Program-made: the position numbers and the translations under genes
Notes under the pieces: generated by a model
The model's database searches: none
Told to the model about the DNA's origin: nothing
Seen by the model: the letters and a program-made list of their open reading frames with translations, nothing else
Shown here: one piece after another, positions 1-44,996 of the stretch
How positions within the stretch are numbered: position 1 is the stretch's first letter
Layout of the letters: every line of letters begins with the position of its first letter
Origin: a phage
Length of the DNA: 44,996 nt
Sequence record: PZ789432.1
Reading direction: 5' to 3' (one strand)

Positions 1-257
1 GCCCTCGCCGGGTTGCCCCCATATGGGGTAGATCGGCGGTTGACCTAGGAATTGGGCTGGGCTGGTCCGTCTTCGACGGGTGGGCGAGGGCTTGCCGAGG
101 TCTGCTCTTAGTGGCTGCACAAGGAGAACGCCTAGGAAGCGCTAGGGCACGCCTTAGTATTGGACAAGGTGATTGCCTTAGTGAAGCCTCTTAGTGCATT
201 CCTTAGGTCATTCAGGGCGTTTATGAGGGATTGACAGGGTGGATGCGTGTGTGGGCT
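1..257. repeat. left direct terminal repeat of the linear phage genome
   Basis: 1..257 recurs in the same orientation at 44742..44996. Contains the perfect palindrome CCCCATATGGGG at 17..28. The two copies differ by one substitution and a 2-nt indel at the inner edge (ggatgcgtgtgtgggct vs ggatgggtgtgggct). Confidence 0.85.
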
Positions 258-264
258 ATCTGTT
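258..264 (+). terminator. ATCTGTT motif, T7-type class II RNA polymerase pause/termination signal (concatemer-junction-like)
   Basis: Exact ATCTGTT immediately after the inner edge of the left terminal repeat (gtgtgtgggct|ATCTGTTcc), the same position as the T7 CJ pause site. Confidence 0.5.
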
Positions 265-595
265 CCTTTGCTACGCTCACTCACTGGTTCGCTGCGCTGC
301 GGTCAGTCGCTGATGTGTACCTTAGGTTATTCCTTGATGGATGGCTTAGGTTAGCCTTAGTGGACTACCTTAGTTAAAGCCTTAGTGCTTCAGCTTAGTA
401 TCAGCTTAGTAGTGTACCTTAGTCAGTCTTAGTGTCTTCTCTTAGTGATTGCACATGCTAAAGCATGTAAGATGCCATTAGGTCGCGGTCGGTAGACCGC
501 TAAAGAAGGAGAATGGTAATAAGATGCAGTAGGAGGAACACCAGAAACCTAGCCAACCTAGCCTATCCTAGCTCTGTATCTATTGCTTTTCCTTA

Positions 596-611
596 GTCTA
601 ACATGTGAGAC
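596..611. repeat. near-copy (1 mismatch) of the 16-bp palindrome GTCTCACATGTGAGAC
   Basis: gtctaacatgtgagac; differs from the perfect copies at one position. Confidence 0.5.
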
Positions 612-645
612 AACCTAGATTTATCTTAGTGATGATATCTTAGTG

Positions 646-674
646 TTGACAAGGCCGTCTCAATATAATACTAT
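646..674 (+). promoter_or_regulatory. sigma70-like early promoter (TTGACA, 17 bp spacer, TACTAT)
   Basis: Perfect -35 TTGACA at 646..651; -10 TACTAT at 669..674 after a 17-bp spacer; upstream of the first early genes, as for T7 A-type promoters. Confidence 0.5.
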
Positions 675-817
675 TCATCACGTAGGCAGCACTGAGGTGC
701 TTAGTAGCCAGCTAGTAAGGCATACGAAGAGACTAGCGCTTACATTGCTCTTTAACAATTTGCTTAGTGTAACCTATGTATGCCGTGGTTAATTACTTAT
801 TGAATGAGGGATTAACT

Positions 818-997
818 ATGACATTAAACAACCGTGAACTATCCGTTCTCTTCACTCTGTTGTGCTACATGATTCGTAACAACGAATTACTTACAGACGA
901 TGAGTTAGCCTTGTATCACCGCTTTCTTAACGAAGGTTGGACCGATACAATTAATCAATACCGTAACATGATAGATGAGTTGAGGGAGGGTAAATAA
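818..997 (+). CDS. hypothetical early protein (59 aa, mildly acidic)
   Basis: ORF track 776..997; preferred start ATG 818 preceded by GAGGGA; stop overlaps the next start (TAATG). Confidence 0.6.
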   Translation: MTLNNRELSVLFTLLCYMIRNNELLTDDELALYHRFLNEGWTDTINQYRNMIDELREGK

Positions 998-1221
998 TGT
1001 ATCAGCATGAGGTTTTCTTTGAGTCAGCTAGTGAAGCTATCCGCTTCCTTGAAGATATGCTACAAGCTGGCGTAGGTGTTGATGTACATCACTTCCTACT
1101 AGATTACGACACTGAATATCACCGAGTTACCTTAGTATCTGAGTATGACAACCAAGTCATTACTGAGTACCTAGGCAGTGAAGATTACGATTACGATGAA
1201 GTAATCACGACAAATCTCTAA
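997..1221 (+). CDS. hypothetical early protein, 74 aa, strongly acidic and aromatic-rich (candidate DNA mimic / anti-defense)
   Basis: ORF track; SD GAGGGAGGG upstream; about 17 Asp/Glu against 2 Arg and no Lys, 7 Tyr; translationally coupled to the upstream ORF; immediately upstream of ocr. Confidence 0.65.
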   Translation: MYQHEVFFESASEAIRFLEDMLQAGVGVDVHHFLLDYDTEYHRVTLVSEYDNQVITEYLGSEDYDYDEVITTNL

Positions 1222-1229
1222 ATTAACTG

Positions 1230-1258
1230 TTGACAGCCACGGCATACAAGGTTACATT
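1230..1258 (+). promoter_or_regulatory. sigma70-like early promoter (TTGACA, 17 bp spacer, TACATT)
   Basis: TTGACA at 1230..1235, -10-like TACATT at 1253..1258. Confidence 0.4.
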
Positions 1259-1350
1259 AAGCATCAAGACGGCGACGTCTTTAAACATCCCGCTCTTTAA
1301 CAATATGGTTTGTGTCTTGATAGGCTAACTAACTAACTAAGGTAATTATC

Positions 1351-1461
1351 ATGAAAGGTTTAATTTGTGTAGAACGTATGGTCAATGGTAAACTTGAAAT
1401 ATTACCACTGGAAAACCAATCTAGCTTCAAAGAGTGGTATGGCTGTTTCTCACTGATTTAA
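1351..1461 (+). CDS. hypothetical small early protein (36 aa)
   Basis: ATG 1351 preceded by ctaactaactaAGGtaattatc, the same leader context as ocr; below the ORF-track size cutoff. Confidence 0.3.
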   Translation: MKGLICVERMVNGKLEILPLENQSSFKEWYGCFSLI

Positions 1462-1612
1462 GGTAAAGGCTGGCATTAGTCAGCCTATCAAGGCGCAAAC
1501 CAAGCTCTTTAACAATTTGGATGGTAGCTTCTTAGTCTGGATAGGTTAAACCTAGGGGATTCTCTTGAGTCTCCTATAATGTAACCTAACTAACTAAATG
1601 AGGATTAATAAC

Positions 1613-1966
1613 ATGGCTATGTCTAATATGACTTACTCTCAGGTTTACAACACCGCTCATGCTGCATTAGTTGAACGTATCTGGAATGATGCTATTGATT
1701 GTATTGATAACGCACATGATGCAATCCATGATGCGGCGGATAGTGCTGTACCAATCTATTATGCTGACATCTTCTCCGTGATGGCGAGTGAAGGAATTGA
1801 TCATTTCTTCGAAGACTCCGGCCTGATGCCAGACACTAAGGATGTAACCGTAGTATTGCAAGCCCGTATCTATGAGCAACTCACAATTGATCTATGGGAA
1901 CGTGTTCAGTATATGATTGTTGAATACGTCAACTCCGCCGAATATTTAGAAGAAGAAGAGGAATAA
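1613..1966 (+). CDS. ocr: Ocr-like anti-restriction protein (T7 gp0.3 homolog, DNA mimic)
   Basis: Translation MAMSNMTY...[49 protein letters not shown]...EEEEE aligns over its full length with T7 Ocr as I remember it (117 aa); SD GAGG upstream of ATG 1613. Confidence 0.9.
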
Positions 1967-1968
1967 GA

Positions 1969-2082
1969 ATGGAAAAGCTATACAACTTCATCTTTTCAGA
2001 CGGTGTAACCCTGAAGTGTTCCCTGCGTTTCGCACAAATTCGTGAGGAAGTACTAGGCACTACATACAAACTATTTAGCTGA
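1969..2082 (+). CDS. hypothetical small protein (37 aa)
   Basis: ATG 1969 with GAGG 8 nt upstream; overlaps a promoter-like sequence; weak. Confidence 0.25.
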   Translation: MEKLYNFIFSDGVTLKCSLRFAQIREEVLGTTYKLFS

Positions 2083-2098
2083 CACTATAAGAGAAGGC
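2074..2098 (+). promoter_or_regulatory. phage RNAP promoter-like sequence (variant: atttagctgacactataagagaag)
   Basis: Matches the SP6-type core GACACTATA but has A in place of the +1 G; activity uncertain. Confidence 0.35.
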
Positions 2099-2158
2099 TT
2101 AACAAGGCGTTGCTACGGTAGCGCCTGATTAAACTTTCACTTACTAGGAGTTAAGACT

Positions 2159-2386
2159 ATGGATTTAGATAGCATCATTATGGCATTTGCTCTTATTGGC
2201 TTAAGCTGGTGCTCCTATAACCTTTACCGTGAGTTCTTATTTGATAAAGCTAAACGCAAACTAAGAAAAGAAGGCGGCAATTACCTTTGTGTAAGAGGTG
2301 GGCTTGTAGAATACATTGCACCTAACGGCACGGAATGCGCCATTAGCAAAGATGCATTTATAGAAACGTGGCATTACATCAAGTAA
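2159..2386 (+). CDS. hypothetical early membrane protein (75 aa, N-terminal TM helix)
   Basis: ORF track; SD AGGAG upstream; hydrophobic N-terminus IIMAFALIGLSW. Confidence 0.6.
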   Translation: MDLDSIIMAFALIGLSWCSYNLYREFLFDKAKRKLRKEGGNYLCVRGGLVEYIAPNGTECAISKDAFIETWHYIK

Positions 2387-2449
2387 CTAGCCTATAGCCT
2401 ACCTGAGTGGGCTATGTGATATTTACTTACACTATATAAGGTGACTATT

Positions 2450-3373
2450 ATGACTACTGAAAACATCCTCCTGTCTGTCCGTGAAGCTGCAACCGCTGAG
2501 ATTAAGCAGCATTTGGATAATATCGGCACTTCTTACATCAAAGTTGGCGCTTGTCTGAATGAATTACGCGGTGATTTCGAAGGTCAAAAAGACTTTTTAG
2601 CTTATGTCGAATCAGAGTTCGGCATCAAGAAAGCACAATGCTACAAGCTGATGAGTGTAGCCCGTGTCTTTGAAGGAGACGAACGCTTTAAAGGTGTGGC
2701 TATGCGTGTAATGCTGGCGCTTGTTCCTTTCGCTGATGAAAATATGATCATGGAGAAGGCCGCAGAACTCGCCGCAGAGGGCAAGCTGGACACTAACGCC
2801 GTAAACGCCCTGATTGATCCTAAGAAAGAGACAAAGGCCGAGACGGTACAACCTAAGGTTGAGTCGGTAAAACCGCAGGAGAACGCGACTGAGGCCGCAG
2901 AAACTATGCAAGGACATGCAACCTTTGAGGATTTCATATTAGAGAAGGCGAAAGAGGAGCTACAAAGTGTGCCGCCAGCAAGTGAGTCGGATGACGACAA
3001 ATCAGCACCGTGGGAAGAGGAAAGCAAGCCGGAAGCGCCAAAGACTGCGCCACTGGACAACACGGCTAACACCGAGAGTGCCGCTATTGCTGGCCTTCTG
3101 GCACAAATTAAAGCACTGACTGAGCAATTACAGGCAGCCAATGACCGCATCGCCTCCTTAAGTAGCGCACGCGAAAGCAAGAAGGCAGCCGCGCCTATGC
3201 TGCCGCAATTCAAATCTTCCTGCTTCTATGCTCGCTTAGGTTTAAGCGCTGAGGAGGCAACGAAGAAAACAGCAGTTAACAAGGCACGCCGCGAACTGGT
3301 TAAGCTAGGCTACGGCGAAGGCCATGAAGCATGGCCCTTAATCTCTGAGGCAGTAGAAGAATTAACTAAGTAA
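2450..3373 (+). CDS. hypothetical early protein (307 aa), Ala/Glu-rich with a C-terminal coiled-coil-like region
   Basis: ORF track 2441..3373 starts at GTG; ATG at 2450 preceded by AAGGTG. Sits where T7 has gp0.7, but I see no kinase motifs. Confidence 0.7.
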   Translation: MTTENILLSVREAATAEIKQHLDNIGTSYIKVGACLNELRGDFEGQKDFLAYVESEFGIKKAQCYKLMSVARVFEGDERFKGVAMRVMLALVPFADENMIMEKAAELAAEGKLDTNAVNALIDPKKETKAETVQPKVESVKPQENATEAAETMQGHATFEDFILEKAKEELQSVPPASESDDDKSAPWEEESKPEAPKTAPLDNTANTESAAIAGLLAQIKALTEQLQAANDRIASLSSARESKKAAAPMLPQFKSSCFYARLGLSAEEATKKTAVNKARRELVKLGYGEGHEAWPLISEAVEELTK

Positions 3374-3436
3374 CCTTATCGGTGGCATCTTCTTAGGTGT
3401 CACCTATTAAGGTTTCTTTCACTAGGAGTAAACAAG

Positions 3437-6064
3437 ATGCAAGACCTACACGCTATTCAACTTCAACTTGAAGAAGAAATGTTTAACGGCGGTATCCGTC
3501 GCTTTGAAGCGGACCAACAACGCCAGATTGCATCCGGTAATGAATCAGACACGGCATGGAATCGCCGCTTATTGTCCGAGTTAATCGCGCCAATGGCTGA
3601 AGGTATTCAGGCTTATAAGGAAGAGTACGAAGGCAAGCGCGGTCGTGCACCACGTGCATTGGCTTTCATTAACTGCGTAGAAAATGAAGTGGCAGCGTAT
3701 ATCACGATGAAAATCGTAATGGATATGCTTAACACTGATGTAACCTTGCAGGCTATAGCCATGAATGTAGCTGACCGCATTGAGGACCAAGTACGTTTTA
3801 GCAAGCTGGAAGGTCACGCCGCCAAATACTTTGAGAAAGTTAAGAAGTCACTTAAGGCAAGTAAGACTAAATCATATCGCCATGCGCACAACGTAGCGGT
3901 CGTGGCTGAGAAGTCAGTAGCTGACCGTGACGCTGATTTCTCTCGCTGGGAGGCGTGGCCTAGAGATACCTTGCTACAAATTGGTATGACCTTGCTAGAA
4001 ATACTGGAAAATAGTGTATTCTTCAATGGTCAGCCTGTCTTTCTTCGCACCTTGCGCACTAATGGTGGCAAGCATGGCGTTTACTACTTACAGACTAGCG
4101 AACACGTGGGTGAATGGATAACTGCATTTAAAGAGCACGTAGCTCAGCTGAGTCCAGCCTATGCACCTTGCGTTATTCCTCCGCGTCCGTGGGTTTCTCC
4201 GTTTAATGGTGGCTTTCACACCGAGAAGGTGGCAAGTCGCATCCGTCTAGTAAAAGGTAACCGTGAGCACGTCCGTAAGCTGACTAAAAAGCAAATGCCA
4301 GCGGTTTACAAGGCTGTTAACGCCTTACAAGCTACTAAGTGGCAGGTTAACAAGGAAGTATTGCAGGTAGTAGAAGATGTTATTCGTCTAGACCTCGGTT
4401 ATGGTGTACCTTCCTTTAAGCCGCTCATTGACCGCGAGAACAAACCAGCTAACCCTGTTCCTCTTGAGTTCCAGCACCTGCGAGGCCGTGAACTTAAAGA
4501 GATGCTAACGCCGGAACAATGGCAAGCCTTTATAAACTGGAAAGGAGAATGTACCAAGCTGTATACCGCTGAAACTAAGCGCGGAAGCAAGTCGGCGGCG
4601 ACCGTTCGCATGGTTGGACAAGCCCGTAAATACAGCCAGTTTGACGCAATTTATTTTGTGTATGCACTGGACAGCCGTTCACGCGTTTATGCGCAATCTA
4701 GCACGCTCTCGCCGCAATCAAACGACTTAGGCAAGGCATTGCTCCGTTTTACCGAAGGGCAGCGTCTTGATAGCACTGAGGCGCTTAAGTGGTTTTTGGT
4801 GAACGGGGCGAATAACTGGGGTTGGGATAAGAAAACTTTTGACGTGCGCACCGCTAACGTGCTGGATAGCGAATTTCAAGACATGTGCCGCGACATTGCA
4901 GCGGATCCGCTGACCTTCACTCAATGGGTAAATGCTGATTCCCCTTATGGCTTCCTTGCATGGTGCTTTGAATATGCGCGTTATCTGGATGCACTGGACG
5001 AAGGAACGCAAGACCAATTCATGACGCACCTACCCGTCCATCAAGATGGTAGTTGCTCTGGTATCCAGCACTATAGCGCGATGTTACGAGATGAAGTAGG
5101 TGCGAAAGCAGTAAACCTTAAGCCTTCTGACTCCCCTCAAGATATTTATGGCGCGGTTGCGCAGGTTGTTATCCAGAAGAATTACGCCTACATGAATGCA
5201 GACGACGCAGTGACTTTCACATCCGGAAGCGTCACACTTACAGGTGCAGAACTGCGTAGCATGGCTAGTGCGTGGGATATGATAGGAATCACTCGCGGCC
5301 TGACCAAAAAGCCCGTAATGACACTACCTTATGGCAGCACACGTCTAACCTGCCGTGAGTCAGTGATTGATTATATCGTTGATTTAGAAGAAAAAGAGGC
5401 CCAACGAGCTATTGCGGAAGGGCGTACCGCCAATCCTGTACACCCTTTTGATAATGACCGTAAGGACAGCCTGACACCTAGCGCAGCTTATAACTATATG
5501 ACAGCTTTAATCTGGCCTTCTATTTCGGAAGTGGTTAAAGCTCCTATAGTGGCGATGAAAATGATTCGTCAGCTTGCCCGTTTCGCAGCTAAAAGGAATG
5601 AAGGCTTAGAGTATACCTTGCCTACTGGCTTCATCTTGCAACAAAAGATTATGGCTACTGATATGCTCCGCGTATCCACTTGCCTGATGGGAGAAATCAA
5701 GATGAGTCTCCAGATTGAAACGGACGTAGTGGATGAAACGGCTATGATGGGCGCTGCTGCTCCTAACTTTGTGCATGGTCATGATGCCAGTCACCTTATC
5801 TTAACGGTCTGCGACCTTGTTGATAAAGGGATTACATCTATCGCAGTAATTCATGATTCTTTTGGCACTCATGCAGGTCGCACCGCAGACCTACGTGATA
5901 GTCTAAGGGCAGAAATGGTGAAGATGTATCAAGGCCGTAACGCTCTGCAAAGCCTGTTAGATGAGCATGAAGAACGCTGGTTAGTAGACACCGGAATCCA
6001 AGTGCCAGAGCAAGGAGAGTTTGACCTTAACGAAATCTTAGTATCTGACTATTGCTTCGCATAA
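3437..6064 (+). CDS. single-subunit DNA-dependent RNA polymerase (SP6-type)
   Basis: 875 aa; N-terminus [32 protein letters not shown] and C-terminus ...[12 protein letters not shown]...[10 protein letters not shown] closely match SP6 RNAP as I remember it; T7-family motifs present ([39 protein letters not shown]). Confidence 0.97.
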
Positions 6065-6073
6065 TATTAATAG

Positions 6074-6104
6074 GCCATTCCTTAGGGAGTGGCCTTTTCT
6101 TTTA
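6074..6104 (+). terminator. intrinsic terminator after the RNAP gene
   Basis: Hairpin ggccattcc-ttag-ggagtggcc (9-bp stem, one G-U pair) followed by TTTTCTTTT. Confidence 0.6.
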
Positions 6105-6137
6105 CCTATTACCTGTAACATTTAATTAACATAACCG

Positions 6138-6153
6138 TGTCTCACACGTGAGA
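6138..6153. repeat. 16-bp palindrome GTCTCACACGTGAGAC
   Basis: 7-bp inverted arms GTCTCAC/GTGAGAC; lies just upstream of a phage promoter. Confidence 0.8.
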
Positions 6154-6156
6154 CTT

Positions 6157-6179
6157 ATTTACCGGACACTATAGGATAA
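6157..6179 (+). promoter_or_regulatory. phage RNAP promoter (atttaccggacactatagg)
   Basis: Matches the genome-wide consensus ATTTACYGGACACTATAG; predicted +1 G at 6174. Confidence 0.7.
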
Positions 6180-6320
6180 CCGTCGGAGACGGAAAGAAAG
6201 GGAAGATAAAGGATATAAAAGGAAGTAATAGGTATTAAAGGTTATATAGGTTTACCTAGGAATACCTATTACCTTCTTCCTTCCTCTTATTACTACTTAA
6301 AGGAAGGGCAGACCTAAGTT

Positions 6321-6336
6321 GTCTCACATGTGAGAC
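6321..6336. repeat. 16-bp perfect palindrome GTCTCACATGTGAGAC
   Basis: Same family as 6138..6153; just upstream of a second phage promoter. Confidence 0.8.
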
Positions 6337-6341
6337 TTCGT

Positions 6342-6364
6342 ATTTACCGGACAATATAGATAAG
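6342..6364 (+). promoter_or_regulatory. phage RNAP promoter variant (atttaccggacaatatagataag)
   Basis: One core mismatch (C to A); second of two tandem promoters upstream of the gene 1.1-like ORF, as phi1.1A/phi1.1B in T7. Confidence 0.55.
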
Positions 6365-6389
6365 ACTAACTTACTTTGGAGATTTAACC

Positions 6390-6518
6390 ATGCGTAACTT
6401 TGAGAAGATGACCCGTAAAGCTAACCGTTTTGACATGGAAGAAGGGCAGACGAAAGGCAAGAAGCTGAATAAGCCTGTCCGTGACCGTGCATCTAAACGC
6501 GCAGCATGGGAGTTCTGA
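6390..6518 (+). CDS. T7 gene 1.1-like small basic protein (42 aa)
   Basis: MRNFEKMTRKANRFDMEEGQTKGKKLNKPVRDRASKRAAWEF resembles T7 gp1.1 as I remember it; SD GGAG upstream; below ORF-track cutoff. Confidence 0.6.
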   Translation: MRNFEKMTRKANRFDMEEGQTKGKKLNKPVRDRASKRAAWEF

Positions 6519-6521
6519 GTT

Positions 6522-6740
6522 ATGGCTAAATACAGAATCAAGACCTGTTTAAATAGTCACGGGCAAGAATTCTACGTAGTGCAACGTAAAGTATTAGGCT
6601 TAATATGGCTCACTTGTATGATGCCTATTGGCTATACTGATACAGAGGCTATCTTCTGCACCGAAAGGGATGCAAAGAAGTTTATCTCTAAGCGTAGAAA
6701 AGCTGACTCTTACCAACCTAGAATTATTAAGGTGAACTAA
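6522..6740 (+). CDS. hypothetical protein (72 aa)
   Basis: ORF track; between gene 1.1-like and primase-helicase. Confidence 0.55.
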   Translation: MAKYRIKTCLNSHGQEFYVVQRKVLGLIWLTCMMPIGYTDTEAIFCTERDAKKFISKRRKADSYQPRIIKVN

Positions 6741-8728
6741 TGGCTATTATTAATAACATCCCGTGCCCTGCCTGTCAAAAGAATGGACATGATATTACTG
6801 GCAACCATCTTATGATATTTGAGGATGGCGCTGGTTACTGTAACCGTGGTCACTTCCATGATAATGGTAAGCCTTATTACCATAAGCCAGAGGGTGGTAT
6901 CGAGATAACCGAATTGCCTATTACTGGCAATATCAAATATACACCTTCTCAATTCAAAGAAATGGAGAAGGAAGGGAAGATAAGCGACCCTAAGCTACGC
7001 GCCATCGCACTTGGTGGTATGCGTATGAAAGATCGTTGGGAGGTCATGAATGAGCAAGAAAGGGCAGACCAAGAAGCAGAGTGGAAGCTTGATGTTGAAT
7101 GGTTCCTCACGCTTAAGCGTAAGAACCTTGTATCCCGTCACATTCGAGGTGACATCGCAGCAATGTACGATGTGCGCGTTGGACACGATGAAGAGGGAAG
7201 AGTCAACCGTCACTATTATCCACGATATGAAAAGGGTGTGCTTGTTGGAGCAAAATGCCGGACGTTGCCGAAGGATTTTAAGTTCGGACACCTAGGTAAA
7301 CTCTTTGGTATGCAAGACCTTTTCGGTATGAACACTTTGTCTCACGTGTTAGACAAGGGGAGACGAAAGGATTGCTTGCTTATTGTAGGCGGTGAACTTG
7401 ATGCACTAGCAGCGCAGCAGATGCTCCTTGATTCTGCCAAGGGTACTAAGTGGGAAGGCCAGCCATACCATGTATGGTCTGTCAACAAAGGCGAGTCTTG
7501 TCTTGAAGAGATAGTGCAAAACCGTGAGCATATCGCCCAATTCAAGAAGATTATATGGGGTTTTGATGGAGATGAGGTAGGGCAGAAGCAGAATCAGCAA
7601 GCGGCTCGCCTGTTTCCTGGCAAATCCTATATCCTTGAATACCCCTCTGGTTGCAAAGATGCTAACAAGGCATTGATGGCTGGCAAGGCTAAAGAGTTTG
7701 TAGATGCATGGTTTAATGCCAAGTCATCTGATGAAGTCTTTGGTAGCCAGATTAAATCTATCGCATCTCAAAGGGATAAGCTCAAGGCTGCACGTCCAGA
7801 GCAAGGACTATCATGGCCTTGGCCTAAGCTGAACAAGGTCACGCTAGGTATTCGTAAGAACCAACTTATCATTGTAGGCGCAGGCTCTGGTGTAGGTAAG
7901 ACTGAGTTCCTTCGTGAAGTAGTTAAGCACCTCATTGAAGAACACGGTGAATCTGTAGGCATCATTTCTACAGAAGACCCGATGGTCAAGGTGTCCCGTG
8001 CTTTTATCGGCAAGTGGATTGATAAGCGCATTGAGTTACCGCCAACCAACGACCCGAAAGAAGATGGATACCGTGAGGTGTTCGACTACACCGAGGAAGA
8101 GGCTAACGCCGCCATTGATTATGTAGCTGATACAGGTAAGCTGTTTGTAGCTGACCTAGAGGGTGACTATTCGATGGAAAAGGTAGAGCAAACTTGCCTA
8201 GAGTTTGAGGCTATGGGCATTTCTAATATCATCATTGATAACTTAACGGGGATTAAATTAGATGAGCGTGCTTTTGGTGGGAAGGTTGGTGCACTTGATG
8301 AATGCGTCAAGCGGATTGGTACTATCAAAGACCGACACCCGGTTACTATATTCCTTGTATCACACCTTACACGTCCTCCGGCAAACCGTACCCAACACGA
8401 AGAAGGTGGCGAGGTTATCCTTTCTGACTTCCGAGGCTCAGGCGCTATCGGATTCTGGGCATCTTACGCCTTGGGGATTGAGCGTAATACAAGAGCTGAA
8501 ACGCTTGACGAAAGGACTACCACGTACATCTCATGTGTCAAAGACCGCGACCAAGGAATATTTTCCGGTACTCGTATAATGCTTAAAGGTGATATTGCTA
8601 CTGGTCGATTACGTGAACCAGAGCAAAGATCTCGACCGTTTGATACTGGTGCTCCAAAAGAACAAACTGTACCAGAAGAAGTAGTGGATAAAGGAGGATT
8701 TATTGCTGACGAAGTTGAAGAGTTTTGA
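6740..8728 (+). CDS. DNA primase/helicase (T7 gp4-like)
   Basis: 662 aa; N-terminal zinc ribbon CPACQ...CNRGH; Walker A VGAGSGVGKTEF; acidic C-terminus ending EEF. Confidence 0.93.
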   Translation: MAIINNIPCPACQKNGHDITGNHLMIFEDGAGYCNRGHFHDNGKPYYHKPEGGIEITELPITGNIKYTPSQFKEMEKEGKISDPKLRAIALGGMRMKDRWEVMNEQERADQEAEWKLDVEWFLTLKRKNLVSRHIRGDIAAMYDVRVGHDEEGRVNRHYYPRYEKGVLVGAKCRTLPKDFKFGHLGKLFGMQDLFGMNTLSHVLDKGRRKDCLLIVGGELDALAAQQMLLDSAKGTKWEGQPYHVWSVNKGESCLEEIVQNREHIAQFKKIIWGFDGDEVGQKQNQQAARLFPGKSYILEYPSGCKDANKALMAGKAKEFVDAWFNAKSSDEVFGSQIKSIASQRDKLKAARPEQGLSWPWPKLNKVTLGIRKNQLIIVGAGSGVGKTEFLREVVKHLIEEHGESVGIISTEDPMVKVSRAFIGKWIDKRIELPPTNDPKEDGYREVFDYTEEEANAAIDYVADTGKLFVADLEGDYSMEKVEQTCLEFEAMGISNIIIDNLTGIKLDERAFGGKVGALDECVKRIGTIKDRHPVTIFLVSHLTRPPANRTQHEEGGEVILSDFRGSGAIGFWASYALGIERNTRAETLDERTTTYISCVKDRDQGIFSGTRIMLKGDIATGRLREPEQRSRPFDTGAPKEQTVPEEVVDKGGFIADEVEEF

Positions 8729-9191
8729 GGCAGCAGGATATACCATCAAGGAGGATGGTACTATCCTTAACCCTAAAGGTGTAATACTTAAACCGAGCCA
8801 ATCAGGAAGGAAATTAAAGTATTTATATGTAAGTTGGAGACATCAAGGAAGAAGAGTAACAGAGCTTGTACACAGATTGGTTGCTAAGAAGTACATACCC
8901 AACCCACACAGTTTACCAGAAATTCATCATAAAGACTTTAACCCTCTTAATTGTCATAAAGACAATCTTGAATGGACAGATGGTAAGACTAATTGTGAGT
9001 ATAGTTATGCAAGGGTAGAAGCTGCACTTGCACGTCATGCTACTTTATTGTCACCTGATGGCATTAAGTACGACATATTTAATGTTCGTAAATTCTGCCG
9101 CGAACATGGCCTCAATCCACCTAGTGTATTTGAGGTGCTTAGTGGTAAACGGAAGTCACATAAAGGGTGGACTATTTACCGGACACTATAG
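8703..9191 (+). CDS. HNH homing endonuclease
   Basis: 162 aa; EIHHKDFNPLNCHKDNLEW HNH motif. No in-frame ATG; starts at TTG 8703 six nt after AAGGAGG, inside the last 26 nt of the helicase gene. Confidence 0.8.
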   Translation: MLTKLKSFEAAGYTIKEDGTILNPKGVILKPSQSGRKLKYLYVSWRHQGRRVTELVHRLVAKKYIPNPHSLPEIHHKDFNPLNCHKDNLEWTDGKTNCEYSYARVEAALARHATLLSPDGIKYDIFNVRKFCREHGLNPPSVFEVLSGKRKSHKGWTIYRTL

Positions 9192-9196
9192 AAGAG
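9174..9196 (+). promoter_or_regulatory. phage RNAP promoter (atttaccggacactatagaagag)
   Basis: Consensus match; +1 G at 9191; overlaps the HNH stop codon. Confidence 0.75.
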
Positions 9197-9225
9197 ACAA
9201 CCTTTGACGATGAACAGGAGTTTTA

Positions 9226-9387
9226 ATGGAAATTATTAAACCAGTATTGAATATCGGTATTGAGATCCTATTCATGCTTGTGATCGCAGATTATGCTGCA
9301 CGATATGGATTCAAGAAAGCTGTGAAACTTATCGTTGCATCTGGTTTTCTTATGTCAATGTTCTTTATTGTAACACGCCTTATCTAG
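9226..9387 (+). CDS. hypothetical small membrane protein (53 aa)
   Basis: ATG 9226 with SD CAGGAG; hydrophobic throughout. Confidence 0.4.
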   Translation: MEIIKPVLNIGIEILFMLVIADYAARYGFKKAVKLIVASGFLMSMFFIVTRLI

Positions 9388-9404
9388 TGTATTTATCAGG
9401 GCTT

Positions 9405-9420
9405 GTCTCACATGTGAGAC
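9405..9420. repeat. 16-bp perfect palindrome GTCTCACATGTGAGAC in a terminator-like context
   Basis: Flanks extend the pairing (gcttgtctcaca/tgtgagacaggc), followed by tcttatt. Confidence 0.8.
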
Positions 9421-9459
9421 AGGCTCTTATTAAGTACATTAAATAACTGGAGATTGATT

Positions 9460-10143
9460 ATGTATAAATTAGTATTGAATGTAGGTGATTATGTTCGTAA
9501 CATCAATGAAGCCTCACGTCGTTATCGTTGCCGTGGTGTAGTGGCTCGTGTAAGTGAGAACATGTATCATGTAGAATATGATGATGGTATTAAGGCTTCT
9601 TATCACAAGAAAACCGCACATAAATATCTTGAAAAGGTTGTAGAGGTAAACAATCAATGTAAGTGCATACATGATGAGGTTTGCGATAAATGTGCTCGCC
9701 AGATGCTTAAGAATTTCCTAGCCCCTCTTTATTATGGTGCTGGTCCTCAAACACTAGCAGAGTACATGGCAGAAAAGAAAACCACACTCAAGAAAGAGCG
9801 TCGCAATGTAATCACTGGTAAGACTCAAAGTGAGATGATTAAGCAATGTGGCACTGCATTAGGTGTTACACAGTTCAATACTCGTGCATTGGGTAAATCC
9901 ACAGGGCAAGCTATGGTGAAAATTGGTGAAGCTATGATGCAACCAAATGTACCTGTGCGAATCGTGGATATTGACCATGCAATCACAGAGCATGGTACAC
10001 CACGCCGTGTAGCTAACAATCATTTTGCCGACACTATAGAAGACATTATTCGTAAGCAAGGGTTGAAGGGTCTTCACATCTTAAATGGTGAAGAATTACT
10101 GTACCTACCTATCGTTACTGAAGAAACCTACGTGAATATCTAA
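9460..10143 (+). CDS. hypothetical protein (227 aa)
   Basis: ORF track 9454..10143 (TTG); first ATG at 9460 with SD GGAG; contains a Cys cluster CKCIHDEVCDKC. Confidence 0.7.
   Translation: MYKLVLNVGDYVRNINEASRRYRCRGVVARVSENMYHVEYDDGIKASYHKKTAHKYLEKVVEVNNQCKCIHDEVCDKCARQMLKNFLAPLYYGAGPQTLAEYMAEKKTTLKKERRNVITGKTQSEMIKQCGTALGVTQFNTRALGKSTGQAMVKIGEAMMQPNVPVRIVDIDHAITEHGTPRRVANNHFADTIEDIIRKQGLKGLHILNGEELLYLPIVTEETYVNI
10022..10044 (+). promoter_or_regulatory. phage RNAP promoter located inside a CDS (ttttgccgacactatagaagac)
   Basis: Core GACACTATAGAAGA identical to the consensus; lies within 9460..10143. Confidence 0.5.
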
Positions 10144-10153
10144 GGAGTTAATC

Positions 10154-10372
10154 ATGACTAAAGTATTAATTTATATGCGTGGACCTCATAAATGCTATGC
10201 AGTTGTAGCACCAAATGGTGTTAAGCCCTATAGTACTTCAAAAGGATTGGCATTAATAGGTGCTAGTAGTAGTGCAAGTTTCCAAATGGAACTTTTTGGT
10301 CATTGGACTGAATGGCAATTCCGTGAGGATTTTAAAGTCATTGGCAGCTTCATGGTGAAACATGCAGAATAA
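10154..10372 (+). CDS. hypothetical protein (72 aa)
   Basis: ORF track; strong SD AAGGAG upstream. Confidence 0.65.
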   Translation: MTKVLIYMRGPHKCYAVVAPNGVKPYSTSKGLALIGASSSASFQMELFGHWTEWQFREDFKVIGSFMVKHAE

Positions 10373-10385
10373 ACATAGTCTTAAA

Positions 10386-10538
10386 ATGTTCGATGGTCAT
10401 GAAGACCTGCAAGCCAAGATTACTAACCAAGCCTTCCTGTTCGCACAGTTAACTATGGCTGAAGCAAAGAAGAATAGCCTGACGCGTGAACAGGTTATCA
10501 AGGAAAGTGAAGTGAAACGTAAGATTCGCAGTCGATAA
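10386..10538 (+). CDS. hypothetical small protein (50 aa)
   Basis: ATG 10386; below ORF-track cutoff; followed by a palindrome. Confidence 0.35.
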   Translation: MFDGHEDLQAKITNQAFLFAQLTMAEAKKNSLTREQVIKESEVKRKIRSR

Positions 10539-10548
10539 GTCAAGGGTT

Positions 10549-10564
10549 GTCTCACACGTGAGAC
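10549..10564. repeat. 16-bp palindrome GTCTCACACGTGAGAC in a terminator-like context
   Basis: Extended stem ggttgtctcac/gtgagacagcc followed by tttcatc. Confidence 0.8.
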
Positions 10565-10595
10565 AGCCTTTCATCATATTGATTGGAGGTGCATT

Positions 10596-10703
10596 ATGCC
10601 ACGTGATTATGATTCTGATTGGGACTATTATGACTCAATGAATCCAAAACCCGAACGTTCAGATGATTACTACGAAACAGAGGCAATGTATGAAGACTAT
10701 TAA
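10596..10703 (+). CDS. hypothetical small acidic protein (35 aa)
   Basis: ATG 10596 six nt after GGAGG; MPRDYDSDWDYYDSMNPKPERSDDYYETEAMYEDY. Confidence 0.3.
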   Translation: MPRDYDSDWDYYDSMNPKPERSDDYYETEAMYEDY

Positions 10704-10908
10704 ATTAAGCAAGGTTTGCTCTTGCGGTAAAGGCTATCGCAGTCGTATTGATGGTAAGTGTGGACATTGTAGGTCTAAGAAAGAGGCTGCTTTGTTTTAC
10801 AAATACCACAATGAACTCTCCTATAACTACCCTCATCTAACACCTAATTCTTTATTAGGACTTGGTTATAGGGCTAAATACTTTGGAGCAATCTATGAAA
10901 TCAATTGA
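10690..10908 (+). CDS. hypothetical zinc-ribbon protein (72 aa)
   Basis: ORF track 10663..10908; ATG 10690 preferred (GAGG 6 nt upstream); CSCGKG...CGHC motif. Confidence 0.5.
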   Translation: MKTIKLSKVCSCGKGYRSRIDGKCGHCRSKKEAALFYKYHNELSYNYPHLTPNSLLGLGYRAKYFGAIYEIN

Positions 10909-11380
10909 TTGGAAGAAGGAAGCGGAAGGGCGCATCCTAGTTATGGACGCCGAGGCGAAAGGTCTACTTGATGCTATACGCTATGGTCATCGTGAAGACG
11001 TGCATATCATCTGCTGTATGGACCTGTTGACTACAGAGGAGTTTCTCTTCTTCGACCCGTATGAGATGCGTGACCCTGAAGCAAGAGAACGCCTGAAGGA
11101 ATGGGAAGGTCATCAAGATGGTGACTTGGTTGATGGTGTTAACTTCCTGAAGCATTGTGAAGCTATTGTGTCACAGAACTTCCTAGGGTATGACGGACTT
11201 CTCTTTGAGAAAGCATTCCCTGATATTTGGAAGGGCTTTAACTATACCGAGAAGCGCGGTAAGGGCAGACTCCGTGCTGACCTGTGTCCGGTGCGAGTCA
11301 TGGATACGCTGGTGATGAGTCGCCTGTTAAACCCAGATAAGACGCCTTCCTCCGCAAGCATATGCCAAAGGTATGGGTAA
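10895..11380 (+). CDS. DNA polymerase (Pol I family), fragment 1 of 4: 3'-5' exonuclease domain; frame-disrupted
   Basis: ORF track 10862..11380 (TTG), first ATG 10895; Exo motifs ILVMDAEAKGL and NFLGYDGLLFEKAF; VMDTLVMSRLL parallels T7 gp5 CIDTLVLSRLI. Homology continues in another frame. Confidence 0.85.
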   Translation: MKSIDWKKEAEGRILVMDAEAKGLLDAIRYGHREDVHIICCMDLLTTEEFLFFDPYEMRDPEARERLKEWEGHQDGDLVDGVNFLKHCEAIVSQNFLGYDGLLFEKAFPDIWKGFNYTEKRGKGRLRADLCPVRVMDTLVMSRLLNPDKTPSSASICQRYG

Positions 11381-11786
11381 CGTCGCCCCTCACTCAATTG
11401 AGGCGCACGGCATCCGTATAGGCCGCTATAAACCGGAGAACGAGGACTGGTCTAAACTAACTGACCACATGGTTCACCGTGTACGTGAGGACGTGGCGAT
11501 TGGTCGTGACTTGTTCCTCTGGCTCTTTAACGGGGAATGGATGGAGCATAAACGCCGTGGCGTGAATAAACGCACGGGCCTAGGCATTGAGACAGCCTTC
11601 CACATGGAGTCCATTGTGGCGCTGGAGATGAGCCGTCAGGCCGAGCGGGGGTTCCGTCTGGACATCGACAAGGCTTTGGCCCGATGCGAAGAATTGGACG
11701 CTAAGATTGATGAGACAGTCGCAGCGTTCCGCCCTCACATGCCTATGCGTATCAAGTCTAAACCTTTTAAACCGGAAGAAAAGTAA
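11373..11786 (+). CDS. DNA polymerase, fragment 2 of 4; frame-disrupted
   Basis: HSIEAHGIRIGRYK parallels T7 gp5 HALEAWGYRLGEMK; the frame is open upstream from 11331, so the shift lies near 11335..11372. Confidence 0.8.
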   Translation: MGNVAPHSIEAHGIRIGRYKPENEDWSKLTDHMVHRVREDVAIGRDLFLWLFNGEWMEHKRRGVNKRTGLGIETAFHMESIVALEMSRQAERGFRLDIDKALARCEELDAKIDETVAAFRPHMPMRIKSKPFKPEEK

Positions 11787-12445
11787 TGAAGTATGCCAAC
11801 GCGCAAATGAGTATGGAGCTAGCAACAATATACCTACTGTCCTTGACCCCTCACACTTTCTTCATGCCGAGAGACGAGGAGATCGCAAGACAGTATGGAG
11901 AGCTTGTCACTACTAAGTCTGGTGATTGGTCGGCTAGTGTTAAGAAAGACTTTCCTCACCTTAGAGGAAACCGTAATGACACGCCAAGCATCAAGTGGAT
12001 TGGCGCTTACTCGCCTGTTACTTTCGAAGAGATTCCCTTGGGTAACAGGGATACAGTTAAGCAAGTGCTCTATGATTATGGATGGAAAGGTGTTGAATTT
12101 AACGATACCGAGCAAGCGCATCTCGATGAGTACGGAGTGTTACCCAAACCTTGGAGTGGTAAGATAAATGAAAAGTCCCTCACTTTATGGCAAGAAAGAG
12201 CCGCACGTGAAGGTAAAACAGTACCTGATTGGTGCTTGGGTATCGCTGCATGGTACATACTCGTATCCCGTCGTGGTCAGATACTCAACCGTGGTGACGT
12301 TGAAGCCTTCAACGAGAAGGGGAACGTGGCCCTCGCAGGCTGGTGTACGAAAGTGTCGCGGCCTTGTACCTGTAGCATTCAACAAGGAGCTAGGAATCAA
12401 TGCGCAGCAATACTACGAGAGGTACGGATGTTGGCCTACGTCTGA
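11786..12445 (+). CDS. DNA polymerase, fragment 3 of 4; frame-disrupted
   Basis: Back in the frame of fragment 1; polymerase-like over its N-terminal two thirds. Confidence 0.7.
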   Translation: MKYANAQMSMELATIYLLSLTPHTFFMPRDEEIARQYGELVTTKSGDWSASVKKDFPHLRGNRNDTPSIKWIGAYSPVTFEEIPLGNRDTVKQVLYDYGWKGVEFNDTEQAHLDEYGVLPKPWSGKINEKSLTLWQERAAREGKTVPDWCLGIAAWYILVSRRGQILNRGDVEAFNEKGNVALAGWCTKVSRPCTCSIQQGARNQCAAILREVRMLAYV

Positions 12446-13448
12446 CAAAGATGACGGAGAGTGGCGTGTTCCAGCTGTTGCTATTAGTATTGGCACTTCT
12501 ACGTTCCGTATGCGTCATCGTAACGTGGTTAATATTCCTGCCCGTGGCTTGTATCCTTTACGTGATTTATTCATAGCAGGGAAAGGCAAGCTAATCCTTG
12601 GTTGTGACGGTGCAGGTCTTGAACTGCGTGTCCTGTCTCACTTCATGAATGACCCTGAGTACCAAGAGATTGTACTGCACGGTGATATTCATACGCATAA
12701 CCAGATGAAGGCTGGTCTTCCTAAGCGTGATATGGCGAAGACGTTTATATACGCCTTCCTCTATGGTTCTGGTATAGCCAACCTTGCAGCAGTCTGCGGT
12801 GTTACTGAGGAAGAAATGAAGGAAGTTGTGGCAAGATTCGAGATTGAACTACCGTCTCTTGCACGTCTTCGTGAGAATGTTATCGCACAAGGTAACAAGT
12901 TTGGCTACCTGCAAGCACCTGATGGGCATTGGGGTCGCATCCGCATGTCTGGTGGTGAACTTAAAGAGCACACGATGCTTAACGTATTACTCCAGATGAC
13001 TGGCTCTTTGTGTATGAAATATGCATTAGTCAAGGCATTTGCAGTAATGCGCAAGGAAGGTGTAGCTTTGGATGCTATGGGAAATCCTTGTGGTGTGGCT
13101 AACGTGCATGATGAAATCCAGATGGAAGTTCCTGAAGAGGAGGTCTTGTATCTTAACTACGACCTACCTTTCACCTTAGATGGGTTCGAAACAGAGAAGG
13201 CTGCTGTGAAAGCAGTTTTCGATGCAGAGGAGAAACGTGTTCATGTGGATTCTGAAGGACGTATGTGGTCTGCTGCAAACCTCGTTAGCGTTGATGCTGA
13301 TGCTGGTGTATTGCATTGCCAGCGCCGTTATCACCGTGCAGGTCATATCATTGCCGACGCCATGACTTGGGCAGGGCAGTATCTGAAGATGCGTTGCCCG
13401 ATGGCAGGAGAATATAAGATTGGCGCAAGCTGGAAGGAAACACACTGA
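12168..13448 (+). CDS. DNA polymerase, fragment 4 of 4: palm/fingers; frame-disrupted
   Basis: Motif A GCDGAGLELRVLSHF, TSTFRMRHRNVVNIP (T7 TGRATHAFPNLAQIP), KTFIYAFLYG, VHDEIQ. Reliable homology starts near 12430; the first ~260 nt of this ORF overlap fragment 3. Confidence 0.85.
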   Translation: MKSPSLYGKKEPHVKVKQYLIGAWVSLHGTYSYPVVVRYSTVVTLKPSTRRGTWPSQAGVRKCRGLVPVAFNKELGINAQQYYERYGCWPTSDKDDGEWRVPAVAISIGTSTFRMRHRNVVNIPARGLYPLRDLFIAGKGKLILGCDGAGLELRVLSHFMNDPEYQEIVLHGDIHTHNQMKAGLPKRDMAKTFIYAFLYGSGIANLAAVCGVTEEEMKEVVARFEIELPSLARLRENVIAQGNKFGYLQAPDGHWGRIRMSGGELKEHTMLNVLLQMTGSLCMKYALVKAFAVMRKEGVALDAMGNPCGVANVHDEIQMEVPEEEVLYLNYDLPFTLDGFETEKAAVKAVFDAEEKRVHVDSEGRMWSAANLVSVDADAGVLHCQRRYHRAGHIIADAMTWAGQYLKMRCPMAGEYKIGASWKETH

Positions 13449-13564
13449 TGGATAGGCTTGACATTATTTGCCTATTCTTCACTCTCTTTCTTACACTCCT
13501 TATGCTTGCTTGTTATGGGAGTATGAGACTAGATATACCTGATGAAGAAGAGGGTTACGACTAA
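13448..13564 (+). CDS. hypothetical small membrane protein (38 aa)
   Basis: ATG overlaps the polymerase stop (TGATG); hydrophobic core. Confidence 0.35.
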   Translation: MDRLDIICLFFTLFLTLLMLACYGSMRLDIPDEEEGYD

Positions 13565-13662
13565 TGCAAACTGCTTTTATTATTCTTGGTATCATATTAT
13601 TTATGGTAGTACTCTGGGCCTTCTCTGGCATTGACCCGGATTGTGATGGTAACTACGACTGA
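13564..13662 (+). CDS. hypothetical small membrane protein (32 aa)
   Basis: ATG overlaps the previous stop (TAATG); hydrophobic. Confidence 0.3.
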   Translation: MQTAFIILGIILFMVVLWAFSGIDPDCDGNYD

Positions 13663-13730
13663 GTTATACTCAAGGTCACTTACGGGTGGCCTTTATGGAT
13701 AACTTATCCCTACTTATTTTGTCTAACATG

Positions 13731-13753
13731 ATTTACTGTACACTATAGAAGGA
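13731..13753 (+). promoter_or_regulatory. phage RNAP promoter variant (atttactgtacactatagaagg)
   Basis: Consensus with G to T at -9; +1 G at 13748. Confidence 0.6.
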
Positions 13754-13817
13754 AAGCCTAGACAATCTAGGTTTATAAGGTAGTATAGGTAATTAAGTAA
13801 ATATAGGAGATATAAAC

Positions 13818-14195
13818 ATGTCTATGGTAACTACTCTGGTATTTGTAGCTCAATACTTTCGTGGTCTGGCTAATAAGTTCAAGTCCAAGGCTATCAAAGC
13901 TATTGAGTCTCGCATCGAGGCAGTACAGGCAGAGCAAGTTAAAGTTGAAGAACATCGTAGTTCTCAAATGATTGACTGTCATAACCGCTACTATGCATCT
14001 CGTGATGAACTAAATGCACGTCAAGTCAAAGAGGTAGAAGATATGCTGGCACGTCACCAGCAAGAGCGTGACAGCCTGAAAGCTGAATTTGAAGAGAACA
14101 AGGCATCAATTGCTCTTGTAAATCAAGCTGCATCTGACAGCCTGAAGAAAGAGATTGTTATGCTGGAAATAGAACTGGACAACTTGACTAAATAA
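13818..14195 (+). CDS. hypothetical coiled-coil protein (125 aa)
   Basis: ORF track; SD AGGAG; Glu/Lys/Gln-rich heptad-like sequence. Confidence 0.7.
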   Translation: MSMVTTLVFVAQYFRGLANKFKSKAIKAIESRIEAVQAEQVKVEEHRSSQMIDCHNRYYASRDELNARQVKEVEDMLARHQQERDSLKAEFEENKASIALVNQAASDSLKKEIVMLEIELDNLTK

Positions 14196-14204
14196 GGGGT
14201 TATG

Positions 14205-14501
14205 ATGGAAGAAGTGATTCAAGCTAAACATGTAGGTATCATCTTTCGTGATCTAGAGCAGCGTAAAGTTGCAGGTCACACTCGTCTGGCTAAAGAATAC
14301 GATACAGCAATCACTACTGTGGAACAAGCAGATGCCTATCGTGGTCCAGAGTTTACTCAAGGTGAAACTTGTCATCAATTGAGCCTTTCACTTTGTGACA
14401 CTATGGCTAGTGTAAATGTACAAGAGGTTGAAGATGGTGAATGTGTTAGTTATGTCTACCCTCTCGACACTATTGCACGTATTAAGGTAGTTCATAAGTA
14501 A
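14205..14501 (+). CDS. hypothetical protein (98 aa)
   Basis: ORF track 14202..14501; second ATG (14205) has better spacing to AAGGGG. Confidence 0.65.
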   Translation: MEEVIQAKHVGIIFRDLEQRKVAGHTRLAKEYDTAITTVEQADAYRGPEFTQGETCHQLSLSLCDTMASVNVQEVEDGECVSYVYPLDTIARIKVVHK

Positions 14502-14522
14502 TTACTGGACACTATAGAACAA
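14500..14522 (+). promoter_or_regulatory. phage RNAP promoter (aattactggacactatagaacaa)
   Basis: Consensus match; +1 G at 14517. Confidence 0.7.
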
Positions 14523-14578
14523 TAGGTCGGCTTAGTTCGGCCTATGATTGTGTAGTGTAACAATAGGAGACTAAATAA

Positions 14579-15385
14579 ATGGCACGTGGTGATTTTGATT
14601 TTGGTGCTCAGGTTACTAAAGCTGAAGGTAAAGTATTTAAGAACCCTGAAGTTGGTGATCATGAAGCAGTAATCTCTGGCATCATTCATGTTGGTTCCTT
14701 CCAAGATATCTTTAAGAAAGGTAATACCACTGAAGTTAAGAAGCCAGCAAACTTTGTTCTTGTTAAGATTATCCTGATGGGTGACGACGATAAGAATGAA
14801 GATGATTCTCGCATGGAACAATGGATGGCTGTGCCTCTGAAGTCTGGTGATAAGGCAACACTGACTAAGTTCCTGAATGCAGTTGACCCTAAAGAGTTGC
14901 TGGGTGGCTTCGATGATTTTATCGGTGAATGCCTGACTGCAACTATGGTTGGCTCTGGCGACAAGAATGATGATGGTACTTTCAAGTATGTTAACTGGAA
15001 AGGCTTTGGCGGTATGCCTGATAAGTTGAAGAAGCTTGTACTGGCTCAGGTAGAAGAGGAAGGTCTGTCTATGACAGGTCATATCACCTTCGACAAGCTG
15101 ACCAAAGAAATCCTTGATGACATCCCAGCTAACTTGGTGCGTCAATACTTCCTTAATGAAACACCTCGTGGTAAGAACCTGTCTGTTGCTGGTTCTCACG
15201 TAGAAGCAATCATTAAAGCTGCTCGTGAAGAAGACCCAGAGTGGAAGAAAGCCAAGAAGAAAGATGACGAGGATGCTACTCCAGCTAATCGTAAATCTCT
15301 GGATACTGGTGAGTCTGTTCCACAGGAAGTACCTGAAGCAGAAGATACTCCTGCACCGGAGATGGATGAGGACGCGGAATATTAA
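14579..15385 (+). CDS. hypothetical protein with acidic C-terminal tail (268 aa); possible ssDNA-binding or replisome accessory protein
   Basis: ORF track; SD AGGAG; C-terminal 40 aa very acidic, ending DEDAEY. Confidence 0.7.
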   Translation: MARGDFDFGAQVTKAEGKVFKNPEVGDHEAVISGIIHVGSFQDIFKKGNTTEVKKPANFVLVKIILMGDDDKNEDDSRMEQWMAVPLKSGDKATLTKFLNAVDPKELLGGFDDFIGECLTATMVGSGDKNDDGTFKYVNWKGFGGMPDKLKKLVLAQVEEEGLSMTGHITFDKLTKEILDDIPANLVRQYFLNETPRGKNLSVAGSHVEAIIKAAREEDPEWKKAKKKDDEDATPANRKSLDTGESVPQEVPEAEDTPAPEMDEDAEY

Positions 15386-15394
15386 GGAGAAAGG

Positions 15395-15613
15395 ATGAAA
15401 GTACAAATCGTAACTCTGCACTGCAAGAAAGGTATCACAACGCTCGGAGGTAGCACTTTCCACTCTTTCTCCGAAGGGGAGATTTATGCTGACCTGCACT
15501 ACATCTGGCGCGACGGACAGCACGTGGTGAACTACAGCGACCCAGCTACGGGGAAACGCCACGGCGTATCGCTTCCGGCGCATGACATTGCTCAGGTGAA
15601 CACAGTTTTATAA
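15395..15613 (+). CDS. hypothetical protein (72 aa)
   Basis: ORF track; SD AAGGAG 5 nt upstream. Confidence 0.6.
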   Translation: MKVQIVTLHCKKGITTLGGSTFHSFSEGEIYADLHYIWRDGQHVVNYSDPATGKRHGVSLPAHDIAQVNTVL

Positions 15614-15614
15614 A

Positions 15615-15630
15615 GTCTCACGTGTGAGAC
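15615..15630. repeat. 16-bp palindrome GTCTCACGTGTGAGAC
   Basis: Same family; 15 bp upstream of a phage promoter. Confidence 0.8.
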
Positions 15631-15644
15631 AAATCGGTGTCCGG

Positions 15645-15668
15645 TATTTACTGGACACTATAGAAGAG
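15645..15668 (+). promoter_or_regulatory. phage RNAP promoter (tatttactggacactatagaagag)
   Basis: Exact consensus; +1 G at 15663. Confidence 0.8.
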
Positions 15669-15718
15669 AAGAATTTTAATCGGCGATAATGCCATAACCA
15701 ACAAAAGGAGAATTTAAT

Positions 15719-16099
15719 ATGTTCAAGATTGAAACTATCGTAAACCGTGTTGTTAAAGGTGCTGCTCTGGTATCCGTTGAGTCTTTCATTATCGTCGATG
15801 AAGCTGATCAACTGGTAGCTGGTACTAAGGCTTACGATACCCGTGAAGAAGCTCAGGCTAAGATTGACAGCATGGGTAACTTCGCTGCTGGTTTGGAGTT
15901 CGCTCGTGCTTGCTTCCCTGAGCAGGCTGACAAAGCTCAGATTGGTAAGGCTAATATCGTAGCTGAATATCTGGATTGGATTGCTGCTGGTAAGCCGGTG
16001 AAAGAAGTTAAGTCTGCTGAAGAAGCTGAATCTCAGGCAGTAGAAGAAGAAGTAGCTGCACCGGTAGATGCTCCGGTAAGCGAAGAGGAAGAGTTTTAA
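15719..16099 (+). CDS. hypothetical acidic protein (126 aa) ending SEEEEF; candidate SSB-like or polymerase-interacting protein
   Basis: ORF track; strong SD AAAGGAG; framed by a consensus promoter and a hairpin terminator. Confidence 0.75.
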   Translation: MFKIETIVNRVVKGAALVSVESFIIVDEADQLVAGTKAYDTREEAQAKIDSMGNFAAGLEFARACFPEQADKAQIGKANIVAEYLDWIAAGKPVKEVKSAEEAESQAVEEEVAAPVDAPVSEEEEF

Positions 16100-16105
16100 T
16101 TGATG

Positions 16106-16137
16106 CCCTGTCTGCCTTAGTGTAGGCAGGGTCTTTT
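16106..16137 (+). terminator. hairpin + U-run terminator
   Basis: ccctgtctgc-cttagt-gtaggcaggg followed by TCTTTT; similar in sequence to the terminator after the capsid gene. Confidence 0.6.
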
Positions 16138-16163
16138 GCGTAATAGTTATTGGAGAATGAATT

Positions 16164-16469
16164 ATGCCGACTATTAAATCTCGTTTAGTAGCAGACTATG
16201 TGTATGGTCGTGACTTAAAGTTAATGCAAGATTACTTTAAAGTAATCATCCTGCTGGATGGAGAAGTGTTTCACACTAAAACATTCACCCTTCCTGAATT
16301 GTTTGATTTAGGTTATTGGGGTTATACATATCAGGCCATAGCAGACAAGGTGCTACTCAGTGTATTAGAGGAGTGGCCTACATGCGACCAAACTTCGACT
16401 TCGGAGCTACAGTATCGGAAGACAATAACCTGTTGCTGTGGCCAACTGAAGGTAATAGAATCGCTTTAA
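16164..16469 (+). CDS. hypothetical protein (101 aa)
   Basis: ORF track; SD GGAG; 3' end overlaps the exonuclease start. Confidence 0.55.
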   Translation: MPTIKSRLVADYVYGRDLKLMQDYFKVIILLDGEVFHTKTFTLPELFDLGYWGYTYQAIADKVLLSVLEEWPTCDQTSTSELQYRKTITCCCGQLKVIESL

Positions 16470-17026
16470 TAGATGCTGACATGTTACCCTACATCGTAGG
16501 TTATACAATCAGTGACATGACTTATGTACGAGCCACAACTCGTGTTAAGTCAGGACAAGTCCCATCAATCAAAGATACACCTGAGTGTAAGCAAGCGTGT
16601 GACCGTGTGAACTCCTTGCTCAACTCTTGGGTGTATGCAGCAGAGTGTGATGCAGCTAAGTTATTCATGACGAAATCAGAAGCTAACTTCCGTGTTCGCC
16701 TAGCCTTCACCAAGCCTTACAAGGGTCAACGTAAGACCGAGAAGCCTCCGTTCTTCTATGAATTGCGAGAGCATCTCTTAGAGGTTCATGGTGCAATCTT
16801 GGCAGATGGAGAAGAGGCTGATGACCTCATGAGCATTGCACAATGGGACAGCCACCGCCGCTTCCAGCAAGCTACAGGTAACGAGTTCCCTATCGGTAGT
16901 CCAGAGCATAAAGCATTCTCTGATACTTGCATCGTTTCCTTAGATAAGGATTTGATGATTGTTCCCGGTTGGCATCTTCAGCCGGGTCAAGAGAAGAAAT
17001 GGGTTAGAGCCTATGGGTTGGCTTGA
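16382..17026 (+). CDS. 5'-3' exonuclease (T7 gp6-like), fragment 1 of 2; frame-disrupted
   Basis: ORF track 16316..17026 (non-ATG); ATG 16382 after GAGGAG; IALIDADMLPY, EEADDLMSIAQ and IVSLDKDLMIVPGW parallel T7 gp6. Confidence 0.85.
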   Translation: MRPNFDFGATVSEDNNLLLWPTEGNRIALIDADMLPYIVGYTISDMTYVRATTRVKSGQVPSIKDTPECKQACDRVNSLLNSWVYAAECDAAKLFMTKSEANFRVRLAFTKPYKGQRKTEKPPFFYELREHLLEVHGAILADGEEADDLMSIAQWDSHRRFQQATGNEFPIGSPEHKAFSDTCIVSLDKDLMIVPGWHLQPGQEKKWVRAYGLA

Positions 17027-17411
17027 GCTACGCCGTAAGGCTAATGGTCAGGTTAAAGACCTTAAAGGTGCTGGCCTCATGTTTCATTATGCACAGATGA
17101 TTATCGGTGATGATATTGATAACTATGCTGGCATACCTGGACGTGGTGCTAAATACGCCTATGATCTTCTCAAAGATTGTAAGACAGAGAAAGAGTTGTA
17201 CATGGCAGTGCTTGGTGCTTACAAGGCTAAGTTCGGACATGGACAAGTTAAGATTAAGAATTACCGAGGTGGTTATCGTATCGGCAAGGCTTTTGACCTG
17301 ATGCTCGAATGTGGTCGCCTAGCGCACATGGCAAGATTCAAAGGTGATATATGGCGAGCCGATAAGAACCCAATCTTGTGGGGAGATGATGCGGAATGGT
17401 TAGCAAATTAA
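16959..17411 (+). CDS. 5'-3' exonuclease, fragment 2 of 2; frame-disrupted
   Basis: MFHYAQMIIGDDIDNYAGIPGRG parallels T7 gp6 HLFQTIKGDITDGYSGIAGWG; the frame changes near 16990..17026. Confidence 0.8.
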   Translation: MFPVGIFSRVKRRNGLEPMGWLELRRKANGQVKDLKGAGLMFHYAQMIIGDDIDNYAGIPGRGAKYAYDLLKDCKTEKELYMAVLGAYKAKFGHGQVKIKNYRGGYRIGKAFDLMLECGRLAHMARFKGDIWRADKNPILWGDDAEWLAN

Positions 17412-17806
17412 AATCATCGGAGGTAGCAGCTTATAAGAGGGATTTGCTAGAGAAGCAAGGGTGGAAGTGCCCACTATGTGGCGGCAGTCTCAAGGCTGTT
17501 ACTCCTATAAACCGTGTACTTGACCATGACCATGAGACAGGATTCTGCCGTGCTGTTGTATGCCGAGGCTGCAATGGTGCAGAAGGAAAGATTAAGGGTG
17601 TTATCTCTGGTTACGGTAAGGCTGGTAACAACCGTTACTTCCAGCTTCAATGGTTAGAGCGACTATATGAATACTGGAAGTTACATAGTACGCCTCAGAC
17701 AGATAAGTTATATCACAAACATCAAACGGAGGCAGAGAAGCGCGAGGCTAAGAACCGTAAGGCACGCCTTGCTTATGCAAGAAAGAAGGAGGTTAAAGTT
17801 GGGTAA
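17396..17806 (+). CDS. endonuclease VII-like Holliday junction resolvase
   Basis: 136 aa; GWKCPLCGG...LDHDHETGFCRAVVCRGCNGAEGKIKG parallels T4 endo VII (KCLICQ...HLDHDHELNG...VRGLLCNLCNAAEGQ). Confidence 0.8.
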   Translation: MVSKLKSSEVAAYKRDLLEKQGWKCPLCGGSLKAVTPINRVLDHDHETGFCRAVVCRGCNGAEGKIKGVISGYGKAGNNRYFQLQWLERLYEYWKLHSTPQTDKLYHKHQTEAEKREAKNRKARLAYARKKEVKVG

Positions 17807-18806
17807 GCTTCGCAGCTTGTACAAAGACTCCGAGGTACTTGATGCAATCGAGCAAGCTACCGACGAGAAAGGTAATGTTAATTATAATGAGATGGCACGT
17901 GTATTATCGTGTCACCCTGTGGGTAAGAAGATTACCCGCCAGTTGGCTCGATACTGGCATGGTCAATTCAAGAAGACCAAGAAGAATGGTGATTATTACC
18001 AGACCCTTCTGCAAGAAGATAAGCGTATCAAAGAAGAGCGTAAGCTCAGGACTCCTGACCGCTACGAGGATTTGGCTATTGTACCATTGCCTGACTCGCC
18101 TCATCGAAGTGTACTGGTAATCCCTGATACTCATGCACCTTATGAGCATCCAGATACCTTAGAGTTCCTTGCAGCAGTCGCGGCACGTTACCGTCCAGAT
18201 ACAGTGGTTCACTTAGGAGATGAGGCAGATAAACACGCCCTCTCCTTCCATGACTCTGACCCTAATCTGGATAGTGCTGGCATGGAGCTAGAGAAGGCTC
18301 GTGTCTTCATGCACAAGTTGCACAAGATGTTCCCTGTGATGCGCCTGTGTCATTCTAATCACGGCTCTATGCACTTCCGTAAGGCAAGCGCCAAGGGTAT
18401 TCCAGTGCAATATCTTCGCACCTACCGTGAAGTCTTTTTCCCAAATGGAGGTGGCGACCAGTGGGATTGGCAGCATACACATGTTCTTGAGTTGCCGAAT
18501 GGTGAACAAGTGGCATTCAAGCATCAACCTGCTGGCTCTGTCCTAGCAGATGCAGCGCATGAGCGTATGAACCTTGTGTGTGGTCACTTGCACGGTAAGA
18601 TGTCTGTGGAGTACGCACGTAATACACATGAACAGTATTGGGCTGTGCAAGGTGGCTGCTTAATTGATGAGTCATCCCGTGCATTTGCCTATGGGCGTGA
18701 GTCTAAATACAAGCCAGCATTAGGTTGTGTGGTTATTCTGGAGGGTGTGCCTCATATTGTCCCGATGCAAACCAATAGCGACAACCGTTGGATTGGCAAG
18801 ATTTAG
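17799..18806 (+). CDS. calcineurin-like metallophosphoesterase
   Basis: ORF track 17667..18806 (frame open upstream); motifs VIPDTHAP, LGDEAD, HSNHG, GHLHG. Likely start TTG 17799 six nt after AAGGAGG; first ATG is at 17892. Confidence 0.75.
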   Translation: MGKLRSLYKDSEVLDAIEQATDEKGNVNYNEMARVLSCHPVGKKITRQLARYWHGQFKKTKKNGDYYQTLLQEDKRIKEERKLRTPDRYEDLAIVPLPDSPHRSVLVIPDTHAPYEHPDTLEFLAAVAARYRPDTVVHLGDEADKHALSFHDSDPNLDSAGMELEKARVFMHKLHKMFPVMRLCHSNHGSMHFRKASAKGIPVQYLRTYREVFFPNGGGDQWDWQHTHVLELPNGEQVAFKHQPAGSVLADAAHERMNLVCGHLHGKMSVEYARNTHEQYWAVQGGCLIDESSRAFAYGRESKYKPALGCVVILEGVPHIVPMQTNSDNRWIGKI

Positions 18807-18823
18807 TTGACACTATAGAACAA
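18801..18823 (+). promoter_or_regulatory. phage RNAP promoter (atttagttgacactatagaacaa)
   Basis: The copy closest to the classical SP6 promoter (ATTTAGGTGACACTATAG); +1 G at 18818. Confidence 0.7.
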
Positions 18824-18906
18824 AGGGCTAGGTAAGACTTTATCGGCTGGCGTATCCAAATGATATTGCACTAGCCCTTGATTGTATAGTGAATGGAGGA
18901 TTCAAT

Positions 18907-19410
18907 ATGTCACACTATGAATGTAAGAAGTGTCATAAGCGTTATGATTACTGTACTTGTGGTCAAGAGAAAACATCTTTTAAAGTTGGAGACAAGGTAT
19001 TTCGTAATGAAAAAGATTCGATCCCTTGGAATCAATACTGCAAAGAAGCTGGTATTGACCCTGATAGCCCTGTAACCATAGATGATATTGATGGCATTAA
19101 CTTGTGCTTTCGTGAGGTGAGGGGTACAGGTTGGGATTCCAAAAAATTCAAACTTGCATCTGATAAGTTAGACAACAATATGGTAACTCAGCCTAAGCAC
19201 TACGAGTTCTTTGATGGCGTAGAAGCAATTACTATCATCGCCCGTAGTATGACTGAGAAGCAATTCGCGGGGTATTGCATGGGTAATGCTTTGAAGTATC
19301 GTCTGCGTGCAGGTAAGAAGTTCAATACTGAAGAAGACCTGAAGAAAGCAGACTACTACAAAGAGTTATTCCAGAAGCATCGTCACGAATGTATTGATGA
19401 GGATATTTAA
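18907..19410 (+). CDS. hypothetical protein: N-terminal Cys4 zinc ribbon plus DUF3310-like C-terminal domain
   Basis: ORF track 18889..19410 (GTG); ATG 18907 after GGAGG; YECKKCHKRYDYCTCG; C-terminal HYEFFDGVEAI...GNALKYRLRAGKK...EDLKKADYY resembles DUF3310 as I remember it. Confidence 0.65.
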   Translation: MSHYECKKCHKRYDYCTCGQEKTSFKVGDKVFRNEKDSIPWNQYCKEAGIDPDSPVTIDDIDGINLCFREVRGTGWDSKKFKLASDKLDNNMVTQPKHYEFFDGVEAITIIARSMTEKQFAGYCMGNALKYRLRAGKKFNTEEDLKKADYYKELFQKHRHECIDEDI

Positions 19411-19411
19411 T

Positions 19412-19585
19412 ATGGAAGGTAAACTATATAGAGGGTACTTCGGTAACTTATATAAAGTAAGCTCTCGCGGTTTTGTATTGACCTCTGATGATGAAGGTGC
19501 AATGTGGCACCTAAGTGCATATGGTTCTAACTTAGCACACTTTAAAGAGGCAATAGTCAAAGGTGTGATGAAGGAGGTGAAATGA
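19412..19585 (+). CDS. hypothetical protein (57 aa)
   Basis: ORF track 19394..19585; ATG 19412 follows the previous stop; alternative ATG 19397. Confidence 0.5.
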   Translation: MEGKLYRGYFGNLYKVSSRGFVLTSDDEGAMWHLSAYGSNLAHFKEAIVKGVMKEVK

Positions 19586-20529
19586 ACATCTTCCAATTCC
19601 TAGGTCTTCCAGAAGACCACCGCAATCATCCATTCATGCTGGTGAAGCATCGCGGTGAAGTTCCTGAGAAGAAACTTACTTTTCCATGTTATGCACAGGT
19701 GAAACGAGATGGAATATTCAGTGCTGTTGTGGTGCGCAATGATGGTGCTGTTGCCGTCTTTGGTCGTACTGGTAAGAAGCTCGCAAATGTTGAAGCCTTG
19801 GAAAAGACATTTAGTGTATTTCCTGTCGGGTTGTATCTTGGTGAGTTGCAATCTATGGCTGTTGATGTTTATCTTGAAGCTCTGTCAGGAGTGGTAAACC
19901 CTAATCGTACAGAGCCACTTGACTTCATAGGCCAGCAGATTAAAGACAACCTGTATATCGACTTCTTCGATATGTTAACTATTAAGGCATTCCATGATGG
20001 ATTCACTGATGTTTCTTATCTCAAACGTTACGATGCTTTACATCGTCGTATCGGCACTCATCTTAGCGGGTGCAACGCTATCCTTCCTATCACTCCTTGC
20101 CATAATGAGCGAGAAGTTGAAGCGTTTGCGCAAGAGCAAATAGATGCAGGACGTGAGGGTGCTGTATTCAAACTGGACTGCGATTATGAAGCAGGACACA
20201 AAGGTTATCGTCAGACTAAAGAAGTCCGTAAGGTAACTTATGACCTTACTTGTATTGGCTTTGAAGAAGGTAAAGGTAAATACAAAGGTAAGGTAGCTAA
20301 CCTCATTTTCAAGTGGAAAGGGGGCAAGACAATCAAAGCTATGCTCGGTAAAGGGTGGACTCATGCAGATGCAGAACAGATGTTCCACGATATTAAACAT
20401 GGCGGACGGTTGAATGTCATTGGTAAAATCTTTGAAGTCAAAGGTCTTCAGGATTCAAGCAAGGGCAACATTCGTCTGCCCAAAGCGGGAGAATTAAGAC
20501 ATGACAAAGATGAACCAGATTTCTTTTGA
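19582..20529 (+). CDS. ATP-dependent DNA ligase
   Basis: 315 aa; adenylation motif I AQVKRDGIF (KxDG); SD AAGGAGG. Confidence 0.85.
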   Translation: MNIFQFLGLPEDHRNHPFMLVKHRGEVPEKKLTFPCYAQVKRDGIFSAVVVRNDGAVAVFGRTGKKLANVEALEKTFSVFPVGLYLGELQSMAVDVYLEALSGVVNPNRTEPLDFIGQQIKDNLYIDFFDMLTIKAFHDGFTDVSYLKRYDALHRRIGTHLSGCNAILPITPCHNEREVEAFAQEQIDAGREGAVFKLDCDYEAGHKGYRQTKEVRKVTYDLTCIGFEEGKGKYKGKVANLIFKWKGGKTIKAMLGKGWTHADAEQMFHDIKHGGRLNVIGKIFEVKGLQDSSKGNIRLPKAGELRHDKDEPDFF

Positions 20530-20716
20530 TAGCATGAAGGCAACTCGTGCAGTTGAGGTAGCAGAAGCTATCTTTGAAACTTTATCATGTGGCATGGAAG
20601 TGCCATATACTTTACTTGCTGATGCAGAAGAACTTGGTCTTTCTGTAGAAGCTATCCAAGAGAAGGTTGACGAATTATATGGTACAGACGAAGAAGAAAC
20701 CGACGATTTCATTTGA
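20501..20716 (+). CDS. hypothetical small acidic protein (71 aa)
   Basis: ORF track; start overlaps the ligase 3' end; acidic C-terminus EEETDDFI. Confidence 0.55.
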   Translation: MTKMNQISFDSMKATRAVEVAEAIFETLSCGMEVPYTLLADAEELGLSVEAIQEKVDELYGTDEEETDDFI

Positions 20717-20720
20717 AGGA

Positions 20721-20849
20721 ATGGAGATGCTTGAGATGATTCTCAAGCCTTCTTCTCCGAAGGTGACTAAGACTCATGAAGAGTTAATCGTTGATGAAGT
20801 GAAGCGTTACATCATGGATTGTGTCAGAGCACAACTGGTGGTCCAATGA
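20721..20849 (+). CDS. hypothetical small protein (about 42 aa)
   Basis: ORF track 20667..20849; first ATG after the upstream stop is 20721; alternative ATG 20736. Confidence 0.3.
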   Translation: MEMLEMILKPSSPKVTKTHEELIVDEVKRYIMDCVRAQLVVQ

Positions 20850-21307
20850 TACGTCCAGCTTCCTTCCTAGATATTCCTGAGATTATAAACCTTGGGAATA
20901 AATATGTGGAAGAGGAAGTCAAGGTAGTGGCCCATCACTCAGCATCATGGAATGCAGAACAAAGCGCACATAACCTTTGCGCATCTCTTAGTAGAGAAGA
21001 TTTATTCCTATGGGTTGCTGTAGATGAAGGGCGGATTGTAGGGTTCCTGTGGGCTGGCTATCACGAGTTGGCCCCTTGGACACCTGTAAGGGTTGCCTCT
21101 GACATTCTCTTTTATATTATACCAGAGAAGCGAGGAACCCTACTTGGTATGCGTCTCATCAAAGCCCTAAAGCAATGGGCCAATGATAATGAATGCTCTG
21201 AGGTTCGCCTGTCTATCGCCTCTGGTATTAATGAAGAACGTGTCGGACGTATGTATAAGCGACTTGGCTTTGAACCGTTTGGCACTGTGTACAACCTGAA
21301 GTTCTAA
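20846..21307 (+). CDS. GNAT-family N-acetyltransferase
   Basis: ORF track 20819..21307 (TTG), ATG 20846; acetyl-CoA-binding region IIPEKRGTLLGMRLIKAL and C-terminal YKRLGFEPFG. Confidence 0.75.
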   Translation: MIRPASFLDIPEIINLGNKYVEEEVKVVAHHSASWNAEQSAHNLCASLSREDLFLWVAVDEGRIVGFLWAGYHELAPWTPVRVASDILFYIIPEKRGTLLGMRLIKALKQWANDNECSEVRLSIASGINEERVGRMYKRLGFEPFGTVYNLKF

Positions 21308-21316
21308 GGAGATAAC

Positions 21317-21526
21317 ATGGGTGTTGTAAAGAAAGCATTTAAGGCTATCGGTCTTGCTCAAGATGCACCACGTATTGAAGCCAAAGTCCCAGCACAGCAG
21401 CTTGAGCGTAAGCCTGAGACTGAAGCTGAAGATATTCAAATTGGTGCAGGTGGTGATGATTCGACTGCATCTGCAAAAGGTAAGCGCGGCCTTGTCCGTC
21501 CGGTAGCTTCTAGCTTGAAGGTGTAA
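21317..21526 (+). CDS. hypothetical protein (69 aa), possibly virion-associated
   Basis: ORF track; SD AAGGAG; directly upstream of portal. Confidence 0.6.
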   Translation: MGVVKKAFKAIGLAQDAPRIEAKVPAQQLERKPETEAEDIQIGAGGDDSTASAKGKRGLVRPVASSLKV

Positions 21527-21527
21527 T

Positions 21528-23078
21528 ATGAAACAGAGCACAGATTTGGAGTATGGAGGTAAGCGGTCTAAGATACCTAAGCTATGGGAGAAGTTCTCCA
21601 CTAAACGTAGCTCTTTCCTTGATAGGGCGAAGCATTACTCCAAATTAACCTTGCCCTATCTGATGAATGACAAAGGTGATAACGAGACTTCGCAGAATGG
21701 ATGGCAAGGTGTAGGTGCTCAGGCAACTAATCATCTAGCCAACAAGCTAGCGCAAGTACTATTCCCTGCACAGCGTTCCTTCTTCCGTGTAGACTTAACT
21801 GCACAAGGTGAGAAGGTTCTTAATCAGCGTGGCCTGAAGAAGACAGAGCTAGCTACCATCTTCGCTCAAGTGGAAACACGGGCAATGAAAGAGTTAGAGC
21901 AACGTCAATTCCGGCCTGCTGTAGTAGAAGCATTTAAGCATCTTATTGTTGCTGGCAGCTGTATGCTATACAAGCCGAGCAAAGGTGCAATCAGTGCTAT
22001 CCCAATGCATCACTACGTAGTTAACCGTGACACCAATGGCGACCTGTTAGACATTATCTTACTGCAAGAGAAAGCCTTACGCACCTTTGACCCAGCTACA
22101 CGTGCTGTAGTAGAGGTTGGCCTGAAAGGTAAGAAGTGCAAGGAAGATGACAGCATTAAGCTGTACACACATGCTAAGTATCTTGGTGATGGATTTTGGG
22201 AACTCAAGCAGTCTGCTGATGATATCCCTGTGGGTAAGGTGAGTAAAATCAAATCAGAAAAGCTACCTTTCATCCCATTAACTTGGAAGCGAAGCTATGG
22301 TGAGGATTGGGGTCGCCCTCTTGCAGAGGATTACTCCGGTGATTTATTCGTTATCCAATTCTTATCTGAAGCGGTTGCCCGTGGTGCTGCGCTGATGGCA
22401 GATATCAAGTACCTGATTCGTCCTGGTGCTCAAACTGATGTTGACCACTTTGTTAACTCTGGCACTGGTGAGGTTGTCACTGGTGTAGAAGAAGACATCC
22501 ATATTGTACAGTTAGGTAAGTACGCAGACCTCACACCTATTAGCGCGGTTCTAGAGGTATACACTCGCCGTATCGGTGTTGTCTTCATGATGGAGACAAT
22601 GACACGCCGTGACGCCGAACGTGTTACTGCTGTAGAAATCCAGCGAGATGCGTTAGAGATTGAGCAGAACATGGGTGGTGTATACTCCCTCTTTGCTACT
22701 ACTATGCAATCGCCAGTAGCGATGTGGGGTCTGCTGGAGGCAGGGGAGTCCTTCACTAGTGACTTAGTGGACCCTGTGATTATCACAGGTATTGAAGCTT
22801 TAGGACGCATGGCTGAGTTGGATAAACTGGCTAACTTTGCTCAGTATATGTCACTGCCATTACAATGGCCTGAGCCTGTCCTAGCTGCTGTGAAATGGCC
22901 TGACTATATGGATTGGGTGCGTGGTCAAATCTCTGCTGAACTGCCGTTCCTTAAATCGGCTGAAGAGATGGCACAAGAACAGGAAGCACAGATGCAAGCA
23001 CAGCAAGCACAGATGCTTGAAGAAGGTGTGGCTAAGGCCGTGCCGGGTGTAATTCAACAAGAACTTAAGGAGGCGTAA
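21528..23078 (+). CDS. portal (head-to-tail connector) protein
   Basis: 516 aa; position before scaffold and capsid, and size, match T7 gp8-like portal. Confidence 0.88.
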   Translation: MKQSTDLEYGGKRSKIPKLWEKFSTKRSSFLDRAKHYSKLTLPYLMNDKGDNETSQNGWQGVGAQATNHLANKLAQVLFPAQRSFFRVDLTAQGEKVLNQRGLKKTELATIFAQVETRAMKELEQRQFRPAVVEAFKHLIVAGSCMLYKPSKGAISAIPMHHYVVNRDTNGDLLDIILLQEKALRTFDPATRAVVEVGLKGKKCKEDDSIKLYTHAKYLGDGFWELKQSADDIPVGKVSKIKSEKLPFIPLTWKRSYGEDWGRPLAEDYSGDLFVIQFLSEAVARGAALMADIKYLIRPGAQTDVDHFVNSGTGEVVTGVEEDIHIVQLGKYADLTPISAVLEVYTRRIGVVFMMETMTRRDAERVTAVEIQRDALEIEQNMGGVYSLFATTMQSPVAMWGLLEAGESFTSDLVDPVIITGIEALGRMAELDKLANFAQYMSLPLQWPEPVLAAVKWPDYMDWVRGQISAELPFLKSAEEMAQEQEAQMQAQQAQMLEEGVAKAVPGVIQQELKEA

Positions 23079-23773
23079 TGTCTTTCTCATTTACTGAACC
23101 GTCAACCACTCACCCTACTGCTGAAGAGGGTCCGGTAGAAACCAAGGAGGTAACAACTGATGCTGCTACTACTGATACTCCTGCTGACGCTGGCACTGCT
23201 GTACAAGATGACAATGCTGGTGCACAACCTACTGAAGACACCGGAGGAGAAGCTTCTGGACAGCCTTCAGAAAAAGGAGACAATGGCGGAGAGAATGGTG
23301 AACCTAAGCCAGATGATACCGCGACCGACACTGAGGAAGTGCAATACTTCTTCGGAGAACATGAAGTAACAGTAGACATCCCACAGGATGTAACTGACAG
23401 CCTTAAAGAGAAAGGCATTGATGCCAAGCAGGTTGCCAAGGAACTCTATTCCAAAGGTGGCAAGTTTGAACTGTCAGATGCAACCAAGCAGAAATTGTAT
23501 GATGCTTTTGGCAAGTTTGCGGTAGATGCTTACCTGTCAGGTCTAAAGGCTCAAAATGAAGCCTTCTTCCTGAAAGAAGCCAACGCAGCTAAAGAGTTGG
23601 AAGCAGCTAACACCCAACGCTTCTCTGATGTTTCTAAGGAAATTGGTGGCGAAGAAGGTTGGTCCCGTCTTGAGGAGTGGGCACTTGAAGCGCTGTCTGA
23701 TGACGAACTCAACGGCATTCAATGCGGTGATGGAATCTGGCAACCAGTACCTCCAGCAGTACGCTGTGCGTGA
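23078..23773 (+). CDS. capsid scaffolding protein, fragment 1 of 2; frame-disrupted
   Basis: SD AAGGAGG; acidic, Ala/Thr/Glu-rich N-terminus; reading frame is lost near 23712. Confidence 0.75.
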   Translation: MSFSFTEPSTTHPTAEEGPVETKEVTTDAATTDTPADAGTAVQDDNAGAQPTEDTGGEASGQPSEKGDNGGENGEPKPDDTATDTEEVQYFFGEHEVTVDIPQDVTDSLKEKGIDAKQVAKELYSKGGKFELSDATKQKLYDAFGKFAVDAYLSGLKAQNEAFFLKEANAAKELEAANTQRFSDVSKEIGGEEGWSRLEEWALEALSDDELNGIQCGDGIWQPVPPAVRCA

Positions 23774-23999
23774 ACTGGAAAGTCGCCGGAAGGCTGCACA
23801 GGGTGATGACAAACCAAACCTGATTGAACCCTCTGCACCTGCTGCTGCGTCTGAAGATAATGGCCCACTCTCTCGTGAGCAGTACCTGCGTGAGATGATG
23901 ACTCTTAGCTCTCGCTTCGGTACAGACAAGAAAGCTGCTGCTGAGTATCAGGCTAAACTGGATGCTCGCCGTCGTGCTGGTATGGCTCGCGGTCTGTAA
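23628..23999 (+). CDS. capsid scaffolding protein, fragment 2 of 2; frame-disrupted
   Basis: Removing one G from aacGGcattc at ~23711 joins ...ALSDDELN to AFNAVMESGNQYLQQYAV... giving a ~307-aa protein. Confidence 0.7.
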   Translation: MFLRKLVAKKVGPVLRSGHLKRCLMTNSTAFNAVMESGNQYLQQYAVRELESRRKAAQGDDKPNLIEPSAPAAASEDNGPLSREQYLREMMTLSSRFGTDKKAAAEYQAKLDARRRAGMARGL

Positions 24000-24003
24000 T
24001 CAG

Positions 24004-24027
24004 TATTTACTGGACACTATAGAAGGG
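24004..24027 (+). promoter_or_regulatory. phage RNAP promoter for the capsid gene (tatttactggacactatagaaggg)
   Basis: Exact consensus; +1 G at 24022; transcript starts with hairpin gggagaaaatgtctccc. Confidence 0.8.
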
Positions 24028-24076
24028 AGAAAATGTCTCCCTAAATTATCAATTTGATTTATAAGGAGGTTTATTA

Positions 24077-25282
24077 ATGAGCACCCCGAATAACCTGACC
24101 AACGTTGCAGTCTCCGCTTCCGGCGAGGTAGACAGCCTTCTCATTGAGAAATTCAATGGCAAGGTAAATGAGCAGTACCTGAAAGGTGAGAACATCATGT
24201 CCTACTTTGATGTTCAGACTGTTACTGGTACTAACACTGTAAGCAACAAATATTTGGGTGAAACCGAGTTGCAGGTTCTGGCACCGGGCCAGTCTCCGGC
24301 TGCAACCTCTACTCAGGCCGATAAAAACCAACTGGTAATTGACGCCACTGTTATTGCTCGTAACACTGTGGCTCACCTGCATGACGTACAGGGTGATATT
24401 GATAGCCTGAAGCCGAAGCTTGCTACTAACCAAGCGAAGCAGCTGAAGAAGATGGAAGATGAAATGCTGATTCAGCAGATGCTGCTGGGCGGTATTGCTA
24501 ACACTCAGGCTAAGCGTACTAATCCGCGTGTTAAAGGACATGGCTTCTCTGTCAACGTAGAAGTTGCAGAAAGTGAAGCACTGGTCAACCCGCAGTATGT
24601 AATGGCGGCTGTAGAGTTTGCTCTGGAGCAGCAGCTTGAGCAGGAAGTAGACATCTCTGATGTAGCTATCCTGATGCCGTGGCGCTACTTCAACGTACTG
24701 CGTGATGCAGACCGTATCGTTGACAAGAGCTACACCATTAGCCAGTCTGGTGCAACCATTCAGGGTTTTGTTCTGTCTTCTTACAACTGCCCTGTTATCC
24801 CGTCTAACCGCTTCCCTAAATTCTCTGCTGGTCAGAAACATCACCTGCTGTCAAATGAAGACAACGGTTATCGTTATGACCCGACTGCAGAAATGAATGG
24901 CGCTATCGCTGTACTGTTCACTGCTGATGCGTTGCTGGTTGGTCGTTCTATTGATGTTACTGGCGATATCTTCTATGAGAAGAAAGAGAAGACCTACTAC
25001 ATTGATACTTTCATGTCTGAAGGTGCAATCCCTGATCATTGGGAAGCAGTGTCTGTTGTGACAACTAAGCGTAACTCATCTACTGGTGAGGCTGAGGGTA
25101 CTGATGGAGCACAGCACACTCAAGTTCTTAACCGTGCACAGCGCAAAGCTGTATACGTCAAGAATGCTGCTCCGGCAGGTGCTGCCGCTGCTGCTAGTCT
25201 GTCTGCTGAAGACTTAGTTGCTGCTGTCCGTGCTGTCATGGCAAATGACATTAAGCCGACTGCAATGAAACCTGCTGAGTAA
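24077..25282 (+). CDS. major capsid protein
   Basis: 401 aa; strong SD AAGGAGG; framed by promoter and terminator like T7 gene 10. Confidence 0.85.
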   Translation: MSTPNNLTNVAVSASGEVDSLLIEKFNGKVNEQYLKGENIMSYFDVQTVTGTNTVSNKYLGETELQVLAPGQSPAATSTQADKNQLVIDATVIARNTVAHLHDVQGDIDSLKPKLATNQAKQLKKMEDEMLIQQMLLGGIANTQAKRTNPRVKGHGFSVNVEVAESEALVNPQYVMAAVEFALEQQLEQEVDISDVAILMPWRYFNVLRDADRIVDKSYTISQSGATIQGFVLSSYNCPVIPSNRFPKFSAGQKHHLLSNEDNGYRYDPTAEMNGAIAVLFTADALLVGRSIDVTGDIFYEKKEKTYYIDTFMSEGAIPDHWEAVSVVTTKRNSSTGEAEGTDGAQHTQVLNRAQRKAVYVKNAAPAGAAAAASLSAEDLVAAVRAVMANDIKPTAMKPAE

Positions 25283-25290
25283 TACCTATG

Positions 25291-25323
25291 CCCTATCTAC
25301 CTTGCGTAGGTAGGGTTCTTTTT
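25291..25323 (+). terminator. hairpin + U-run terminator after the capsid gene (T-phi analog)
   Basis: ccctatctac-cttgc-gtaggtaggg followed by TTCTTTTT. Confidence 0.65.
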
Positions 25324-25336
25324 GTTAGGAGGATTC

Positions 25337-26074
25337 ATGCCTGTAATTAAACAAACCAGTAAAGTAGGACACATGATGGAAGATGTGGCCTTCCAGATTA
25401 TTGATAGCAAGCTTGAAGCGGTCAACTTGTGTATGCGAGCTATTGGTCGTGAGGGTGTGGATTCTCTCGACTCAGGCGATCTTGATGCAGAAGATGCAAG
25501 TAAGATGATTGATATTGTATCCCAGCGCTTCCAGTATAACAAAGGCGGTGGCTGGTGGTTCAATCGTGAACCTAACTGGCAGCTTGCACCAGACACGAAC
25601 GGTGAGATTAACTTGCCTAATAACTGCCTAGCTGTATTGCAGTGCTACGCATTGGGTGAGAAGAAAGTGCCTATGACTATGCGTGCAGGTAAGCTTTACT
25701 CCACATGGAGTCACACCTTTGATATGCGCAAGCATGTTAATGCTAATGGCATGATTCGTCTTACCTTACTCACCTTACTACCCTACGAGCATCTACCTAC
25801 AAGTGTAATGCAGGCTATTGCCTATCAAGCTGCTGTAGAGTTTATTGTGTCTAAGGATGCAGATCAGACTAAGCTAGCCACTGCGCAGCAGATAGCCACT
25901 CAGCTTCTTATGGATGTACAATCTGAGCAAATGTCACAGAAGCGATTAAACATGCTGGTACATAACCCCACTCAGCGTCAGTTTGGTATCATGGCTGGTG
26001 GCTCTCAGAATGTACCTGCTTACTCTCATTCACCTTATGAAAGTTGGGCGCTCCGTCCGTGGGAGGATCGTTAA
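25337..26074 (+). CDS. tail tubular protein A (T7 gp11-like)
   Basis: ORF track 25322..26074; ATG 25337 after AGGAGGA; position and size. Confidence 0.75.
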   Translation: MPVIKQTSKVGHMMEDVAFQIIDSKLEAVNLCMRAIGREGVDSLDSGDLDAEDASKMIDIVSQRFQYNKGGGWWFNREPNWQLAPDTNGEINLPNNCLAVLQCYALGEKKVPMTMRAGKLYSTWSHTFDMRKHVNANGMIRLTLLTLLPYEHLPTSVMQAIAYQAAVEFIVSKDADQTKLATAQQIATQLLMDVQSEQMSQKRLNMLVHNPTQRQFGIMAGGSQNVPAYSHSPYESWALRPWEDR

Positions 26075-28476
26075 TGGAAGTACAAGGTTCATTAGGTAGA
26101 CAAATCCAAGGGATTAGCCAGCAGCCGCCAGCGGTACGCTTGGATGGTCAGTGCACAGCTATGGTTAATATGATACCTGATGTAGTGAATGGTACTCAAT
26201 CACGCATGGGTACAACTCATATTGCAAAGATACTTGATGCTGGGACTGATGACATGGCTATTCATCATTATCGCAGAGGTGATGGTGATGAAGAGTATTT
26301 CTTCACGTTGAAGAAAGGACAAGTTCCTGAGATATTTGATAAGTATGGGCGCAAATGTAATGTGACTTCACAAGATGCACCTATGACCTACCTCTCTGAG
26401 GTTGTTAATCCAAGGGAAGATGTACAATTCATGACGATAGCTGATGTTACTTTCATGCTTAATCGTAGGAAAGTAGTTAAAGCTAGTAACAGGAAGTCAC
26501 CTAAAGTTGGAAACAAAGCCATTGTGTTTTGTGCGTATGGTCAATATGGTACATCTTATTCCATTGTAATTAATGGGACCAACGCTGCTAGTTTTAAAAC
26601 ACCGGATGGTGGAAGTGCAGACCATGTTGAACAAATTCGAACTGAACGTATCACTTCTGAATTGTACTCTAAGTTGCAGCAATGGAGCGGTGTGAGTGAC
26701 TATGAAATACAAAGAGACGGTACTAGTATATTTATCGAGAGACGGGATGGTGCTAGCTTTACAATAACAACCACCGATGGTGCAAAAGGTAAGGACTTAG
26801 TGGCTATCAAGAATAAAGTTAGCTCTACTGACCTACTCCCTTCTCGTGCGCCTGCTGGTTATAAAGTACAAGTGTGGCCCACTGGCAGCAAACCTGAGTC
26901 TCGTTACTGGCTGCAAGCTGAGCCTAAAGAGGGAAACCTTGTGTCTTGGAAAGAAACAATAGCTGCTGATGTATTACTTGGGTTTGATAAAAGCACAATG
27001 CCTTACATTATTGAACGTACAGATATCATCAACGGCATAGCTCAATTCAAGATAAGACAAGGTGATTGGGAAGATCGTAAAGTAGGGGATGACTTGACTA
27101 ACCCTATGCCCTCTTTTATTGATGAGGAGGTACCACAGACAATAGGTGGAATGTTCATGGTGCAGAACCGCCTATGCTTTACAGCAGGTGAAGCGGTTAT
27201 TGCTTCTCGTACATCATACTTCTTCGATTTCTTTCGTTATACGGTTATCTCTGCATTGGCAACTGACCCATTTGATATTTTCTCAGATGCTAGTGAAGTC
27301 TACCAGCTAAAACATGCAGTGACCTTAGATGGCGCTACCGTGTTGTTCTCTGATAAGTCACAATTCATACTGCCAGGCGATAAGCCTTTAGAGAAGTCAA
27401 ATGCACTGCTTAAGCCTGTTACAACATTTGAAGTGAACAATAAAGTGAAGCCAGTAGTAACTGGTGAATCGGTAATGTTTGCCACTAATGATGGTTCTTA
27501 CTCTGGTGTACGAGAGTTCTATACCGACTCTTATAGTGACACTAAGAAGGCACAAGCAATCACAAGTCATGTGAATAAACTCATCGAAGGTAACATTACC
27601 AACATGGCAGCAAGCACCAATGTCAACAGGTTACTTGTCACTACCGATAAGTATCGTAACATAATCTACTGCTACGATTGGTTATGGCAAGGAACAGACC
27701 GTGTACAATCAGCATGGCATGTATGGAAGTGGCCTATAGGTACAAAGGTGCGAGGTATGTTTTATTCTGGTGAATTACTTTACCTGCTCCTTGAGCGAGG
27801 AGATGGCGTATATCTGGAGAGGGTGGACATGGGTGATGCACTAACCTACGGTTTGAATGACCGCATCAGAATGGATAGGCAAGCAGAGTTAGTCTTCAAG
27901 TATTTTAAAGCAGAAGATGAATGGGTATCTGAACCGCTCCCTTGGACTCCTACTAACCCAGAACTTTTAGATTGCATCTTAATCGAGGGTTGGGATTCAT
28001 ATATTGGTGGCTCTTTCTTATTCAAGTACAACCCTAGTGACAATACTTTGTCTACAACCTTTGATATGTATGATGACAGTCATGTAAAAGCGAAGGTTAT
28101 TGTTGGTCAGATTTACCCTCAAGAGTTTGAACCTACGCCTGTGGTTATCAGAGACAATCAAGACCGTGTATCCTACATTGATGTACCAGTTGTAGGATTG
28201 GTTCACCTTAATCTTGACATGTACCCCGATTTCTCCGTAGAAGTTAAGAATGTGAAGAGTGGTAAAGTACGTAGAGTGTTAGCGTCAAACCGTATAGGTG
28301 GTGCTCTCAATAATACAGTAGGCTATGTTGAACCGAGAGAAGGTGTCTTCAGATTTCCACTGAGAGCTAAGAGCACGGATGTTGTTTATCGTATTATTGT
28401 AGAGTCACCTCACACATTCCAGCTTCGTGATATTGAGTGGGAAGGGAGCTACAATCCAACCAAAAGGAGGGTCTAA
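26074..28476 (+). CDS. tail tubular protein B (T7 gp12-like)
   Basis: ORF track 26044..28476; ATG 26074 overlaps the upstream stop; GISQQPP motif as in T7 gp12 N-terminus. Confidence 0.85.
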   Translation: MEVQGSLGRQIQGISQQPPAVRLDGQCTAMVNMIPDVVNGTQSRMGTTHIAKILDAGTDDMAIHHYRRGDGDEEYFFTLKKGQVPEIFDKYGRKCNVTSQDAPMTYLSEVVNPREDVQFMTIADVTFMLNRRKVVKASNRKSPKVGNKAIVFCAYGQYGTSYSIVINGTNAASFKTPDGGSADHVEQIRTERITSELYSKLQQWSGVSDYEIQRDGTSIFIERRDGASFTITTTDGAKGKDLVAIKNKVSSTDLLPSRAPAGYKVQVWPTGSKPESRYWLQAEPKEGNLVSWKETIAADVLLGFDKSTMPYIIERTDIINGIAQFKIRQGDWEDRKVGDDLTNPMPSFIDEEVPQTIGGMFMVQNRLCFTAGEAVIASRTSYFFDFFRYTVISALATDPFDIFSDASEVYQLKHAVTLDGATVLFSDKSQFILPGDKPLEKSNALLKPVTTFEVNNKVKPVVTGESVMFATNDGSYSGVREFYTDSYSDTKKAQAITSHVNKLIEGNITNMAASTNVNRLLVTTDKYRNIIYCYDWLWQGTDRVQSAWHVWKWPIGTKVRGMFYSGELLYLLLERGDGVYLERVDMGDALTYGLNDRIRMDRQAELVFKYFKAEDEWVSEPLPWTPTNPELLDCILIEGWDSYIGGSFLFKYNPSDNTLSTTFDMYDDSHVKAKVIVGQIYPQEFEPTPVVIRDNQDRVSYIDVPVVGLVHLNLDMYPDFSVEVKNVKSGKVRRVLASNRIGGALNNTVGYVEPREGVFRFPLRAKSTDVVYRIIVESPHTFQLRDIEWEGSYNPTKRRV

Positions 28477-29198
28477 TGGCTATAGGTTCAGCCGTTATGG
28501 CTGGTATGTCTTCTATTGGTAGTATGTTTGCAGGCAGTGGTGCAGCAGCCGCTGCTGGAGGTGCTGCCGCAGGTGGCGGAGGCTTGCTAGGTTCTCTAGG
28601 TGGCTTCCTAAGCGGCTCTACTGCTGGCTTCTCTAATGCTGGGCTTCTTGGTGCTGGCCTTCAAGGTTTAGGCTTGATTGGTGATCTCTTTGGTGGAAGT
28701 GATGAAGCCAAGGCAATGAAGAAAGCACAAGAAGAACAGTGGCGGCAGCAACTTATTGCTACACAAGAAGCATACAAAACAGTAGCAGATGCAGAGCGTT
28801 CTGCTGCTAAACAATATCATGCAGATGCAATAAGCAATCAGGCTTCACTACTACAGCAGCGAGCACAGGTTGCATTACTAGCAGGTGCTACTGGTACTGG
28901 TGGTAACTCTGTAACTTCTATGCTGAATGACTTAGCAGCAGAGGGCGGGAGGAACCAGAGTACAATTATTGATAACTATGAGAATCAGAAGATTAACTTC
29001 ACCAATCAGCTTAAGTCTATCCAGCGAGGTGGACAGATGCAGATGCGTGAGTTTAAGAAGCCTTCTGCCGTGAGCACCTTGGTGCAAGGTATACCGAGTC
29101 TGGCATCTGCCTATGTAACAGGTAGTAAGTCCGGCATGGCTTTAGGTAAAGCTTTAACTGATTCTCGTACATATTCATCTGGAACAAGAGGTATTTAA
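28476..29198 (+). CDS. internal virion protein (Gly/Ala-rich)
   Basis: ORF track 28437..29198; ATG 28476 after AAGGAGG; Gly/Ala-rich N-terminal segment. Confidence 0.7.
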   Translation: MAIGSAVMAGMSSIGSMFAGSGAAAAAGGAAAGGGGLLGSLGGFLSGSTAGFSNAGLLGAGLQGLGLIGDLFGGSDEAKAMKKAQEEQWRQQLIATQEAYKTVADAERSAAKQYHADAISNQASLLQQRAQVALLAGATGTGGNSVTSMLNDLAAEGGRNQSTIIDNYENQKINFTNQLKSIQRGGQMQMREFKKPSAVSTLVQGIPSLASAYVTGSKSGMALGKALTDSRTYSSGTRGI

Positions 29199-32146
29199 TG
29201 GCAATTGAGCGACAAGCAGTACAAGGTCTGCCACAAGTGCAGGCCACTTCTCCTAATGTCATGACCTTTGCACCTCAGCGAGTTGGAGGTGTGGAGGCTG
29301 GCGTAGCTTCTACCTCCGGTAGTCGATTTATCGAAGACCTTATTCGAGCAGCCAGTAGTGTAGCTGATGTAACCACTGGTATCCTTAATCAAAAGATTGA
29401 GGAAGATAAGGTTGTTCAAATGGAACGGGCATATAACGGATTAATGCCTTCTGAGGATGCAACTCGTGGTGGCGCTCGTGCTAACATGCTTGTCAAAGCT
29501 CAACTGCTAGCTAATGATGAAGCAGCACGAATGAAAGACATGGCTACTCGTTTCCAAGGGACGGATGACGAGTGGACACAACTTATGGTTGACTCTCGTA
29601 ATGAGATGCAGAATAAGCTGTTCCAGCAATACCCTGAGTTGCAAGGTGACAAAGATACTATGCGTATGGTCACTAATGTCTTCCAAGAACAGCAGCCTCA
29701 GATTTGGGCGACACGAACCCAGCATAAACTTGACCGTGAACAAGCAGACCGTGAGGATACCTTTGACGGGCGAGTGGCTTCTACTTGGGATTCTAATATT
29801 GACCCTGAAGCATCTGGCTATGCTTTACAGGAACGAATCCGCGAAGGTCTTACTCAAGGATTACTACCTGAACAGATGCACAAGAAGTTAGTCCAGCGAG
29901 CAATTTCACTTGCACAAGGCGGTGATGTTAGCATGGCTGAAGCCCTGAAGTATGTGAAGGACGATAAGGGTGTTTCTGTTTATGCTAAGAATCCACAGCT
30001 TATCACAGCCATCACTAGTGGTAATGCAGTTTGGGCTAGGAATAATGTAGCTGATGTAACTCGTATGTCTTTCGAAGTTAAAGAATCATACCTTGCAGGT
30101 GATTTAACTGATGAAGAATTGTTGGAACGAGCACAGCACATTAATAATCTGACAGGTAACTATGTCTTCTCTAATCCAGAACTAGAGGCACTGATGCGCC
30201 AACGGGCTAAGCAGAATGCAGAGCTAGGTGCAATGCAGGATATGCGACGTGAGCTTTACTCCGACCGCCTGACTGGCTTCCAAGGTAAGACTGATAAAGA
30301 GAAGAAGGCTTACATTGATGTTATCAAACAGGATAGCCAACTTTATGCAGACCAGCAAATCAAACAACGTGGCTTGGACCCTTACAGTCAAGAGGCTGAA
30401 GCTATTCGTGGTGCAGTGGAAGTGCAGCGCCTGCAATTCATGAACTCCAAAGGCTTAGTGGATGATACCTTTGAGTCTCGTATCAAAGCCATGGAATCTA
30501 TGCTATCGCCTGAGCACTTTGCCAAGGGCGAACCACAGGAGTTGATGACTATTCGCCAGTTGTGGGAACAGTTGCCAGAAGAGAGCCGAGGTGTCTTTGG
30601 TGACACGGTTAATGGCTACATGGATAACTACAACACTGCACTACAAATGGGAGAGACACCTTTGCAGGCTGCAAGGTTTGCGCGTGAAGCACAGCAGAAA
30701 TTCTCTCGTACTGAGAAGGAAACCAAGAAGTTCAACTCAGCTATTGGAGATGCACTGGATGAGGTATCTGGTGCTGGCTGGTTTGATGGTAAAACCGAAG
30801 TGTCAGACTTAGGTAAAGCTATTGCGGAAGAAGAGTTACGAGCTAAGGCCAATATGTTGTGGTCTAGTGGTATGCGTAACATGGATTCTATCAAGAAGGC
30901 TTTAATTACTTGGGGCAATAAACGCTACACTCAAACAGAGGATGCAAAGACTTCCGGTGGCTATTTCATTAAAGGTGATTACACTTCTGCATCTGATATG
31001 CTTATGTCAGTTGGGAAAGGCGTAAACCCTACCGATGTACCTCTGGCGCTTGGTAGGTATGTAGAAACACAGATGCCAGAATTGAAGAAGGAGCTTCAAG
31101 AGTGGGAAACTAAAGATGATATATACATTGATTACAATGAACAGAAAGGTACTTTCGTGATTCGTGCTGGTGCAGCAGGTCGCCCTCTTTCTGGAGTAAT
31201 CCCTGTAACCTCTTTAGATACCACTTCACTACTAGATTCTGCCTATCAGAAGAAAGTAGAGGAACGAGATAAAGGCGAGTATGTTCACCCTTATCGTACA
31301 GATATTGGTGCACAAGAGCCTATGCCAGCTAAACCCACTGCCAAAGATATTGGTAAATTTGGACTAGCTAACTTCCTCATGTCTTCTGCTTTTGCTTCTG
31401 GTGAGAATCTGCCTTCTAACTTCGAGATTAACTATCGAGGTAATATGCAACAATTCTATGACAAGCTAGCTATGGATGAGAATAAAGATAAAGTTGGCTT
31501 TAATAAGGCAACTGGAACCTTTACTCCATATAAAGATGCTCACGGTGAGTCTATCGGTTACGGTCATTTCTTAACGGAAGAAGAGAAGCGAAACGGGTAT
31601 ATTAAGATTGGTGATGAACTAGTTCCCTATCGAGGGTCTATGTCTCAGCTTACAGAGAGCAAGGCTCGCGCTCTTATGGAGCAAGATGCCAAGAAGCATG
31701 TGCCTCCTACTCGTGACTGGAAGATTCCGTTTGACCAGATGCATCCTGCACAGCAACGTGGCTTGATGGATTTAACCTACAATTTAGGTAAAGGTGGAAT
31801 CCAGAACTCACCGCGTGCTCTTGCTGCATTCAAAGCTGGTAAGCTTACGGAAGGCTTTATCGAAATGCTGGGCACTGCATCAAGTGAAGGTAAACGTATT
31901 CCGGGCCTACTGAAGCGACGCGCTGAGGCATACAATATGGCAGCTGCTGGTGGTGTACCTAAGATCACAGAAGTGGAGACGAGGGAAGATGGCTCTATGT
32001 GGGTTAAGTTTGGTGGACCTATGCCAGCAGGCTCTATTTCTGCGTGGACGCATAAACGTATTGGAGCCGATGGCTGGTATCAGGTTTATGAGGCTGCACC
32101 TACCAAGTTAGCTAAAGACTCTAAGGTAGGTAAAGTTAAATTGTAG
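29198..32146 (+). CDS. internal virion protein with C-terminal lysozyme-like domain
   Basis: 982 aa; C-terminal region (~31400..31950) ...GESIGYGHFLTEEEK...LMDLTYNLGKGG... resembles T4-lysozyme-type muramidases. Confidence 0.75.
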   Translation: MAIERQAVQGLPQVQATSPNVMTFAPQRVGGVEAGVASTSGSRFIEDLIRAASSVADVTTGILNQKIEEDKVVQMERAYNGLMPSEDATRGGARANMLVKAQLLANDEAARMKDMATRFQGTDDEWTQLMVDSRNEMQNKLFQQYPELQGDKDTMRMVTNVFQEQQPQIWATRTQHKLDREQADREDTFDGRVASTWDSNIDPEASGYALQERIREGLTQGLLPEQMHKKLVQRAISLAQGGDVSMAEALKYVKDDKGVSVYAKNPQLITAITSGNAVWARNNVADVTRMSFEVKESYLAGDLTDEELLERAQHINNLTGNYVFSNPELEALMRQRAKQNAELGAMQDMRRELYSDRLTGFQGKTDKEKKAYIDVIKQDSQLYADQQIKQRGLDPYSQEAEAIRGAVEVQRLQFMNSKGLVDDTFESRIKAMESMLSPEHFAKGEPQELMTIRQLWEQLPEESRGVFGDTVNGYMDNYNTALQMGETPLQAARFAREAQQKFSRTEKETKKFNSAIGDALDEVSGAGWFDGKTEVSDLGKAIAEEELRAKANMLWSSGMRNMDSIKKALITWGNKRYTQTEDAKTSGGYFIKGDYTSASDMLMSVGKGVNPTDVPLALGRYVETQMPELKKELQEWETKDDIYIDYNEQKGTFVIRAGAAGRPLSGVIPVTSLDTTSLLDSAYQKKVEERDKGEYVHPYRTDIGAQEPMPAKPTAKDIGKFGLANFLMSSAFASGENLPSNFEINYRGNMQQFYDKLAMDENKDKVGFNKATGTFTPYKDAHGESIGYGHFLTEEEKRNGYIKIGDELVPYRGSMSQLTESKARALMEQDAKKHVPPTRDWKIPFDQMHPAQQRGLMDLTYNLGKGGIQNSPRALAAFKAGKLTEGFIEMLGTASSEGKRIPGLLKRRAEAYNMAAAGGVPKITEVETREDGSMWVKFGGPMPAGSISAWTHKRIGADGWYQVYEAAPTKLAKDSKVGKVKL

Positions 32147-32163
32147 TACCTAACTCAAGGCTT

Positions 32164-32179
32164 GTCTCACATGTGAGAC
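32164..32179. repeat. 16-bp perfect palindrome GTCTCACATGTGAGAC in a terminator-like context
   Basis: Extended stem cttgtctcaca/tgtgagacagg followed by tcttt. Confidence 0.8.
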
Positions 32180-32210
32180 AGGTCTTTATGATAGGCACTA
32201 TGGAGGAACT

Positions 32211-35200
32211 ATGGAACAAGATATTAAGACTAATTGGGCTGGATATGTCCAGTCTACTCCTGAGCCGTTTTCTATTGAGGCGGCTCCGGTATCGGCTCCT
32301 ACGATACGCCAGCGTAATGAGTTACAAGAGCAAGTTCTTGAAGCTAAAGCGGATGCTGATATCTTAGGTGCTGTAGGTGCTGCCTTCCAGAATGAGTGGT
32401 TGGCATTCGGAGGCAAGCGGTGGTATGACCGTGCCACTGCTGATTTCACACCTCAACCAGACTTCGAGATACAACCTGAGCAACGTGAAGCACTACGTTT
32501 CAAATATGGTACAGATATGATGCAGACAATCACTGAGGGTGTTCGTTCTGAGGATGAATTGAACTTCCGTATTCAGAATGCTGATGAAGACCTTGAGCGC
32601 AATAAGCGCATTGCTCAGGCTGGCTGGGTTGGCTCTGTGGCGACGATTGGCGCTGCTGTGCTTGACCCTGTGGGATGGGTTGCCTCTATTCCAACCGGTG
32701 GTGCCGCTAAAGTTGGACTCGTAGGCCGTGCTGTGCGTGGCGCTATCGCCGCTGGCGTAAGTAATGCCGCTATTGAATCCATATTGGTCCAAGGTGACAT
32801 GACTCGTGATTTAGATGACATTATGGTAGCACTAGGCTCCGGTATGGCTATGGGTGGCGTTATTGGAGCTGTAGCGCGTGGTAGGGCCACTAAGCTCAGT
32901 GAGCAAGGAGATGACAGGGCTGCGAGCATTGTGCGCAGTGCAGACGCAGGGGACCGCTATGTGCGTGCTGTTGCTGATGATAGTATCGGTGCGATGCGTG
33001 TTAAGGGTGAAGAGGTACTCACTGAGGGTGCATTTGATATCTCTAGCAAAGGTGAAGATTTGCTGAAAACCCTACAGCGGGAAGGTAATGCAATTGATAT
33101 GACCCCTCGCCGCTGGGCCGGAACTCTGTCTGCCCTTGGGACTGTCGTGCACTCCTCTCATGATACTAGTGTTCGTGGCCTCGGTGCTCGCCTGTTTGAG
33201 TCTCCGCAAGGTTTAGGTATGCAAAAGGCATCTGCCAGTCTTATGCAGAATACCAACTTGAATCGACTGAAGTCTGCTGATATGAACCGTTTCAATGACG
33301 GGTTTGACTTATGGCTCAAAGAAAATAATATCAATCCAGTTGCAGGCCATACTAACTCTCACTATGTGCAGCAATATAATGAGAAGGTATGGGAAGCTGT
33401 ACGCATCGGTATGGATGAGTCTACGCCTAAGTCTATCCGCATGGCAGCAGAGGGGCAGCAAGCTATGTACCGTGAAGCCTTAGCTTTAAGGAAGCGCTCC
33501 GGTGAAGCTGGCTTTGAAAACATTAAAGCAGATAATAAGTATATGCCTGATATCTTTGACACTATGAAAGCTCGCCGTCAATTTGATAGGATAGGAAAGG
33601 ATATAGATAAAGAAGATATCATTGAGTTATTCTCTCGTGCTTATCAGAACGGCGCTCGTAAAATTCCAAAAGAAGTAGCGGATGAAATTGCACGAGCACA
33701 AGTAAACCGCGTTGCTGGATGCCACCTTGACCGGACAGCTATGAGCTTTGAAAAGGCTATGTCTGGTCAAACCAAAGCAGAATATGAAGCACTAATGCGC
33801 AAAGCAGGCTTTAGTGATGAAGAGATTGAAAAGATGGTAGAAGCTCTGGATAATAAAGAAACCAGAGATAATATCTCTAACCGAGCTAAGATGAGTTTAG
33901 GCTTAGATGTCACTCAAGAGTACAATGGCATTCGTATGCGTGACTTTATGAACACTAACGTGGAAGAGTTAACAGATAACTACATGAAGGAAGCGGCAGG
34001 TGGTGCTGCCTTGGCTCGTCAAGGTTTCTCTACCTATCAGGCTGCACTTAATGCAATTGATCTTGTAGAGCGAAATGCACGAAATGCAGCTAAAGATACA
34101 AAAGCACACGCACAATTTGAAGCGGAGTCGGCTAAGATCCGTCAATCAGAGCCTGATTACAAGAGGGCACAAGAGAAGATTGAAGAGTTAAAGAAGCGAC
34201 TTAAATTGAAAGAGAAAGATGAAGCAGCTGGTCTGGCTATTGATGAAGAAATCCGTCAGATGCGAGAAGGGCTTCGCTTGATTATGGGTAAATCTATCGA
34301 TTCAAACCCACAAGATTTGTCTACTAAAATGCTGCGTCGTGGGCGTGACATTACAGGTGTACTTCGCTTAGGTCAGATGGGCTTCGCACAGCTAGGTGAA
34401 CTTGCTAACTTCATGGGTGAGTTTGGTATTGCTGCCACCACTATGGCTTTAGGTAAGCAATTCCGCTTCACCTCTAAGGCGTTGCGTAATGGCGATGGCT
34501 TCTTTCGAGATAAGAATTTAGCTGAGGTTGAGCGAATGGTAGGTTACATTGGTGAAGACAACTGGCTAACAACTAAGGGTGCGCGTCCAGATGAGTTTGG
34601 TGATGTAACCACAGTGCGAGGGATGATGGCCCATTTTGACCAGTCCATGAACTCTATACGACGTGCTCAGACAAACCTATCCCTCTTCCGCATGGCACAG
34701 GGTTCTCTGGAGCGAATGACCAATAGGCAAATAGCTTTGTCTTTCATTGACCATCTTGAAGGCAAGAAGATTATTCCTCAGAAGAAACTGGAGGAACTTG
34801 GTCTTACTCAGGAGTTCATGACTAACCTACAGAAGCACTATGATGCTAACTCTAAAGGCTCTGGCTTGCTTGGCTTTGATACAATGCCTTATGCCATGGG
34901 TGAAACTTTAGCTAATGCTATTCGTCGTAAGTCAGGTCTAATTATCCAACGTAACTTCATTGGTGATGAAGGTATCTGGATGAACAAAGCACTAGGTAAG
35001 ACATTTGCACAGCTTAAGTCATTCTCTCTTGTATCTGGTGAGAAGCAATTTGGTCGAGGGATTCGCCACGATAAAATTGGTCTTGCTAAGAAGACAGCTT
35101 ATGGTTTTGCTTTGGGTTCAATAGTGTATGCGGCAAAAGCCTATGTGAACTCTATTGGTCGAGAAGACCAAGATGAATATTTGGAAGAGAAGTTATCGCC

Positions 35201-35534
35201 TAAAGGGTTGGCCTTTGGTGCAATGGGTATGATGAGTACAACTGCTGTATTTAGTCTAGGTGGAGATTTCTTAGGTGGCCTAGGTGTTCTACCTTCTGAG
35301 TTAGTACAATCCCGTTATGAGGCTGGCTTTCAGACTAAGGGTTTGATAGACCAAATACCACTAGTAGGTGTTGGTCAAGATGCATATCGTTTAGCAGATT
35401 CTATAACTAAATACGCAGAGGGCGATACAGAAGGTGTAGATGTGGCACGTAGGGCTTTACGCTTAGTGCCTCTAGCTAATGTAATAGGAATCCAGAACGC
35501 ATTGCGTTATGGCTTAGATGAACTGGAGGATTAA
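32211..35534 (+). CDS. large internal virion (core) protein, T7 gp16-like by position
   Basis: 1107 aa; SD GGAGG; last of three internal proteins between tail tube and tail adaptor genes. Confidence 0.75.
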   Translation: MEQDIKTNWAGYVQSTPEPFSIEAAPVSAPTIRQRNELQEQVLEAKADADILGAVGAAFQNEWLAFGGKRWYDRATADFTPQPDFEIQPEQREALRFKYGTDMMQTITEGVRSEDELNFRIQNADEDLERNKRIAQAGWVGSVATIGAAVLDPVGWVASIPTGGAAKVGLVGRAVRGAIAAGVSNAAIESILVQGDMTRDLDDIMVALGSGMAMGGVIGAVARGRATKLSEQGDDRAASIVRSADAGDRYVRAVADDSIGAMRVKGEEVLTEGAFDISSKGEDLLKTLQREGNAIDMTPRRWAGTLSALGTVVHSSHDTSVRGLGARLFESPQGLGMQKASASLMQNTNLNRLKSADMNRFNDGFDLWLKENNINPVAGHTNSHYVQQYNEKVWEAVRIGMDESTPKSIRMAAEGQQAMYREALALRKRSGEAGFENIKADNKYMPDIFDTMKARRQFDRIGKDIDKEDIIELFSRAYQNGARKIPKEVADEIARAQVNRVAGCHLDRTAMSFEKAMSGQTKAEYEALMRKAGFSDEEIEKMVEALDNKETRDNISNRAKMSLGLDVTQEYNGIRMRDFMNTNVEELTDNYMKEAAGGAALARQGFSTYQAALNAIDLVERNARNAAKDTKAHAQFEAESAKIRQSEPDYKRAQEKIEELKKRLKLKEKDEAAGLAIDEEIRQMREGLRLIMGKSIDSNPQDLSTKMLRRGRDITGVLRLGQMGFAQLGELANFMGEFGIAATTMALGKQFRFTSKALRNGDGFFRDKNLAEVERMVGYIGEDNWLTTKGARPDEFGDVTTVRGMMAHFDQSMNSIRRAQTNLSLFRMAQGSLERMTNRQIALSFIDHLEGKKIIPQKKLEELGLTQEFMTNLQKHYDANSKGSGLLGFDTMPYAMGETLANAIRRKSGLIIQRNFIGDEGIWMNKALGKTFAQLKSFSLVSGEKQFGRGIRHDKIGLAKKTAYGFALGSIVYAAKAYVNSIGREDQDEYLEEKLSPKGLAFGAMGMMSTTAVFSLGGDFLGGLGVLPSELVQSRYEAGFQTKGLIDQIPLVGVGQDAYRLADSITKYAEGDTEGVDVARRALRLVPLANVIGIQNALRYGLDELED

Positions 35535-36497
35535 TGAGTTATACTTTCACAGAACATATAGCCAACGGTACGCAAGTAACCTATCCCTTTAGCTTTGCTG
35601 GTAGGGATAAAGGTTATCTTCGTGCCTCAGATGTGATAGTGGAGATCTCTTCAAGGTAACACTTGGATTGAGGTTACATCTGGCTGGCAACTAACTGGCA
35701 CGCACCAGATTACTTTTGATGTAGCACCAGTTGCAGGTTTGAAGTTCCGTATTCGAAGGGAAGTACAAAAGGAGTATCCATACGCTGAGTTTGACCGTGG
35801 TGTTACCTTGGATATGAAGTCTTTAAATGGTTCTTTCATTCATATACTGGAGATTACACAGGAGTTACTTGACGGGTTTTATCCAGAAGGATACTTCATT
35901 AAACAGAATGTAAGCTGGGGCGGCAATAAGATTACTGATTTGGCTGATGGCACAAATCCGGGAGATGCAGTAAACAAAGGGCAGCTTGATGCCATTGACA
36001 AGAAGCATACAGATTGGAATGCCAAACAGGACATTGAGATTGCTGGCCTTAAGGCTGGTATGACTTCTGGTATTGCGCACAGAACTGTTCCTTGGTACAC
36101 GATAGCCCAAGGTGGTGAGATTTCCGTAAAACCACCTTATGAATTTCAAGATGCACTAGTTTTCCTTAATGGGGTATTGCAGCACCAAATTGTAGGCGCA
36201 TACTCTATAAGCAACAACACTATCACTTTCGCAGAGTCGCTTGTGGCGGGTACAGAGGTGTATGTGCTGATTGGTAGTCGTGTGGCTACATCTGAACCTA
36301 ATATTCAGTTAGAGTTGAACTTTGACTTAGTAGAAGGCCAACAAGTAGTACAGATTGGCTCTGCATTTAAGTACATTGAGGTCTACCTTGATGGATTATT
36401 ACAACCTAAACTTGCTTATCAGGTAGACGGTGACATTGTTACTTTCTCAGAGGGAGTGCCAGAATGCCGGATGACTGCTAAGATTATCACAGCATAA
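35534..36497 (+). CDS. tail fiber/tailspike adaptor (T7 gp17 N-terminal-domain-like); frame-disrupted
   Basis: ATG 35534 gives MSYTFTEHIANGTQVTYPFSFAGRDKGYLRASDVIVEISSR* (ends 35659). Homology continues in another frame from ~35640 (NTWIEVTSGWQLTG...; ORF track 35739..36497). One indel near 35648..35656 restores ~321 aa. Confidence 0.7.
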
Positions 36498-36506
36498 GGA
36501 GGTAGG

Positions 36507-36701
36507 ATGATTAACTCCGAACTGGTAGATAGTGGTGTGAAGCTTGCGCCACCTGCACTCGTATCAGGTGGGTACTTCCTCGGTATCAGTTGGGATAATT
36601 GGGTGTTAATAGCAACATTCATTTATACCGTGTTGCAAATTGGGGACTGGTTTTATAATAAGTTCAAGATTTGGAGGGAGAAGCGTGAGCGTACACAATA
36701 A
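36507..36701 (+). CDS. holin (T7 gp17.5-like)
   Basis: 64 aa; SD AAGGAGG; TM segment and WVLIATFIYTVLQIGDWFYNKFKIWREK paralleling T7 gp17.5 AAIAYTVVQIGAKVVDKMIDWKK. Confidence 0.65.
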   Translation: MINSELVDSGVKLAPPALVSGGYFLGISWDNWVLIATFIYTVLQIGDWFYNKFKIWREKRERTQ

Positions 36702-36984
36702 ACATGCAGCTACAGAGGATGAGGTTGGCATTCTGCATGGTGCTATTACCAAAATCTTCAATAAGAAAGCACAGGCAATACTGGACACTATAGAAGAAGA
36801 CCCTGATGCAGCATTACATTTAGTGTCTGGTAAGGATATTGGTGCGATGTGTAAGTGGGTTCTTGATAACGGCATTACCGCCACACCTGCTGCACAGCAG
36901 GAAGAGTCCAAGTTATCTAAGCGCCTCAAGGCTATCCGAGAGGCATCCAGTGGTAAGATAATTCAATTCACTAAGGAGGATTGA
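36685..36984 (+). CDS. terminase small subunit (T7 gp18-like)
   Basis: ORF track 36640..36984; no in-frame ATG early; GTG 36685 five nt after GGAGGGA; directly upstream of terminase large subunit. Confidence 0.6.
   Translation: MSVHNKHAATEDEVGILHGAITKIFNKKAQAILDTIEEDPDAALHLVSGKDIGAMCKWVLDNGITATPAAQQEESKLSKRLKAIREASSGKIIQFTKED
36778..36800 (+). promoter_or_regulatory. phage RNAP promoter inside the terminase small subunit gene (aatactggacactatagaagaag)
   Basis: Core ACTGGACACTATAGAAGA identical to consensus; +1 G at 36793. Confidence 0.55.
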
Positions 36985-38882
36985 TGGCTAAGGCAAGAGA
37001 ATCACAAGCGGAGGCTCTTGCCAGATGGGAGATGCTACAGGAGTTACAGCAGACCTTTCCTTACACAGCGGAAGGTTTGCTTCTCTTTGCAGATACAGTT
37101 ATTCATAACTTAATTGCAGGCAACCCTCATCTGATTCGTATGCAGGCTGATATCTTGAAGTTCCTATTTTACGGACACAAGTACCGCCTCATCGAAGCGC
37201 CTCGTGGTATCGCTAAGACAACACTATCAGCAATCTATACGGTATTCCGTATTATTCATGAACCGCATAAGCGTATCATGGTTGTGTCCCAAAACGCCAA
37301 GCGAGCAGAGGAAATCGCAGGTTGGGTAGTTAAAATCTTCCGTGGCTTAGACTTTCTTGAGTTTATGCTGCCGGATATCTACGCTGGGGACCGTGCATCC
37401 GTTAAGGCGTTTGAGATTCATTACACCCTACGTGGTAGTGATAAGTCTCCTTCTGTATCCTGTTACTCAATCGAAGCAGGTATGCAGGGTGCTCGTGCTG
37501 ATATTATTCTAGCGGATGACGTAGAGTCGATGCAGAATGCTCGTACGGCAGCGGGCCGTGCCTTGCTTGAGGAACTGACTAAGGAGTTTGAATCTATCAA
37601 CCAGTTTGGGGATATCATTTACCTTGGTACACCTCAGAACGTAAACTCTATCTACAACAACCTACCTGCTCGTGGTTACTCTGTTCGTATCTGGACTGCG
37701 CGTTACCCTTCAGTAGAGCAAGAGCAATGTTATGGCGACTTCCTTGCACCTATGATTGTTCAAGATATGAAGGACAACCCAGCACTTCGCTCAGGGTACG
37801 GGTTGGATGGTAATAGTGGTGCACCTTGTGCCCCTGAAATGTATGATGATGAAGTCCTGATTGAGAAGGAAATCTCTCAGGGTGCTGCTAAGTTCCAGCT
37901 TCAGTTCATGCTTAACACTCGCATGATGGATGCTGACAGATACCCATTACGCCTGAACAATCTAATCTTCACCTCGTTTGGTACAGAGGAAGTCCCTGTG
38001 ATGCCTACGTGGAGTAATGATTCCATAAACATCATTGGTGATGCACCTAAGTATGGTAACAAGCCTACGGATTTCATGTACAGACCTGTAGCTCGCCCAT
38101 ACGAATGGGGTGCTGTCTCCCGCAAGATTATGTATATTGACCCTGCGGGTGGCGGTAAGAATGGGGATGAGACGGGTGTGGCTATCGTATTCCTGCACGG
38201 CACATTCATTTACGTGTATCAGTGCTTCGGTGTGCCGGGTGGATACCGCGAATCGTCCCTGAATCGCATTGTGCAGGCCGCAAAGCAGGCGGGTGTTAAA
38301 GAGGTATTCATTGAGAAGAACTTTGGTCATGGCGCGTTTGAGGCGGTAATTAAGCCGTACTTTGAACGAGAGTGGCCTGTAACTCTGGAAGAGGATTACG
38401 CCACCGGACAGAAAGAATTGCGTATCATTGAGACGCTGGAGCCGCTCATGGCAGCCCATAGGCTTATCTTCAATGCAGAAATGGTGAAGTCAGACTTTGA
38501 GTCGGTACAGCACTATCCGCTTGAACTACGCATGTCCTACAGTCTTTTCAATCAAATGTCGAACATAACGATTGAGAAGAACAGCCTCCGGCACGATGAC
38601 CGCCTAGACGCCCTGTATGGCGCTATACGGCAATTAACTTCTCAGATAGACTATGACGAGGTTACACGGATTAATCGCCTCAGAGCGCAGGAGATGCGAG
38701 ATTACATCCATGCTATGAACACACCTCATCTACGCAGGGCAATGCTATATGGGGATTACGGTACTGAGCGAAGAGTGACCAACACTTCCGTAGCGATGCA
38801 GCAGCGAGTTTACGGGCAGAACTACCGAAATAAATCGGCAAGCAGAAATACACTTTCTGCAAGGATTTCAAGGACTTATTAA
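36984..38882 (+). CDS. terminase large subunit
   Basis: 633 aa (ORF track 36981, ATG 36984); position and size as T7 gp19; acidic nuclease-type segments in C-terminal half. Confidence 0.9.
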   Translation: MAKARESQAEALARWEMLQELQQTFPYTAEGLLLFADTVIHNLIAGNPHLIRMQADILKFLFYGHKYRLIEAPRGIAKTTLSAIYTVFRIIHEPHKRIMVVSQNAKRAEEIAGWVVKIFRGLDFLEFMLPDIYAGDRASVKAFEIHYTLRGSDKSPSVSCYSIEAGMQGARADIILADDVESMQNARTAAGRALLEELTKEFESINQFGDIIYLGTPQNVNSIYNNLPARGYSVRIWTARYPSVEQEQCYGDFLAPMIVQDMKDNPALRSGYGLDGNSGAPCAPEMYDDEVLIEKEISQGAAKFQLQFMLNTRMMDADRYPLRLNNLIFTSFGTEEVPVMPTWSNDSINIIGDAPKYGNKPTDFMYRPVARPYEWGAVSRKIMYIDPAGGGKNGDETGVAIVFLHGTFIYVYQCFGVPGGYRESSLNRIVQAAKQAGVKEVFIEKNFGHGAFEAVIKPYFEREWPVTLEEDYATGQKELRIIETLEPLMAAHRLIFNAEMVKSDFESVQHYPLELRMSYSLFNQMSNITIEKNSLRHDDRLDALYGAIRQLTSQIDYDEVTRINRLRAQEMRDYIHAMNTPHLRRAMLYGDYGTERRVTNTSVAMQQRVYGQNYRNKSASRNTLSARISRTY

Positions 38883-38902
38883 TTACTGGACACTATAGAA
38901 GG
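38880..38902 (+). promoter_or_regulatory. phage RNAP promoter (ttaattactggacactatagaagg)
   Basis: Consensus; +1 G at 38897; followed by AT-rich motifs shared with 6226..6270 and hairpin gggtgtac-tcct-gtacaccc. Confidence 0.75.
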
Positions 38903-39037
38903 AAGGCCCAGATAATAAGAGAAAATAATAGGTAATATATAGGTTAACCTAGGTTATATAGGTATGCCTTAGTATGGGTGTACTCCTGTACACCCTATTC
39001 CTTACTACCTTACTATATTTACATAATAGGAGAGACA

Positions 39038-39316
39038 ATGGCTAATGATTATAGTAGTCAACCATTAACAGGTAAGTCTAAGAGAAAGCAGGTACAACCT
39101 GTAAGTGAAGAACTAATGCTTCCGGTAATCAAAAAAGAGGAAGCTAGTAAGAAAAACAATGCTATTAATGATGCCACCAAATCAGGTAAACAGAAAGGGG
39201 CCATGGTGTGCCTTGAAGTGGAAGGTGGTGTATTGAAGATTGCTATCGCGGTTGATGGCAAAGAAGATTCAGAGTGGAAGTTAGTAACAGTGGAACCAGT
39301 TGTTAACCCAGTTTAA
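39038..39316 (+). CDS. hypothetical protein (92 aa), paralog A of a tandem pair
   Basis: ORF track 38978..39316 (GTG); ATG 39038 after AGGAG; shares SGKQKGAMV.LE...L.IA.A motif with the next ORF. Confidence 0.65.
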   Translation: MANDYSSQPLTGKSKRKQVQPVSEELMLPVIKKEEASKKNNAINDATKSGKQKGAMVCLEVEGGVLKIAIAVDGKEDSEWKLVTVEPVVNPV

Positions 39317-39334
39317 GAGAAGGAGGAAGATTAC

Positions 39335-39628
39335 ATGGCTAAATATGGTACTAAAGGTTCTGTTACGGGTCAGGCTTTTCGAGTGAAAGCAGTACAAACT
39401 ATTGCAACGGCAATCCCGATGCCTGTTGTTAAAGAAGTAGACCTTAAGAGTAAAGATCACCCTATCAACATCAAACATTTATCAGGTAAACAGAAAGGTG
39501 CAATGGTTGCTCTTGAGAAAAGTGACACAACCTTACATATTGCTGTTGCACGTGGTAGTGAACCAACAGACCCTTGGGATGTAACTGGCATGGACTCGCT
39601 CGCTGTCACTCCAGCAGGTGGAGAATAA
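39335..39628 (+). CDS. hypothetical protein (97 aa), paralog B of a tandem pair
   Basis: ORF track; SD AAGGAGG; LSGKQKGAMVALEKSDTTLHIAVARG parallels KSGKQKGAMVCLEVEGGVLKIAIAVDG upstream. Confidence 0.7.
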   Translation: MAKYGTKGSVTGQAFRVKAVQTIATAIPMPVVKEVDLKSKDHPINIKHLSGKQKGAMVALEKSDTTLHIAVARGSEPTDPWDVTGMDSLAVTPAGGE

Positions 39629-39985
39629 TGCTTAACAAATACTTCAAGCGCCGTGAGTTCGCTTGCCGTTGTGGGTGCGGTACATCCACTGTTGATGCTG
39701 AATTACTACAGGTAGTCACAGATGTGCGTGAGCACTTTGGTTCGTACCTGTAGTAATCACTTCGGGGCATCGCTGTGCTAAGCACAATGCCAACGTAGGA
39801 GGAGCTAAGAAGGTTCCATGCATCTTACTGGTAAGGCTGCTGACATTAAGGTATCTAGGTGTCTGGTACCAATCGGAGGTACGTACAGTACCTCTGCTAA
39901 TAAATACCCTGATAAGTATGGCATTGGTGCTTATACCTACTTTTACCCATATCGACGTTACGAGACAACGAGTGCACGATGGTAA
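39628..39985 (+). pseudogene. endolysin, zinc peptidase M15-type, with about four frame disruptions in this sequence
   Basis: Successive frames give MLNKYFKRREFACRCGCG...VREHFGS / PVVITSGHRCAKHNANVGGAKK / SMHLTGKAADIKV...GIGAYTY / FTHIDV / ...SARW*, together the M15 hallmark. Each break is at a short G or T run. Confidence 0.75.
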
Positions 39986-40094
39986 GATGTGTTGAATGGT
40001 GTGAACGCATGGTTGCCAAAGCATCCAGAGGATGGCAACTATGATGACTGGAAGAACTACTCTGAATTGTTAGCTCAATGGAAAGGGAGATGCA

Positions 40095-40190
40095 ATGAAA
40101 AAGCTGTTTAAGTCTAAGAAGGTTGTAGGTGCACTGGTTGCACTGGTTATTGCACTTGTTTCTGTAGGTCTTGGCGTAGACCTTGGCTGA
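40095..40190 (+). CDS. hypothetical small membrane protein (31 aa)
   Basis: ATG 40095 after AAGGGAG; MKKLFKSKKVVGALVALVIALVSVGLGVDLG. Confidence 0.35.
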   Translation: MKKLFKSKKVVGALVALVIALVSVGLGVDLG

Positions 40191-40324
40191 AGGTACGGAA
40201 GGTTCCTGTCACTGACGTGGTCTGCCAAGTGATCACCTGTGAATAAGGTGCTTGAAGTGGTGGCAGGTCTTATTGGCCTGCTGCTTGCCGCTAAGAAGAA
40301 GCAAGGAAGAAAAGGAGGCACAAA

Positions 40325-40426
40325 GTGAAGCGAATCATGCTAGCGACAATCCTGCTGATTGGTTCGCTGACCACTTCCGGGTGTCAGACAGGCGTTACCA
40401 GAGAGTCCAATGGTGAAACCGTCTGA
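40325..40426 (+). CDS. small lipoprotein-like ORF (candidate o-spanin-like)
   Basis: GTG 40325 six nt after AGGAGG (or ATG 40337); MLATILLIGSLTTSGCQTG has a signal peptide with lipobox-like TSGC. No intact i-spanin ORF is visible. Confidence 0.35.
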   Translation: MKRIMLATILLIGSLTTSGCQTGVTRESNGETV

Positions 40427-40564
40427 AGCCGACGCTGACGGCAGTTTACGAGGTAGACGATAAGGTCTGCTTCAGTAAGCCTGACGCTACAAAATTAGGT
40501 TTGTATATTCTTTCGCTAGAACGCGGATATAATTAATACATAGCTTTATGTATCAGTGTCTTAC

Positions 40565-40588
40565 GATTTACTGGACACTATAGAAGAG
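40565..40588 (+). promoter_or_regulatory. phage RNAP promoter upstream of the tailspike genes (gatttactggacactatagaagagg)
   Basis: Exact consensus; +1 G at 40583. Confidence 0.8.
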
Positions 40589-40667
40589 GTAAGATAGCGC
40601 CGTTCTTTTGAGCGGCCTATTACTAGCCAATCTTCATAGGGAGGGTTGGAAAGTAATAGGAGATAGC

Positions 40668-41792
40668 ATGGCTAAATTAACCAAACCTAAGACTGAAGGA
40701 ATCTTGCATAAAGGACAATCTTTGTATGAGTACCTTGATGCGAGAGTTTTAACATCAAAGCCGTTTGGTGCTGCAGGTGACGCCACTACTGATGATACGG
40801 AGGTTATAGCTGCTTCACTAAACTCTCAAAAAGCTGTCACAGTCTCAGATGGTGTATTCTCTAGCTCTGGTATTAATAGTAATTACTGTAACTTAGACGG
40901 CAGGGGTAGTGGAGTACTAAGTCACCGTTCAAGTACAGGTAACTACTTAGTATTTAACAATCTACGTGCAGGTCGCTTAAGTAATATTACGGTAGAAAGT
41001 AATAAGGCGACTGATACAACTCGGGGACAGCAGGTATCTCTTGCTGGTGGAAGTGATGTTACTGTAAGTGACGTTAACTTCTCAAACGTTAAAGGTACTG
41101 GTTTCAGTTTAATAGCATACCCTAATGGTGCGCCACCTAATGGGCTTATGATTAAAGGTATTCGAGGTAGCTACTCCGGCTATGCTACTAATAAGGCAGC
41201 CGGATGCGTACTTGCTGACTCCTCAGTTAACTCCCTAATAGATAACGTCATTGCTAAGAACTACCCTCAGTTCGGAGCCGTAGAGTTGAAAGGTACAGCC
41301 AGTTATAACATAGTCAGTAATGTTATAGGGACAGATTGCCAGCATGTAACTTACAACGGCACTGAAGGGCCAATAGCTCCTTCTAATAACCTTATCAAGG
41401 GTGTGATGGCTAATAACCCTAAGTATGCAGCGGTTGTTGCAGGCAAAGGAAGTACGAACTTAATCTCAGACGTGCTCGTAGATTACTCAACTTCTGATGC
41501 TAGGCAGGCTCATGGTGTTACCGTAGAGGGGTCTGATACCGTCATAAATAATGTGCTTATGTCAGGATGTGATGGTACTAACTCTTTAGGACAAAGTCAG
41601 ACTGCTACAATTGCGCGCTTTATAGGTACAGCTAATAACAACTATGCGTCTGTATTTCCTAGCTACAGTGCTACAGGTGTTATTACTTTCGAATCCGGCT
41701 CTACCCGTAACTTCGTAGAGGTAAAGCACCCTGGCAGGAGAAATGACCTTCTCAGTTCTGCTAGTACTATTGACAGGTGCAGCTACTATTGA
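40668..41792 (+). CDS. tailspike 1 (beta-helix polysaccharide depolymerase, K5-lyase-like), N-terminal fragment; frame-disrupted
   Basis: ORF track 40608..41792 (TTG); ATG 40668 after AGGAG; beta-helix-like repeats; frame lost near 41775. Confidence 0.8.
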   Translation: MAKLTKPKTEGILHKGQSLYEYLDARVLTSKPFGAAGDATTDDTEVIAASLNSQKAVTVSDGVFSSSGINSNYCNLDGRGSGVLSHRSSTGNYLVFNNLRAGRLSNITVESNKATDTTRGQQVSLAGGSDVTVSDVNFSNVKGTGFSLIAYPNGAPPNGLMIKGIRGSYSGYATNKAAGCVLADSSVNSLIDNVIAKNYPQFGAVELKGTASYNIVSNVIGTDCQHVTYNGTEGPIAPSNNLIKGVMANNPKYAAVVAGKGSTNLISDVLVDYSTSDARQAHGVTVEGSDTVINNVLMSGCDGTNSLGQSQTATIARFIGTANNNYASVFPSYSATGVITFESGSTRNFVEVKHPGRRNDLLSSASTIDRCSYY

Positions 41793-42567
41793 TGGCACTA
41801 ATAATAGTAACGTAGTGCACGCACCTGCCTTAGGGCAGTACATCGGTAGTATGTCAGGTAGGTTCGAATGGCGGATTAAGTCCATGTCACTCCCTTCAGG
41901 CGTTCTTACTTCTGCTGATAAGTACAGAATGCTTGGGGATGGTGCTGTGTCATTAGCTGTAGGTGGGGGCACTTCTTCTCAAGTTCGCCTATTTACTTCT
42001 GATGGTACTTCTCGGACAGTGTCCCTCACCAACGGTAACGTGCGTCTTTCTACCAGTAGCGCAGGCTATTTGCAGTTAGGTGCTGATGCAATGACCCCAG
42101 ATAGTACTGGTACATACGCATTAGGTTCCGCCAGTCGAGCATGGTCTGGCGGTTTTACTCAAGCAGCATTCACTGTTACCTCAGATGCTCGGTGTAAAAC
42201 AGAACCTCTTACTATCTCAGATGCCTTACTGGATGCTTGGTCTGAAGTTGACTTTGTGCAGTTTCAGTATTTGGATCGTGTTGAGGAGAAAGGTGCAGAC
42301 TCAGCTAGATGGCACTTTGGCATCATCGCTCAGCGAGCTAAGGAGGCTTTCGAACGTCACGGTATAGATGCACATCGCTACGGCTTCTTGTGCTTCGACA
42401 GTTGGGAGGATGTATACGAGGAAGATGCAAATGGCTCTCGTAAACTGATTACACCAGCAGGTTCCCGCTATGGTATTCGTTACGAGGAAGTACTGATATT
42501 AGAGGCTGCGTTGATGCGGCGGACTATTAAGCGTATGCAGGAAGCACTAGTTGCCATTCCTAAGTAA
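41743..42567 (+). CDS. tailspike 1, C-terminal fragment with intramolecular chaperone (peptidase S74-like) domain; frame-disrupted
   Basis: C-terminus ...DARCKTEPLTISDALLDAWSEVDFVQFQYLD...ARWHFGIIAQ...YGFLCFD... parallels the autocleaving chaperone domain of K1F endosialidase (...GERKTEPVVFDDAFLDAWGDV...ARIHFGVIAQ...YAVLCYD). Joined length ~633 aa. Confidence 0.8.
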   Translation: MTFSVLLVLLTGAATIDGTNNSNVVHAPALGQYIGSMSGRFEWRIKSMSLPSGVLTSADKYRMLGDGAVSLAVGGGTSSQVRLFTSDGTSRTVSLTNGNVRLSTSSAGYLQLGADAMTPDSTGTYALGSASRAWSGGFTQAAFTVTSDARCKTEPLTISDALLDAWSEVDFVQFQYLDRVEEKGADSARWHFGIIAQRAKEAFERHGIDAHRYGFLCFDSWEDVYEEDANGSRKLITPAGSRYGIRYEEVLILEAALMRRTIKRMQEALVAIPK

Positions 42568-42573
42568 GCAACA

Positions 42574-42596
42574 GGCAGTGCGTAAGCACTGCTTTT
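42574..42596 (+). terminator. hairpin + U-run terminator after tailspike 1
   Basis: ggcagtgc-gtaa-gcactgc followed by TTTT. Confidence 0.55.
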
Positions 42597-42652
42597 CACG
42601 CAACTTTTCTTAAAGGTTATCATGGTGGTAGCCTTTCAGAAAAGGAGGTTAC

Positions 42653-44365
42653 ATGCTTCAAAGATTAAGTGCTTACTTGGTGAAGTACAAGAGTAAACTA
42701 ACAGGTACTATTGAGCGCCTGCTATCTGATAAACTATCGGATACAATAGACGTTGCGGATTTTGGAGTTAATCCCTCTTCTAATGACAACAGGCAAGCCC
42801 TTCAAGCTGCATTCAATGCGGTCAGATTGCTAGGCGGTGGTACTGTATCAGTCACTAAAGCTGGCGAATATAAACTCAGTGGTACTGTTGAGATATTTGC
42901 TAATACACACTTCAAGGTTGCTAAAGGTGTAACATTTGTACGTGACTACGAAACAGGAGATACGCTATTCAGATTATCACAAGGGCAAGCTAGTAATGTA
43001 ACAGTCAGTGGAGGTATCTATGAAGGCAATGGTCACACTAAGGGAGATACACCTTTTGTAGTATTTGCATCTACTAGTAATAATGATTTGAAGTTTGAAG
43101 GCATAACAGTTAACAATGTAGTGGACTACCACGCCATAGATTTAGCAGATTGGAACAACGTAGTTATTCGTGATTGTAAATTCCTAGGGTTTAAGAATAC
43201 AGGCAGTCGTAACTTCTCAGAGGCTATACAGTTAGACCCAGGTCTTATTACAGTTGGTCACTATGTACAGTCAAGCGGTATGCTGGTGGAGAATTGCTAT
43301 GCTGGTCCAAACCCAGAATCAGGGTTTGGGGGTTATGGTGCACTAATCGGAAATCACGCCTCAGCTTATGGTGTACAGGACAACAATATCCGTATCTTGA
43401 ATTGCACTACAGATGGTGCTCTCTTTGCAGGTGTACGTGTATTTAACTGGAAAAACTGGACAGTACGTGGTTGTACCTTTAGAAACTCTAATGCAAGAGG
43501 TGTTCATGTTACACCTGTCTCCTCTCAAACTAAACCGCAAGGAACTCGACAAGGTAGTGTTGTAGATTGTACTTTTGATGGCGTAAGAACACCAGTGCTA
43601 ATTGCTGCACCATCTTGGCCTTTTACAGATATTAGTGACATTTGGCATGACCATATTGAAATTTCTAATAATACTATGATCCTCACAGAGGATGTATCCT
43701 ATGGTGTAGATGCAAGGTGGTGTAAGAATTTAATTGTAAAAGGTAACACTGGTTCTGGCGGCTTAGGGTTAATCGGTTTACGCTTTGGAACAAAGTACCA
43801 CATCGAAGGTAATACTTGGGAAAACGGAAGAGGTAGTGGGATTTGGTTAGGTGAGTCTGATGCTACTACATTCATTGGTACTGGCTTATCTGGAGAAGGT
43901 ATACTTAGTCGTAATATCCTCTCTAAATTAGGGCAATATGGTATTCATGTAAACTGCAAGGCTGGCGGTCTAGTGATTAAAGCTAATAATATGAAGGAAG
44001 TATCTACAGCTGAAGCAGGTAGGCACTTCATTAGCATAGACACAGGAGCTAACAACATCCTAGTAGAAGGTAATATTGGAGTAGATGGAGAAAGCCCTAA
44101 CAAGCCAAGCTTGGGTATTCGTGTTACTTCTTCTTGTTCCAATATTAAACTCATTGGCAATGATTGCTATGGTACACAGGCGCCTCAGAATAACCAAGGG
44201 GTTGGTTCTAGTACGGTGATTGTTTATGGACTAAATGGCAATCCTACAACTTTAGGCGTAGGTGCACCTGTTGGCTCTTTAGCAACTGATATCAATGGGT
44301 CTGGTGGTAGTACATTGTACGTTAAAGAATCTGGTACATCTGCTCAAGGTTGGGTTGCAAAGTAG
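42653..44365 (+). CDS. tailspike 2 (pectate-lyase-fold beta-helix depolymerase)
   Basis: 570 aa; SD AAGGAGG; N-terminal DVADFGVNPSSNDNRQALQAAFNA...GGGTV typical of pectate-lyase-type tailspikes, followed by beta-helix-like repeats. Confidence 0.85.
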   Translation: MLQRLSAYLVKYKSKLTGTIERLLSDKLSDTIDVADFGVNPSSNDNRQALQAAFNAVRLLGGGTVSVTKAGEYKLSGTVEIFANTHFKVAKGVTFVRDYETGDTLFRLSQGQASNVTVSGGIYEGNGHTKGDTPFVVFASTSNNDLKFEGITVNNVVDYHAIDLADWNNVVIRDCKFLGFKNTGSRNFSEAIQLDPGLITVGHYVQSSGMLVENCYAGPNPESGFGGYGALIGNHASAYGVQDNNIRILNCTTDGALFAGVRVFNWKNWTVRGCTFRNSNARGVHVTPVSSQTKPQGTRQGSVVDCTFDGVRTPVLIAAPSWPFTDISDIWHDHIEISNNTMILTEDVSYGVDARWCKNLIVKGNTGSGGLGLIGLRFGTKYHIEGNTWENGRGSGIWLGESDATTFIGTGLSGEGILSRNILSKLGQYGIHVNCKAGGLVIKANNMKEVSTAEAGRHFISIDTGANNILVEGNIGVDGESPNKPSLGIRVTSSCSNIKLIGNDCYGTQAPQNNQGVGSSTVIVYGLNGNPTTLGVGAPVGSLATDINGSGGSTLYVKESGTSAQGWVAK

Positions 44366-44376
44366 TAGGAAGTTGA

Positions 44377-44526
44377 ATGCCATTAATCAAATCAGTTAAG
44401 CAAAGTGCTGTACGCCAGAACACAGAAGAGCTTATTCAATCAGGCCGTGACCCTAAGCAGGCTTATGCCATTGCCAAGGATGTACAACGTCGTGCCATGA
44501 AGAAACCTTCTGCATCTTCTGCGTAA
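44377..44526 (+). CDS. hypothetical small basic protein (49 aa)
   Basis: ATG 44377 after AGGAAG; MPLIKSVKQSAVRQNTEELIQSGRDPKQAYAIAKDVQRRAMKKPSASSA. Confidence 0.45.
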   Translation: MPLIKSVKQSAVRQNTEELIQSGRDPKQAYAIAKDVQRRAMKKPSASSA

Positions 44527-44597
44527 GCAAGTTAATATCTTAGTGTACACAAGGGCAGACCTAGGTTTGCTCTTAGTGTATTTACAATGGAGGTCTT

Positions 44598-44678
44598 ATG
44601 TATATACCTATGGAAGCAATAGTAGGTTGCCTATGCTTGTTGATAGGTTTCGTTATAGGCTTAATAGCAAATCCTTAG
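44598..44678 (+). CDS. hypothetical small hydrophobic peptide (26 aa)
   Basis: ATG 44598 after TGGAGG; weak. Confidence 0.25.
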   Translation: MYIPMEAIVGCLCLLIGFVIGLIANP

Positions 44679-44741
44679 TCCTGTACAAGGATTAACCAAG
44701 TCAAAATTTTGATGTAGGCGTGTGTCAGCTCTCTCGCCCTC

Positions 44742-44996
44742 GCCCTCGCCGGGTTGCCCCCATATGGGGTAGATCGGCGGTTGACCTAGGAATTGGGCTG
44801 GGCTGGTCCGTCTTCGACGGGTGGGCGAGGGCTTGCCGAGGTCTGCTCTTAGTGGCTGCACAAGGAGAACGCCTAGGAAGCGCTAGGGCACGCCTTAGTA
44901 TTGGACAAGGTGATTGCCTTAGTGAAGCCTCTTAGTGCATTCCTTAGGTCATTCAGGGCGTTTATGAGGGATTGACAGGGTGGATGGGTGTGGGCT
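44742..44996. repeat. right direct terminal repeat
   Basis: Same orientation copy of 1..257; preceded by extra ctcgccctcgccctcgcc units that the truncated left copy does not show. Confidence 0.85.

Follow-up and report, generated by a model that had tools for sequence, protein, structure and literature searches.

The question raised by this locus is how a phage with an SP6-like RNA polymerase comes to carry promoters that are not quite those of SP6, and what is to be made of the members of the set that lie inside genes or start with the wrong base. The window (the whole 44,996-nt stretch of DNA analyzed here, record PZ789432.1) had been read in a preliminary description as holding a phage promoter set that departs from the classical SP6 promoter, with two sites inside coding regions and one that might be decayed. 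We consider it very probable that these are the known Vectrevirus promoters read by the phage RNA polymerase gp7, that their departure from SP6 is a genus-wide shift at positions -12 to -10, that the internal sites are ordinary, and that the site at 2073 is a conserved variant with an A start.

The window is a complete genome of Vectrevirus (K1E/K1-5-like coliphages), with 93-97% nucleotide identity to K1E, K1-5, and many other Vectrevirus records, and carries a terminal repeat of about 245 bp; an Rfam search of the window gave 0 matches. Comparisons within the genus used 13 complete genomes, namely the window and 12 others (K1-5, K1E, and 10 further). For polymerases, a first scan of viral contigs relied on N-terminal peptide patterns only, giving 21 loci, to which genomes from a phage collection were added.

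A co-oriented promoter set and its polymerase

Thirteen sites, all on the + strand, fit ATTTAC(T/C)GGACACTATAGAAG. A search for ATTTACYGGACACTATAGAAG with at most 3 mismatches returned 12 matches, again confined to the + strand, as against 0 expected from 100 shuffles; the twelve-site set of the preliminary description is thus borne out, with several of its coordinates moved by 1-2 bases (15645 to 15646, 24004 to 24005, 38880 to 38881, 40565 to 40566, 36778 to 36776, and 2074 to 2073). The thirteenth site, at 2073 (ATTTAGCTGACACTATAAGAG, with +1 = A), was found in a separate search. On a weight-matrix scan the 13 sites scored 21-38 bits, with the next best match at 9.7 and the shuffle maximum at 14.1. 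A promoter-like string at 2420 was dropped, its matrix score being only 5.4 bits. The sites have the makeup of a promoter class, in that an element of about 23 bp (-17 to +6) with a CACTATAG core is repeated genome-wide in the orientation of the genes, and the cognate polymerase that single-subunit promoters call for is encoded in the same genome (ORF 3437-6064). The promoters, with a slash marking the start site where it is given, are as follows:

2073..2095, + strand, promoter variant with A at +1, ATTTAGCTGACACTATA/AGAGAA, upstream of gp5-gp6-RNAP; 24 bits; in 13/13 Vectrevirus genomes
6157..6179, + strand, promoter ATTTACCGGACACTATAGGATAA, upstream member of a tandem pair that follows the RNAP gene; 32 bits
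6342..6364, + strand, promoter ATTTACCGGACAATATAGATAAG, second of the tandem pair; non-consensus A at -5; 21 bits
9174..9196, + strand, promoter ATTTACCGGACACTATAGAAGAG, overlapping the 3' end of an inserted HNH ORF (8703-9191); 37 bits
10022..10044, + strand, intragenic promoter ATTTTGCCGACACTATAGAAGAC, within the gp10 homologue (9454-10143); 28 bits
13731..13753, + strand, promoter ATTTACTGTACACTATAGAAGGA; -9 is T here and G in the 12 other genomes
14500..14522, + strand, promoter AATTACTGGACACTATAGAACAA, from pattern search and matrix scan
15646..15668, + strand, consensus promoter ATTTACTGGACACTATAGAAGAG; 38 bits
18801..18823, + strand, promoter ATTTAGTTGACACTATAGAACAA; its GTT triplet is kept at this site in 13/13 genomes
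24005..24027, + strand, major-capsid promoter ATTTACTGGACACTATAGAAGGG, from pattern search and matrix scan
36776..36798, + strand, intragenic promoter CAATACTGGACACTATAGAAGAA, within the small terminase gene (36685-36984); 31.5 bits
38881..38903, + strand, promoter AATTACTGGACACTATAGAAGGA, where the large terminase gene ends
40566..40588, + strand, tailspike-cassette promoter ATTTACTGGACACTATAGAAGAG, in a block of about 140 nt conserved with SP6

The polymerase gene, its specificity loop, and the terminators are placed as follows:

3437..6064, + strand, single-subunit RNAP gene (gp7 homologue), 875 aa
5648..5734, + strand, specificity loop of the RNAP, located by alignment
6072..6095, + strand, hairpin and T-run terminator that closes the early unit, directly past the RNAP gene
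16105..16132, + strand, terminator-like hairpin and T-run
25290..25316, + strand, hairpin and T-run terminator that follows the major capsid gene

The RNAP ORF matches T7 RNAP structures with E = 5e-112, and its product is 99% identical to the K1-5/K1E enzymes, 98% to the published RNAP No. 2049, 86% to SP6 RNAP, and 35% to T7 RNAP; the 86% figure upholds the earlier description of the enzyme as SP6-like. On this layout, two sigma-70-like sites, at 646 and 1230, would probably serve host polymerase for transcription of the left end, which would run on across the RNAP gene and stop at the 6072 terminator. Initiation by the phage enzyme would follow, at the G after TATA (or at the A at 2073), with the replication genes driven from the sites between 6157 and 18801, the structural genes from 24005, and the genes for packaging, lysis, and tailspikes from 36776, 38881, and 40566. 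In vivo firing of each individual site, and the role of the +1 A site, we infer from sequence.

Each of the 13 sites has a positional orthologue in every one of the 12 other complete Vectrevirus genomes, K1-5 and K1E among them, and the triplets at -12 to -10 that are specific to each site recur in all 12. Among the 13 Vectrevirus genomes, 10 of 221 alignment columns are variable in the promoter cores, as opposed to 731 of 2340 in the flanks. Relative to K1-5 and K1E, in which the orthologous sites have the same or nearly the same sequence, differences are of strain level only: the T at -9 of 13731, the A at -5 of 6342 (where most relatives have G), and the HNH ORF before 9174. This ORF is an insertion between the helicase gene and the 9174 promoter; in K1-5 and K1E, the orthologous promoter falls within the last codons of the helicase gene. 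The window also shows about 10 frameshifts, and these, like the T at -9 of 13731, may be sequencing errors.

The same promoter list, including both intragenic sites and the +1 A site, has been given for a sister genome (PMC13029058, 2026, Supplementary Fig. S3A). Judged by this orthology together with PMC13029058 and PMC6412113, the motifs are phage-RNAP promoters of the known K1E/K1-5 type and are not new; both the promoter set and its in vitro behavior are already in the literature. Text searching turned up no further accounts of SP6-like or K1E promoters, and the GenBank records of K1-5, K1E, and SP6 hold no promoter features. The K1-5 and K1E promoters were reportedly first listed in the original descriptions, by Scholl (2004, J Mol Biol; 2002, J Bacteriol) and Dobbins (2004).

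The -12 to -10 shift and the specificity loop

Compared with the classical SP6 promoter ATTTAGGTGACACTATAGAAG, the promoters of the window are identical at -17 to -13, at -9 to +1, and in the GAAG start, and they occupy genome positions orthologous to those of the SP6 promoters. The departure from SP6 noted earlier is real, but narrower than the -12 to -8 then proposed: G at -9 and A at -8 are common to both sets, and only -12, -11, and -10 differ, with C-(T/C)-G here (CTG or CCG) as against G-G-(T/G) in SP6 (GGT). The cleanest difference is at -11, which is G in 0/13 sites here and in 12/12 in SP6; at -12, C10/G3 here stands against G8 in SP6, and at -10, G10 here stands against T9 there. Because -11 is never G, the window works like SP6 but does not hold an SP6-type promoter set, for which G at -11, within GG(T/G) at -12 to -10, is diagnostic. 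The remark that only 18801 keeps TTGAC was slightly off, since 2073 also has T at -10 (GCTGAC). Across the genomes compared, the shift is a property of the whole genus Vectrevirus. In the tailspike region, where the block of about 140 nt is conserved with SP6, the promoter differs only at -12 to -10 (plus +4); a few scattered substitutions are seen in the block besides. The SP6 promoter is said to have been subjected to saturation mutagenesis by Shin (2000, PNAS).

Aligned to T7, the specificity loop places S747 (nt 5675-5677) at N748, R745 at R746, K755 at R756, and S757 at Q758. In the loop comparison that the preliminary description had proposed, the enzyme has Ser at the T7-N748-equivalent residue, as does K1-5, and lacks the Arg that marks SP6-type enzymes and is found in the SP6, Kpp-61, L011-L013, and L016 RNAPs. 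One sequence of 14 loop residues is common to 12/12 Vectrevirus enzymes and another to 6/6 enzymes of genomes with GGT promoters; over a longer stretch of 21 residues, the window shares its loop with K1-5, K1E, and 8 IMG/VR relatives, and one further relative, L020, has I changed to V. The residue N748 of T7 (D749 of T3) reportedly sets specificity at -10 and -11, from the work of Raskin et al. (1992-93) and Cheetham et al. (1999). The sole non-conservative loop difference from SP6 RNAP aligns with this residue, and the promoter differences here lie at -10 to -12. In L014, the residue at the T7-R756 position is changed from K to F and the promoter is changed at -9/-8, which shows that loop and promoter co-vary in this group. 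Era103, the only other lineage with Ser, has C at both -12 and -11. A general rule by which Arg implies G at -11 was rejected, since in PM93 and Kp7, whose enzymes carry Arg, that position is A or T/C. By analogy with T7 and T3, the most likely origin of the shift would be co-evolution with one loop change, Ser747 in place of the Arg of SP6, which would have moved the base preference while leaving the SP6 consensus usable.

A more drastic possibility is that the polymerase has been re-tuned so far that SP6-type promoters are no longer recognized, as with T7 and T3, where the swap gives near-exclusive specificity. The full disjunction of the two promoter sets at -11 and the Arg to Ser replacement would both suit such a switch; however, a close homologue remains active on the SP6 consensus. 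In vitro, the SP6 consensus TATTTAGGTGACACTATAGAAGAG yielded 3.5% with RNAP No. 2049, the local consensus TATTTACTGGACACTATAGAAGAA about 2%, and a -9/-8 variant TAATTAGAGACCACTATAG 0.18% (PMC13029058), where the fluorescence of 2-3.5% of T7 is low, comes from one assay format, and compares two templates that differ also at +6, and where the enzyme differs from gp7 at 16 residues, including S757G in the specificity loop (T7-Q758 position). An enzyme 98% identical to gp7 is thus slightly better on the SP6 consensus than on its own, and comparable use of ATTTAGGTGAC... and ATTTACTGGAC... templates has already been seen for this homologue. Furthermore, the source genome of No. 2049 itself lists two GGT sites (PMC13029058), window sites 2073 and 18801 retain G at -12 and T at -10, and the tailspike cassettes of Vectrevirus L009 and L057 are driven from an exact SP6-consensus promoter, which was imported with the cassette from Klebsiella SP6-like phages. 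We therefore give an exclusive switch very little credence; specificity is shifted or relaxed rather than switched. Between the altered specificity and the tolerance that the preliminary description had offered, No. 2049 transcription and the L009/L057 promoters speak for tolerance, with a loop that does differ from that of SP6. Equal transcription of both templates had been named there, along with silence of the internal sites, as what would refute the reading, and at least equal use of the SP6 consensus by the 98%-identical enzyme indeed counts against an exclusive change. Evidence for specific initiation by the cognate enzyme is indirect, consisting of the in vitro activity of No. 2049 on the local consensus and of the C3P3 expression system, where the K1E capsid promoter is functional when paired with K1E RNAP.

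Alternatively, positions -12 to -10 might go unread altogether, with CTG and GGT a frozen accident that was spread by recombination or gene conversion and is unrelated to the loop. Such neutral drift could account for the activity of both consensus sequences in vitro and for the variety of triplets tolerated (CTG, CCG, GCC, GTT, and GCT in the window; GGT, GGG, AGG, AGT, and CGT in SP6). An unread position would not, however, behave as -11 does across clades, where the G of SP6 is equally invariant in all Kpp-61, L011-L013, and L016 sites and almost absent from about 170 Vectrevirus sites. In addition, the triplet is the only block change within the otherwise conserved 140-nt region, and the one non-conservative loop difference falls on the very residue known in T7/T3 to read -10/-11. 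We regard drift as unlikely, and return to co-evolution with the loop. A specific form of it, which we put forward only tentatively, is that Ser747 may act as a relaxed reader of -11 that accepts a pyrimidine or G, where Arg-bearing SP6-type enzymes would need G, so that compatibility would be one-way and cassette import permitted. If true, Vectrevirus could import tailspike cassettes together with foreign promoters (L009 and NIC06P3 being examples), whereas transfer in the other direction would fail, and promoter tolerance would be a determinant of host-range module exchange.

Promoters within coding sequence and the A-start site

The two sites placed inside coding regions by the preliminary description do lie there, 10022 in the gp10 homologue and 36776 in the small terminase gene. 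The former is about 110 nt upstream of gp10.5 (10154); the latter, whose motif encodes AILDTIEE, has its +1 188 nt ahead of the large terminase gene (alignment with K1-5 gp40 begins at 36984). Promoters within coding sequence are routine in T7-type phages, and both sites are found in 13/13 complete Vectrevirus genomes, so the oddity that had been implied for them falls away.

The same two sites could in principle be silent by-products of coding sequence rather than promoters. Both are within conserved proteins, and the gp10-internal site of L014 keeps an SP6-type GAC although L014's own promoters have TGC. Site by site, the excess conservation of the cores is not significant alone (variable columns 0/17 in the core and 20/180 in the flanks for 36776; 1/17 and 33/180 for 10022), such tests on the intragenic promoters being underpowered at 93-97% genome identity. 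Against this stand the presence of both sites throughout the genus and an 18-nt exact consensus match (-14 to +4), which chance would not be expected to produce in 45 kb. In SP6, Kpp-61, Kp7, phD2B, and Era103, this region of the peptide is likewise encoded by the TerS homologues, but the motif is absent (the SP6 genome, lacking the TerS-internal site, has its own internal site at 29393), whereas Vectrevirus TerS spells the motif with D-T and two ATA codons. In gp10, the motif is 9 nt apart between the Vectrevirus and SP6 clades (the equivalent site in SP6, Kpp-61, and L014 being displaced by that distance), and S-L-V/I or N-L-I takes the place of D-T-I in clades that lack it; the restriction of D-T-I to genomes with the motif suggests that the promoter imposes the codons. 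We judge the by-product reading distinctly unlikely, and 10022 and 36776 would instead be ordinary internal promoters written in the frame GAC-ACT-ATA-GAA (D-T-I-E).

At 2073, the missing +1 G had led to the suggestion of a decayed promoter, and its matrix score is the second lowest of the 13, above that of 6342. A decayed, non-functional remnant is nevertheless hard to reconcile with the distribution of the site. The same +1 A form, TATA/AGA(G), lies upstream of the gp5-gp6-RNAP block in SP6, Kpp-61, L011-L014, Kp7, and phD2B, and is kept across four further promoter-specificity types, its -7 to -12 bases matching each genome's own promoter type (GACAC, TAGCAC, GCGAG, or GCTAC); a remnant would not track polymerase changes in this way. 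Within the 13 Vectrevirus genomes, 2073 is invariant over -15 to +2 apart from one change at -12. We consider decay very unlikely, and the site is better read as a conserved A-initiating variant that would feed phage-RNAP transcription into the gp5-gp6-RNAP block.

These observations are chiefly of use in annotation and to those who work with SP6-family polymerases: K1E/K1-5-type enzymes appear to prefer C-(T/C)-G at -12 to -10 yet accept the SP6 consensus, with Ser747 versus Arg as the likely determinant. The A-start promoter before the RNAP block, the promoters in the D-T-I-E frame, and the tailspike cassettes with SP6-type promoters are leads rather than discoveries. T7 has phi4c inside gene 4, a class II promoter, phi2.5, that starts with A, and the tandem phi1.1A/1.1B at its primary origin. 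The window likewise has promoters within coding sequence and an A-start variant, although at positions not homologous to those of T7, and its tandem pair 6157/6342, just past the RNAP gene, is followed by an AT-rich stretch as in T7.

A genus-wide promoter set

The promoters of the window are a genus-wide set that was already known. Allowing up to 3 mismatches, ATTTACYGGACACTATAGAAG matches the window 12 times, on the + strand only (0 expected), and a 13th site, 2073, is picked up by the SP6 pattern; we name each site by the first base of its 23-base motif. With a weight matrix built on 11 of them, all 13 sites score 21-38 bits, against 9.7 for the next best position on either strand and a peak of 14.1 in shuffled sequence. 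The preliminary description of these sites was correct in substance, with some coordinates 1-2 bases off. Anchored on ACTATA, every window site pairs one-to-one by position with sites in K1-5 and K1E, and most pair also with SP6. The same 13 sites are present in ten further complete Vectrevirus genomes, and each keeps its own -12 to -10 triplet across these genomes.

Triplets at -12 to -10, by site type
CCG: 6157, 6342, 9174
GCC: 10022
GTT: 18801
GCT: 2073
CTG: all remaining sites

Across these genomes, 10 of 221 columns vary in the promoter cores (-15 to +2) as against 731 of 2340 in the flanks; indel-rich stretches of the alignment inflate the latter figure. The same site list, with the +1A, gp10-internal, and TerS-internal sites among its entries, was published in 2026 for a sister genome (PMC13029058, Supplementary Fig. 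S3A), and the C3P3 expression system uses a "K1E promoter" with K1E RNAP.

SP6 and the window share one consensus at -17 to -13 and -9 to +1, and the two sets are fully disjoint only at -11.

Base counts at the divergent positions (window, 13 sites; SP6, 12 sites)
-12: window C10, G3; SP6 G8, A2, C1, T1
-11: window T8, C5, G0; SP6 G12
-10: window G10, T2, C1; SP6 T9, G3

Around the tailspike promoter, SP6 and the window have a conserved block of ~140 nt in common, and the only changes within the promoter are the -12 to -10 triplet and position +4, a pattern that speaks against simple drift. At corresponding map positions, the other Molineuxvirinae genera have promoters of their own.

Promoters of other genera
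PM93: AATTA(A/G)AGACCACTATAG
phD2B: AATTAGGGGCTACTATAG
Kp7: TAATAGTGGCGAGTATAG
L014 (IMG/VR 3300045988_000861): A(T/A)TTGTGTTGCACTATAG
Era103: ATTAACCACCCAGTATAG

Specificity loop and promoter tolerance

The window's own polymerase, gp7, hits structures of T7 RNAP with E = 5e-112 and is 99% identical to the K1-5 and K1E enzymes, 86% to SP6, and 35% to T7. HMMER and MAFFT alignments agree in placing R745, S747, K755, and S757 opposite T7 R746, N748, R756, and Q758. Over the specificity loop, 12 Vectrevirus enzymes share one string of 16 residues followed by (I/V)ETDV, and the six enzymes whose genomes have GGT promoters (SP6, Kpp-61, and the related phages L011-L013 and L016) share one of 20 residues followed by (I/V). 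The comparison with SP6, which the preliminary description had called for, thus yields a sole non-conservative difference: opposite T7 N748, gp7 has Ser and SP6 RNAP has Arg. The residue at this position sets the preference at -10/-11 in T7 and T3. L014 is a clean example of covariation between loop and promoter: its RNAP (83% identical) has F in place of K (also V in place of I) at the position aligned with T7 R756, and its promoters, TGTTGCACTATAG, have T at -9 and G at -8. In the other Ser lineage, Era103, both -12 and -11 are C. The relation is not a clean code, since the PM93 and Kp7 enzymes bear Arg yet have A or T/C at -11; we therefore only infer that Ser747 caused the promoter shift, at roughly even odds.

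The divergent consensus had been proposed to reflect either altered specificity or tolerance. Published measurements on No. 2049, an RNAP 98% identical to gp7 (858/874) with Ser at 747 and the substitution S757G, bear directly on this choice. Transcription by the purified enzyme, measured by fluorescence and normalised to T7 RNAP, reached 3.5% on the SP6 consensus template TATTTAGGTGACACTATAGAAGAG, about 2% on the local consensus template TATTTACTGGACACTATAGAAGAA, and 0.18% on a PM93-type template TAATTAGAGACCACTATAGAAGAA (PMC13029058). From these three signals, -9/-8 are discriminated and CTG versus GGT at -12 to -10 is not. As far as the polymerase is concerned, the published data on this homologue thus contradict an exclusive change of specificity. 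The proposed reading is right in part: preference has moved at -12 to -10, tolerance is retained, and specificity has not switched.

The exact classical SP6 promoter, ATTTAGGTGACACTATAGAAGAG, also lies 5' of the tailspike cassette in two relatives, at positions orthologous to window site 40566.

Exact SP6 promoters at the tailspike cassette
L009 (Vectrevirus contig), 2709-2731
L057 (phage NIC06P3), 4575-4597

Both genomes encode RNAPs with the Vectrevirus loop, and their homology with the window breaks at the promoter. In L009, promoter and leader share 91-99% identity with Klebsiella SP6-like phages and so were imported along with the cassette. To judge from these junctions, promoters appear to serve as exchange points for receptor-binding modules, and the two SP6 promoters agree with the in vitro tolerance of No. 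2049.

Intragenic and A-initiating sites

Two strong matches within coding regions had been singled out.

Intragenic sites
10022, + strand, in the gp10 homologue; encodes H-F-A-D-T-I-E-D
36776, + strand, in the small terminase (TerS) gene (phrog_891); perfect -14 to +4 match; encodes A-I-L-D-T-I-E-E, using two ATA codons

Site 36776 is present in 13/13 genomes, and its core shows two singleton changes in 15 Vectrevirus sequences, with flanking third codon positions free to vary; TerS homologues from five other genera read AIL(D/A/N/E)(A/E/V)(I/V)E, without the motif. SP6, Kpp-61, and L014 have the equivalent of site 10022 at a 9-nt offset in the homologous gene (L-R-D-T-I-G), the L014 site retaining the SP6-type GAC, and gp10 of promoter-less genera has S-L-V/I or N-L-I at that place. 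The promoter of the 9174 type occupies, in K1-5 and K1E, acidic C-terminal helicase codons in the last ~50 nt of the gene (P-D-T-I-E-E); in the window, an HNH homing-endonuclease ORF (8703-9191; phrog_59, E = 5e-30) is inserted between the helicase gene and the promoter, and this ORF ends on the TAG of the promoter's TATAG as its stop codon. All coding-embedded copies (gp10, TerS, helicase C-terminus) share the frame GAC-ACT-ATA-GAA, or D-T-I-E (window 10030-10041 and 36785-36796; K1E 9350-9361), where homologues in promoter-less genera have different residues. In-gene promoters are normal in T7-type phages, an example being T7 phi4c. On sequence grounds, sites 10022 and 36776 are ordinary promoters, putatively active in vivo, with nothing anomalous about them.

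At 2073, TATA is followed by AGA(G), with A at +1, and several lineages have this form at the same place, 5' of the gp5-gp6-RNAP block, with -7 to -12 bases that follow each genome's own promoter type.

The +1A site in other genomes
SP6: AGTTATGTGACACTATA, then AGATGA
Kpp-61 and L011-L013: same type as SP6
L014: ...TGTAGCACTATA, then AGAGGC
Kp7: TAATAGCGGCGAGTATA, then AGACAG
phD2B: AATAAGAGGCTACTATA, then AGAGAG

The suggestion that 2073 is a decayed promoter is wrong, since a decaying relic would not track each genome's promoter type. The site is most simply read as a conserved A-initiating promoter, probably weak, through which the phage polymerase would boost expression of its own gene block. 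An A start has precedent in T7 phi2.5. A truly decayed promoter may instead be the string TATTTACTTACACTATATAAGGT at 2420-2442, just 5' of gp6, which scores only 5.4 bits, has T at +1, and overlaps a sigma-70-like match; its K1-5 counterpart is ATTTACTTAACACTATATAAGGT.

Sequence quality, transcription map, and a repeated palindrome

Over its first 25 kb, and over the RNAP ORF (3437-6064), the window has 93-97% nucleotide identity to dozens of Vectrevirus records, among them K1E and K1-5 (Autographiviridae, Molineuxvirinae). The first 245 bases recur at 44742-44986 as a direct terminal repeat of ~245 bp, and the window is therefore a full-length linear genome. Compared with K1-5 proteins, its essential genes carry ~10 frameshifts.

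Frameshifted genes
10895-13445, DNA polymerase; five reading-frame segments, four frameshifts
16382-17408, exonuclease; one or two
23078-23996, scaffold; one or two
35534-36494, gp37 tail adaptor; one or two
39628-39982, gp43; one or two
40668-42564, K5-lyase-like tailspike; one or two

Either the assembly is prone to indel errors or the genome is defective; the sequence may contain such errors, and single-base oddities must accordingly be read with care. One such is the -9 T at 13739, in the 13731 promoter (CTGTACACTATAG), which occurs in this genome only, all 12 other complete Vectrevirus genomes having G. T7 and SP6 both have -9 among their specificity positions, so this promoter may be weakened; alternatively, the T may be an error.

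The transcription map, inferred in part, adds the following elements; the window has no promoters between 24005 and 36776.

Other transcription signals
646-674 and 1230-1258, sigma-70-like sites
6072-6095, hairpin and T-run terminator, 3' of the RNAP gene
16105-16132, hairpin and T-run terminator
25290-25316, hairpin and T-run terminator, 3' of the capsid gene

The 6157/6342 pair (window 6130-6370) consists of a palindrome plus promoter duplicated in tandem at a distance of 182-185 bp, flanking an AT/purine-rich stretch directly 3' of the RNAP gene and its terminator. Its layout resembles the phi1.1A/1.1B region of T7, the primary origin of that phage. In the second copy, -5 is always non-C (A in the window and NIC06P3, G in the other genomes).

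The palindrome itself, 16-bp GTCTCAC(A/G)(C/T)GTGAGAC, has 8 copies when up to 2 mismatches are allowed (0.04 expected).

Palindrome copies
6139-6154, 6321-6336, 9405-9420, 10549-10564, 15615-15630, 32164-32179; exact, all six intergenic
596 and 7339; near-copies

Three copies lie directly 5' of promoters, and at 9405 and 32164 the RNA stem grows to 13 bp (-18 to -20 kcal/mol), with a U-rich tail after it. The palindrome, which has no Rfam family, is conserved at matching positions in K1-5, K1E, and IMG/VR relatives. It may act as a hairpin for processing or stabilising RNA, or as a binding site for a protein. In Erwinia phage Era103, too, GTGAGAC motifs adjoin promoters.

What the first reader, a model, noticed from the sequence alone, without database searches (positions are those of the whole stretch)
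2159..3373. Unassigned early proteins where T7 carries its host-takeover kinase
Between ocr and the RNAP gene lie a 75-aa protein with one N-terminal TM helix and a 307-aa Ala/Glu-rich protein with a coiled-coil-like C-terminus. In T7 this position holds gp0.4-0.7 (FtsZ inhibitor, host-shutoff kinase). I see no kinase motifs in the 307-aa protein, so its function is open; position argues for host takeover or anti-defense.
Basis: inference. Interest (0 to 1): 0.5.

Follow-up and report, generated by a model that had tools for sequence, protein, structure and literature searches.

The report
Phage DNA-binding regulator with J-like domain
The larger "unassigned" early gene of this SP6/K1E-type phage probably encodes a DNA-binding protein that recognises about eight copies of a 16-base palindrome in the phage's own genome and ends in a crippled chaperone-recruiting (J) domain; if confirmed, it would be the first site-specific regulator known in T7-type phages, whereas the small neighbouring gene is a lineage-restricted orphan.

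Summary
Both ORFs are real: 75 aa (2159-2386) and 307 aa (2450-3373), lying between ocr and the RNA polymerase gene of a complete Vectrevirus (K1E/SP6-like) genome. Neither is a kinase.

**The 307-aa protein is the SP6 gp7 homologue.** It is conserved full-length just upstream of the RNA polymerase gene in 214 phage records from three Autographiviridae lineages, and is everywhere annotated as hypothetical. It has four parts:
- a helical N-domain (remote DUF3102 similarity; best fold matches are KorB/ParB/SopB DNA-binding domains);
- a disordered acidic linker;
- a coiled coil;
- a C-terminal J-domain homologue that lacks the HPD motif.

**Every gp7-carrying genome has 4-11 copies of one 16-17-bp palindrome.** Here it is GTCTCAC-RY-GTGAGAC (8 copies, 0.04 expected). 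The sites sit at syntenic positions, three of them 2-15 bp upstream of phage promoters. T7 and phiKMV have none.

**The half-site changes in concert between phages and tracks the predicted recognition helix.** Of 6,644 core-proteome alignment columns, only gp7 K66 follows the half-site type.

Best reading: a KorB-like regulator acting on the phage's own genome. This is inferred, not demonstrated. The 75-aa protein is a Vectrevirus-only orphan in a hypervariable slot.

The parts
2159..2386 (+). 75-aa orphan protein (K1E gp5 homologue). Hydrophobic N-terminal segment aa 5-23 (nt 2171-2227), then a basic cluster KAKRKLRK.
   Evidence: ORF and RBS. phrog_21597, unknown function. Found only in 32 Vectrevirus records and 10 protein clusters, all at least 80% identical. 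Hydropathy maximum 1.42.
2450..3373 (+). 307-aa SP6 gp7-family protein (phrog_4571).
   Evidence: 64% identical to SP6 gp7. Homologues in 214 phage records, 212 of them covering at least 80% of the length.
2471..2824 (+). N-terminal six-helix domain (aa 8-125). Remote DUF3102 similarity and a KorB/ParB-type DNA-binding fold.
2585..2671 (+). Predicted helix-turn-helix (aa 46-74): helix 46-57, turn G58-I59-K60, recognition helix 61-74 (KAQCYKLMSVARVF).
   Evidence: Secondary structure. K61, A62, Y65 and L67 are at least 80% conserved in 107 representatives. The HTH assignment is inferred from this pattern and the fold matches.
2645..2647 (+). Codon of K66, the candidate specificity-determining residue.
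   Evidence: Only column of 6,644 in 21 core protein families that is invariant in the five GTCTCAC genomes and different in all six others. Consistent over 52 genomes and loci.
2825..3070 (+). Disordered acidic Pro/Glu-rich linker (aa 126-207), hypervariable in length and sequence.
   Evidence: pLDDT 48-68. pI 4.4. Low alignment occupancy.
3071..3178 (+). Long helix, probable dimerising coiled coil (aa 208-243).
   Evidence: Single helix, pLDDT 81-94. Heptad register with 9 of 12 hydrophobic a/d positions.
3191..3217 (+). Invariant APMLPQFKS motif (aa 248-256) immediately before the J-like domain.
   Evidence: P249, L251, P252, Q253 and F254 invariant in 11 diverse homologues. Present in nearly all 107 representatives.
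3218..3370 (+). J-domain homologue without HPD (aa 257-307). The loop reads GYGEGH.
596..611 (.). Palindrome site 1 (GTCTAACATGTGAGAC, one mismatch), 34 bp upstream of the -35 hexamer of the first sigma-70-like early promoter (646-674).
   Evidence: A comparable imperfect left-end site occurs in SP6 (493), Erwinia (795) and Klebsiella (8468). Perfect left-end sites occur in Proteus (562), VEN (571) and Achelous (444). Shewanella (282) has one mismatch.
6139..6154 (.). Palindrome site 2, 2 bp upstream of phage promoter 6157-6178.
   Evidence: Weak RNA hairpin.
6321..6336 (.). Palindrome site 3, 5 bp upstream of phage promoter 6342-6363.
7339..7354 (.). Palindrome site 4 (one mismatch), inside the primase/helicase gene.
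9405..9420 (.). Palindrome site 5, at the tip of a 13-bp stem followed by a U-rich tail.
   Evidence: RNA fold -19.7 kcal/mol, z -6.0.
10549..10564 (.). Palindrome site 6, at the tip of a 13-bp stem.
   Evidence: RNA fold -17.9 kcal/mol, z -5.6.
15615..15630 (.). Palindrome site 7, 15 bp upstream of phage promoter 15646-15667.
   Evidence: SP6 has the same 15-bp gap (14255 to 14286). Proteus has a 14-bp gap (15021 to 15052).
32164..32179 (.). Palindrome site 8, at the tip of a 13-bp stem, just upstream of the 1107-aa internal virion protein gene.
   Evidence: RNA fold -17.6 kcal/mol, z -4.6.
2073..2094 (+). Weak SP6-type promoter-like sequence (5 mismatches to the window consensus) upstream of the 75-aa gene.
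2393..2416 (+). 10-bp hairpin between the two genes.
   Evidence: Not followed further.

Best explanation
The 307-aa protein (SP6 gp7 family) is a phage-encoded, sequence-specific DNA-binding regulator of the phage's own genome.

**Proposed mechanism.**
- Two N-terminal KorB/ParB-type helix-turn-helix domains are held together by the coiled coil through long flexible acidic linkers.
- They bind the two half-sites of a 16-17-bp palindrome, GTCTCAC-N2-GTGAGAC in this phage.
- The palindrome occurs about eight times at conserved places: upstream of the first host-type early promoter, directly upstream of the two divergent phage promoters that follow the RNA polymerase gene (the place of T7's primary replication origin), upstream of a third phage promoter near 15.6 kb, and at three intergenic hairpin or terminator-like sites.
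- Residue K66 on the recognition helix, together with positions 63 and 65, sets half-site specificity.
- The C-terminal J-like domain, preceded by the invariant LPQF motif, has lost the HPD catalytic motif. It therefore probably serves as a docking module for a partner such as DnaK, the phage RNA polymerase or a replication protein, rather than as a canonical co-chaperone.

**Likely net role.** Timing or modulation of early and class-II-like transcription and/or origin activity, in the manner of KorB on plasmid RK2.

**Shown here:** the gene and its conservation, the domain architecture, J-domain homology without HPD, the palindrome family with its positions, and the co-variation.

**Inferred:** DNA binding itself, dimerisation, which helix reads the bases, and the regulatory outcome.

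The 75-aa protein is a separate, Vectrevirus-restricted small protein, probably membrane-anchored, of unknown role in a hypervariable slot.
For: **Core-gene behaviour.** Full-length homologues lie just upstream of the RNA polymerase gene in Molineuxvirinae, Colwellvirinae, Gajwadongvirus and metagenomic relatives.

**Architecture.** AF2 mean pLDDT is 81.5, with both domains above 93. The N-domain alone gives 92.9.

**Palindrome family.**
- 8 sites in the window against 0.04 expected.
- Families of 3-9 perfect copies in 8 of the 10 other whole gp7-carrying genomes examined. SP6 has 2 perfect copies (9 at one mismatch or fewer) and Edwardsiella only imperfect ones.
- Shuffled genomes, T7 and phiKMV give at most 1-3.

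**Concerted change that does not follow the host.** The E. coli phages in the window and ECBP5 differ in half-site. Phages of E. coli, Erwinia, Vibrio, Pseudomonas and Shewanella share GTCTCA.

**One-to-one mapping of helix motif to half-site in 52 genomes and loci, with no exception**:
- QxYK with GTCTCAC
- QxYN or QxYH with GTCCAAC/GTCTAAC
- QASK with GTTTCAC
- WAYR with GT[C/A]TAGT
- YVYR with GTCTACA
- Marinomonas KSSVSE with GTTCGAG

**Proteome-wide scan.** Only 1 of 6,644 columns fits the half-site partition, and it is gp7 K66.

**Promoter adjacency conserved in three genera**.

**Promoter-proximal sites are poor RNA hairpins** (z above -1.4), which fits a role at the DNA level.
Against: - No experiment supports any of this.
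- The N-domain is net acidic, pI about 5.
- Neither the window protein nor any relative reaches the Pfam threshold for DUF3102, and DUF3102 itself has no known function.
- Co-variation is confounded by phylogeny, because each half-site type is largely a clade. I estimate about seven transitions. I noticed the K66 pattern before making the formal scan.
- Three window sites are stable 13-bp RNA hairpins with U-rich tails. One Proteus site is annotated as a terminator. In SP6-type genomes the common T/G asymmetry is wobble-compatible on the transcribed strand. Part of the family therefore clearly has an RNA-level life.
- Other phage proteins of unknown function (14579-15385, 15719-16099, and small ORFs) cannot be excluded as the binding factor.
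- In KorB the key base contacts come from outside the HTH (established knowledge), so assigning the reading helix is uncertain.
Confidence: 0.5

Rival explanations
1. The palindromes are purely RNA elements: phage-RNAP terminators, RNase III or stability hairpins. They would be unrelated to gp7. On this view gp7 is a host-takeover adaptor whose J-like domain engages DnaK/Hsp70, as the RB43 Rki protein does, while the N-domain binds a host protein.
For: - Three of the eight window sites form 13-bp stems (-17.6 to -19.7 kcal/mol, z -4.6 to -6) with U-rich tails.
- One Proteus site lies within an annotated rho-independent terminator.
- The T-G asymmetry in SP6-type sites is wobble-compatible on the + strand.
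- J-domain homology is solid.
- A phage J-domain protein acting on DnaK and sigma-32 is documented (PMC3486835).
- The N-domain is acidic.
Against: - A structure-only RNA element would drift independently at each site. Instead all sites in a genome share one exact half-site, which changes in concert between genomes and stays identical across phages with no nucleotide similarity. That requires a sequence-reading trans factor. The factor is phage-encoded, because half-sites do not follow the host.
- Five of the eight window sites are poor hairpins. One of them lies upstream of the first early promoter.
- Mismatched sites in the window, Erwinia and Klebsiella-type loci are not wobble-compatible.
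- The HPD motif, essential for Hsp70 ATPase stimulation, is absent in 106 of 107 representatives.
- K66 is the only column in the core proteome that tracks the half-site.
Confidence: 0.2
2. gp7 is an anti-defence protein, for example a decoy or inhibitor of a DNA-sensing immune system. It would be placed early like ocr.
For: - It is in the early region next to ocr.
- It has an acidic, disordered linker.
- In relatives the early region carries other anti-restriction genes, such as S-AdoMet lyase and a methyltransferase.
Against: - Anti-defence genes are typically patchy. This gene is universal and syntenic in three lineages, while its neighbours vary.
- No homologue was found in plasmids.
- The hypothesis does not explain the palindrome co-variation.
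Confidence: 0.1
3. The 307-aa protein is the functional analogue of T7 gp0.7, either as a kinase or as a host-transcription shut-off protein.
For: It occupies the same position, immediately upstream of the RNA polymerase gene.
Against: - No kinase family hit in Pfam or NCBIfam.
- No similarity to gp0.7 (E=82).
- The fold is an all-helical HTH-like domain plus a J-like domain.
Confidence: 0.03

Closest known systems
KorB of IncP plasmid RK2 (ParB-family global repressor; PDB 1r71, 8qa8)
   Same: - Similar overall logic: an HTH DNA-binding domain, a long flexible acidic linker and a C-terminal dimerisation element.
- A set of about 8-12 identical palindromic operators scattered through its own replicon, several next to promoters. 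The KorB operator set is cited from established knowledge.
   Different: - No detectable sequence similarity.
- No ParB/Srx CTP-binding N-terminal domain.
- Dimerisation by a coiled coil rather than an SH3-like domain.
- An extra J-like domain.
- The host replicon is a lytic phage, and the neighbouring promoters are read by a single-subunit RNA polymerase.
J-domain proteins (DnaJ/Hsp40 family, PF00226), including phage RB43 Rki (PMC3486835)
   Same: The C-terminal 55 residues are homologous to J-domains, by family profile (E=4.8e-6 to DNAJC27; E. coli DnaJ 0.003) and by fold. Rki shows that a phage can encode a J-domain protein.
Polyomavirus large T antigen
   Different: Domain order is reversed. 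T antigen has an HPD motif and a helicase domain, and it is eukaryotic. There is no homology outside the J fold. This is an analogy only.
DUF3102 (PF11300)
   Same: 37 of 107 family representatives give sub-threshold hits over the helix-turn-helix region, at profile positions 20-74.
   Different: The window protein itself gives no hit at E of 1 or below. The best relative scores 23.7 bits against a cut-off of 24.4. The family has no known function, and the three papers in the library that mention it do so only in passing.
T7 gp0.7 / gp0.4-0.6
   Same: Same genomic position between ocr and the RNA polymerase gene.
   Different: No homology and no kinase domain.
Host XRE regulator SrpA acting on Pseudomonas phage K5 (PMC5945682)
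   Same: An HTH protein that binds palindromes at promoters of genes transcribed with a phage-encoded RNA polymerase, and that interacts with that polymerase. This is a precedent for site-specific factors assisting phage RNA polymerases.
   Different: It is host-encoded, 84 aa, of the XRE family, and acts on an unrelated phage.

Membership tests
SP6 gp7 family / PHROG 4571 | Full-length profile match. | tested here: met
   phrog_4571 E=4.2e-129 over aa 1-307. 64% identity to SP6 gp7.
J-domain proteins (PF00226) | J-domain fold and sequence homology (helix II - loop - helix III). | tested here: met
   [not shown]
J-domain proteins (PF00226) | HPD tripeptide in the loop between helices II and III. 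| tested here: not met
   The loop reads GYGEGH. HPD is present in 1 of 107 representatives, and YNPD in one other.
J-domain proteins (PF00226) | Stimulation of DnaK/Hsp70 ATPase. | not testable with these tools
   Needs biochemistry.
DUF3102 (PF11300) | Score at or above the Pfam gathering threshold (24.4 bits). | tested here: not met
   No hit for the window protein. Among the relatives whose scores were listed, the best is 23.7 bits. 37 of 107 representatives hit at E of 0.01 or below.
ParB/KorB family | HTH DNA-binding domain fold. | tested here: inconclusive
   [not shown]
ParB/KorB family | N-terminal ParB/Srx CTP-binding domain. | tested here: not met
   The fold matches begin about aa 8-10, so there is no room for such a domain. 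No Pfam ParBc hit.
ParB/KorB family | Binding to repeated palindromic sites in its own replicon. | tested here: inconclusive
   The sites exist and co-vary with residue 66. Binding itself was not tested.
T7 gp0.7 protein kinase | Sequence or domain similarity to the gp0.7 kinase. | tested here: not met
   BLASTP E=82. No kinase family hit in Pfam or NCBIfam.
Small membrane proteins (75-aa ORF) | A hydrophobic segment long enough to span the membrane. | tested here: inconclusive
   For aa 1-19 the Kyte-Doolittle mean is 1.42, which is borderline. The basic cluster after the segment fits the positive-inside rule.

The most novel reading that the evidence does not exclude
SP6/K1E-type phages, and related Colwellvirinae and Gajwadongvirus, carry a regulatory circuit not previously described. 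A KorB-like dimeric DNA-binding protein reads a genome-wide set of palindromic operators placed against single-subunit RNA-polymerase promoters and the presumptive replication origin. Through a degenerate J-domain it would recruit DnaK, the phage RNA polymerase or the replisome. This would be the first site-specific DNA-binding regulator in the T7 supergroup, and a prokaryotic parallel to polyomavirus T antigen. Its operator specificity would be reprogrammable by one or two residues (K66 to N, H or R).
Probability: 0.35. Interest if true: 0.8.

Novelty: new variant of a known kind. Interest (0 to 1): 0.66.

Why it matters
Gene expression in T7-type phages is usually explained without any site-specific DNA-binding regulator. 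The textbook elements are promoter strength, genome entry, lysozyme and host-RNAP inhibitors.

A conserved operator-and-regulator pair in the SP6 branch would add a new control layer to a model system whose polymerase and promoters are standard laboratory tools.

It would also:
- assign a function to a gene annotated as hypothetical (or wrongly as "endolysin") in hundreds of therapeutic-candidate phage genomes;
- give a first functional lead for DUF3102;
- offer a compact protein/operator pair with natural specificity variants, orthogonal to SP6-type promoters, for synthetic biology.

The hypothesis is directly testable with gel shifts and one point mutation.

Tried and rejected
- **Single-sequence searches of the 307-aa protein.** Searches against Pfam, NCBIfam and PDB sequences gave only chance-level coiled-coil hits. 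Signal appeared only after scanning 107 diverse representatives individually or as a profile.
- **Foldseek of the full model against the PDB** was not significant; KorB ranked second at E=3.9.
- **A profile of the N-domain alone against PDB sequences** found nothing relevant.
- **tblastn against 72,556 plasmids** gave no match, so the protein is not a plasmid KorB/ParB relative.
- **Rfam at gathering thresholds on the whole window** gave no family.
- **Literature.** I found no paper on SP6 gp7 or PHROG 4571, nor any containing the 16-mer palindromes. DUF3102 appears in three unrelated papers. The 2004 SP6 genome paper (Dobbins et al.) was not retrievable from the held library. The companion K1-5/SP6 paper was not looked up. 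I therefore cannot exclude that either paper mentions the repeats.
- **Kinase or gp0.7 analogy:** rejected.
- **A first relaxed co-variation criterion** (GTCTCAC genomes versus the three GTCCAAC genomes only) gave 10 columns in 9 proteins, so it did not discriminate. The stricter 11-genome criterion isolated gp7 K66.
- **My prediction that Edwardsiella would carry GTCTAGT** was only partly met. It has about five imperfect GTATAGT sites.
Full report
**What the window is.** The 44,996-bp window is a complete linear genome of a Vectrevirus (K1E/K1-5-like, SP6 supergroup). It has 251-bp terminal repeats. Its early region is 99.8% identical to Escherichia phage 6948.

**Observation.** The region 2159-3373 holds two + strand ORFs with good ribosome-binding sites. 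One is a 75-aa ORF (2159-2386). The other is a 307-aa ORF (ATG at 2450, stop at 3373).
- Upstream lie ocr (1598-1966, Pfam E=1e-41) and a 37-aa ORF.
- Downstream lies the single-subunit RNA polymerase gene (3437-6064), followed by a terminator-like hairpin.
- In T7 the same interval holds genes 0.4-0.7, including the kinase.
The C-terminal end of the larger protein is a folded domain that follows the coiled coil. The transmembrane helix of the small protein is plausible but borderline.

**The 307-aa protein is a conserved core gene, not an accessory gene.**
- It is the homologue of SP6 gp7 (64% identity) and belongs to PHROG 4571, of unknown function.
- tblastn finds it in 214 phage records, 212 of them over at least 80% of its length. 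The hosts include Escherichia, Klebsiella, Salmonella, Proteus, Erwinia, Pectobacterium, Vibrio, Pseudomonas, Marinomonas, Shewanella and Edwardsiella.
- In every locus inspected it lies directly, or one small ORF, upstream of the RNA polymerase gene. The surrounding early genes differ from phage to phage.
- A 507-aa metagenomic relative has the same context, with a SAM lyase upstream and an SP6-type polymerase downstream.
- An exhaustive search of 1.84 billion cluster representatives returns only 130 clusters.
- None was found in plasmids. T7 lacks it.

**Architecture.**
- An alignment of 11 diverse homologues shows a conserved N-terminal block and a hypervariable acidic linker. These are followed by a heptad-bearing helix, an invariant motif A-P-M-L-P-Q-F-K-S, and a conserved C-terminal block.
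- AlphaFold2 with 107 representatives gives mean pLDDT 81.5. It predicts a six-helix N-domain (aa 10-122, pLDDT above 95), disorder over aa 126-207, one long helix (aa 208-243), and a small three-helix C-domain (aa 250-307, pLDDT above 93).

**C-terminal domain.**
- The family profile hits more than 20 solved J-domains, including DNAJC27 at 4.8e-6 and E. coli DnaJ at 0.003.
- 12 representatives give sub-threshold Pfam DnaJ hits at the right place.
- The HPD tripeptide is absent. This clade has an invariant GYGxGH. Other clades read Y-[TN]-x-[DE]-x-N-x-EAF. One representative has YNPD and only 1 of 107 has HPD.
- It is therefore a J-domain homologue that fails the defining catalytic feature of J-domain co-chaperones.

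**N-terminal domain.**
- The window protein alone hits nothing. However, 37 of 107 representatives give sub-threshold DUF3102 hits over the segment FLxWxxxxFGIKKAQxYxLMKV.
- Raf1 (6.1) and folliculin (6.0) score similarly.
- Foldseek and sequence profiles give no support, and the domain is acidic.
- The fold assignment is therefore moderate. The helix-Gly-hydrophobic-helix pattern at aa 46-74 is a canonical HTH signature. That reading is my inference.

**A palindrome family outside the finding's coordinates.**
- A repeat scan of the whole window found 13 SP6-type promoters and eight copies of GTCTCAC-RY-GTGAGAC. The expectation is 0.04, and 0 of 100 shuffles reached 8.
- I then fetched ten further whole genomes that carry gp7, plus T7 and phiKMV. 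All ten gp7-carrying genomes have such a family. Eight have 3-9 perfect copies, SP6 has 2 perfect and 9 at one mismatch or fewer, and Edwardsiella has only imperfect sites.
- T7 and phiKMV have none, apart from one palindrome inside T7's terminal repeat.
- Site positions are syntenic across genomes:
  - one upstream of the first host-type promoter (window 596; -35 hexamer at 646);
  - two directly upstream of the two most divergent phage promoters, just after the polymerase gene (gaps of 2 and 5 bp here, 9 and 7 bp in SP6, 5 bp in Proteus);
  - one 14-15 bp upstream of a promoter near 15 kb, in all three genera;
  - further intergenic sites.

**Concerted change and co-variation.**
- Within a genome all sites share one half-site. 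Between genomes the half-site differs:
  - GTCTCAC in Vectrevirus, Erwinia, Vibrio and Pseudomonas phages;
  - GTCTCAY in the Shewanella phage;
  - GTCCAAC in Proteus and Klebsiella phages;
  - GTCYAAC in SP6-type phages;
  - GT[C/A]TAGT in ECBP5 and Edwardsiella phages;
  - GTCTACA and GTTTCAC in two metagenomic phages;
  - GTTCGAG in the Marinomonas phage.
- The half-site does not follow the host. Two E. coli phages differ, while phages of five host genera share one.
- Such concerted evolution of dispersed sites calls for a sequence-reading trans factor encoded by the phage.
- The residue after the conserved Tyr65 of the predicted recognition helix is K, N/H or R in step with the half-site. 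Positions 63 and 65 change in the remaining types.
- I predicted site types for further genomes from the helix:
  - Klebsiella (N, so GTCCAAC) was met.
  - Achelous and Shewanella (K, so GTCTCA-) were met.
  - Marinomonas (divergent helix, so a different site) was met.
  - Edwardsiella was partly met.
  - T7 (no gp7, so no sites) was met.
- Across 52 genomes and loci, including 42 IMG/VR loci, each carries sites of one type only. The helix motif predicts the type without exception.
- An unbiased scan covered 21 core protein families in 11 genomes. Among 6,644 columns ungapped in all, exactly one is invariant in the five GTCTCAC genomes and different in all six others. That column is gp7 K66.
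- Core-protein identities give a ladder-like tree: ((((window, SP6), Proteus), Klebsiella), Erwinia), then the outgroups. K66 and GTCTCAC in Vectrevirus therefore represent either a reversal or an independent retention, not simple clade membership.

**Limits of that argument.**
- The number of independent transitions is small; I estimate about seven.
- I saw the pattern before formalising the test.
- Small or non-core phage proteins were not scanned.
- Three window sites (9405, 10549, 32164) cap 13-bp stems with U-rich tails and strongly negative folding z-scores. The other five are poor hairpins.
- SP6-type sites show a strand-consistent T/G asymmetry compatible with G-U pairing. Mismatched sites in other genomes are not wobble-compatible.
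- So part of the family probably also works as RNA hairpins or terminators.

**Mechanism proposed.** gp7 is a dimeric, KorB-like, site-specific DNA-binding protein made early. It occupies operators next to the early host-type promoter, the first phage promoters and the presumptive origin region. It would modulate transcription and/or replication. Its HPD-less J-like domain, with the LPQF motif, would dock an unknown partner. I put this at about 0.5.
- Shown: the genes, their conservation, the domain architecture, J-domain homology without HPD, the site family, and the co-variation.
- Inferred: DNA binding, dimerisation, the identity of the reading helix, and the regulatory outcome.

**Rivals.**
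- The sites are RNA-only elements and gp7 is a DnaK-directed takeover factor (0.2).
- gp7 is an anti-defence protein (0.1).
- gp7 is a gp0.7 analogue (0.03).

**The 75-aa protein.** It is K1E gp5, found only in 32 Vectrevirus records and 10 protein clusters, all at least 80% identical.
- Other relatives carry unrelated small hydrophobic proteins in the same slot: 61 aa in KMB14, 41 aa in VEc3, 63 aa in SP6 gp6 and 74 aa in Proteus.
- This is the pattern of a fast-turnover accessory gene, possibly membrane-targeted. Its function remains open.

**Novelty.**
- No record or paper in the searchable library assigns a function to this family or mentions the palindromes. The 2004 SP6 genome paper was not retrievable, and the companion K1-5/SP6 paper was not looked up.
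- Each ingredient is known separately: HTH regulators with operator sets, J-like domains, and phage J-proteins.
- The combination, and its presence in the T7 supergroup, would be new.
- I classify it as a new variant of a known kind, with interest 0.66.

Noticed in passing
window 10862-13448: The DNA polymerase gene is fragmented. SP6 DNAP (849 aa) aligns in five pieces in frames 2/3/1/2/3, with switches near 11340, 11780, 11900 and 12321. The nearest relative, phage 6948, has one intact gene and is 7 nt shorter over 10800-13500. Identity there is only 98.0%, against 99.8% in the early region. This is probably indel sequencing errors or a defective genome.
   Followed up: partly
window 1-251 and 44742-44992: A perfect 251-bp direct terminal repeat, so the window is a whole linear phage genome.
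   Followed up: no
window 1969-2082: A 37-aa ORF directly after ocr is conserved in SP6 (gene 53), a Klebsiella phage, KMB14 and VEc3. The shared motif is YxFxFSDGxxLKCSLxFAxxREExLGTxY. It is a conserved micro-protein of unknown role.
   Followed up: partly
window 2159-2386 and equivalent slots in L001, L005, L013, L014: The slot between the 37-aa ORF and gp7 holds unrelated small hydrophobic proteins in different relatives. This is a hypervariable cassette position for small membrane proteins.
   Followed up: partly
window 2073-2094: A weak SP6-type promoter-like sequence (ATTTAGCTGACACTATAAGAGA, 5 mismatches) lies upstream of the 75-aa gene. The 75-aa, gp7 and polymerase genes might therefore also be read by the phage polymerase.
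   Followed up: no
window 747-781, 1292-1326, 1504-1538: Three copies of GCTCTTTAACAAT(T/A)TGG occur in the early region, each upstream of an early ORF. They may be processing or translation signals (family D10).
   Followed up: no
window 9405, 10549, 32164 versus 596, 6139, 6321, 7339, 15615: The palindromes fall into two classes. One class has 13-bp stems with U-rich tails and is terminator-like. The other has bare 7-bp arms and lies at promoters, at the left end, and in one case (7339) inside the primase/helicase gene.
   Followed up: yes
window 6157-6178 and 6342-6363; L015 6118 and 6287: The two phage promoters immediately after the polymerase gene are among the most divergent from consensus: 3-4 mismatches here and 4-5 in SP6. 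They are also the ones with an adjacent palindrome. The position matches T7's phi1.1A/B primary origin.
   Followed up: partly
representatives P0129-P0236; L004 695-1729; L010 2264-3280: Most distant family members carry an extra N-terminal extension of 70-230 aa before the HTH domain, for example in ECBP5 and the Edwardsiella phage. Its nature is unknown.
   Followed up: no
L065 5600-7100: A metagenomic relative with helix KSWAFK lacks GTC-type sites. Instead it has about five copies of AGCTT-RCAG-AAGCT upstream of gp7, possibly yet another specificity pair.
   Followed up: partly
public records: Misannotations: gp7 homologues are labelled 'endolysin' or 'andolysin' in several phage records, and the ocr gene of vB-Eco-KMB14 is labelled 'protein kinase'.
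   Followed up: no
window 2393-2416: A 10-bp hairpin (TATAGCCTACCTGAGTGGGCTATG) lies between the 75-aa gene and gp7.
   Followed up: no

Follow-up and report, generated by a model that had tools for sequence, protein, structure and literature searches.

The intergenic region at about 6.2 kb of this phage genome is one copy of a conserved promoter-associated element of the SP6-type phages, in which a phage promoter is followed by a 5' stem-loop, by an AT-rich array whose repeats are approx. 10 bp long, and then by a hairpin and a pyrimidine tract free of G. The element most likely represents a T7-type, transcription-primed replication origin, an assignment that we put forward tentatively, and its array is probably recognised by a putative sequence-specific partner. 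The position of the region, its promoter-consensus matches, composition, periodicity and conservation, the concerted change of its repeat units and a control analysis of T7 were determined directly.

The window analysed, PZ789432.1 with its 44,996 bases, is a complete Vectrevirus genome (K1E/K1-5 group, Molineuxvirinae, SP6 branch of the T7 supergroup). It carries a direct terminal repeat of about 257 bp at both ends, its large ORFs all lie on the + strand, and its segment 5900-6800 shares 91-97% identity with many Vectrevirus-type phages. The region under study is located between the RNA polymerase ORF (3437-6064, 875 aa) and the primase/helicase ORF, which starts at 6740. An earlier note on this DNA had placed it, more narrowly, between a terminator of the RNA polymerase gene and a gene 1.1-like ORF, and both of these could be verified. 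The intrinsic terminator (6072..6103, + strand; 10-bp stem, 4-nt loop and T-run) is found 3' of the RNA polymerase gene. A terminator is annotated at the equivalent place in MK373771, and the hairpin was present in 9 of the 9 aligned phages, with varying sequence. It is the end of the early, host-polymerase transcription unit. On the other side, the ORF at 6390..6518 (+ strand, 42 aa) matched the Pfam family PF08200, 'Bacteriophage 1.1 protein' (E = 7e-16), and shares 58.5% identity with T7 gp1.1.

Two phage promoters are predicted on the + strand, P1 at 6157..6179 (ATTTACCGGACACTATAGGATAA) and P2 at 6342..6364 (ATTTACCGGACAATATAGATAAG), with the inferred +1 positions at G6174 and G6359, respectively; in the case of P1 we take the start site to be the one given by analogy with the SP6 promoter consensus. 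When the promoter core TTTACNGGACANTATAG was searched genome-wide, 11 + strand matches were obtained against 0.05 expected, P1 and P2 among them, in agreement with the tandem promoters claimed earlier. P2 is a non-consensus variant, with a C to A change at -5, and its ortholog in the SP6-type phages is likewise off-consensus (TATTG). Orthologs of the P1 and P2 promoters were found in all relatives compared, and two promoters upstream of the gene 1.1 homolog are an expected feature of this phage group. The palindrome said to precede each promoter was also observed. Its 16-bp copies at 6139..6154 (GTCTCACACGTGAGAC) and 6321..6336 (GTCTCACATGTGAGAC) lie 19 bp upstream of P1 and 22 bp upstream of P2, and the genome has 8 copies of the palindrome GTCTCACAYGTGAGAC, counted as 16 strand-matches where 0.27 would be expected. 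Palindrome and promoter together form a module that is directly duplicated, 182-185 bp apart.

Two further conserved parts flank P1. The block upstream of it (6103..6131, + strand) contains the repeat unit in inverted form, as TACCTATTACCT at 6103-6114, which is identical to 6263-6274. This block is almost invariant in Vectrevirus, Zindervirus and the Klebsiella Ulip-type phages, and among the compared genomes it was absent from PM85 and ZK1. Downstream of P1, the 5' stem-loop CCGTC-GGA-GACGG (6180..6192, + strand) corresponds to +7 to +19 of the P1 transcript. It showed no change across 9 phages, and compensatory variants of it were found in T205P4 (CCATC/GATGG) and in ZK1 (CCTTC/GAAGG).

The earlier description of a purine-rich and then pyrimidine-rich, AT-rich segment between the promoters was borne out by the base composition. 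In the left arm the purine content of a 50-bp window reaches 86%, the highest value in the genome, a run of 64 nt without C (6191-6254), the longest genome-wide, overlaps the array, and the pyrimidine-rich tract at 6261..6301 (+ strand, 41 nt) is the second-longest G-free run genome-wide. The arms are 70-74% AT compared to 55% for the genome, which is about the 97th percentile and below the AT maximum. The segment between P2 and the start codon of gene 1.1 is 25 bp long and 68% AT. The proposed inverted repeat of about 12 bp proved to be the perfect core (GTAATAGGTATT at 6225-6236, AATACCTATTAC at 6261-6272) of a longer one spanning 6219..6278 (+ strand), whose arms, 6219-6236 and 6261-6278, extend to 18 nt with 89% complementarity. 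It is predicted to form a hairpin of approx. 17 bp in the P1 transcript or, alternatively, a DNA cruciform; folding of the P1 transcript gave a dG of -46 kcal/mol and a z of about -2.4.

The purine arm is also a periodic array with a period of about 10 bp, a feature that the earlier note had missed. The array (6197..6262, + strand) consists of seven units of approx. 10 bp that share the core WAGGWA. Their AGG triplets begin at 6199, 6210, 6220, 6230, 6239, 6248 and 6258, that is, at spacings of 11, 10, 10, 9, 9 and 10 bp (about 9.7 bp), and TRF reported a period of 10. Chains of at least four WAGGW motifs spaced 9-11 bp are present genome-wide only at 6209-6261 and 38929-38963, both of them immediately 3' of phage promoters; no chain longer than 2-3 motifs arose in 200 shuffled genomes. 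Compared with this phage, exactly one unit, AAAGGTAATA, is inserted in T205P4, and a K1E isolate has exactly one extra unit, a duplicated one of the TACCTAGGAA type.

Signals of other kinds were searched for in the same region. No match to the DnaA box TTATCCACA with up to 1 mismatch was detected on either strand of 6060-6400. Rfam gave no match at gathering thresholds genome-wide, and chance-level hits only in 6050-6420. The top strand of the region contains a single GCA, at 6308, a trinucleotide that is expected there by chance; it is kept in Vectrevirus and most Zindervirus, and is not found in BP12B, the Ulip-type phages and PM85. Tseng, Frick and Richardson are said to have found in 2000 that the SP6 primase uses 5'-GCA-3'; in a T7-type origin, a primase site on the displaced strand would serve to start the first leftward primer.

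The element is present in further copies in the genome. The second copy (38880..39028, + strand) begins where the terminase large-subunit ORF ends, at its stop codon, and comprises a promoter (38880-38902), an array (38924-38972), a hairpin (38976-38995) and a G-free tract (38989-39028). Motifs related to those at 6.2 kb had already been noticed after this promoter, and they turned out to be highly specific: GGTTATATAGGT has exactly two occurrences in the genome, at 6240 and 38952 (0.01 expected), and AATAGGTA was found only at 6227 and 38927, plus its inverted copies at 6103 and 6263. This copy has the array without a long hairpin (z about -0.6), and its last unit, GCCTTAGT, shares its core with a dense CTTAG(T/G) array beside the terminal repeat. 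A third, weaker copy (13731..13793, + strand) lies approx. 280 bp after the DNA polymerase ORF and has a promoter (13731-13748), a 5' hairpin (13757-13771) and three units (13768-13793). No other 120-bp window of the genome is as AT-rich as the one in which it lies, and only one C-free run is longer than the one found there. The 6.2-kb copy is the largest of them, with seven units, two promoters and two palindromes. The label 'primary', which the earlier note had attached to it, could not be retained, given two to three copies of the element and the report in PMC4837284 of an SP6 origin at the DNA polymerase gene, where Dobbins et al. (2004) are reported to have suggested a bidirectional replication origin. 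The location suggested for SP6 lies near the weak third copy at 13.7 kb.

The layout of the element is retained in Vectrevirus, Zindervirus, the Ulip-type phages, Acadevirus PM85, ZK1, Eracentumvirus Nifs112 and Edwardsiella WAG25P1, and weakly in Vibrio R15Z. K1E, K1-5, SP6, BP12B, UAB_Phi78, Kenya-K30, two Klebsiella Ulip-type phages and Proteus PM85 have the order of the parts in common, which is terminator, palindrome, promoter, 5' stem-loop, array, pyrimidine tract, (palindrome), second promoter, small ORF and primase/helicase. At least 80% of the intergenic region is kept in 99 of the 102 matching phage records, and its identity between genera is about 70-73%. A G-free tract follows the array in every lineage examined and is among the longest genome-wide in this phage, SP6, PM85, ZK1 and R15Z. 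The arrays of ZK1, Nifs112 and WAG25P1 are not C-free, thus the purine-rich, C-free character is not universal. In a scan of IMG/VR with the 14-mer CCGTCGGAGACGGA nearly all matches were chance matches in unrelated contigs, and the right context was present at 3 loci only.

The sequence of the repeat unit itself is replaced from lineage to lineage. The unit is TAGGTATNCC in Klebsiella ZK1, TAGGTCTA / TAGGTAGG in Pantoea Nifs112, AGTAAGCTA in Edwardsiella WAG25P1 and, weakly, of the TAGAGC type in Vibrio R15Z, and in each of these four phages the promoter that comes directly after the terminase large-subunit gene is followed by that phage's own unit as well. When all phage-promoter leaders were compared within each genome, the leader after the RNA polymerase gene was closest to the one after the terminase gene in 6 of the 7 genomes (scores 25-40, background 6-16). 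In this phage and in SP6, the next-best leader was that of the promoter after the DNA polymerase gene, with scores of 19 and 23, respectively. In Nifs112 the two copies within the genome scored 40 against 24 for the best ortholog, and in WAG25P1 33 against 21, while in ZK1 the margin was small (34 vs 33). The two copies thus evolve in concert, which is most simply explained by one sequence-specific partner common to both or by gene conversion.

Some candidate explanations of these patterns were discarded. The RNA polymerase is not a suitable reader of the array with units that would co-vary with promoter specificity, since the promoters of Vectrevirus, SP6 and PM85 differ and their TAGGTA unit is the same. 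A CsrA or Shine-Dalgarno-type RNA motif was set aside, as most units contain GGU and not GGA, and the units of WAG25P1 and R15Z are devoid of the motif. A single conserved long RNA hairpin was likewise rejected as the common feature, because the 38.9-kb copy is without one. GC/AT skew was dismissed as an origin predictor: the minimum in the T7 control fell at 9536, compared to an origin at about 5.9 kb, and the t-values were only 2.5-3.3. The detrended cumulative GC skew reaches its minimum slightly to the right of the element in both this phage (6957) and SP6 (6689), and the skew is confounded by the boundary of early and middle transcription.

In the origin model that we tentatively prefer, the biochemical steps are extrapolated from T7 biochemistry and base composition, and the specific reader of the repeats is proposed from the concerted change of the unit. 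The phage RNA polymerase would initiate at P1, and the C-free, purine-rich RNA would form an R-loop by remaining paired with the AT-rich template, which melts easily. The RNA polymerase might then stall or be released at the hairpin and the pyrimidine tract, the RNA would be extended rightward by the phage DNA polymerase, and the primase/helicase would be loaded onto the displaced top strand. P2 may in addition simply drive gene 1.1 and the primase/helicase gene, and additional or secondary origins, like phiOR and phi6.5 of T7, would be provided by the 38.9-kb and 13.7-kb copies. The composition of the region (70-74% AT, the longest C-free run and the most purine-rich window) favours melting and R-loop formation. 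The T7 mechanism needs no sequence-specific repeats, therefore it leaves the arrays and their concerted change unexplained.

The most serious rival is that the element acts as RNA. It would then be a structured 5' leader that is processed in an RNase III-type manner or that stabilises or regulates the middle-gene mRNAs, its array being bound by an RNA-binding factor, and the promoters would be ordinary class II promoters of gene 1.1 and the primase/helicase gene. We find this somewhat unlikely, but a role in the leader or in processing has to be taken seriously. T7 has its R1.1 RNase III site at exactly this inter-promoter position, and the pairing of promoters with RNase sites is common in T7 (PMC6938266). 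In all lineages the P1 transcript folds into a hairpin that is long but imperfect; z ranges from -2.0 to -5.1, and the stem is approx. 17 bp here and approx. 25 bp in the other lineages. The compensatory changes in the 5' stem-loop also suit an RNA, and so does the sense orientation of all copies in mRNA 5' leaders, which fits an RNA role equally well. Moreover, the unit AATAGG(T/A)A resembles the phage's own ribosome-binding context AATAGGAG. However, an R1.1-type site is expected to have an irregular hairpin of approx. 20 bp or more just downstream of a phage promoter, and a long hairpin of this type (stem of approx. 17 bp) was obtained at 6219-6278 and not at 38.9 kb; thus a long duplex is not a shared feature of the copies. 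The pairing register varies by lineage, which indicates general dyad symmetry instead of conserved base pairs, and the spacing of about 9.7 bp, the indels of whole units and the inverted unit outside the P1 transcript all point to DNA. The lack of any Rfam family match also speaks against this reading.

A more far-reaching version of the origin model, which we regard as rather improbable in its full form, is that the SP6-type phages use sequence-specific recognition at promoter-linked origins, unlike T7 as it is understood. A putative phage protein or replisome domain would read the units of approx. 10 bp and would have co-evolved with them; the units concerned would be TAGGTA, AGGTAYNCC, TAGGTCTA, AGTAAGCTA and CTAGAGCAT in the different lineages. 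If this were true, the elements after the polymerase and the terminase genes would form a matched set of iteron-like origins, and the factor reading them would be a new class of initiator or loader for T7-family replisomes.

It is quite unlikely, in our estimate, that the arrays are DNA sites for a phage protein which acts in concatemer processing or packaging, or in transcription control, and not in replication initiation. A packaging role is ascribed to the phiOR region of T7, one copy of the element lies right after the terminase genes, and the arrays would be comparable to the repeat arrays next to the terminal repeats. The GCCTTAGT core is common to the CTTAG(T/G) array beside the terminal repeat. 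The concerted change of the units, implying a sequence-specific partner, would suit such a protein as well. However, the largest copy is found 6 kb away from the left end and is flanked by the RNA polymerase and primase genes, a place for which we know of no packaging role in the T7 group. The binding protein itself is putative, and a simple protein site would not need the strict coupling to a promoter in one orientation. The last alternative, that ordinary promoters are accompanied by hitch-hiking hairpins and by AT-rich repeats made by slippage without a function of their own, is very improbable: slippage readily yields tandem repeats and unit-sized indels do occur among close relatives, but the layout is held at two syntenic positions in at least seven lineages despite the replaced unit sequence, the intergenic region is still about 70-73% identical between genera, and its composition is extreme genome-wide. 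The origin, RNA and protein-site readings are not mutually exclusive. The corresponding T7 region combines two promoters with an RNase III site and is an origin as well.

To our knowledge, replication initiation in the T7 supergroup has been mapped essentially only for T7. SP6- and K1E-type phages are of use in biotechnology, through the SP6 RNA polymerase, and as therapeutic phages for infections with capsulated E. coli and Klebsiella. No origin study of SP6, K1-5 or K1E was found in the literature searched. The regular array of approx. 10 bp, its recurrence at the phiOR position and the concerted, lineage-specific change of the unit were also absent from that literature, and since key genome papers lay outside the search, a prior description is possible. 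Specialists already expect T7-like logic in these phages, thus the surprise lies mainly in the regular, lineage-specific arrays. A defined, portable element in which a promoter is combined with a repeat array would provide a testable origin for the SP6/K1E-type phages and a route to the protein that reads the repeats, and the paired, co-varying copies amount to natural specificity-swap experiments. It might also offer an orthogonal replication module, like the T7-origin plasmids (PMC8373140).

Among the known systems, the iteron-type origins (the pSC101, P1 and F plasmids, lambda ori) resemble the element in having 5-8 short, helically phased direct repeats beside an AT-rich, easily melted segment, and a lineage-specific unit is what would be expected with a co-evolving binding protein. 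The units, however, are approx. 10 bp long here and 17-22 bp there, the Rep or O-like initiator of those origins has only a putative counterpart here, no DnaA boxes are present in 6060-6400, and the array is strictly tied to a phage promoter and transcribed. The mitochondrial LSP/CSB region provides an analogy only, drawn from composition and established knowledge. There too, a single-subunit RNA polymerase of the T7 family transcribes a strand-asymmetric stretch into a G-containing, C-free RNA, and strand-asymmetric, C-free transcripts are prone to R-loop formation. In contrast to that region, the element has no G-quadruplex-type run and no sequence relationship to it, and its strand asymmetry is not conserved in all lineages.

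The closest comparison is with T7, in which phi1.1A/B are the primary origins, phiOR and phi6.5 are secondary ones, and a phage promoter is essential to every origin (PMC8373140). Both genomes have the RNA polymerase gene, two tandem rightward phage promoters and the gene 1.1 homolog in this order, phi1.1A (5848) and phi1.1B (5923) being situated between gene 1 and gene 1.1. A hairpin-forming segment lies between the tandem promoters in both, and an AT-rich stretch follows a promoter (73% AT in T7, 70-74% here). The architecture of the T7 primary origin, which the earlier note had recognised in the region, therefore holds as far as gene order and tandem promoters are concerned, and is matched only imprecisely for the AT-rich segment: in T7 this segment (78 bp, 73% AT), where RNA gives way to DNA in a T7-type origin, comes after phi1.1B, whereas here the AT-rich array is between the promoters. 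Because P2 is followed by no more than 25 bp, the repeat between the promoters does not correspond in position to the AT-rich segment of T7. The stretch from phi1.1A to phi1.1B is 54% AT in T7. We take it to be the R1.1 RNase III site (Dunn and Studier 1983). Homology of the region to this stretch was considered on the basis of a 13/14 match, ATT(G)ACCTTCTTCC, just before the second promoter, and was rejected as too weak (p about 0.03). T7 also differs in having irregular CTTAAG or CTTTAAG motifs and no regular 10-bp array, in lacking flanking 16-bp palindromes, and in the place of the host-type terminator, which directly precedes the element here and is found in T7 (TE) after gene 1.3. Experimental origin activity belongs to T7 only.

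The similarity extends to the other promoters. In T7, phiOR (39229) is located directly after gene 19, the terminase large subunit, and in both cases the leaders of the post-terminase and post-polymerase promoters are related; the post-terminase promoter of the SP6-type phages differs in that it also drives genes over about 6 kb downstream. The core scan detected no phage promoter close to the left genome end, so an equivalent of phiOL is lacking. In the T7 leader control, phi1.1B was closest to phiOL (20), phiOR (17) and phi6.5 (17), and the remaining promoters scored 7-16, including 16 for phi4.7, which is not known as an origin; the margins are small. Since phi1.1B has its highest scores with phiOL, phiOR and phi6.5, the origin-associated promoters of T7 share leader features, and the same pattern of leader similarity is seen for the origin promoters of T7 and for the three elements of the SP6-type phages.

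A 16-bp palindrome, GTCTCACAYGTGAGAC, was found in eight copies in the window, at 596-611, 6139-6154, 6321-6336, 7339-7354, 9405-9420, 10549-10564, 15615-15630 and 32164-32179. Syntenic copies are present in SP6 (nine), in the Proteus phage PM85 (six) and in the Klebsiella phage ZK1 (seven), one of the shared positions being located in the interior of the primase/helicase ORF, and related palindromes also occur in the Pantoea phage Nifs112 and the Vibrio phage R15Z. The half-site reads GTCTCAC in the window, whereas it is GTCYAAC in SP6, PM85 and ZK1, and the change is concerted, every copy of one genome being altered together. In case of the copies at 9405, 10549 and 32164 the stem is extended to 13 bp via G.U pairs on the + strand, and these three are situated directly upstream of ribosome-binding sites. 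Seven of the nine SP6 copies show a U.G-compatible asymmetry, which suggests that the palindrome acts as an RNA hairpin read by a sequence-specific partner. In the annotation of MK373771 one palindrome copy is given as a terminator.

The second promoter of the candidate origin following the RNA polymerase gene departs from the consensus in every lineage compared. In the window (6342-6364) a C to A change is seen at -5, while in SP6 (6287-6304) and in the Salmonella and Klebsiella phages TATTG is found in place of TATAG. This recurrent departure suggests a conserved promoter that would be weak or differently regulated. A 72-aa ORF (6522-6740; gene 8.5 of K1E), for which no match was obtained in Pfam, separates the gene 1.1 homolog from the primase/helicase gene. 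Judged by its absence from many close relatives, e.g. ACG-C91 and K1-5, this ORF is a dispensable insertion.

At 13731-13793, approx. 280 bp 3' of the DNA polymerase ORF, a promoter was detected together with a 5' hairpin and three units of the TAGGT type, and the SP6 ortholog of this promoter is found at 12542. The element lies inside both the most AT-rich 120-bp window and the second-longest C-free run of the genome. According to a secondary source (PMC4837284), Dobbins et al. 2004 reportedly suggested an SP6 origin at the DNA polymerase gene, and 13731-13793 may represent the neighbourhood of that origin.

In T7, the leaders of the promoters associated with origins (phiOL, phi1.1B, phi6.5 and phiOR) have the highest mutual similarity among all 17 promoter leaders and share CTTAAG or CTTTAAG motifs. 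A translational-enhancer-like context is known upstream of the T7 ribosome-binding sites, and the leader motifs overlap it.

Both ends of the window (1-257 and 44741-44996) carry a direct terminal repeat, approx. 257 bp in length, from which it follows that the window comprises a linear genome in full. Within and just to the right of this repeat at least 14 CTTAG(T/G) motifs form a dense array with 10-14 bp spacing (120-220 and 320-450, also 44860-44960), and the same core occurs in GCCTTAGT, the last unit of the second origin-like element at 38.9 kb. SP6 carries a CTTAGT array of 12-bp period at 260-313, and the terminal repeat of ZK1 contains an array of 10-bp period. The CTTAG(T/G) array of the window is analogous to the repeat arrays which adjoin the terminal repeat of T7.

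Follow-up and report, generated by a model that had tools for sequence, protein, structure and literature searches.

How does an endonuclease gene that has no ATG come to start inside the 3' end of a primase-helicase gene, and whose sequence supplies its translation signals? The question arises in a 44,996-nt stretch of phage DNA (record PZ789432.1, hereafter the window), whose source genome is a K1E-like Vectrevirus. A first-pass annotation, made from the sequence alone, had described an HNH homing endonuclease gene at this position, and had proposed that it borrowed host-gene sequence for its translation signals.

An HNH gene that starts within helicase codons

The genes and signals concerned are:

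6740-8728, plus strand: primase-helicase gene, homologue of K1E gp9 (662 aa; from the ORF list, with TGA at 8726-8728)
8691-8697, plus strand: Shine-Dalgarno AAGGAGG of the HNH gene, inside the substitute helicase tail described below
8703-8705, plus strand: TTG start codon of the HNH gene (first start-type codon; allele alignment)
8703-9191, plus strand: HNH homing endonuclease ORF, I-HmuI-like (162 aa)
9174-9196, plus strand: K1E-type phage RNA-polymerase promoter (-17 to +6, with +1 at G 9191)
9226-9387, plus strand: gp9.5 homologue (53 aa; from the ORF list)

The primase-helicase gene is exactly as long as K1E gp9 (1989 bp), and its product carries the Pfam domains DnaB_C and Toprim_2. As the first-pass annotation stated, the HNH ORF contains no in-frame ATG anywhere along its length, and TTG 8703 is the first start-type codon past an in-frame TAG at 8682, in agreement with the starts of its relatives (see below). 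The AAGGAGG ahead of it is indeed made of helicase codons (AAA GGA GGA, encoding K-G-G); the spacer is 5 nt long (ATTTA), placing the TTG at the sixth base, and the distance from TTG 8703 to the helicase TGA gives the 26-nt overlap that had been claimed. At its other end the HNH ORF stops at TAG 9189-9191, embedded as described in the next promoter, ATTTACCGGACACTATAGAAGAG (9174-9196), and only 34 nt separate this stop from gp9.5.

The Shine-Dalgarno/start pattern of the HNH gene goes beyond chance. The plus strand of the window has 14 copies of AAGGAGG and the minus strand one, with about 4 expected from composition, and most of the plus-strand copies lie 4-9 nt upstream of a gene start. Across ten independent alleles of the HNH gene, a Shine-Dalgarno and a start codon (ATG, GTG or TTG) are kept at one position, every allele having a Shine-Dalgarno-like element at the equivalent place, and the overlap with the helicase gene measures 23-26 nt. 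In the predicted RNA fold of 8655-8765, considered as a possible regulatory hairpin for the window allele only (the other alleles differ in sequence here), the AAGGAGG sits in an 8-nt loop and the TTG in a weak, G-U-rich stem (z = -2.5). Searches around the HNH ORF found no host-type promoters or intrinsic terminators above shuffled background, and no second copy of the gene was found in the window.

The product is a homologue of I-HmuI

The identity given by the first-pass annotation, an HNH homing endonuclease, can be refined to the I-HmuI type. By sequence and structural model, the 162-aa protein is a full-length homologue of I-HmuI of Bacillus phage SPO1 (PDB 1U3E), with putative cleavage activity. 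I-HmuI was the only significant match both by sequence (phmmer against 1u3e_M, E=3.6e-9) and by fold: a Foldseek search of the PDB with the AlphaFold2 model (pLDDT 84.3) returned 1u3e_M as its sole significant match, over the full length (E=2.5e-11, 163 aligned columns). The TM-score was only 0.48, as expected because this is an elongated multi-domain protein modelled without DNA. In both proteins the HNH motif stands between a DNA-binding beta-sheet region at the N-terminus and a helix-turn-helix (Pfam I-HmuI_NUMOD-like) at the C-terminus, and the catalytic His and Asn of I-HmuI are retained, H76, N88 and N97 aligning to its H75, N87 and N96. Across 17 homologues the general-base H76 does not vary, nor does N88, and N97 is conserved in at least 90%. 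Pfam alone would miss the HNH domain, because both scores lie under their gathering cut-offs (HNH_3, 20.4 bits against 24.8; I-HmuI_NUMOD-like, 20.2 against 27). The HNH gene is under purifying selection, with dN/dS of 0.04-0.26.

The likeness to I-HmuI has its limits: identity is only about 30%, D74 of I-HmuI is a His in the window's protein, and nicking is putative here. Moreover, the I-HmuI gene resides in a group I intron within a gene for DNA polymerase, whereas the window's gene is free-standing, intronless and situated in a helicase gene. A group I or II intron with an intron-encoded endonuclease was rejected as an explanation; the helicase ORF is whole and ends at a stop of its own, and between 8000 and 10000 there was no Rfam intron match at E≤1, only a spurious miRNA match on a hairpin.

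A 498-bp cassette replaces the helicase tail and displaces the native one

Comparison with relatives resolves the locus into four further segments:

8557-8675, plus strand: divergent helicase 3' tract (candidate co-conversion tract), resembling the endonuclease-positive PDP21P3 and unlike the LI10P3 backbone
8676-9173, plus strand: insert relative to endonuclease-free relatives (498 bp, boundary ±1 nt; from alignments)
8676-8728, plus strand: substitute helicase C-terminal tail (17 codons plus TGA, …EVVDKGGFIADEVEEF and stop), the first 53 nt of the insert
9174-9226, plus strand: displaced native helicase tail (…LPDTIEETTFDDEQEF and stop), 53/53 identical to K1E and LI10P3

That the HNH gene is an insertion, as first proposed, agrees with its absence from most relatives. 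Alignment to the HNH-free relatives, which had been suggested for defining the boundaries, places the insert between the helicase codons V-P-E/D and promoter position -17, its downstream edge falling exactly at -17, and the length difference between the window and the endonuclease-free records is likewise 498 bp. In the six endonuclease-free relatives examined (K1E, LI10P3, VEc3, SP6, Kenya-K30 and UAB_Phi78) the helicase continues through the promoter to …DTIEE…EF and a stop; in the first four it reads through the promoter and ends 35 nt later (…DLPDTIEETTFDDEQEF and stop). In endonuclease-free phages the ATG of gp9.5 overlaps this helicase stop by 1 nt. The segment that forms the helicase 3' end in K1E and LI10P3 lies at 9174-9226 in the window; the native 3' end with its promoter is thus intact downstream of the HNH gene, and the insertion therefore took place inside the ancestral helicase gene. 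The native tail is also intact 3' of the HNH gene in L092 and L098.

On these alignments the primase-helicase of the window is a hybrid, its body native and its C-terminal tail supplied by the cassette. The helicase frame is restored by the cassette's first 53 nt, which encode a substitute tail (…FIADEVEEF and stop) that is acidic and, as the native tail does, ends in Phe. The two tails are equal in length (17 codons plus stop) and match at 26/53 nucleotides, an identity that could reflect shared constraint; the substitute tail may have arisen by duplication of the native one or may have come from a donor lineage. In T7 the acidic C-terminal tail of gp4 binds DNA polymerase and is required for processivity (PMC12593628). 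The native tail at 9174-9226 is now untranslated, serving as the leader of the gp9.5 message and carrying the gp9.5 ribosome-binding site; the sole possible start in its frame is GTG 9167, in a poor Shine-Dalgarno context.

The cassette is sporadic among near-identical genomes

Searches for full-length matches (≥80% coverage, duplicates included) found the gene in 4 of 104 records when centred on Vectrevirus and in 3 of 116 when centred on Zindervirus. Overall the cassette is present in about 5 distinct genomes among about 100 related records, on three backbones that differ in promoter specificity (K1E-type, SP6-type and L098-type). Outside 8557-9173 the endonuclease-free LI10P3 is at least 99.9% identical to the window, a figure that reaches 100% over 9174-10599. 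Within 8557-8675 there are about 50 mismatches to LI10P3, against 1 in 8030-8556, and only 3 to PDP21P3; this divergent tract of about 120 bp flanks the insert on its 5' side only, in what is a two-sequence comparison compatible with either gain or loss of the cassette by allele replacement. Presence/absence polymorphism among near-identical genomes, precise boundaries and a divergent flank together are the marks of a mobile element.

Could the gene instead be a vertically inherited accessory nuclease, non-mobile or domesticated, that most lineages have lost, with the mosaic arising by ordinary phage recombination? Purifying selection would fit a useful host function as well, T7-like phages recombine freely, and homing cleavage is a prediction here. 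We nevertheless find this account quite unlikely: the gene is scattered over three diverged backbones, its boundary at -17 is sharp, the flanks agree at 99.9% with those of an endonuclease-free genome, the divergent tract lying on one side only, and its sole structural relative is a characterised homing endonuclease.

Same-locus HNH genes are annotated in some relatives (Escherichia phage ULINTec6, UCR91822.1; a TPA record named 'HNH endonuclease [Escherichia coli]'; BP12B gp11), which share with the window the gene, the locus and the overlap with the helicase. These records merely name the ORF; the substitute tail and the arrangement at the promoter edge are not described in them. A search of IMG/VR proteins for close relatives found BP12B only, the other hits being distant HNH genes at unrelated loci, and our literature search found no published description of such an arrangement in K1E or SP6-like phages. 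In some contigs (P0013, P0014) the HNH copies are frameshifted, and some copies may therefore be decaying.

The translation signals came with the insert

The proposal that the gene borrowed its signals from the host gene is not supported. The segment carrying both the Shine-Dalgarno and the TTG (8676-8728) is absent from HNH-free relatives and is therefore part of the 498-bp insert. With the native tail displaced and a substitute tail in the insert, the HNH translation signals are the insert's own. The first-pass annotation's model implied that the HNH gene had landed downstream of an intact helicase gene and that its 5' end later grew into the native helicase sequence, co-opting codons as Shine-Dalgarno and start. 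The present-day signals do sit within helicase codons, and in Era103 a distant HNH gene (33% identity) directly follows the helicase stop. Such a history is nonetheless highly improbable: the native tail, promoter included, lies downstream of the HNH gene with 53/53 identity, while the Shine-Dalgarno segment is missing from all six endonuclease-free relatives examined, none of which has a native helicase end of the type …KGGFIADEVEEF.

The alleles also bear on the start codon itself. The codon equivalent to TTG 8703 is TTG in PDP21P3, L092, L098 and L101, GTG in BP12B and ATG in L093. The first-pass annotation had named an ATG upstream in relatives as evidence against its TTG; none of the relatives checked has an upstream start, and the TTG reading stands. 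One annotated record, 99% identical to the HNH protein, has the identical 162-aa start call. The next start-type codons in the frame are CTG 8706, with which the ATG of ULINTec6-type alleles, one codon downstream, is aligned, and TTG 8715. UUU-UGA is a classic shift-prone stop context; it is present at 8723-8728 and in all alleles, and a +1 shift there would enter the HNH frame exactly, at GAG 8727. Translation from CTG 8706 or TTG 8715, or as a helicase-HNH fusion, is hardly credible even so, since the Shine-Dalgarno lies 5 nt from 8703 and 17 nt from 8715, exactly codon 8703 is ATG in L093 and GTG in BP12B, and the overlap encodes a predicted N-terminal helix (residues 2-10, pLDDT 86 in the AlphaFold2 model); the fusion in particular is very unlikely, as a prfB-like +1 shift should have its Shine-Dalgarno roughly 3 nt ahead of the shift site, against 25 nt for AAGGAGG here, and UUUUGA is needed in any case to encode both the helicase ending (E-F-stop) and S-F-E in the HNH protein.

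The insertion edge is a promoter

The window contains 6 copies of the SP6/K1E-type promoter, with 0 expected. The first 18 nt of the copy at 9174-9196 double as the end of the HNH ORF, providing its final 5 sense codons and its stop (I-Y-R-T-L-stop), and the identical promoter sequence is found inside the helicase gene of endonuclease-free relatives. The endonuclease gene takes from the host promoter only its last codons and stop. A degenerate pattern of the junction (KGWxI followed by the promoter) matched BP12B only in IMG/VR, and in metagenomes it matched one further Vectrevirus helicase locus besides one chance match; these searches give no hint that the junction occurs at other promoters, and we rejected general promoter-targeting by this HNH endonuclease family.

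A probable homing cassette with a foreign C-terminus

We consider it probable, on the alignments, that a free-standing I-HmuI-type HNH gene, predicted to home, resides in a 498-bp cassette inside the ancestral helicase gene, at the -17 edge of a promoter encoded in the helicase's last 17 codons. The AAGGAGG and TTG of the endonuclease are embedded in the substitute tail in a different reading frame, and its ORF enters the promoter to terminate at the promoter's own TAG. Upstream promoters would transcribe the HNH gene along with the helicase, and its TTG would give it a weak translation start independent of the helicase. In a mixed infection the enzyme would nick or cut endonuclease-free alleles close to where the helicase tail meets the promoter, and repair would copy in the cassette with about 120 bp of upstream helicase sequence. 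Such an insertion site would spare both helicase function and downstream transcription.

Free-standing homing endonucleases are familiar from T-even phages ('intronless homing', SegF, MobE), as is the Aeh1 nrdA gene split by mobE. The window resembles them in having a free-standing endonuclease gene between or within essential DNA-metabolism genes, with flanking markers co-converted and a sporadic presence among close relatives. The T-even and Aeh1 elements occupy intergenic positions or divide a gene into two parts that are both translated, whereas the window's helicase is completed by the cassette and the remnant is untranslated. We rejected a gene-in-pieces of the Aeh1 nrdA-mobE type, the remnant here being 17 codons without a credible start.

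The closer parallel is found in fungal mitochondria, where endonuclease ORFs form gene hybrids in Allomyces macrogynus atp6 and in Glomus atp6, atp9, cox2 and nad3 (PMC3630166). In these an inserted foreign C-terminus continues the gene in frame and is followed by the endonuclease ORF and then by the displaced native C-terminus, the native copy being identical to that of relatives and the inserted one divergent (PMC3630166). The window has the same architecture in its inserted tail (8676-8728), HNH ORF (8703-9191) and native tail (9174-9226). It differs in belonging to a phage rather than an organelle, in encoding an HNH nuclease instead of the endonuclease types of the fungal elements, in replacing just 17 codons, in an endonuclease start that overlaps the substitute tail in another frame, and in an insertion point at a promoter edge. 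The arrangement is real but already known in kind from fungal mitochondria; it is largely ordinary, and the general understanding of homing endonucleases is unchanged by it.

It is rather unlikely, but conceivable, that the homing site is the helicase tail that encodes the promoter; the fungal foreign-C-terminus ORFs would then have their first phage counterpart here, and the promoter would be a part of the homing target. The tail is doubly constrained, by promoter recognition by the RNA polymerase and as an essential acidic tail; if it were the homing site, this would explain why the same -17 junction was invaded on three backbones.

The case suggests how a selfish endonuclease gene may settle in an essential replication gene, at its 3' end, without cost to the host: the cassette brings a replacement tail, conceals its own weak start within that tail, and halts just ahead of the promoter from which the downstream genes are driven. 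K1E and SP6-type phages serve in therapy and provide RNA polymerase. For their engineering the locus offers a naturally permissive insertion point and possibly a site-specific nuclease with an easily mappable target. For annotation, helicase C-termini in these phages are mosaic, and the call of a non-ATG, overlapping HNH start is correct.

Replacement of the helicase tail

The window is the genome of a K1E/SP6-like podophage, and 104 phage records match its region 8200-9700, the majority of them Escherichia Vectrevirus (Autographiviridae, Molineuxvirinae). The helicase locus contains the following features.

Features of the helicase locus
6740-8728, + strand: primase-helicase, K1E gp9 homologue; long ORF with Pfam DnaB_C and Toprim_2
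First 53 nt of the insert, + strand: substitute helicase tail …EVVDKGGFIADEVEEF-stop, 17 codons plus stop
8703-9191, + strand: HNH ORF, 162 aa; in-frame TAG at 8682
9174-9196, + strand: promoter motif ATTTACCGGACACTATAGAAGAG, containing the HNH stop TAG 9189-9191
9174-9226, + strand: displaced native tail, promoter plus EETTFDDEQEF-stop; 53/53 identical to K1E and LI10P3

The promoter motif occurs 6 times in the window (0 expected), and we take the G of TAG 9189-9191 to be transcription start +1, by analogy with the standard SP6 promoter. In the endonuclease-free phages K1E, LI10P3 and VEc3 the helicase continues straight through this promoter and ends in …EVPDLPDTIEETTFDDEQEF, with a stop codon sharing one base with the ATG of the next gene, gp9.5. 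The helicases of SP6, Kenya-K30 and UAB_Phi78 likewise read through an SP6-type promoter (…DELGDTIE…EF-stop), indicating that a promoter within the helicase tail is ancestral in both genera. A near-identical promoter, TATTTACTGGACACTATAGG, has been used in vitro with an SP6-related polymerase (PMC13029058).

The window differs from LI10P3 at 0-3 of every 100 bases (about 1%) over helicase positions 6800-8556 and is 100% identical to it over 9174-10599; the stretch in between, 8557-9173, either diverges from LI10P3 or has no counterpart there. Aligned by codons, the two sequences differ by a 498-bp insert at 8676-9173 (±1 nt), which separates promoter position -17 from helicase codons V-P-E/D. 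The adjoining tract 8557-8675 is homologous to LI10P3 but divergent from it, and resembles the endonuclease-positive phage PDP21P3; this presence/absence polymorphism, with a divergent flank on one side only, carries a putative co-conversion signature in that tract. The substitute tail has the same length as the native one, so that the helicase remains 662 aa, and it is similarly acidic and Phe-ending, with 26/53 nt identical between the two. Since the sole possible start in the native-tail frame is a poorly placed GTG at 9167, the displaced remnant is very probably untranslated. In the homologous T7 gp4, an acidic C-terminal tail makes contact with basic patches of the DNA polymerase, and its deletion lowers processivity (PMC12593628); by homology with this role, the helicase would need a replacement tail.

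The first-pass annotation had proposed a homing-endonuclease insertion that borrowed its translation signals from the host gene, and this was half right. The HNH gene is very likely a homing-endonuclease insertion, and its start codon was correctly assigned. Neither flanks 99.9% identical to those of endonuclease-free LI10P3 nor the presence of the cassette on three different backbones fits easily with vertical inheritance of the HNH gene and many losses. The idea of borrowed host signals is contradicted by the native helicase tail lying intact 3' of the HNH gene: the direction of borrowing is reversed. An intron-encoded endonuclease was rejected, as 8000-10000 contains no intron match in Rfam at E≤1.

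Two further elements flank these genes. A 218-bp segment (6528-6745), present in the window and PDP21P3 and absent from LI10P3, holds a 72-aa ORF (6522-6740) adjoining the helicase ATG, and is a further small presence/absence gene at the opposite end of the helicase gene. A strong hairpin, GGGCTTGTCTCACATGTGAGACAGGCTC, lies 3' of gp9.5 at 9392-9433 and is kept in all relatives aligned; its sole match in Rfam was a spurious miRNA, and a role in RNA processing or termination is probable.

The HNH protein

Matches of the HNH ORF to Pfam HNH_3 and I-HmuI_NUMOD-like were both sub-threshold. A PDB sequence search recovered I-HmuI (1U3E; E=3.6e-9, residues 40-158), and I-HmuI was the only significant Foldseek match of the AlphaFold2 model (pLDDT 84.3), at E=2.5e-11 over the full length. 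Residues H76, N88 and N97, which align with I-HmuI H75, N87 and N96, vary little or not at all across 17 homologues. Pairwise dN/dS across ten alleles, with the overlap excluded, was 0.04-0.26, which marks the ORF as protein-coding and under purifying selection. The C-terminal residues YRTL are promoter-encoded, poorly predicted, and missing from alleles adjoining SP6-type promoters or those of the type found in contig L098; they appear incidental. Two database homologues from other contigs (proteins P0013 and P0014) change frame in their C-terminal third and continue in that of window ORF 9028-9207; these are either decaying endonuclease copies or assembly errors.

Start codon and translation signals

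The unusual start described in the first-pass annotation withstood comparison. The ORF (8703-9191, 162 aa) has no in-frame ATG, and TTG 8703 is the first start-type codon after TAG 8682. It follows, after a 5-nt spacer, an AAGGAGG (8691-8697) made of helicase codons K-G-G; the helicase stop, TGA 8726-8728, leaves an overlap of 26 nt, and the HNH stop does lie within the promoter. The genome has 14 copies of AAGGAGG on the coding strand and one on the other (about 4 expected), most of them with a start codon 4-9 nt downstream; the motif is a strong gene-start signal here.

We compared ten alleles, some in phage records and others on metagenomic contigs. TTG stands at the position of codon 8703 in the window, PDP21P3, L092, L098 and L101; L093 has ATG there and Salmonella phage BP12B has GTG, and in the group of ULINTec6, NIC06P3, L094 and L095 an ATG lies one codon 3' of it. 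All ten carry a Shine-Dalgarno-like element 5-6 nt 5' of the start and share a helicase-stop overlap of 23-26 nt. None of the ten has an upstream ATG, the finding that the first-pass annotation had named as refuting, and TTG 8703 therefore stands. Database gene calls agree, among them an NCBI 'HNH endonuclease' record with a 99% identical protein. A +1 frameshift at UUU UGA (8723-8728) would also enter the HNH frame, but the Shine-Dalgarno sequence lies 25 nt from this site, and UUUUGA is already forced by dual coding.

A weak candidate hairpin predicted in the window would hold the Shine-Dalgarno sequence in its loop and the TTG in its stem. A second perfect AAGGAGG lies within the HNH ORF (8748-8757, codons I-K-E-D-G), directly followed by an out-of-frame ATG (8755) opening an ORF of only ~9 codons; with zero spacing, it is probably non-functional.

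Proposed mechanism and precedents

The HNH gene is probably co-transcribed with the helicase, because it has no promoter of its own, follows the promoters at 6157 and 6342 and precedes that at 9174, and a scan of 8400-9600 detected no terminator. It would be translated independently, from a strong Shine-Dalgarno sequence and a weak TTG, and homing endonucleases are usually expressed at low levels. During mixed infection, the putative enzyme would act on endonuclease-free helicase tails by nicking or cutting, and the cassette would then be copied in during repair.

The protein belongs to the I-HmuI-type HNH endonuclease family, as a free-standing rather than intron-encoded member. The closest architectural precedent is the fungal mitochondrial mobile endonuclease ORFs that create gene hybrids, as in Allomyces macrogynus atp6 and Glomus atp6, atp9, cox2 and nad3 (PMC3630166). 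These comprise a resident gene with an inserted foreign C-terminus, an endonuclease ORF and a displaced native C-terminus, the latter being closer to relatives than the inserted copy (PMC3630166). All these defining features are found at the window locus, which differs in its phage setting, in the 17-codon scale of the replaced segment, in an endonuclease start that overlaps the substitute tail out of frame, and in an insertion point coinciding with a promoter edge. We found no published description of this arrangement for K1E or SP6-like phages. The ORF is already annotated as an HNH endonuclease in databases, and the locus is a clean teaching example rather than a surprise.

Distribution of the cassette

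The cassette is rare: the full-length region was found in 4/104 records of a Vectrevirus-centred search and 3/116 of a Zindervirus-centred one, some being duplicates. The Zindervirus phages BP12B and GRNsp03 carry a 76%-identical HNH gene in the same place, with a GTG start and an end (…TGG ACT ATT TAG) in an SP6-type promoter. In L098, an uncultured lineage whose helicase region is at most 72-74% identical to any record, the ORF terminates as …ATT TAA within a third promoter type, and the remnant …TIEEVNF-stop comes after it. Promoter positions -17 to -15 are always the Ile codon ATT of a conserved C-terminal motif, KGW(T/H)I. A degenerate search for KGWxI plus promoter in IMG/VR and JGI metagenomes yielded, apart from one chance match, nothing but additional cases at the helicase locus, with no sign in these junctions of promoter targeting by the HNH family in general.

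The promoter after the BP12B HNH gene (1283-1320 of its region) is a hybrid when compared with SP6 (596 and 1297): its left half resembles the helicase-tail promoter, and a second promoter-like site, within the 3' end of SP6 gene 11, is the source of its right half (GGTGAGCGCAAGGGC…). The implied event is a ~700-770 bp deletion between two promoter copies, with loss of a small ORF and most of gene 11. The endonuclease-positive Vectrevirus contig L092 (1189-1300) lacks gp9.5, and its displaced native tail (EETNFDEESEF-stop) runs directly into the conserved hairpin region. Erwinia phage Era103 carries a different I-HmuI-like HNH gene (804-1289, 33% identity) directly 3' of the helicase stop, its ATG overlapping the TAA; the helicase 3' end thus appears to be a recurrent endonuclease landing site in the subfamily.

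Elsewhere in the window, the DNA polymerase gene (10862-13448) is broken into four overlapping ORFs; relative to both LI10P3 and PDP21P3, there are additional bases at 11339 (+1), 11784 (+1), 11901-11904 (+4) and 12319 (+1). These are probably sequencing or assembly errors; otherwise the genome is defective. Several genes further downstream (16316-18806) look fragmented too. A 205-bp segment (10699-10903), shared with LI10P3 and missing from PDP21P3, spans most of a Cys-rich 81-aa ORF (10663-10908).

Follow-up and report, generated by a model that had tools for sequence, protein, structure and literature searches.

A Vectrevirus DNA polymerase gene in five frame segments: probable insertion-type errors in a genome record

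Why does the gene for a replicative DNA polymerase appear in pieces in the phage record PZ789432.1? The stretch analysed (the window; 44,996 nt) is a complete K1E/SP6-like (Vectrevirus) phage genome with terminal repeats, and the original prediction was that three frame changes divide its polymerase gene into four ORFs, with homopolymer-type sequencing error as the most economical cause. The question is whether the gene is truly split or whether the record is at fault.

At 10895..13448 the window is colinear with a 2547-nt gene of 848 codons that is intact in relatives, lies at the same position in the genome as in Vectrevirus 6948 and K1E, and begins at an ATG (10895) that aligns with the annotated polymerase start of both phages. 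Nucleotide identity across the gene is 98% to phage 6948 (URY99266.1) and 92% to K1E gp13 (CAJ29417.1). The original prediction had suggested tblastn as a means of locating the shift points; run with the DNA polymerase of phage 6948, it covered all of residues 1-848 from 10895 to 13448 and located five in-frame segments (Table 1). The predicted continuity of Pol I-family homology over this interval was thus borne out, both by this search and by the Pfam DNA_pol_A match described below. The excess over the intact gene is seven bases at four spots (+A at 11339, +T at 11784, +AGCT at 11901-11904 and +G at 12319), that is, +1, +1, +4 and +1 nt relative to 6948, K1E and all other relatives compared.

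Table 1. Segments of the polymerase gene in the window, the extra bases between them and the out-of-frame leader of the third ORF.
Feature	Position	Strand	Frame	Evidence
Segment 1, codons 1-148, N-terminal part of 3'-5' exonuclease domain	10895..11338	+	2	tblastn residues 1-149 of 6948 on 10895-11341, 98.7% identity
Extra A (either A of AA at 11339-11340)	11339	+		window GATAAGAC vs GAT-AGAC in relatives; absent from 18/18
Segment 2, codons 149-296	11340..11783	+	3	tblastn residues 149-296, 100% identity to 6948
Extra T, no adjoining T	11784	+		window AAAAGTAATG vs AAAAG-AATG in 12 close relatives; gap column in 18/18
Segment 3, ~codons 297-335	11785..11900	+	1	tblastn residues 294-334 on 11776-11898
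Extra AGCT, 4 nt	11901..11904	+		window GGAGAGCTTGTC vs GGAG----TGTC in 11 closest relatives; four gap columns in 18/18
Segment 4, ~codons 336-473	11905..12318	+	2	tblastn residues 336-474, 98.6% identity
Extra G (any G of GGGG at 12319-12322)	12319	+		window GAAGGGGAAC; gap column in 18/18, e.g. GAA-GGGAAC
Segment 5, codons 474-848 and stop	12320..13448	+	3	tblastn residues 473-848, 99.7% identity; whole DNA_pol_A match
Out-of-frame leader of ORF3	11786..11900	+		start of alternative-frame ORF annotated gp13.1 in K1E record

The four ORFs of the original prediction do exist (10862/10895..11380, 11373..11786, 11786..12445 and 12168..13448), as does the 278-nt overlap of the third and fourth (12168..12445), but the sequence as given holds four frame changes and five segments, in frames 2/3/1/2/3, the additional change being the AGCT at 11901-11904. 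The three shift zones that had been proposed are real, and could be pinned to extra bases at 11339/11340 (A), 11784 (T) and 12319-12322 (G). At the first of these the shifted frame meets a stop 39 nt on, at 11378-11380; at the second, the extra T makes a TAA stop (11784-11786) that overlaps the ATG at 11786. Segment 3, of about 39 codons, lies in none of the four ORFs, and ORF3 is not a polymerase fragment from its start, because its first 39 codons are out of frame. The ATG and first 38 residues of this leader match a 125-codon alternative-frame ORF of 6948, EEc4 and K1E, which is closed after three codons in the SP6-like relatives L016 and L017. The AGCT insertion joins this gp13.1-like leader to the polymerase frame.

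All four insertions are private to this record. In an alignment with 18 relatives (72-98% identity) each was missing from 18/18, and the window differs from every close relative by exactly seven gap positions in the polymerase gene. Exact-match contig scans covered two of the four insertions, those at 11784 and 11901-11904. The inserted form at 11784 had no exact match in the viral contigs scanned, and a 23-mer containing the AGCT had none in viral, metagenome and genome contigs; the uninserted 19-mer, as a control for the AGCT site, had 18 matches (nine viral and nine metagenome contigs). The repair is clean. Deletion of the seven bases gives a single uninterrupted ORF of 848 codons and 2547 nt, the same length as the 6948 gene, in which segment 3 shows zero differences from 6948. 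The corrected ORF differs from that of 6948 by 38 synonymous and 4 non-synonymous changes, with 37 of the 42 at codon position 3, and the same position accounts for 169 of the 196 differences from K1E. As this bias holds in the restored frame, and in each segment downstream of the first break, purifying selection is intact.

The real gene would be one 2547-nt ORF, with a product predicted to carry an N-terminal 3'-5' exonuclease domain and C-terminal palm and fingers with motifs A, B and C. The Pfam DNA_pol_A family (PF00476) matched residues 533-749 of the corrected protein at 82 bits, against a cut-off of 34.3, and matched ORF4 alone at 85 bits. The family A motifs A (D..LE.R), B (R...K...F...YG) and C (HDE) were all found, all within segment 5. 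The best solved-structure match is T7 gene 5 DNA polymerase (PDB 1skr/1t7p; E=1.3e-30 for the 1skr alignment), where motif A reads DGAGLELR in the window and DASGLELR in T7 polymerase, motif B reads RDMAKTFIYAFLYG and RDNAKTFIYGFLYG, respectively, and motif C is VHDE in both. Beyond the palm and fingers the similarity to T7 polymerase is marginal, with a weak alignment over the N-terminal exonuclease region, and the corrected protein has 848 residues compared with 704 in T7 polymerase. Judged on these sequence matches, the predicted product is a T7-gp5-like family A replicative DNA polymerase and an ordinary Vectrevirus enzyme.

The damage is found across the record. Frame breaks had also been predicted in other essential genes, and we located them in the exonuclease (~17004), scaffold (~23711), tail adaptor (~35644) and tailspike (~41775) genes and in the endolysin/lysis genes (39742-40421); at least six indispensable genes are broken, the polymerase included. 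Because the exonuclease, scaffold, tail adaptor, tailspike and endolysin genes are all inactivated, a lytic phage with this sequence could not be propagated. Over the whole window there are 24 private insertions and one private deletion (binomial P=1.5e-6), and none of these indels has a length that is a multiple of three. The same analysis of control genomes gave insertion:deletion counts of 7:5 (6948), 6:7 (EEc4), 2:1 (LI10P3) and 20:25 (K1E), and many of the control indels are adjacent insertion/deletion pairs that cancel out. Furthermore, the insertions are clustered: 12 events fall within 610 nt (P<5e-5) and, outside that cluster, four of the remaining 12 fall within 981 nt of the polymerase (P=0.017). 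Private substitutions were tested for co-clustering with the insertions and none was found, nor was there any excess of substitutions.

The claim of a homopolymer-type sequencing error stands in one half only: the privacy of the insertions and their clean repair point to a record error, but not to one of the homopolymer type. A run of three or more is lengthened by one of the four polymerase events, and the run-length distribution of the inserted bases genome-wide is that of random insertions. Similarly, 14 of the 22 single-base insertions have no adjoining identical base (random expectation 56%), only one yields a run of four, and the genome's 232 runs of four or more are otherwise unaltered. 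Homopolymer-length error, as in 454, Ion Torrent or nanopore data, does not describe insertions that are as random with respect to runs. A low-quality or mis-merged consensus, rather than homopolymer miscounts, is suggested because the pattern is insertion-only (24:1), clustered and mostly outside homopolymers.

The extra bases at 33715/33737 and 35644 resemble both alleles of a known polymorphism in tandem, as would be expected from mis-merged reads or mixed templates; the four polymerase sites do not fit this as a general mechanism. The tandem pattern is perhaps also present at 39742. Restriction-site fill-in was considered as a source of the AGCT and rejected, as the uninserted GGAGTGTC has no suitable site.

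Taken together, the four polymerase insertions, as part of a record-wide insertion-type set, are very probably an artefact of sequencing or assembly and not biology (probability about 0.92). The lesions are confined to this record, their removal restores a conserved ORF, and the error signature is systematic throughout the record; we infer that the origin lies in sequencing, assembly or editing and not in the phage DNA. Four insertion errors amounting to seven bases would chop one polymerase ORF into five frame segments, and would be among 24 insertion-type errors across the genome, concentrated in two poor stretches, the polymerase (11.3-12.3 kb) and the lysis region (39.7-40.4 kb), with single errors elsewhere. 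A consensus of low coverage or quality may be the source, as may wrongly merged reads or haplotypes. One point stands against poor base-calling: the insertions come without co-clustered substitutions, whereas classic low-quality calling would tend to give both. Post-sequencing corruption, by editing or simulation, looks the same as sequencing or assembly error.

Could the insertions instead be genuine mutations that a defective genome acquired very recently (e.g. a non-viable molecule, or a clone or amplicon with polymerase errors), making the gene a fresh pseudogene? They are present in the sequence as given and the absence of decay is compatible with very recent events, but at least six indispensable genes would have been struck simultaneously, with a 24:1 insertion bias and a non-repeat context unlike those of spontaneous replication-slippage indels. 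A consensus genome with terminal repeats should, moreover, reflect the viable majority, and we consider this explanation improbable.

It is much harder still to believe that a viable phage truly carries the seven bases. Its polymerase would have to be produced through four recodings (three +1 and one 4-nt bypass) or by non-covalent assembly of four or five fragments, and the explanation would have to extend to the broken exonuclease, scaffold, adaptor, tailspike and endolysin genes too. To give full-length polymerase, programmed recoding would require the ribosome to shift by +1, or the RNA polymerase to slip, at every one of the sites. Four independent events, including one 4-nt skip, would be needed, and at none of the sites is there a known +1 signal or a homopolymer of more than 4 nt. 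The 80-nt stretch 3' of site 1 does fold somewhat better than shuffles (z=-2.3; 6/200 shuffles), but the folds downstream of the other sites do not stand out (z=+1.9, -1.4 and +0.7). Similarly, the heptamer TTTAAAC occurs 18 nt ahead of site 2, but in the wrong phase and direction, and the sequence is common to close relatives with an intact polymerase ORF. These frameshifts occur in 0/18 relatives, and the window genome holds no tRNA. We give recoding very little credence, in agreement with the earlier view that introns, inteins and programmed frameshifting are unsupported: the analysis found neither an intron or intein nor a slippery site that could be used, and a suppressor tRNA was likewise rejected as an explanation.

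That the polymerase is made as four subunits, which come together to form the active enzyme, is just as implausible. There are ATG codons at 11373, 11786 and 12168, and at 11784-11788 a stop and a start codon overlap (TAATG) in the manner of translationally coupled genes, but residues 149-159 would be lost, residues 297-335 would be replaced by 39 out-of-frame residues, and 13, 42 and 50 out-of-frame residues would be attached to the pieces as tails and leaders. Furthermore, the first break interrupts the part aligned to residues 87-167 of T7 polymerase, which we take to be its exonuclease domain, and the arrangement, found in 0/18 relatives, must postdate the last synonymous change. Least likely of all is interruption by a mobile element (an intein, a homing endonuclease gene or a group I intron) of the kind present in some relatives: the polymerase of the metagenome relative L095 is split by an insert of ~720 nt with an Endonuclease_7 ORF and a weak group I intron match, and group I introns are documented in polymerase genes of T7-like phages, e.g. 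Pf-WMP3 (PMC3428280), but the window gene is colinear with the intact gene and just 7 nt longer, which already refutes this reading. Rfam was likewise negative, both for 10700-13600 at E<=1 and for the entire window at gathering score.

If the insertions are indeed a consensus artefact, their biological significance is slight, as the enzyme would be an ordinary Vectrevirus family A polymerase. Taken at face value, the record would give four spurious polymerase fragments, including a chimera with an out-of-frame ORF, as well as broken versions of the exonuclease, scaffold, adaptor, tailspike and endolysin genes, and all of these would contaminate protein databases and distort pangenome counts. 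With the corrected coordinates, a clean 848-residue protein can be recovered. Finally, the insertion-only, non-homopolymer, clustered signature is a useful diagnostic for telling consensus artefacts from the real polymerase genes of this clade that are split by endonuclease inserts.

Programmed frameshifting is known in E. coli dnaX and T7 gene 10A/10B, where each gene has a single site, with a defined slippery sequence, that related genomes share. The likeness to these systems is that a single gene is read in more than one frame; however, the window has four sites, which are unconserved and without signals. A protein homology search with ORF4 (best match 85%) brought naturally split relatives to light. 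In Pf-WMP3 (PMC3428280) and L095, as in the window, the polymerase is annotated as several ORFs, but those splits are made by an element of several hundred nt, with its own endonuclease ORF, in a conserved polymerase domain, whereas in the window an inserted element is absent and each site carries one to four extra bases.

All relatives encode their DNA polymerase in a single ORF of 2547 nt (848 codons). The corresponding gene of the window is 2554 nt long, and nucleotide alignment resolves its seven surplus bases into four events (see table). By tblastn, the polymerase of Escherichia phage 6948 aligns in five successive, colinear blocks (frames 2, 3, 1, 2 and 3), so the reading frame changes four times, not three times as in the original prediction. 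The coordinates and the four mechanical ORFs of that prediction are correct, including the 278 nt overlap between ORF3 (11786–12445) and ORF4 (12168–13448); what it missed was one frame change and one segment (11785–11900, 116 nt, about codons 297–335), which lies in a frame used by none of those ORFs. The TAA stop of ORF2 is itself made by the extra T.

Private insertions in the polymerase gene and other loci of the window
Feature	Position	Window	Relatives	Basis
Polymerase, extra A	11339	GATAAGAC	GATAGAC	nucleotide alignment
Polymerase, extra T	11784	AAAAGTAATG	AAAAGAATG	nucleotide alignment
Polymerase, extra AGCT	11901–11904	GGAGAGCTTGTC	GGAGTGTC	nucleotide alignment
Polymerase, extra G	12319	GAAGGGGAAC	GAAGGGAAC	nucleotide alignment
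5'-3' exonuclease	~17004	broken by single private extra base
Scaffold protein	~23711	broken by single private extra base
Tail adaptor (tail-fibre adaptor)	~35644	broken by single private extra base
Tailspike with C-terminal Peptidase_S74 chaperone domain	~41775	broken by single private extra base
Peptidase_M15 endolysin (start 39628) and small downstream lysis genes	39742–40421	scrambled by a dense cluster of private insertions (about 12 in 610 nt)

None of the four insertions is present in any of the 18 aligned relatives (72% to 98% identity), and each relative of at least 91% identity whose alignment covers all four sites has exactly 7 gap positions against the window. A 23-mer containing the AGCT had no exact match among viral contigs, metagenome contigs or genome contigs, and a 24-mer containing the extra T had none among viral contigs; the uninserted 19-mer was recovered from 9 viral and 9 metagenome contigs, and thus the exact-match scans work. 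Removal of the seven bases yields one open ORF of 848 codons. This restored gene differs from that of 6948 at 42 positions, 37 of them at codon position 3 (38 synonymous, 4 non-synonymous), and from that of phage K1E at 196, of which 169 are at position 3, a bias shared by each segment beyond that break which comes first. In Pfam, the protein translated from the restored gene scores 82 bits for DNA_pol_A (cut-off 34.3); its alignment with structures of T7 DNA polymerase (E=1.3e-30) shows catalytic motifs A, B and C intact. The gene is thus not decaying, and purifying selection has acted on the restored frame up to the present. What the underlying gene encodes is an ordinary family A DNA polymerase of Vectrevirus, and its split is not a biological feature.

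At 44,996 nt, the window represents the complete linear genome of a K1E/K1-5/SP6-like podophage (Autographiviridae, Molineuxvirinae, Vectrevirus), with the gene order of phages 6948, EEc4, LI10P3 and K1E. Its nearest records in the phage collection are 96–98% identical, and none there exceeds 99%. Against all four of those phages, our definition of a private indel, the window carries 24 insertions and 1 deletion, no length being a multiple of 3 (binomial P = 1.5e-6 for the 24:1 bias). With 6948, EEc4, LI10P3 and K1E each as focal genome, the insertion:deletion ratios were 7:5, 6:7, 2:1 and 20:25, and many of these indels either offset one another as neighbouring insertion/deletion pairs or fall outside annotated genes. 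Twelve of the window insertions are packed into 39812–40421, within the worst-quality stretch of the record; of the other 12, four fall within 981 nt of polymerase (P=0.017). Frame breaks had also been predicted in other essential genes, and those encoding exonuclease, scaffold, tail adaptor, tailspike and endolysin do each carry private insertions. A lytic phage without all of these genes could not be propagated; read literally, the record is a non-viable genome. The terminal direct repeat (251 nt; 1–251 and 44742–44992) has one mismatch between its copies. Because packaged DNA should carry two identical copies, the mismatch is a further minor hint that the consensus is imperfect. The right copy is trailed by 4 extra bases.

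Sequencing error, as originally proposed, is right in substance, although the 'homopolymer-type' label is not. Among the 22 single-base insertions, 14 have no identical neighbouring base and the others create runs of 2 (six), 3 (one) and 4 (one), a spread matching random bases at random places (56%, 28%, 12%, 3%). The insertion-rich regions show no excess of private substitutions. At 35644, an A/G polymorphism is written as GA, with both known alleles in tandem, and at 33715/33737 the window resembles overlapped 6948-type and EEc4-type haplotypes (net +3, 7 codons scrambled), suggesting a mis-merged or mixed-template consensus behind some events. The latter insertions (+1 and +2, 22 nt apart, 33715–33740) leave the internal virion protein ORF (32211–35534) open. 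No such pattern was found at the four polymerase sites in the alignment with 18 relatives. Our inference is that poorly supported stretches of the record gave rise to a consensus or assembly artefact biased towards insertions.

Some divergence appears to be natural. Of the polymerase gene's 22 private substitutions, about 17 lie at 10924–11123, within the first 230 nt. Differences from 6948 there are nearly all synonymous, a pattern that suggests mosaicism or recombination at the 5' end and not error. Private substitutions are also raised in 24001–26000 (major capsid/tail tubular A; the capsid protein is just 86% identical to that of 6948) and 41001–43000 (tailspike), where natural mosaicism is likely. 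Following primase/helicase, a 162-residue ORF (8703–9191) has weak, below cut-off matches to HNH_3 and I-HmuI NUMOD-like models and is probably a free-standing homing endonuclease; it appears absent from 6948, whose proteins gave no tblastn match between 8725 and 9460. Within the polymerase, the K1E record places two ORFs, gp13.1 (11985–12362, alternative frame) and gp13.2 (12363–12569). Codons 1–39 of ORF3 are out-of-frame sequence corresponding to the beginning of gp13.1, which the AGCT insertion fuses by chance with the polymerase frame. As K1E-like phages keep this ORF open over 125 codons, yet two SP6-like relatives have no ATG for it and reach a stop after 3 codons, gp13.1 is probably a spurious annotation rather than a gene.

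Overall, we put the probability that the polymerase breaks are artefactual at about 0.92. Most of the remainder goes to genuine, very recent lesions in a defective molecule. Recoding lacks a usable signal: the four sites have no known +1 signal and no homopolymer >4 nt, downstream folding z-scores are -2.3, +1.9, -1.4 and +0.7, the genome has no tRNA genes, and the sole XXXYYYZ heptamer (TTTAAAC, 11766) is wrong in phase and direction and lies in a region common to close relatives with an intact ORF. A multi-subunit enzyme would lose residues 149–159, have unrelated sequence in place of 297–335 and bear long tails read out of frame. An intron, intein or homing endonuclease is rejected because the gene is merely 7 nt too long, and Rfam gave no match over the whole window at gathering score, or at E<=1 in 10700–13600. 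The original view that introns, inteins and programmed frameshifting are unsupported holds.

Group I introns have been described in T7-like phages (PMC3428280). In a metagenome relative (ENA ERZ14207102 NODE_12, 44,971 nt), the polymerase is split at 4001–7163 into 615-residue N and 198-residue C parts, between which lies a 145-residue Endonuclease_7 ORF; a group I intron match there (6143–6445) is weak, at 23.6 bits against a gathering score of 50. Further database matches of 615–638 and ~300–310 residues suggest that this arrangement recurs. That polymerase is split by an endonuclease-bearing insert, whereas the polymerase of the window differs by 7 extra bases.

What the first reader, a model, noticed from the sequence alone, without database searches (positions are those of the whole stretch)
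14579..15385. Second protein with an acidic C-terminal tail (268 aa) upstream of the SEEEEF protein
The last ~40 residues are very acidic and end ...DEDAEY. Its size is close to T7 gp2.5 (232 aa) but I could not align them by eye. Either this or the 126-aa protein is likely the SSB; the other may compete for the same docking site on the polymerase.
Basis: inference. Interest (0 to 1): 0.4.

Follow-up and report, generated by a model that had tools for sequence, protein, structure and literature searches.

The report
This 268-residue protein of a K1E/SP6-like phage, labelled "hypothetical" in every database record I sampled, is most likely the phage's missing single-stranded-DNA-binding protein and belongs to a widespread family not yet recognised as such.

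Summary
ORF 14579-15385 (+) encodes 268 aa, and its last 40 residues carry 15 D/E against 2 K/R and end in DEDAEY. The window is a Vectrevirus (K1E/K1-5/SP6-like podophage). The protein is K1E gp16 / SP6 gp18. All annotated records among the 60 listed of 216 matching phage records call it hypothetical, bar one HNH label. It matches PHROG 862 (unknown function) and no Pfam family.

An AlphaFold model (pLDDT 79) shows an OB-fold core, a helical domain and a disordered acidic tail. The best PDB fold matches are weak but consistently ssDNA-binding OB proteins (PrgE, RPA, SSB, PriB).

The acidic tail ending in an aromatic residue is conserved across the family. Distant members end in DDDIPF/DDEIPF/DDEVPF, the tip I recall for bacterial SSBs. 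Four of five relatives examined sit among replication or recombination genes. No other SSB is detectable in the genome. The gene has its own phage promoter.

Profile comparisons with T7 gp2.5, N4 SSB and DUF669 found no sequence homology, so it resembles gp2.5 in function, not detectable ancestry.

The primase-helicase (…DEVEEF) and the 126-aa protein (…SEEEEF) carry similar tails. The 126-aa protein is not predicted to have an OB fold. No biochemistry was possible. Confidence in the SSB role is about 0.75.

The parts
14500..14520 (+). Phage-RNA-polymerase promoter directly upstream of the gene (core TACTGGACACTATAG at 14503-14517)
   Evidence: The pattern scan found 13 matches against 1.5 expected by chance, 12 of them on the + strand. 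The identical core precedes the major capsid gene (24008) and the 126-aa gene (15649). Sequence read. Reading it as an SP6-type promoter is inference from the known SP6 promoter core (my own knowledge).
14522..14545 (+). Nine-base-pair hairpin in the 5' untranslated leader
   Evidence: RNA fold of 14517-14581: minimum free energy -14 kcal/mol, z = -1.96 against shuffles. The signal is modest and the function is unknown.
14565..14569 (+). Ribosome-binding site AGGAG, 9 nt before the ATG
   Evidence: Read directly from the sequence.
14579..15385 (+). Coding sequence of the 268-aa candidate SSB (orthologue of K1E gp16 and SP6 gp18; PHROG 862)
14579..14653 (+). Residues 1-25: conserved N-terminal segment (MAR.FDFGAEV..GG.VFKNPEVG) that the model predicts as disordered
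   Evidence: Invariant residues M1, F6, G9, A10, G17 and near-invariant F20. pLDDT is 42-46 here. Its role is unknown; an interaction or cooperativity peptide is speculation.
14654..15013 (+). Residues 26-145: predicted OB-fold core. Strands 26-47 (hairpin), 50-53, 57-66 and 80-86, then helices 94-102 and 111-114, then strands 118-129 and 135-144
   Evidence: AlphaFold2 model with pLDDT of 80-94 in this region. By my reading of the descriptions, about 35 of the top 50 Foldseek PDB hits are ssDNA-binding OB proteins: PrgE, RPA, SSB, PriB, telomere and editosome OB proteins.
15014..15238 (+). Residues 146-220: C-terminal helical domain carrying the family-wide N-x-x-x-x-G-S motif (G205 and S206 are invariant among close relatives)
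15242..15262 (+). Residues 222-228: basic patch KKAKKKD(D) that comes before the acidic tail
15263..15382 (+). Residues 229-268: disordered acidic tail ending MDEDAEY, the putative partner-docking and autoinhibitory tail
   Evidence: pLDDT below 50. 15 D/E against 2 K/R. The terminal aromatic residue is conserved.
15719..16099 (+). Neighbouring 126-aa gene (orthologue of SP6 gp20) with an invariant tail ending S-E-E-E-E-F. Not predicted to have an OB fold; function unknown
   Evidence: It has its own promoter at 15649.
8705..8725 (+). C-terminal seven residues (ADEVEEF) of the primase-helicase (gene 6740..8728), the third acidic tail with a terminal aromatic in the genome
   Evidence: T7 gp4 ends ...SNDTDF.

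Best explanation
The gene encodes the phage's own single-stranded-DNA-binding protein.

Proposed mechanism, all inferred:
- The OB-fold core (about residues 26-145) coats the ssDNA exposed at the replication fork and at recombination intermediates.
- The helical domain (about residues 146-220) is a family-specific addition that may mediate self-association.
- The disordered acidic tail, ending in an aromatic residue, would do what the tails of T7 gp2.5 and bacterial SSB do. It would fold back on the DNA-binding surface when no DNA is bound, and it would dock onto basic patches of the phage DNA polymerase or primase-helicase to couple the SSB to the replisome.

The gene is transcribed from its own phage promoter as a middle (DNA-metabolism) gene.

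What is shown: the ORF, the tail and its conservation, the predicted fold class, the gene contexts of relatives, and the absence of any other recognisable SSB.

What is inferred: ssDNA binding, tail docking, and any strand-annealing activity.
For: 1. Fold. The AlphaFold2 model has mean pLDDT 79 and pTM 0.71, with secondary structure in the OB order: strands, helix, strands. The top Foldseek PDB hits are PrgE bound to DNA (8s4t, E = 1.9e-3, probability 1.00), yeast and human RPA subunits, bacterial SSBs and PriB. BFVD hits include DUF669 proteins (E about 3e-5) and one protein annotated as SSB. DUF669 and N4-type proteins are published SSBs or predicted SSBs with diverged OB folds and acidic tails (PMC4889955, PMC5928155).

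2. Tail logic.
- All 29 closer relatives end in an acidic stretch plus Y or F.
- In the 84-member deep family, 58 have an aromatic among the last three residues. Members such as P0075, P0109, P0131, P0134, P0093, P0123, P0121 and P0127 end in DDDIPF, DDEIPF, DDEVPF, DDDCPF or DDDLPF.
- That tip matches the one I recall for E. coli SSB (own knowledge, not checked here). It also appears in some proteins of the proven HK620-type SSB family, which end DDDIPF, DDGIPF or DDQIPF.

3. Context. In this genome the order is DNA polymerase, small genes, this gene, then the exonuclease. Relatives show:
- DNA polymerase, this family, exonuclease (P0075).
- Primase-helicase, ligase, DNA polymerase, this family, dGTP pyrophosphohydrolase, 5'-3' exonuclease, Holliday-junction resolvase (P0101).
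- Exonuclease, an unknown gene, this family, then a weak NinB/Orf match at E = 5e-4 (P0131).
- The gene stretch between a cI-like repressor and the integrase of a temperate phage (P0123). This is the same stretch where the HK620 SSB lies.
- Beside an AAA_23 protein, an exonuclease and a DEAD-type helicase (P0084).

4. No alternative SSB. None is annotated in the related RefSeq genome. HMMs for gp2.5 and DUF669 found nothing in the six-frame translation of the window. The eight further window ORFs I scanned against PHROGs gave no SSB family.

5. Parallel with T7. gp2.5 ends ...EADEDGDF and gp4 ends ...SNDTDF. Here the candidate SSB ends ...MDEDAEY and the primase-helicase ends ...ADEVEEF. The SP6-type polymerase carries a basic insertion at the position of the T7 thioredoxin-binding domain (the alignment there is unreliable).

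6. The gene has its own strong-consensus phage promoter and ribosome-binding site.
Against: - There is no experimental evidence of any kind.
- No sequence-level link to a proven SSB family was found. hhalign probabilities against T7 gp2.5 (single sequence and a 62-sequence alignment), N4 SSB and an HK620/DUF669 alignment were all below 1%. Those target profiles were narrow (Neff 2-2.6).
- There is no Pfam hit and no relative by sequence among solved structures.
- The Foldseek PDB matches are weak: best E = 1.9e-3, TM-score at most 0.47, large rmsd. None passes 1e-3. T7 gp2.5 is not among the top 50.
- The only curated family related to this one, NCBIfam NF046043, is named 'phage replication initiation protein'.
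- I could not read the original SP6 and K1-5 genome papers, which may already discuss this gene.
Confidence: 0.75

Rival explanations
1. It is a replication initiation (origin-binding) protein or a primase accessory, as the name of the related NCBIfam family NF046043 ('phage replication initiation protein, NGO0469 family') implies.
For: 81 of 84 deep-family members match NF046043, with a best E of 1.3e-63. The window protein matches weakly (E = 1.5e-3, 18 bits). NGO0469 is called 'replication initiation' or 'probably the primase' in PMC1931599.
Against: - That name rests only on weak BLAST similarities: 26% over 109 aa to a nanovirus Rep and 32% over 87 aa to a phage A2 primase.
- Members that pass the NCBIfam cutoff end in DDEVPF or DDEIPF, which are SSB-type tips.
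- One temperate-phage member lies between the repressor and the integrase, where the HK620 SSB lies, and not on the other side of the divergent HTH gene. Placing lambdoid initiators on that other side is my own knowledge.
- The window protein scores 18 bits against a cutoff of 75 bits.
- From my own knowledge, T7-group phages start replication by RNA-polymerase transcription and need no initiator protein.
- The predicted fold is an OB fold with ssDNA-binder matches.
Confidence: 0.07
2. It is mainly a recombination protein: a single-strand annealing protein or recombination mediator that works with the neighbouring 5'-3' exonuclease, not the replicative SSB.
For: The gene lies just upstream of the exonuclease here and in relatives. 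One relative sits beside an exonuclease and a weak NinB/Orf match. T7 gp2.5 is annotated as both an ssDNA-binding and an ssDNA-annealing protein.
Against: This does not exclude the SSB role, since gp2.5 does both. There is no similarity to the Rad52/Redβ/Erf, RecT or Sak4 families in Pfam or PHROGs. The genome would then have no SSB at all.
Confidence: 0.1
3. It is a non-DNA-binding accessory that uses its acidic tail to bind the DNA polymerase or a host protein, for example a processivity or regulatory factor or an inhibitor that mimics SSB tails.
For: Three proteins in the genome share the acidic tail with a terminal aromatic, so the tail alone does not identify an SSB. The fold matches are weak.
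Against: The globular part is predicted as an OB fold whose matches are almost all ssDNA binders. The family occurs in very different phage types whose tail tips differ, including the bacterial-type tip. That pattern fits one conserved core activity with exchangeable partner tags.
Confidence: 0.05

Closest known systems
T7 gp2.5 (PHROG 112, 'Gp2.5-like ssDNA binding and annealing protein')
   Same: Similar size (232 against 268 aa) and the same computed pI of 4.70. Both combine an OB-fold core with a disordered acidic tail ending in an aromatic residue (DGDF against DAEY). Both belong to a phage with a T7-type replisome whose helicase carries a similar tail.
   Different: No detectable sequence homology: hhalign probability below 1% and no PHROG 112 hit. 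No gp2.5 structure appears in the top 50 fold matches. This protein has an extra helical domain of about 75 residues and a conserved N-terminal peptide. The gene lies after the DNA polymerase, whereas T7 gene 2.5 lies before the primase-helicase gene.
DUF669 / N4-type phage SSBs (HK620 HkaK, N4 gp45)
   Same: These are atypical, strongly diverged OB-fold SSBs with acidic C-terminal tails, found in phages that lack a classical SSB (PMC4889955, PMC5928155). Foldseek matches to predicted DUF669 structures reach E of about 3e-5. N4 gp45 is about the same length, 265 aa.
   Different: No Pfam DUF669 hit for any of the 84 family members. hhalign against an HK620-type alignment and against N4 gp45 was negative. 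DUF669 genes usually sit beside sak4, and there is no sak4 here.
Bacterial SSB (E. coli type) and plasmid PrgE
   Same: They are the best solved-structure matches, PrgE first. Distant members of this family end in DDDIPF or DDEIPF, the tip I recall for bacterial SSB.
   Different: The matches are weak (E between 2e-3 and 0.4). There is no Pfam SSB hit. This protein's own tip is DEDAEY, not IPF. Its oligomeric state is unknown.
NCBIfam NF046043 (NGO0469 family, 'phage replication initiation protein')
   Same: This is clearly the same superfamily: 81 of 84 relatives match it, with a best E of 1.3e-63.
   Different: The window protein scores 18 bits against a cutoff of 75. The family name appears to be an unsupported legacy annotation.

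Membership tests
PHROG 862 (unknown function) | Significant full-length match to the family HMM | tested here: met
   E = 2.9e-60, residues 10-258 against profile positions 8-265 of 276. All 84 deep-family members also match.
T7 gp2.5-like SSB | Sequence or profile similarity to gp2.5 (PHROG 112) | tested here: not met
   No PHROG 112 hit. hhalign probability 0.1-0.2% against gp2.5 alone and against a 62-sequence gp2.5 alignment.
T7 gp2.5-like SSB | Structural match to the gp2.5 OB fold | tested here: inconclusive
   The model has an OB-type order of strands and helix and matches other OB ssDNA binders. No gp2.5 structure is listed among the top 50 Foldseek hits. No direct pairwise superposition was possible.
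T7 gp2.5-like SSB | Acidic C-terminal tail ending in an aromatic residue | tested here: met
   The tail holds 15 D/E in 40 residues and ends in Y. It is conserved across the family.
T7 gp2.5-like SSB | ssDNA binding, and binding of the polymerase and helicase through the tail | not testable with these tools
   This needs biochemistry.
DUF669 / N4-type SSB | Pfam PF05037 match, or a profile match to DUF669 or N4 SSB | tested here: not met
   No Pfam hit for the protein or for any of 84 relatives. hhalign probability below 1%. The comparison profiles were narrow, so a remote relationship is not excluded.
DUF669 / N4-type SSB | Structural similarity to family members | tested here: inconclusive
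   Foldseek BFVD hits to proteins named 'DUF669 domain-containing' at E between 3e-5 and 1.5e-4, with TM-scores of 0.3-0.46.
Bacterial SSB (Pfam SSB) | Pfam SSB domain and a C-terminal D-D-D-I-P-F tip | tested here: not met
   No Pfam hit. The tip here is DEDAEY. Only distant relatives carry IPF-type tips.
NCBIfam NF046043 (NGO0469 family) | Score at or above the curated cutoff of 75 bits | tested here: not met
   18.1 bits, E = 1.5e-3. Relatives P0123, P0084, P0134 and P0093 score 128-168 bits.

The most novel reading that the evidence does not exclude
PHROG 862 together with NCBIfam NF046043 forms a large SSB superfamily that has gone unrecognised, and is partly misnamed as 'replication initiation protein'. 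Its conserved OB-plus-helical core carries exchangeable C-terminal 'address tags':
- DDDIPF-type tips in phages that use host replication or recombination partners.
- E-x-E-[FY] tips in SP6-like phages with their own T7-type replisome.
- PPGFxYDPATNSF or DDDxLAxLGL tips in other podophage lineages.

In SP6-like phages the same tag is shared by the SSB, the primase-helicase and a small 126-aa protein. The small protein would then act as a regulator or competitor at the polymerase docking site.
Probability: 0.3. Interest if true: 0.6.

Novelty: new variant of a known kind. Interest (0 to 1): 0.42.

Why it matters
- **Missing component.** SP6/K1E/K1-5-type phages are widely used: SP6 RNA polymerase as a tool, K1 and Klebsiella phages in therapy. 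Their genome records list no SSB, although an SSB is an essential part of a T7-type replisome.
- **Reannotation.** Assigning this family would fill that gap for at least 216 phage records. It would give a function to PHROG 862 and would probably correct the name of an NCBIfam family.
- **Comparative system.** The variety of C-terminal tips on one conserved core offers a natural way to study how SSB tails select their partner proteins.
- **Ordinary kind.** The kind of protein itself, an OB-fold SSB with an acidic tail, is well known.

Tried and rejected
- **Direct homology to T7 gp2.5.** I ran hhalign against the single sequence and against a 62-sequence alignment built from viral contigs. All runs were negative.
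- **Homology to N4 SSB and to HK620-type DUF669 proteins**. Negative. An attempt to widen the DUF669 profile from viral contigs returned only near-identical sequences.
- **Sequence search of solved structures** with the single protein and with two profiles. Only chance-level hits.
- **Pfam scans** of the protein and of 84 relatives. Nothing.
- **The 126-aa protein as the SSB.** The model is low-confidence (pLDDT 62), is not an OB fold and has no significant fold match. Its family is confined to SP6-like phages. Rejected as the SSB; its function remains unknown.
- **The NCBIfam label 'replication initiation protein'.** I traced it to weak BLAST hits in PMC1931599 and judged it unreliable.
- **Other SSBs in the window.** None found with gp2.5 and DUF669 HMMs on the six-frame translation, by PHROG scans of eight further ORFs, or in the RefSeq annotation of a relative.
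- **Literature.** No held paper assigns a function to SP6 gp18 or K1E gp16. The two original genome papers (Dobbins 2004, Scholl 2004) could not be read.

Full report
**What the window is.** The region 13500-16500 is 93-97% identical at the nucleotide level to Vectrevirus genomes. These are K1E/K1-5-type podophages of about 44-46 kb in the Autographiviridae, subfamily Molineuxvirinae. The window therefore covers essentially a whole phage genome of the SP6/K1E group.

**The observation.** ORF 14579..15385 (+) encodes 268 aa and has the same length as the annotated orthologues.
- The last 40 residues hold 15 D/E against 2 K/R and end in DEDAEY. The whole protein has a pI of 4.70, the value I also computed for T7 gp2.5.
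- The 126-aa SEEEEF protein follows at 15719..16099, with a 72-aa ORF in between.
- Among the 143 ORFs of at least 60 aa on both strands, only three have an acidic C-terminus with a terminal aromatic residue. They are this protein (…MDEDAEY), the 126-aa protein (…SEEEEF) and the primase-helicase 6740..8728 (…ADEVEEF).
All 29 aligned relatives, down to 33% identity, end in EY, EF, DF, VY or DFS.

**Existing annotation.**
- There is no Pfam hit.
- PHROG 862, of unknown function, matches at E = 3e-60.
- tblastn found the protein in 216 phage records. Every annotated record among the 60 listed across the identity range calls it hypothetical or of unknown function, including K1E gp16 and SP6 gp18. 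One record carries an HNH label under the match.
- A paper on an SP6-like phage lists the gp18 orthologue as 'Unknown'.
- No SSB is annotated anywhere in the related RefSeq genome.

**Fold.** I built an AlphaFold2 model from a 29-sequence alignment. It has mean pLDDT 79 and pTM 0.71.
- Residues 1-25 are conserved but disordered in the model.
- Residues 26-145 run strands, helix, strands, which is the OB order.
- Residues 146-220 are helical.
- The tail from residue 229 onward is disordered.

In the Foldseek PDB search no hit passed E = 1e-3. The ranking is nevertheless one-sided. DNA-bound PrgE comes first (E = 1.9e-3), followed by RPA subunits, bacterial SSBs, PriB, and telomere and editosome OB proteins. 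By my reading of the descriptions, about 35 of the top 50 are ssDNA-binding OB proteins. T7 gp2.5 is not among them. Against predicted viral structures there are 71 hits below 1e-3. Most are uncharacterised podophage proteins. They also include DUF669 proteins (E about 3e-5) and one annotated SSB. DUF669 and N4-type proteins were predicted to be diverged OB-fold SSBs with acidic tails (PMC4889955). The HK620 member was shown experimentally to be an SSB (PMC5928155).

**The wider family.** A profile search of 1.8 billion representative proteins gave 94 relatives at E below 1e-3. I aligned 83 of them with the window protein, giving 84 sequences.
- All 84 hit PHROG 862 and none hits a meaningful Pfam family.
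- 58 of the 84 have an aromatic residue among the last three.
- Closer members end (L/M)DExxE[FY].
- Many distant members end in DDDIPF, DDEIPF, DDEVPF, DDDLPF or DDDCPF. I recall this as the tip of bacterial SSB (own knowledge, not checked here). Some HK620-type SSB relatives carry it too.
- Other lineages end in PPGFxYDPATNSF or DDDxLAxLGL.

A conserved core with interchangeable C-terminal tips is the pattern expected of SSBs that recruit different partner proteins.

**The NCBIfam link.** 81 of the 84 match NCBIfam NF046043, 'phage replication initiation protein, NGO0469 family', with a best E of 1.3e-63. The window protein scores only 18 bits against a cutoff of 75. Members above the cutoff carry the DDEVPF and DDEIPF tips. 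The family name goes back to weak BLAST similarities reported for NGO0469 (PMC1931599). I regard it as unsupported.

**Gene context.** Here the gene lies between the DNA polymerase and the 5'-3' exonuclease. Relatives show:
- DNA polymerase, this family, exonuclease.
- Primase-helicase, ligase, DNA polymerase, this family, dGTP pyrophosphohydrolase, 5'-3' exonuclease, Holliday-junction resolvase.
- Exonuclease, an unknown gene, this family, then a weak NinB/Orf match at E = 5e-4.
- The gene stretch between a cI-like repressor and the integrase of a temperate phage. This is where the HK620 SSB lies. The replication genes of lambdoid phages lie on the other side of the repressor (own knowledge).
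- Beside an AAA_23 protein, an exonuclease and a DEAD-type helicase.

**Expression signals.** A phage promoter core, TACTGGACACTATAG, lies at 14503-14517. It is identical to the cores before the capsid gene and the 126-aa gene (13 matches against 1.5 expected). A leader hairpin follows, then an AGGAG ribosome-binding site.

**Tests of membership in known SSB families.**
- hhalign of both family alignments against T7 gp2.5, as a single sequence and as a 62-sequence alignment I built, gave probabilities below 1%.
- The same was true against N4 gp45 and against a 30-sequence HK620/DUF669 alignment.
- Searches of solved-structure sequences found nothing.

The protein is therefore not a demonstrable member of the gp2.5, DUF669/N4 or bacterial SSB families by sequence. 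It resembles them in fold class and in tail logic. My comparison profiles were narrow (Neff 2-2.6), so a remote relationship to DUF669 remains possible.

**The 126-aa protein.** Its family is confined to SP6-like phages (SP6 gp20) and has an invariant tail ending S-E-E-E-E-F. The model is poor (pLDDT 62): three strands followed by helices, not an OB fold. It has no significant fold match. It is not the SSB.

T7 gp2.5 ends …EADEDGDF and gp4 ends …SNDTDF. These acidic tails are reported to contact other replication proteins (PMC10359462). The SP6-type polymerase has a basic-rich insertion where T7 has its thioredoxin-binding domain, but the alignment there is unreliable.

**Conclusion.** The most likely reading is that this is the phage's SSB, confidence about 0.75. 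It would be a functional analogue of gp2.5 from a distinct, widespread and currently unannotated or misnamed OB-fold family. Like gp2.5, it may also anneal DNA strands. All mechanistic steps (ssDNA binding, tail docking, autoinhibition) are inferred.

**Rivals.** The alternatives are a replication initiator, a dedicated recombination protein, or a non-DNA-binding accessory. They are less likely for the reasons given in the rival-explanations section.

Noticed in passing
window 10895-13445 and 16382-17408: The DNA polymerase gene is split across five reading-frame segments (frames 2, 3, 1, 2, 3), so it has at least four frameshifts. The 5'-3' exonuclease gene has one. Both are single intact genes in close relatives, 849 and about 341 aa long. 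Sequencing or assembly indel errors seem the likely cause, with real pseudogenisation possible. The 268-aa ORF is intact.
   Followed up: partly
window 6740-8728 (C-terminus at 8705-8725): The primase-helicase ends …ADEVEEF. This is the same acidic tail with a terminal aromatic seen in the 268-aa and 126-aa proteins, and it parallels T7 gp4 (…DTDF) and gp2.5 (…DGDF).
   Followed up: partly
window 15719-16099: The 126-aa protein (SP6 gp20 family; PHROG 4429, unknown function) has its own phage promoter at 15649. Its tail, ending S-E-E-E-E-F, is invariant in 17 of 19 aligned relatives; the other two have SAEEEF. Its fold is unknown and the family occurs only in SP6-like phages. It could be a regulator that uses the same docking tag.
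   Followed up: partly
window 20501-20716: This 71-aa ORF (PHROG 5860, unknown function) has the most acidic C-terminus in the genome, …TDEEETDDFI, with an aromatic residue next to last.
   Followed up: no
window, + strand: 2076, 6160, 9177, 10025, 13734, 14503, 15649, 18804, 24008, 36779, 38884, 40569: Twelve + strand matches to the SP6-type promoter core (…GACACTATAG), against 1.5 expected by chance. Six share the exact core TACTGGACACTATAG.
   Followed up: partly
window 8703-9191: An HNH homing-endonuclease ORF (PHROG 59, E = 5e-30) lies between the primase-helicase and the DNA polymerase region.
   Followed up: no
relatives P0123, P0084, P0134, P0093 (loci L091, L092, L009): NCBIfam NF046043, 'phage replication initiation protein, NGO0469 family', appears to be misnamed. 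Its members have SSB-type C-terminal tips, and the name derives from weak BLAST hits.
   Followed up: partly
relatives P0081, P0089, P0091, P0096, P0101, P0133; and P0098, P0115, P0128, P0111: Two further conserved C-terminal tip motifs occur in the family: PPGFxYDPATNSF after a long Pro/Gln/Ala-rich linker, and DDDxLAxLGL. Their binding partners are unknown.
   Followed up: no
window 14492-15583, minus strand: A 363-aa antisense ORF overlaps the whole gene. I found no evidence that it is a gene and treat it as a mechanical ORF.
   Followed up: no
window 14522-14545: A nine-base-pair hairpin lies in the leader between the promoter and the ribosome-binding site of the 268-aa gene (minimum free energy -14 kcal/mol, z = -1.96).
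   Followed up: partly
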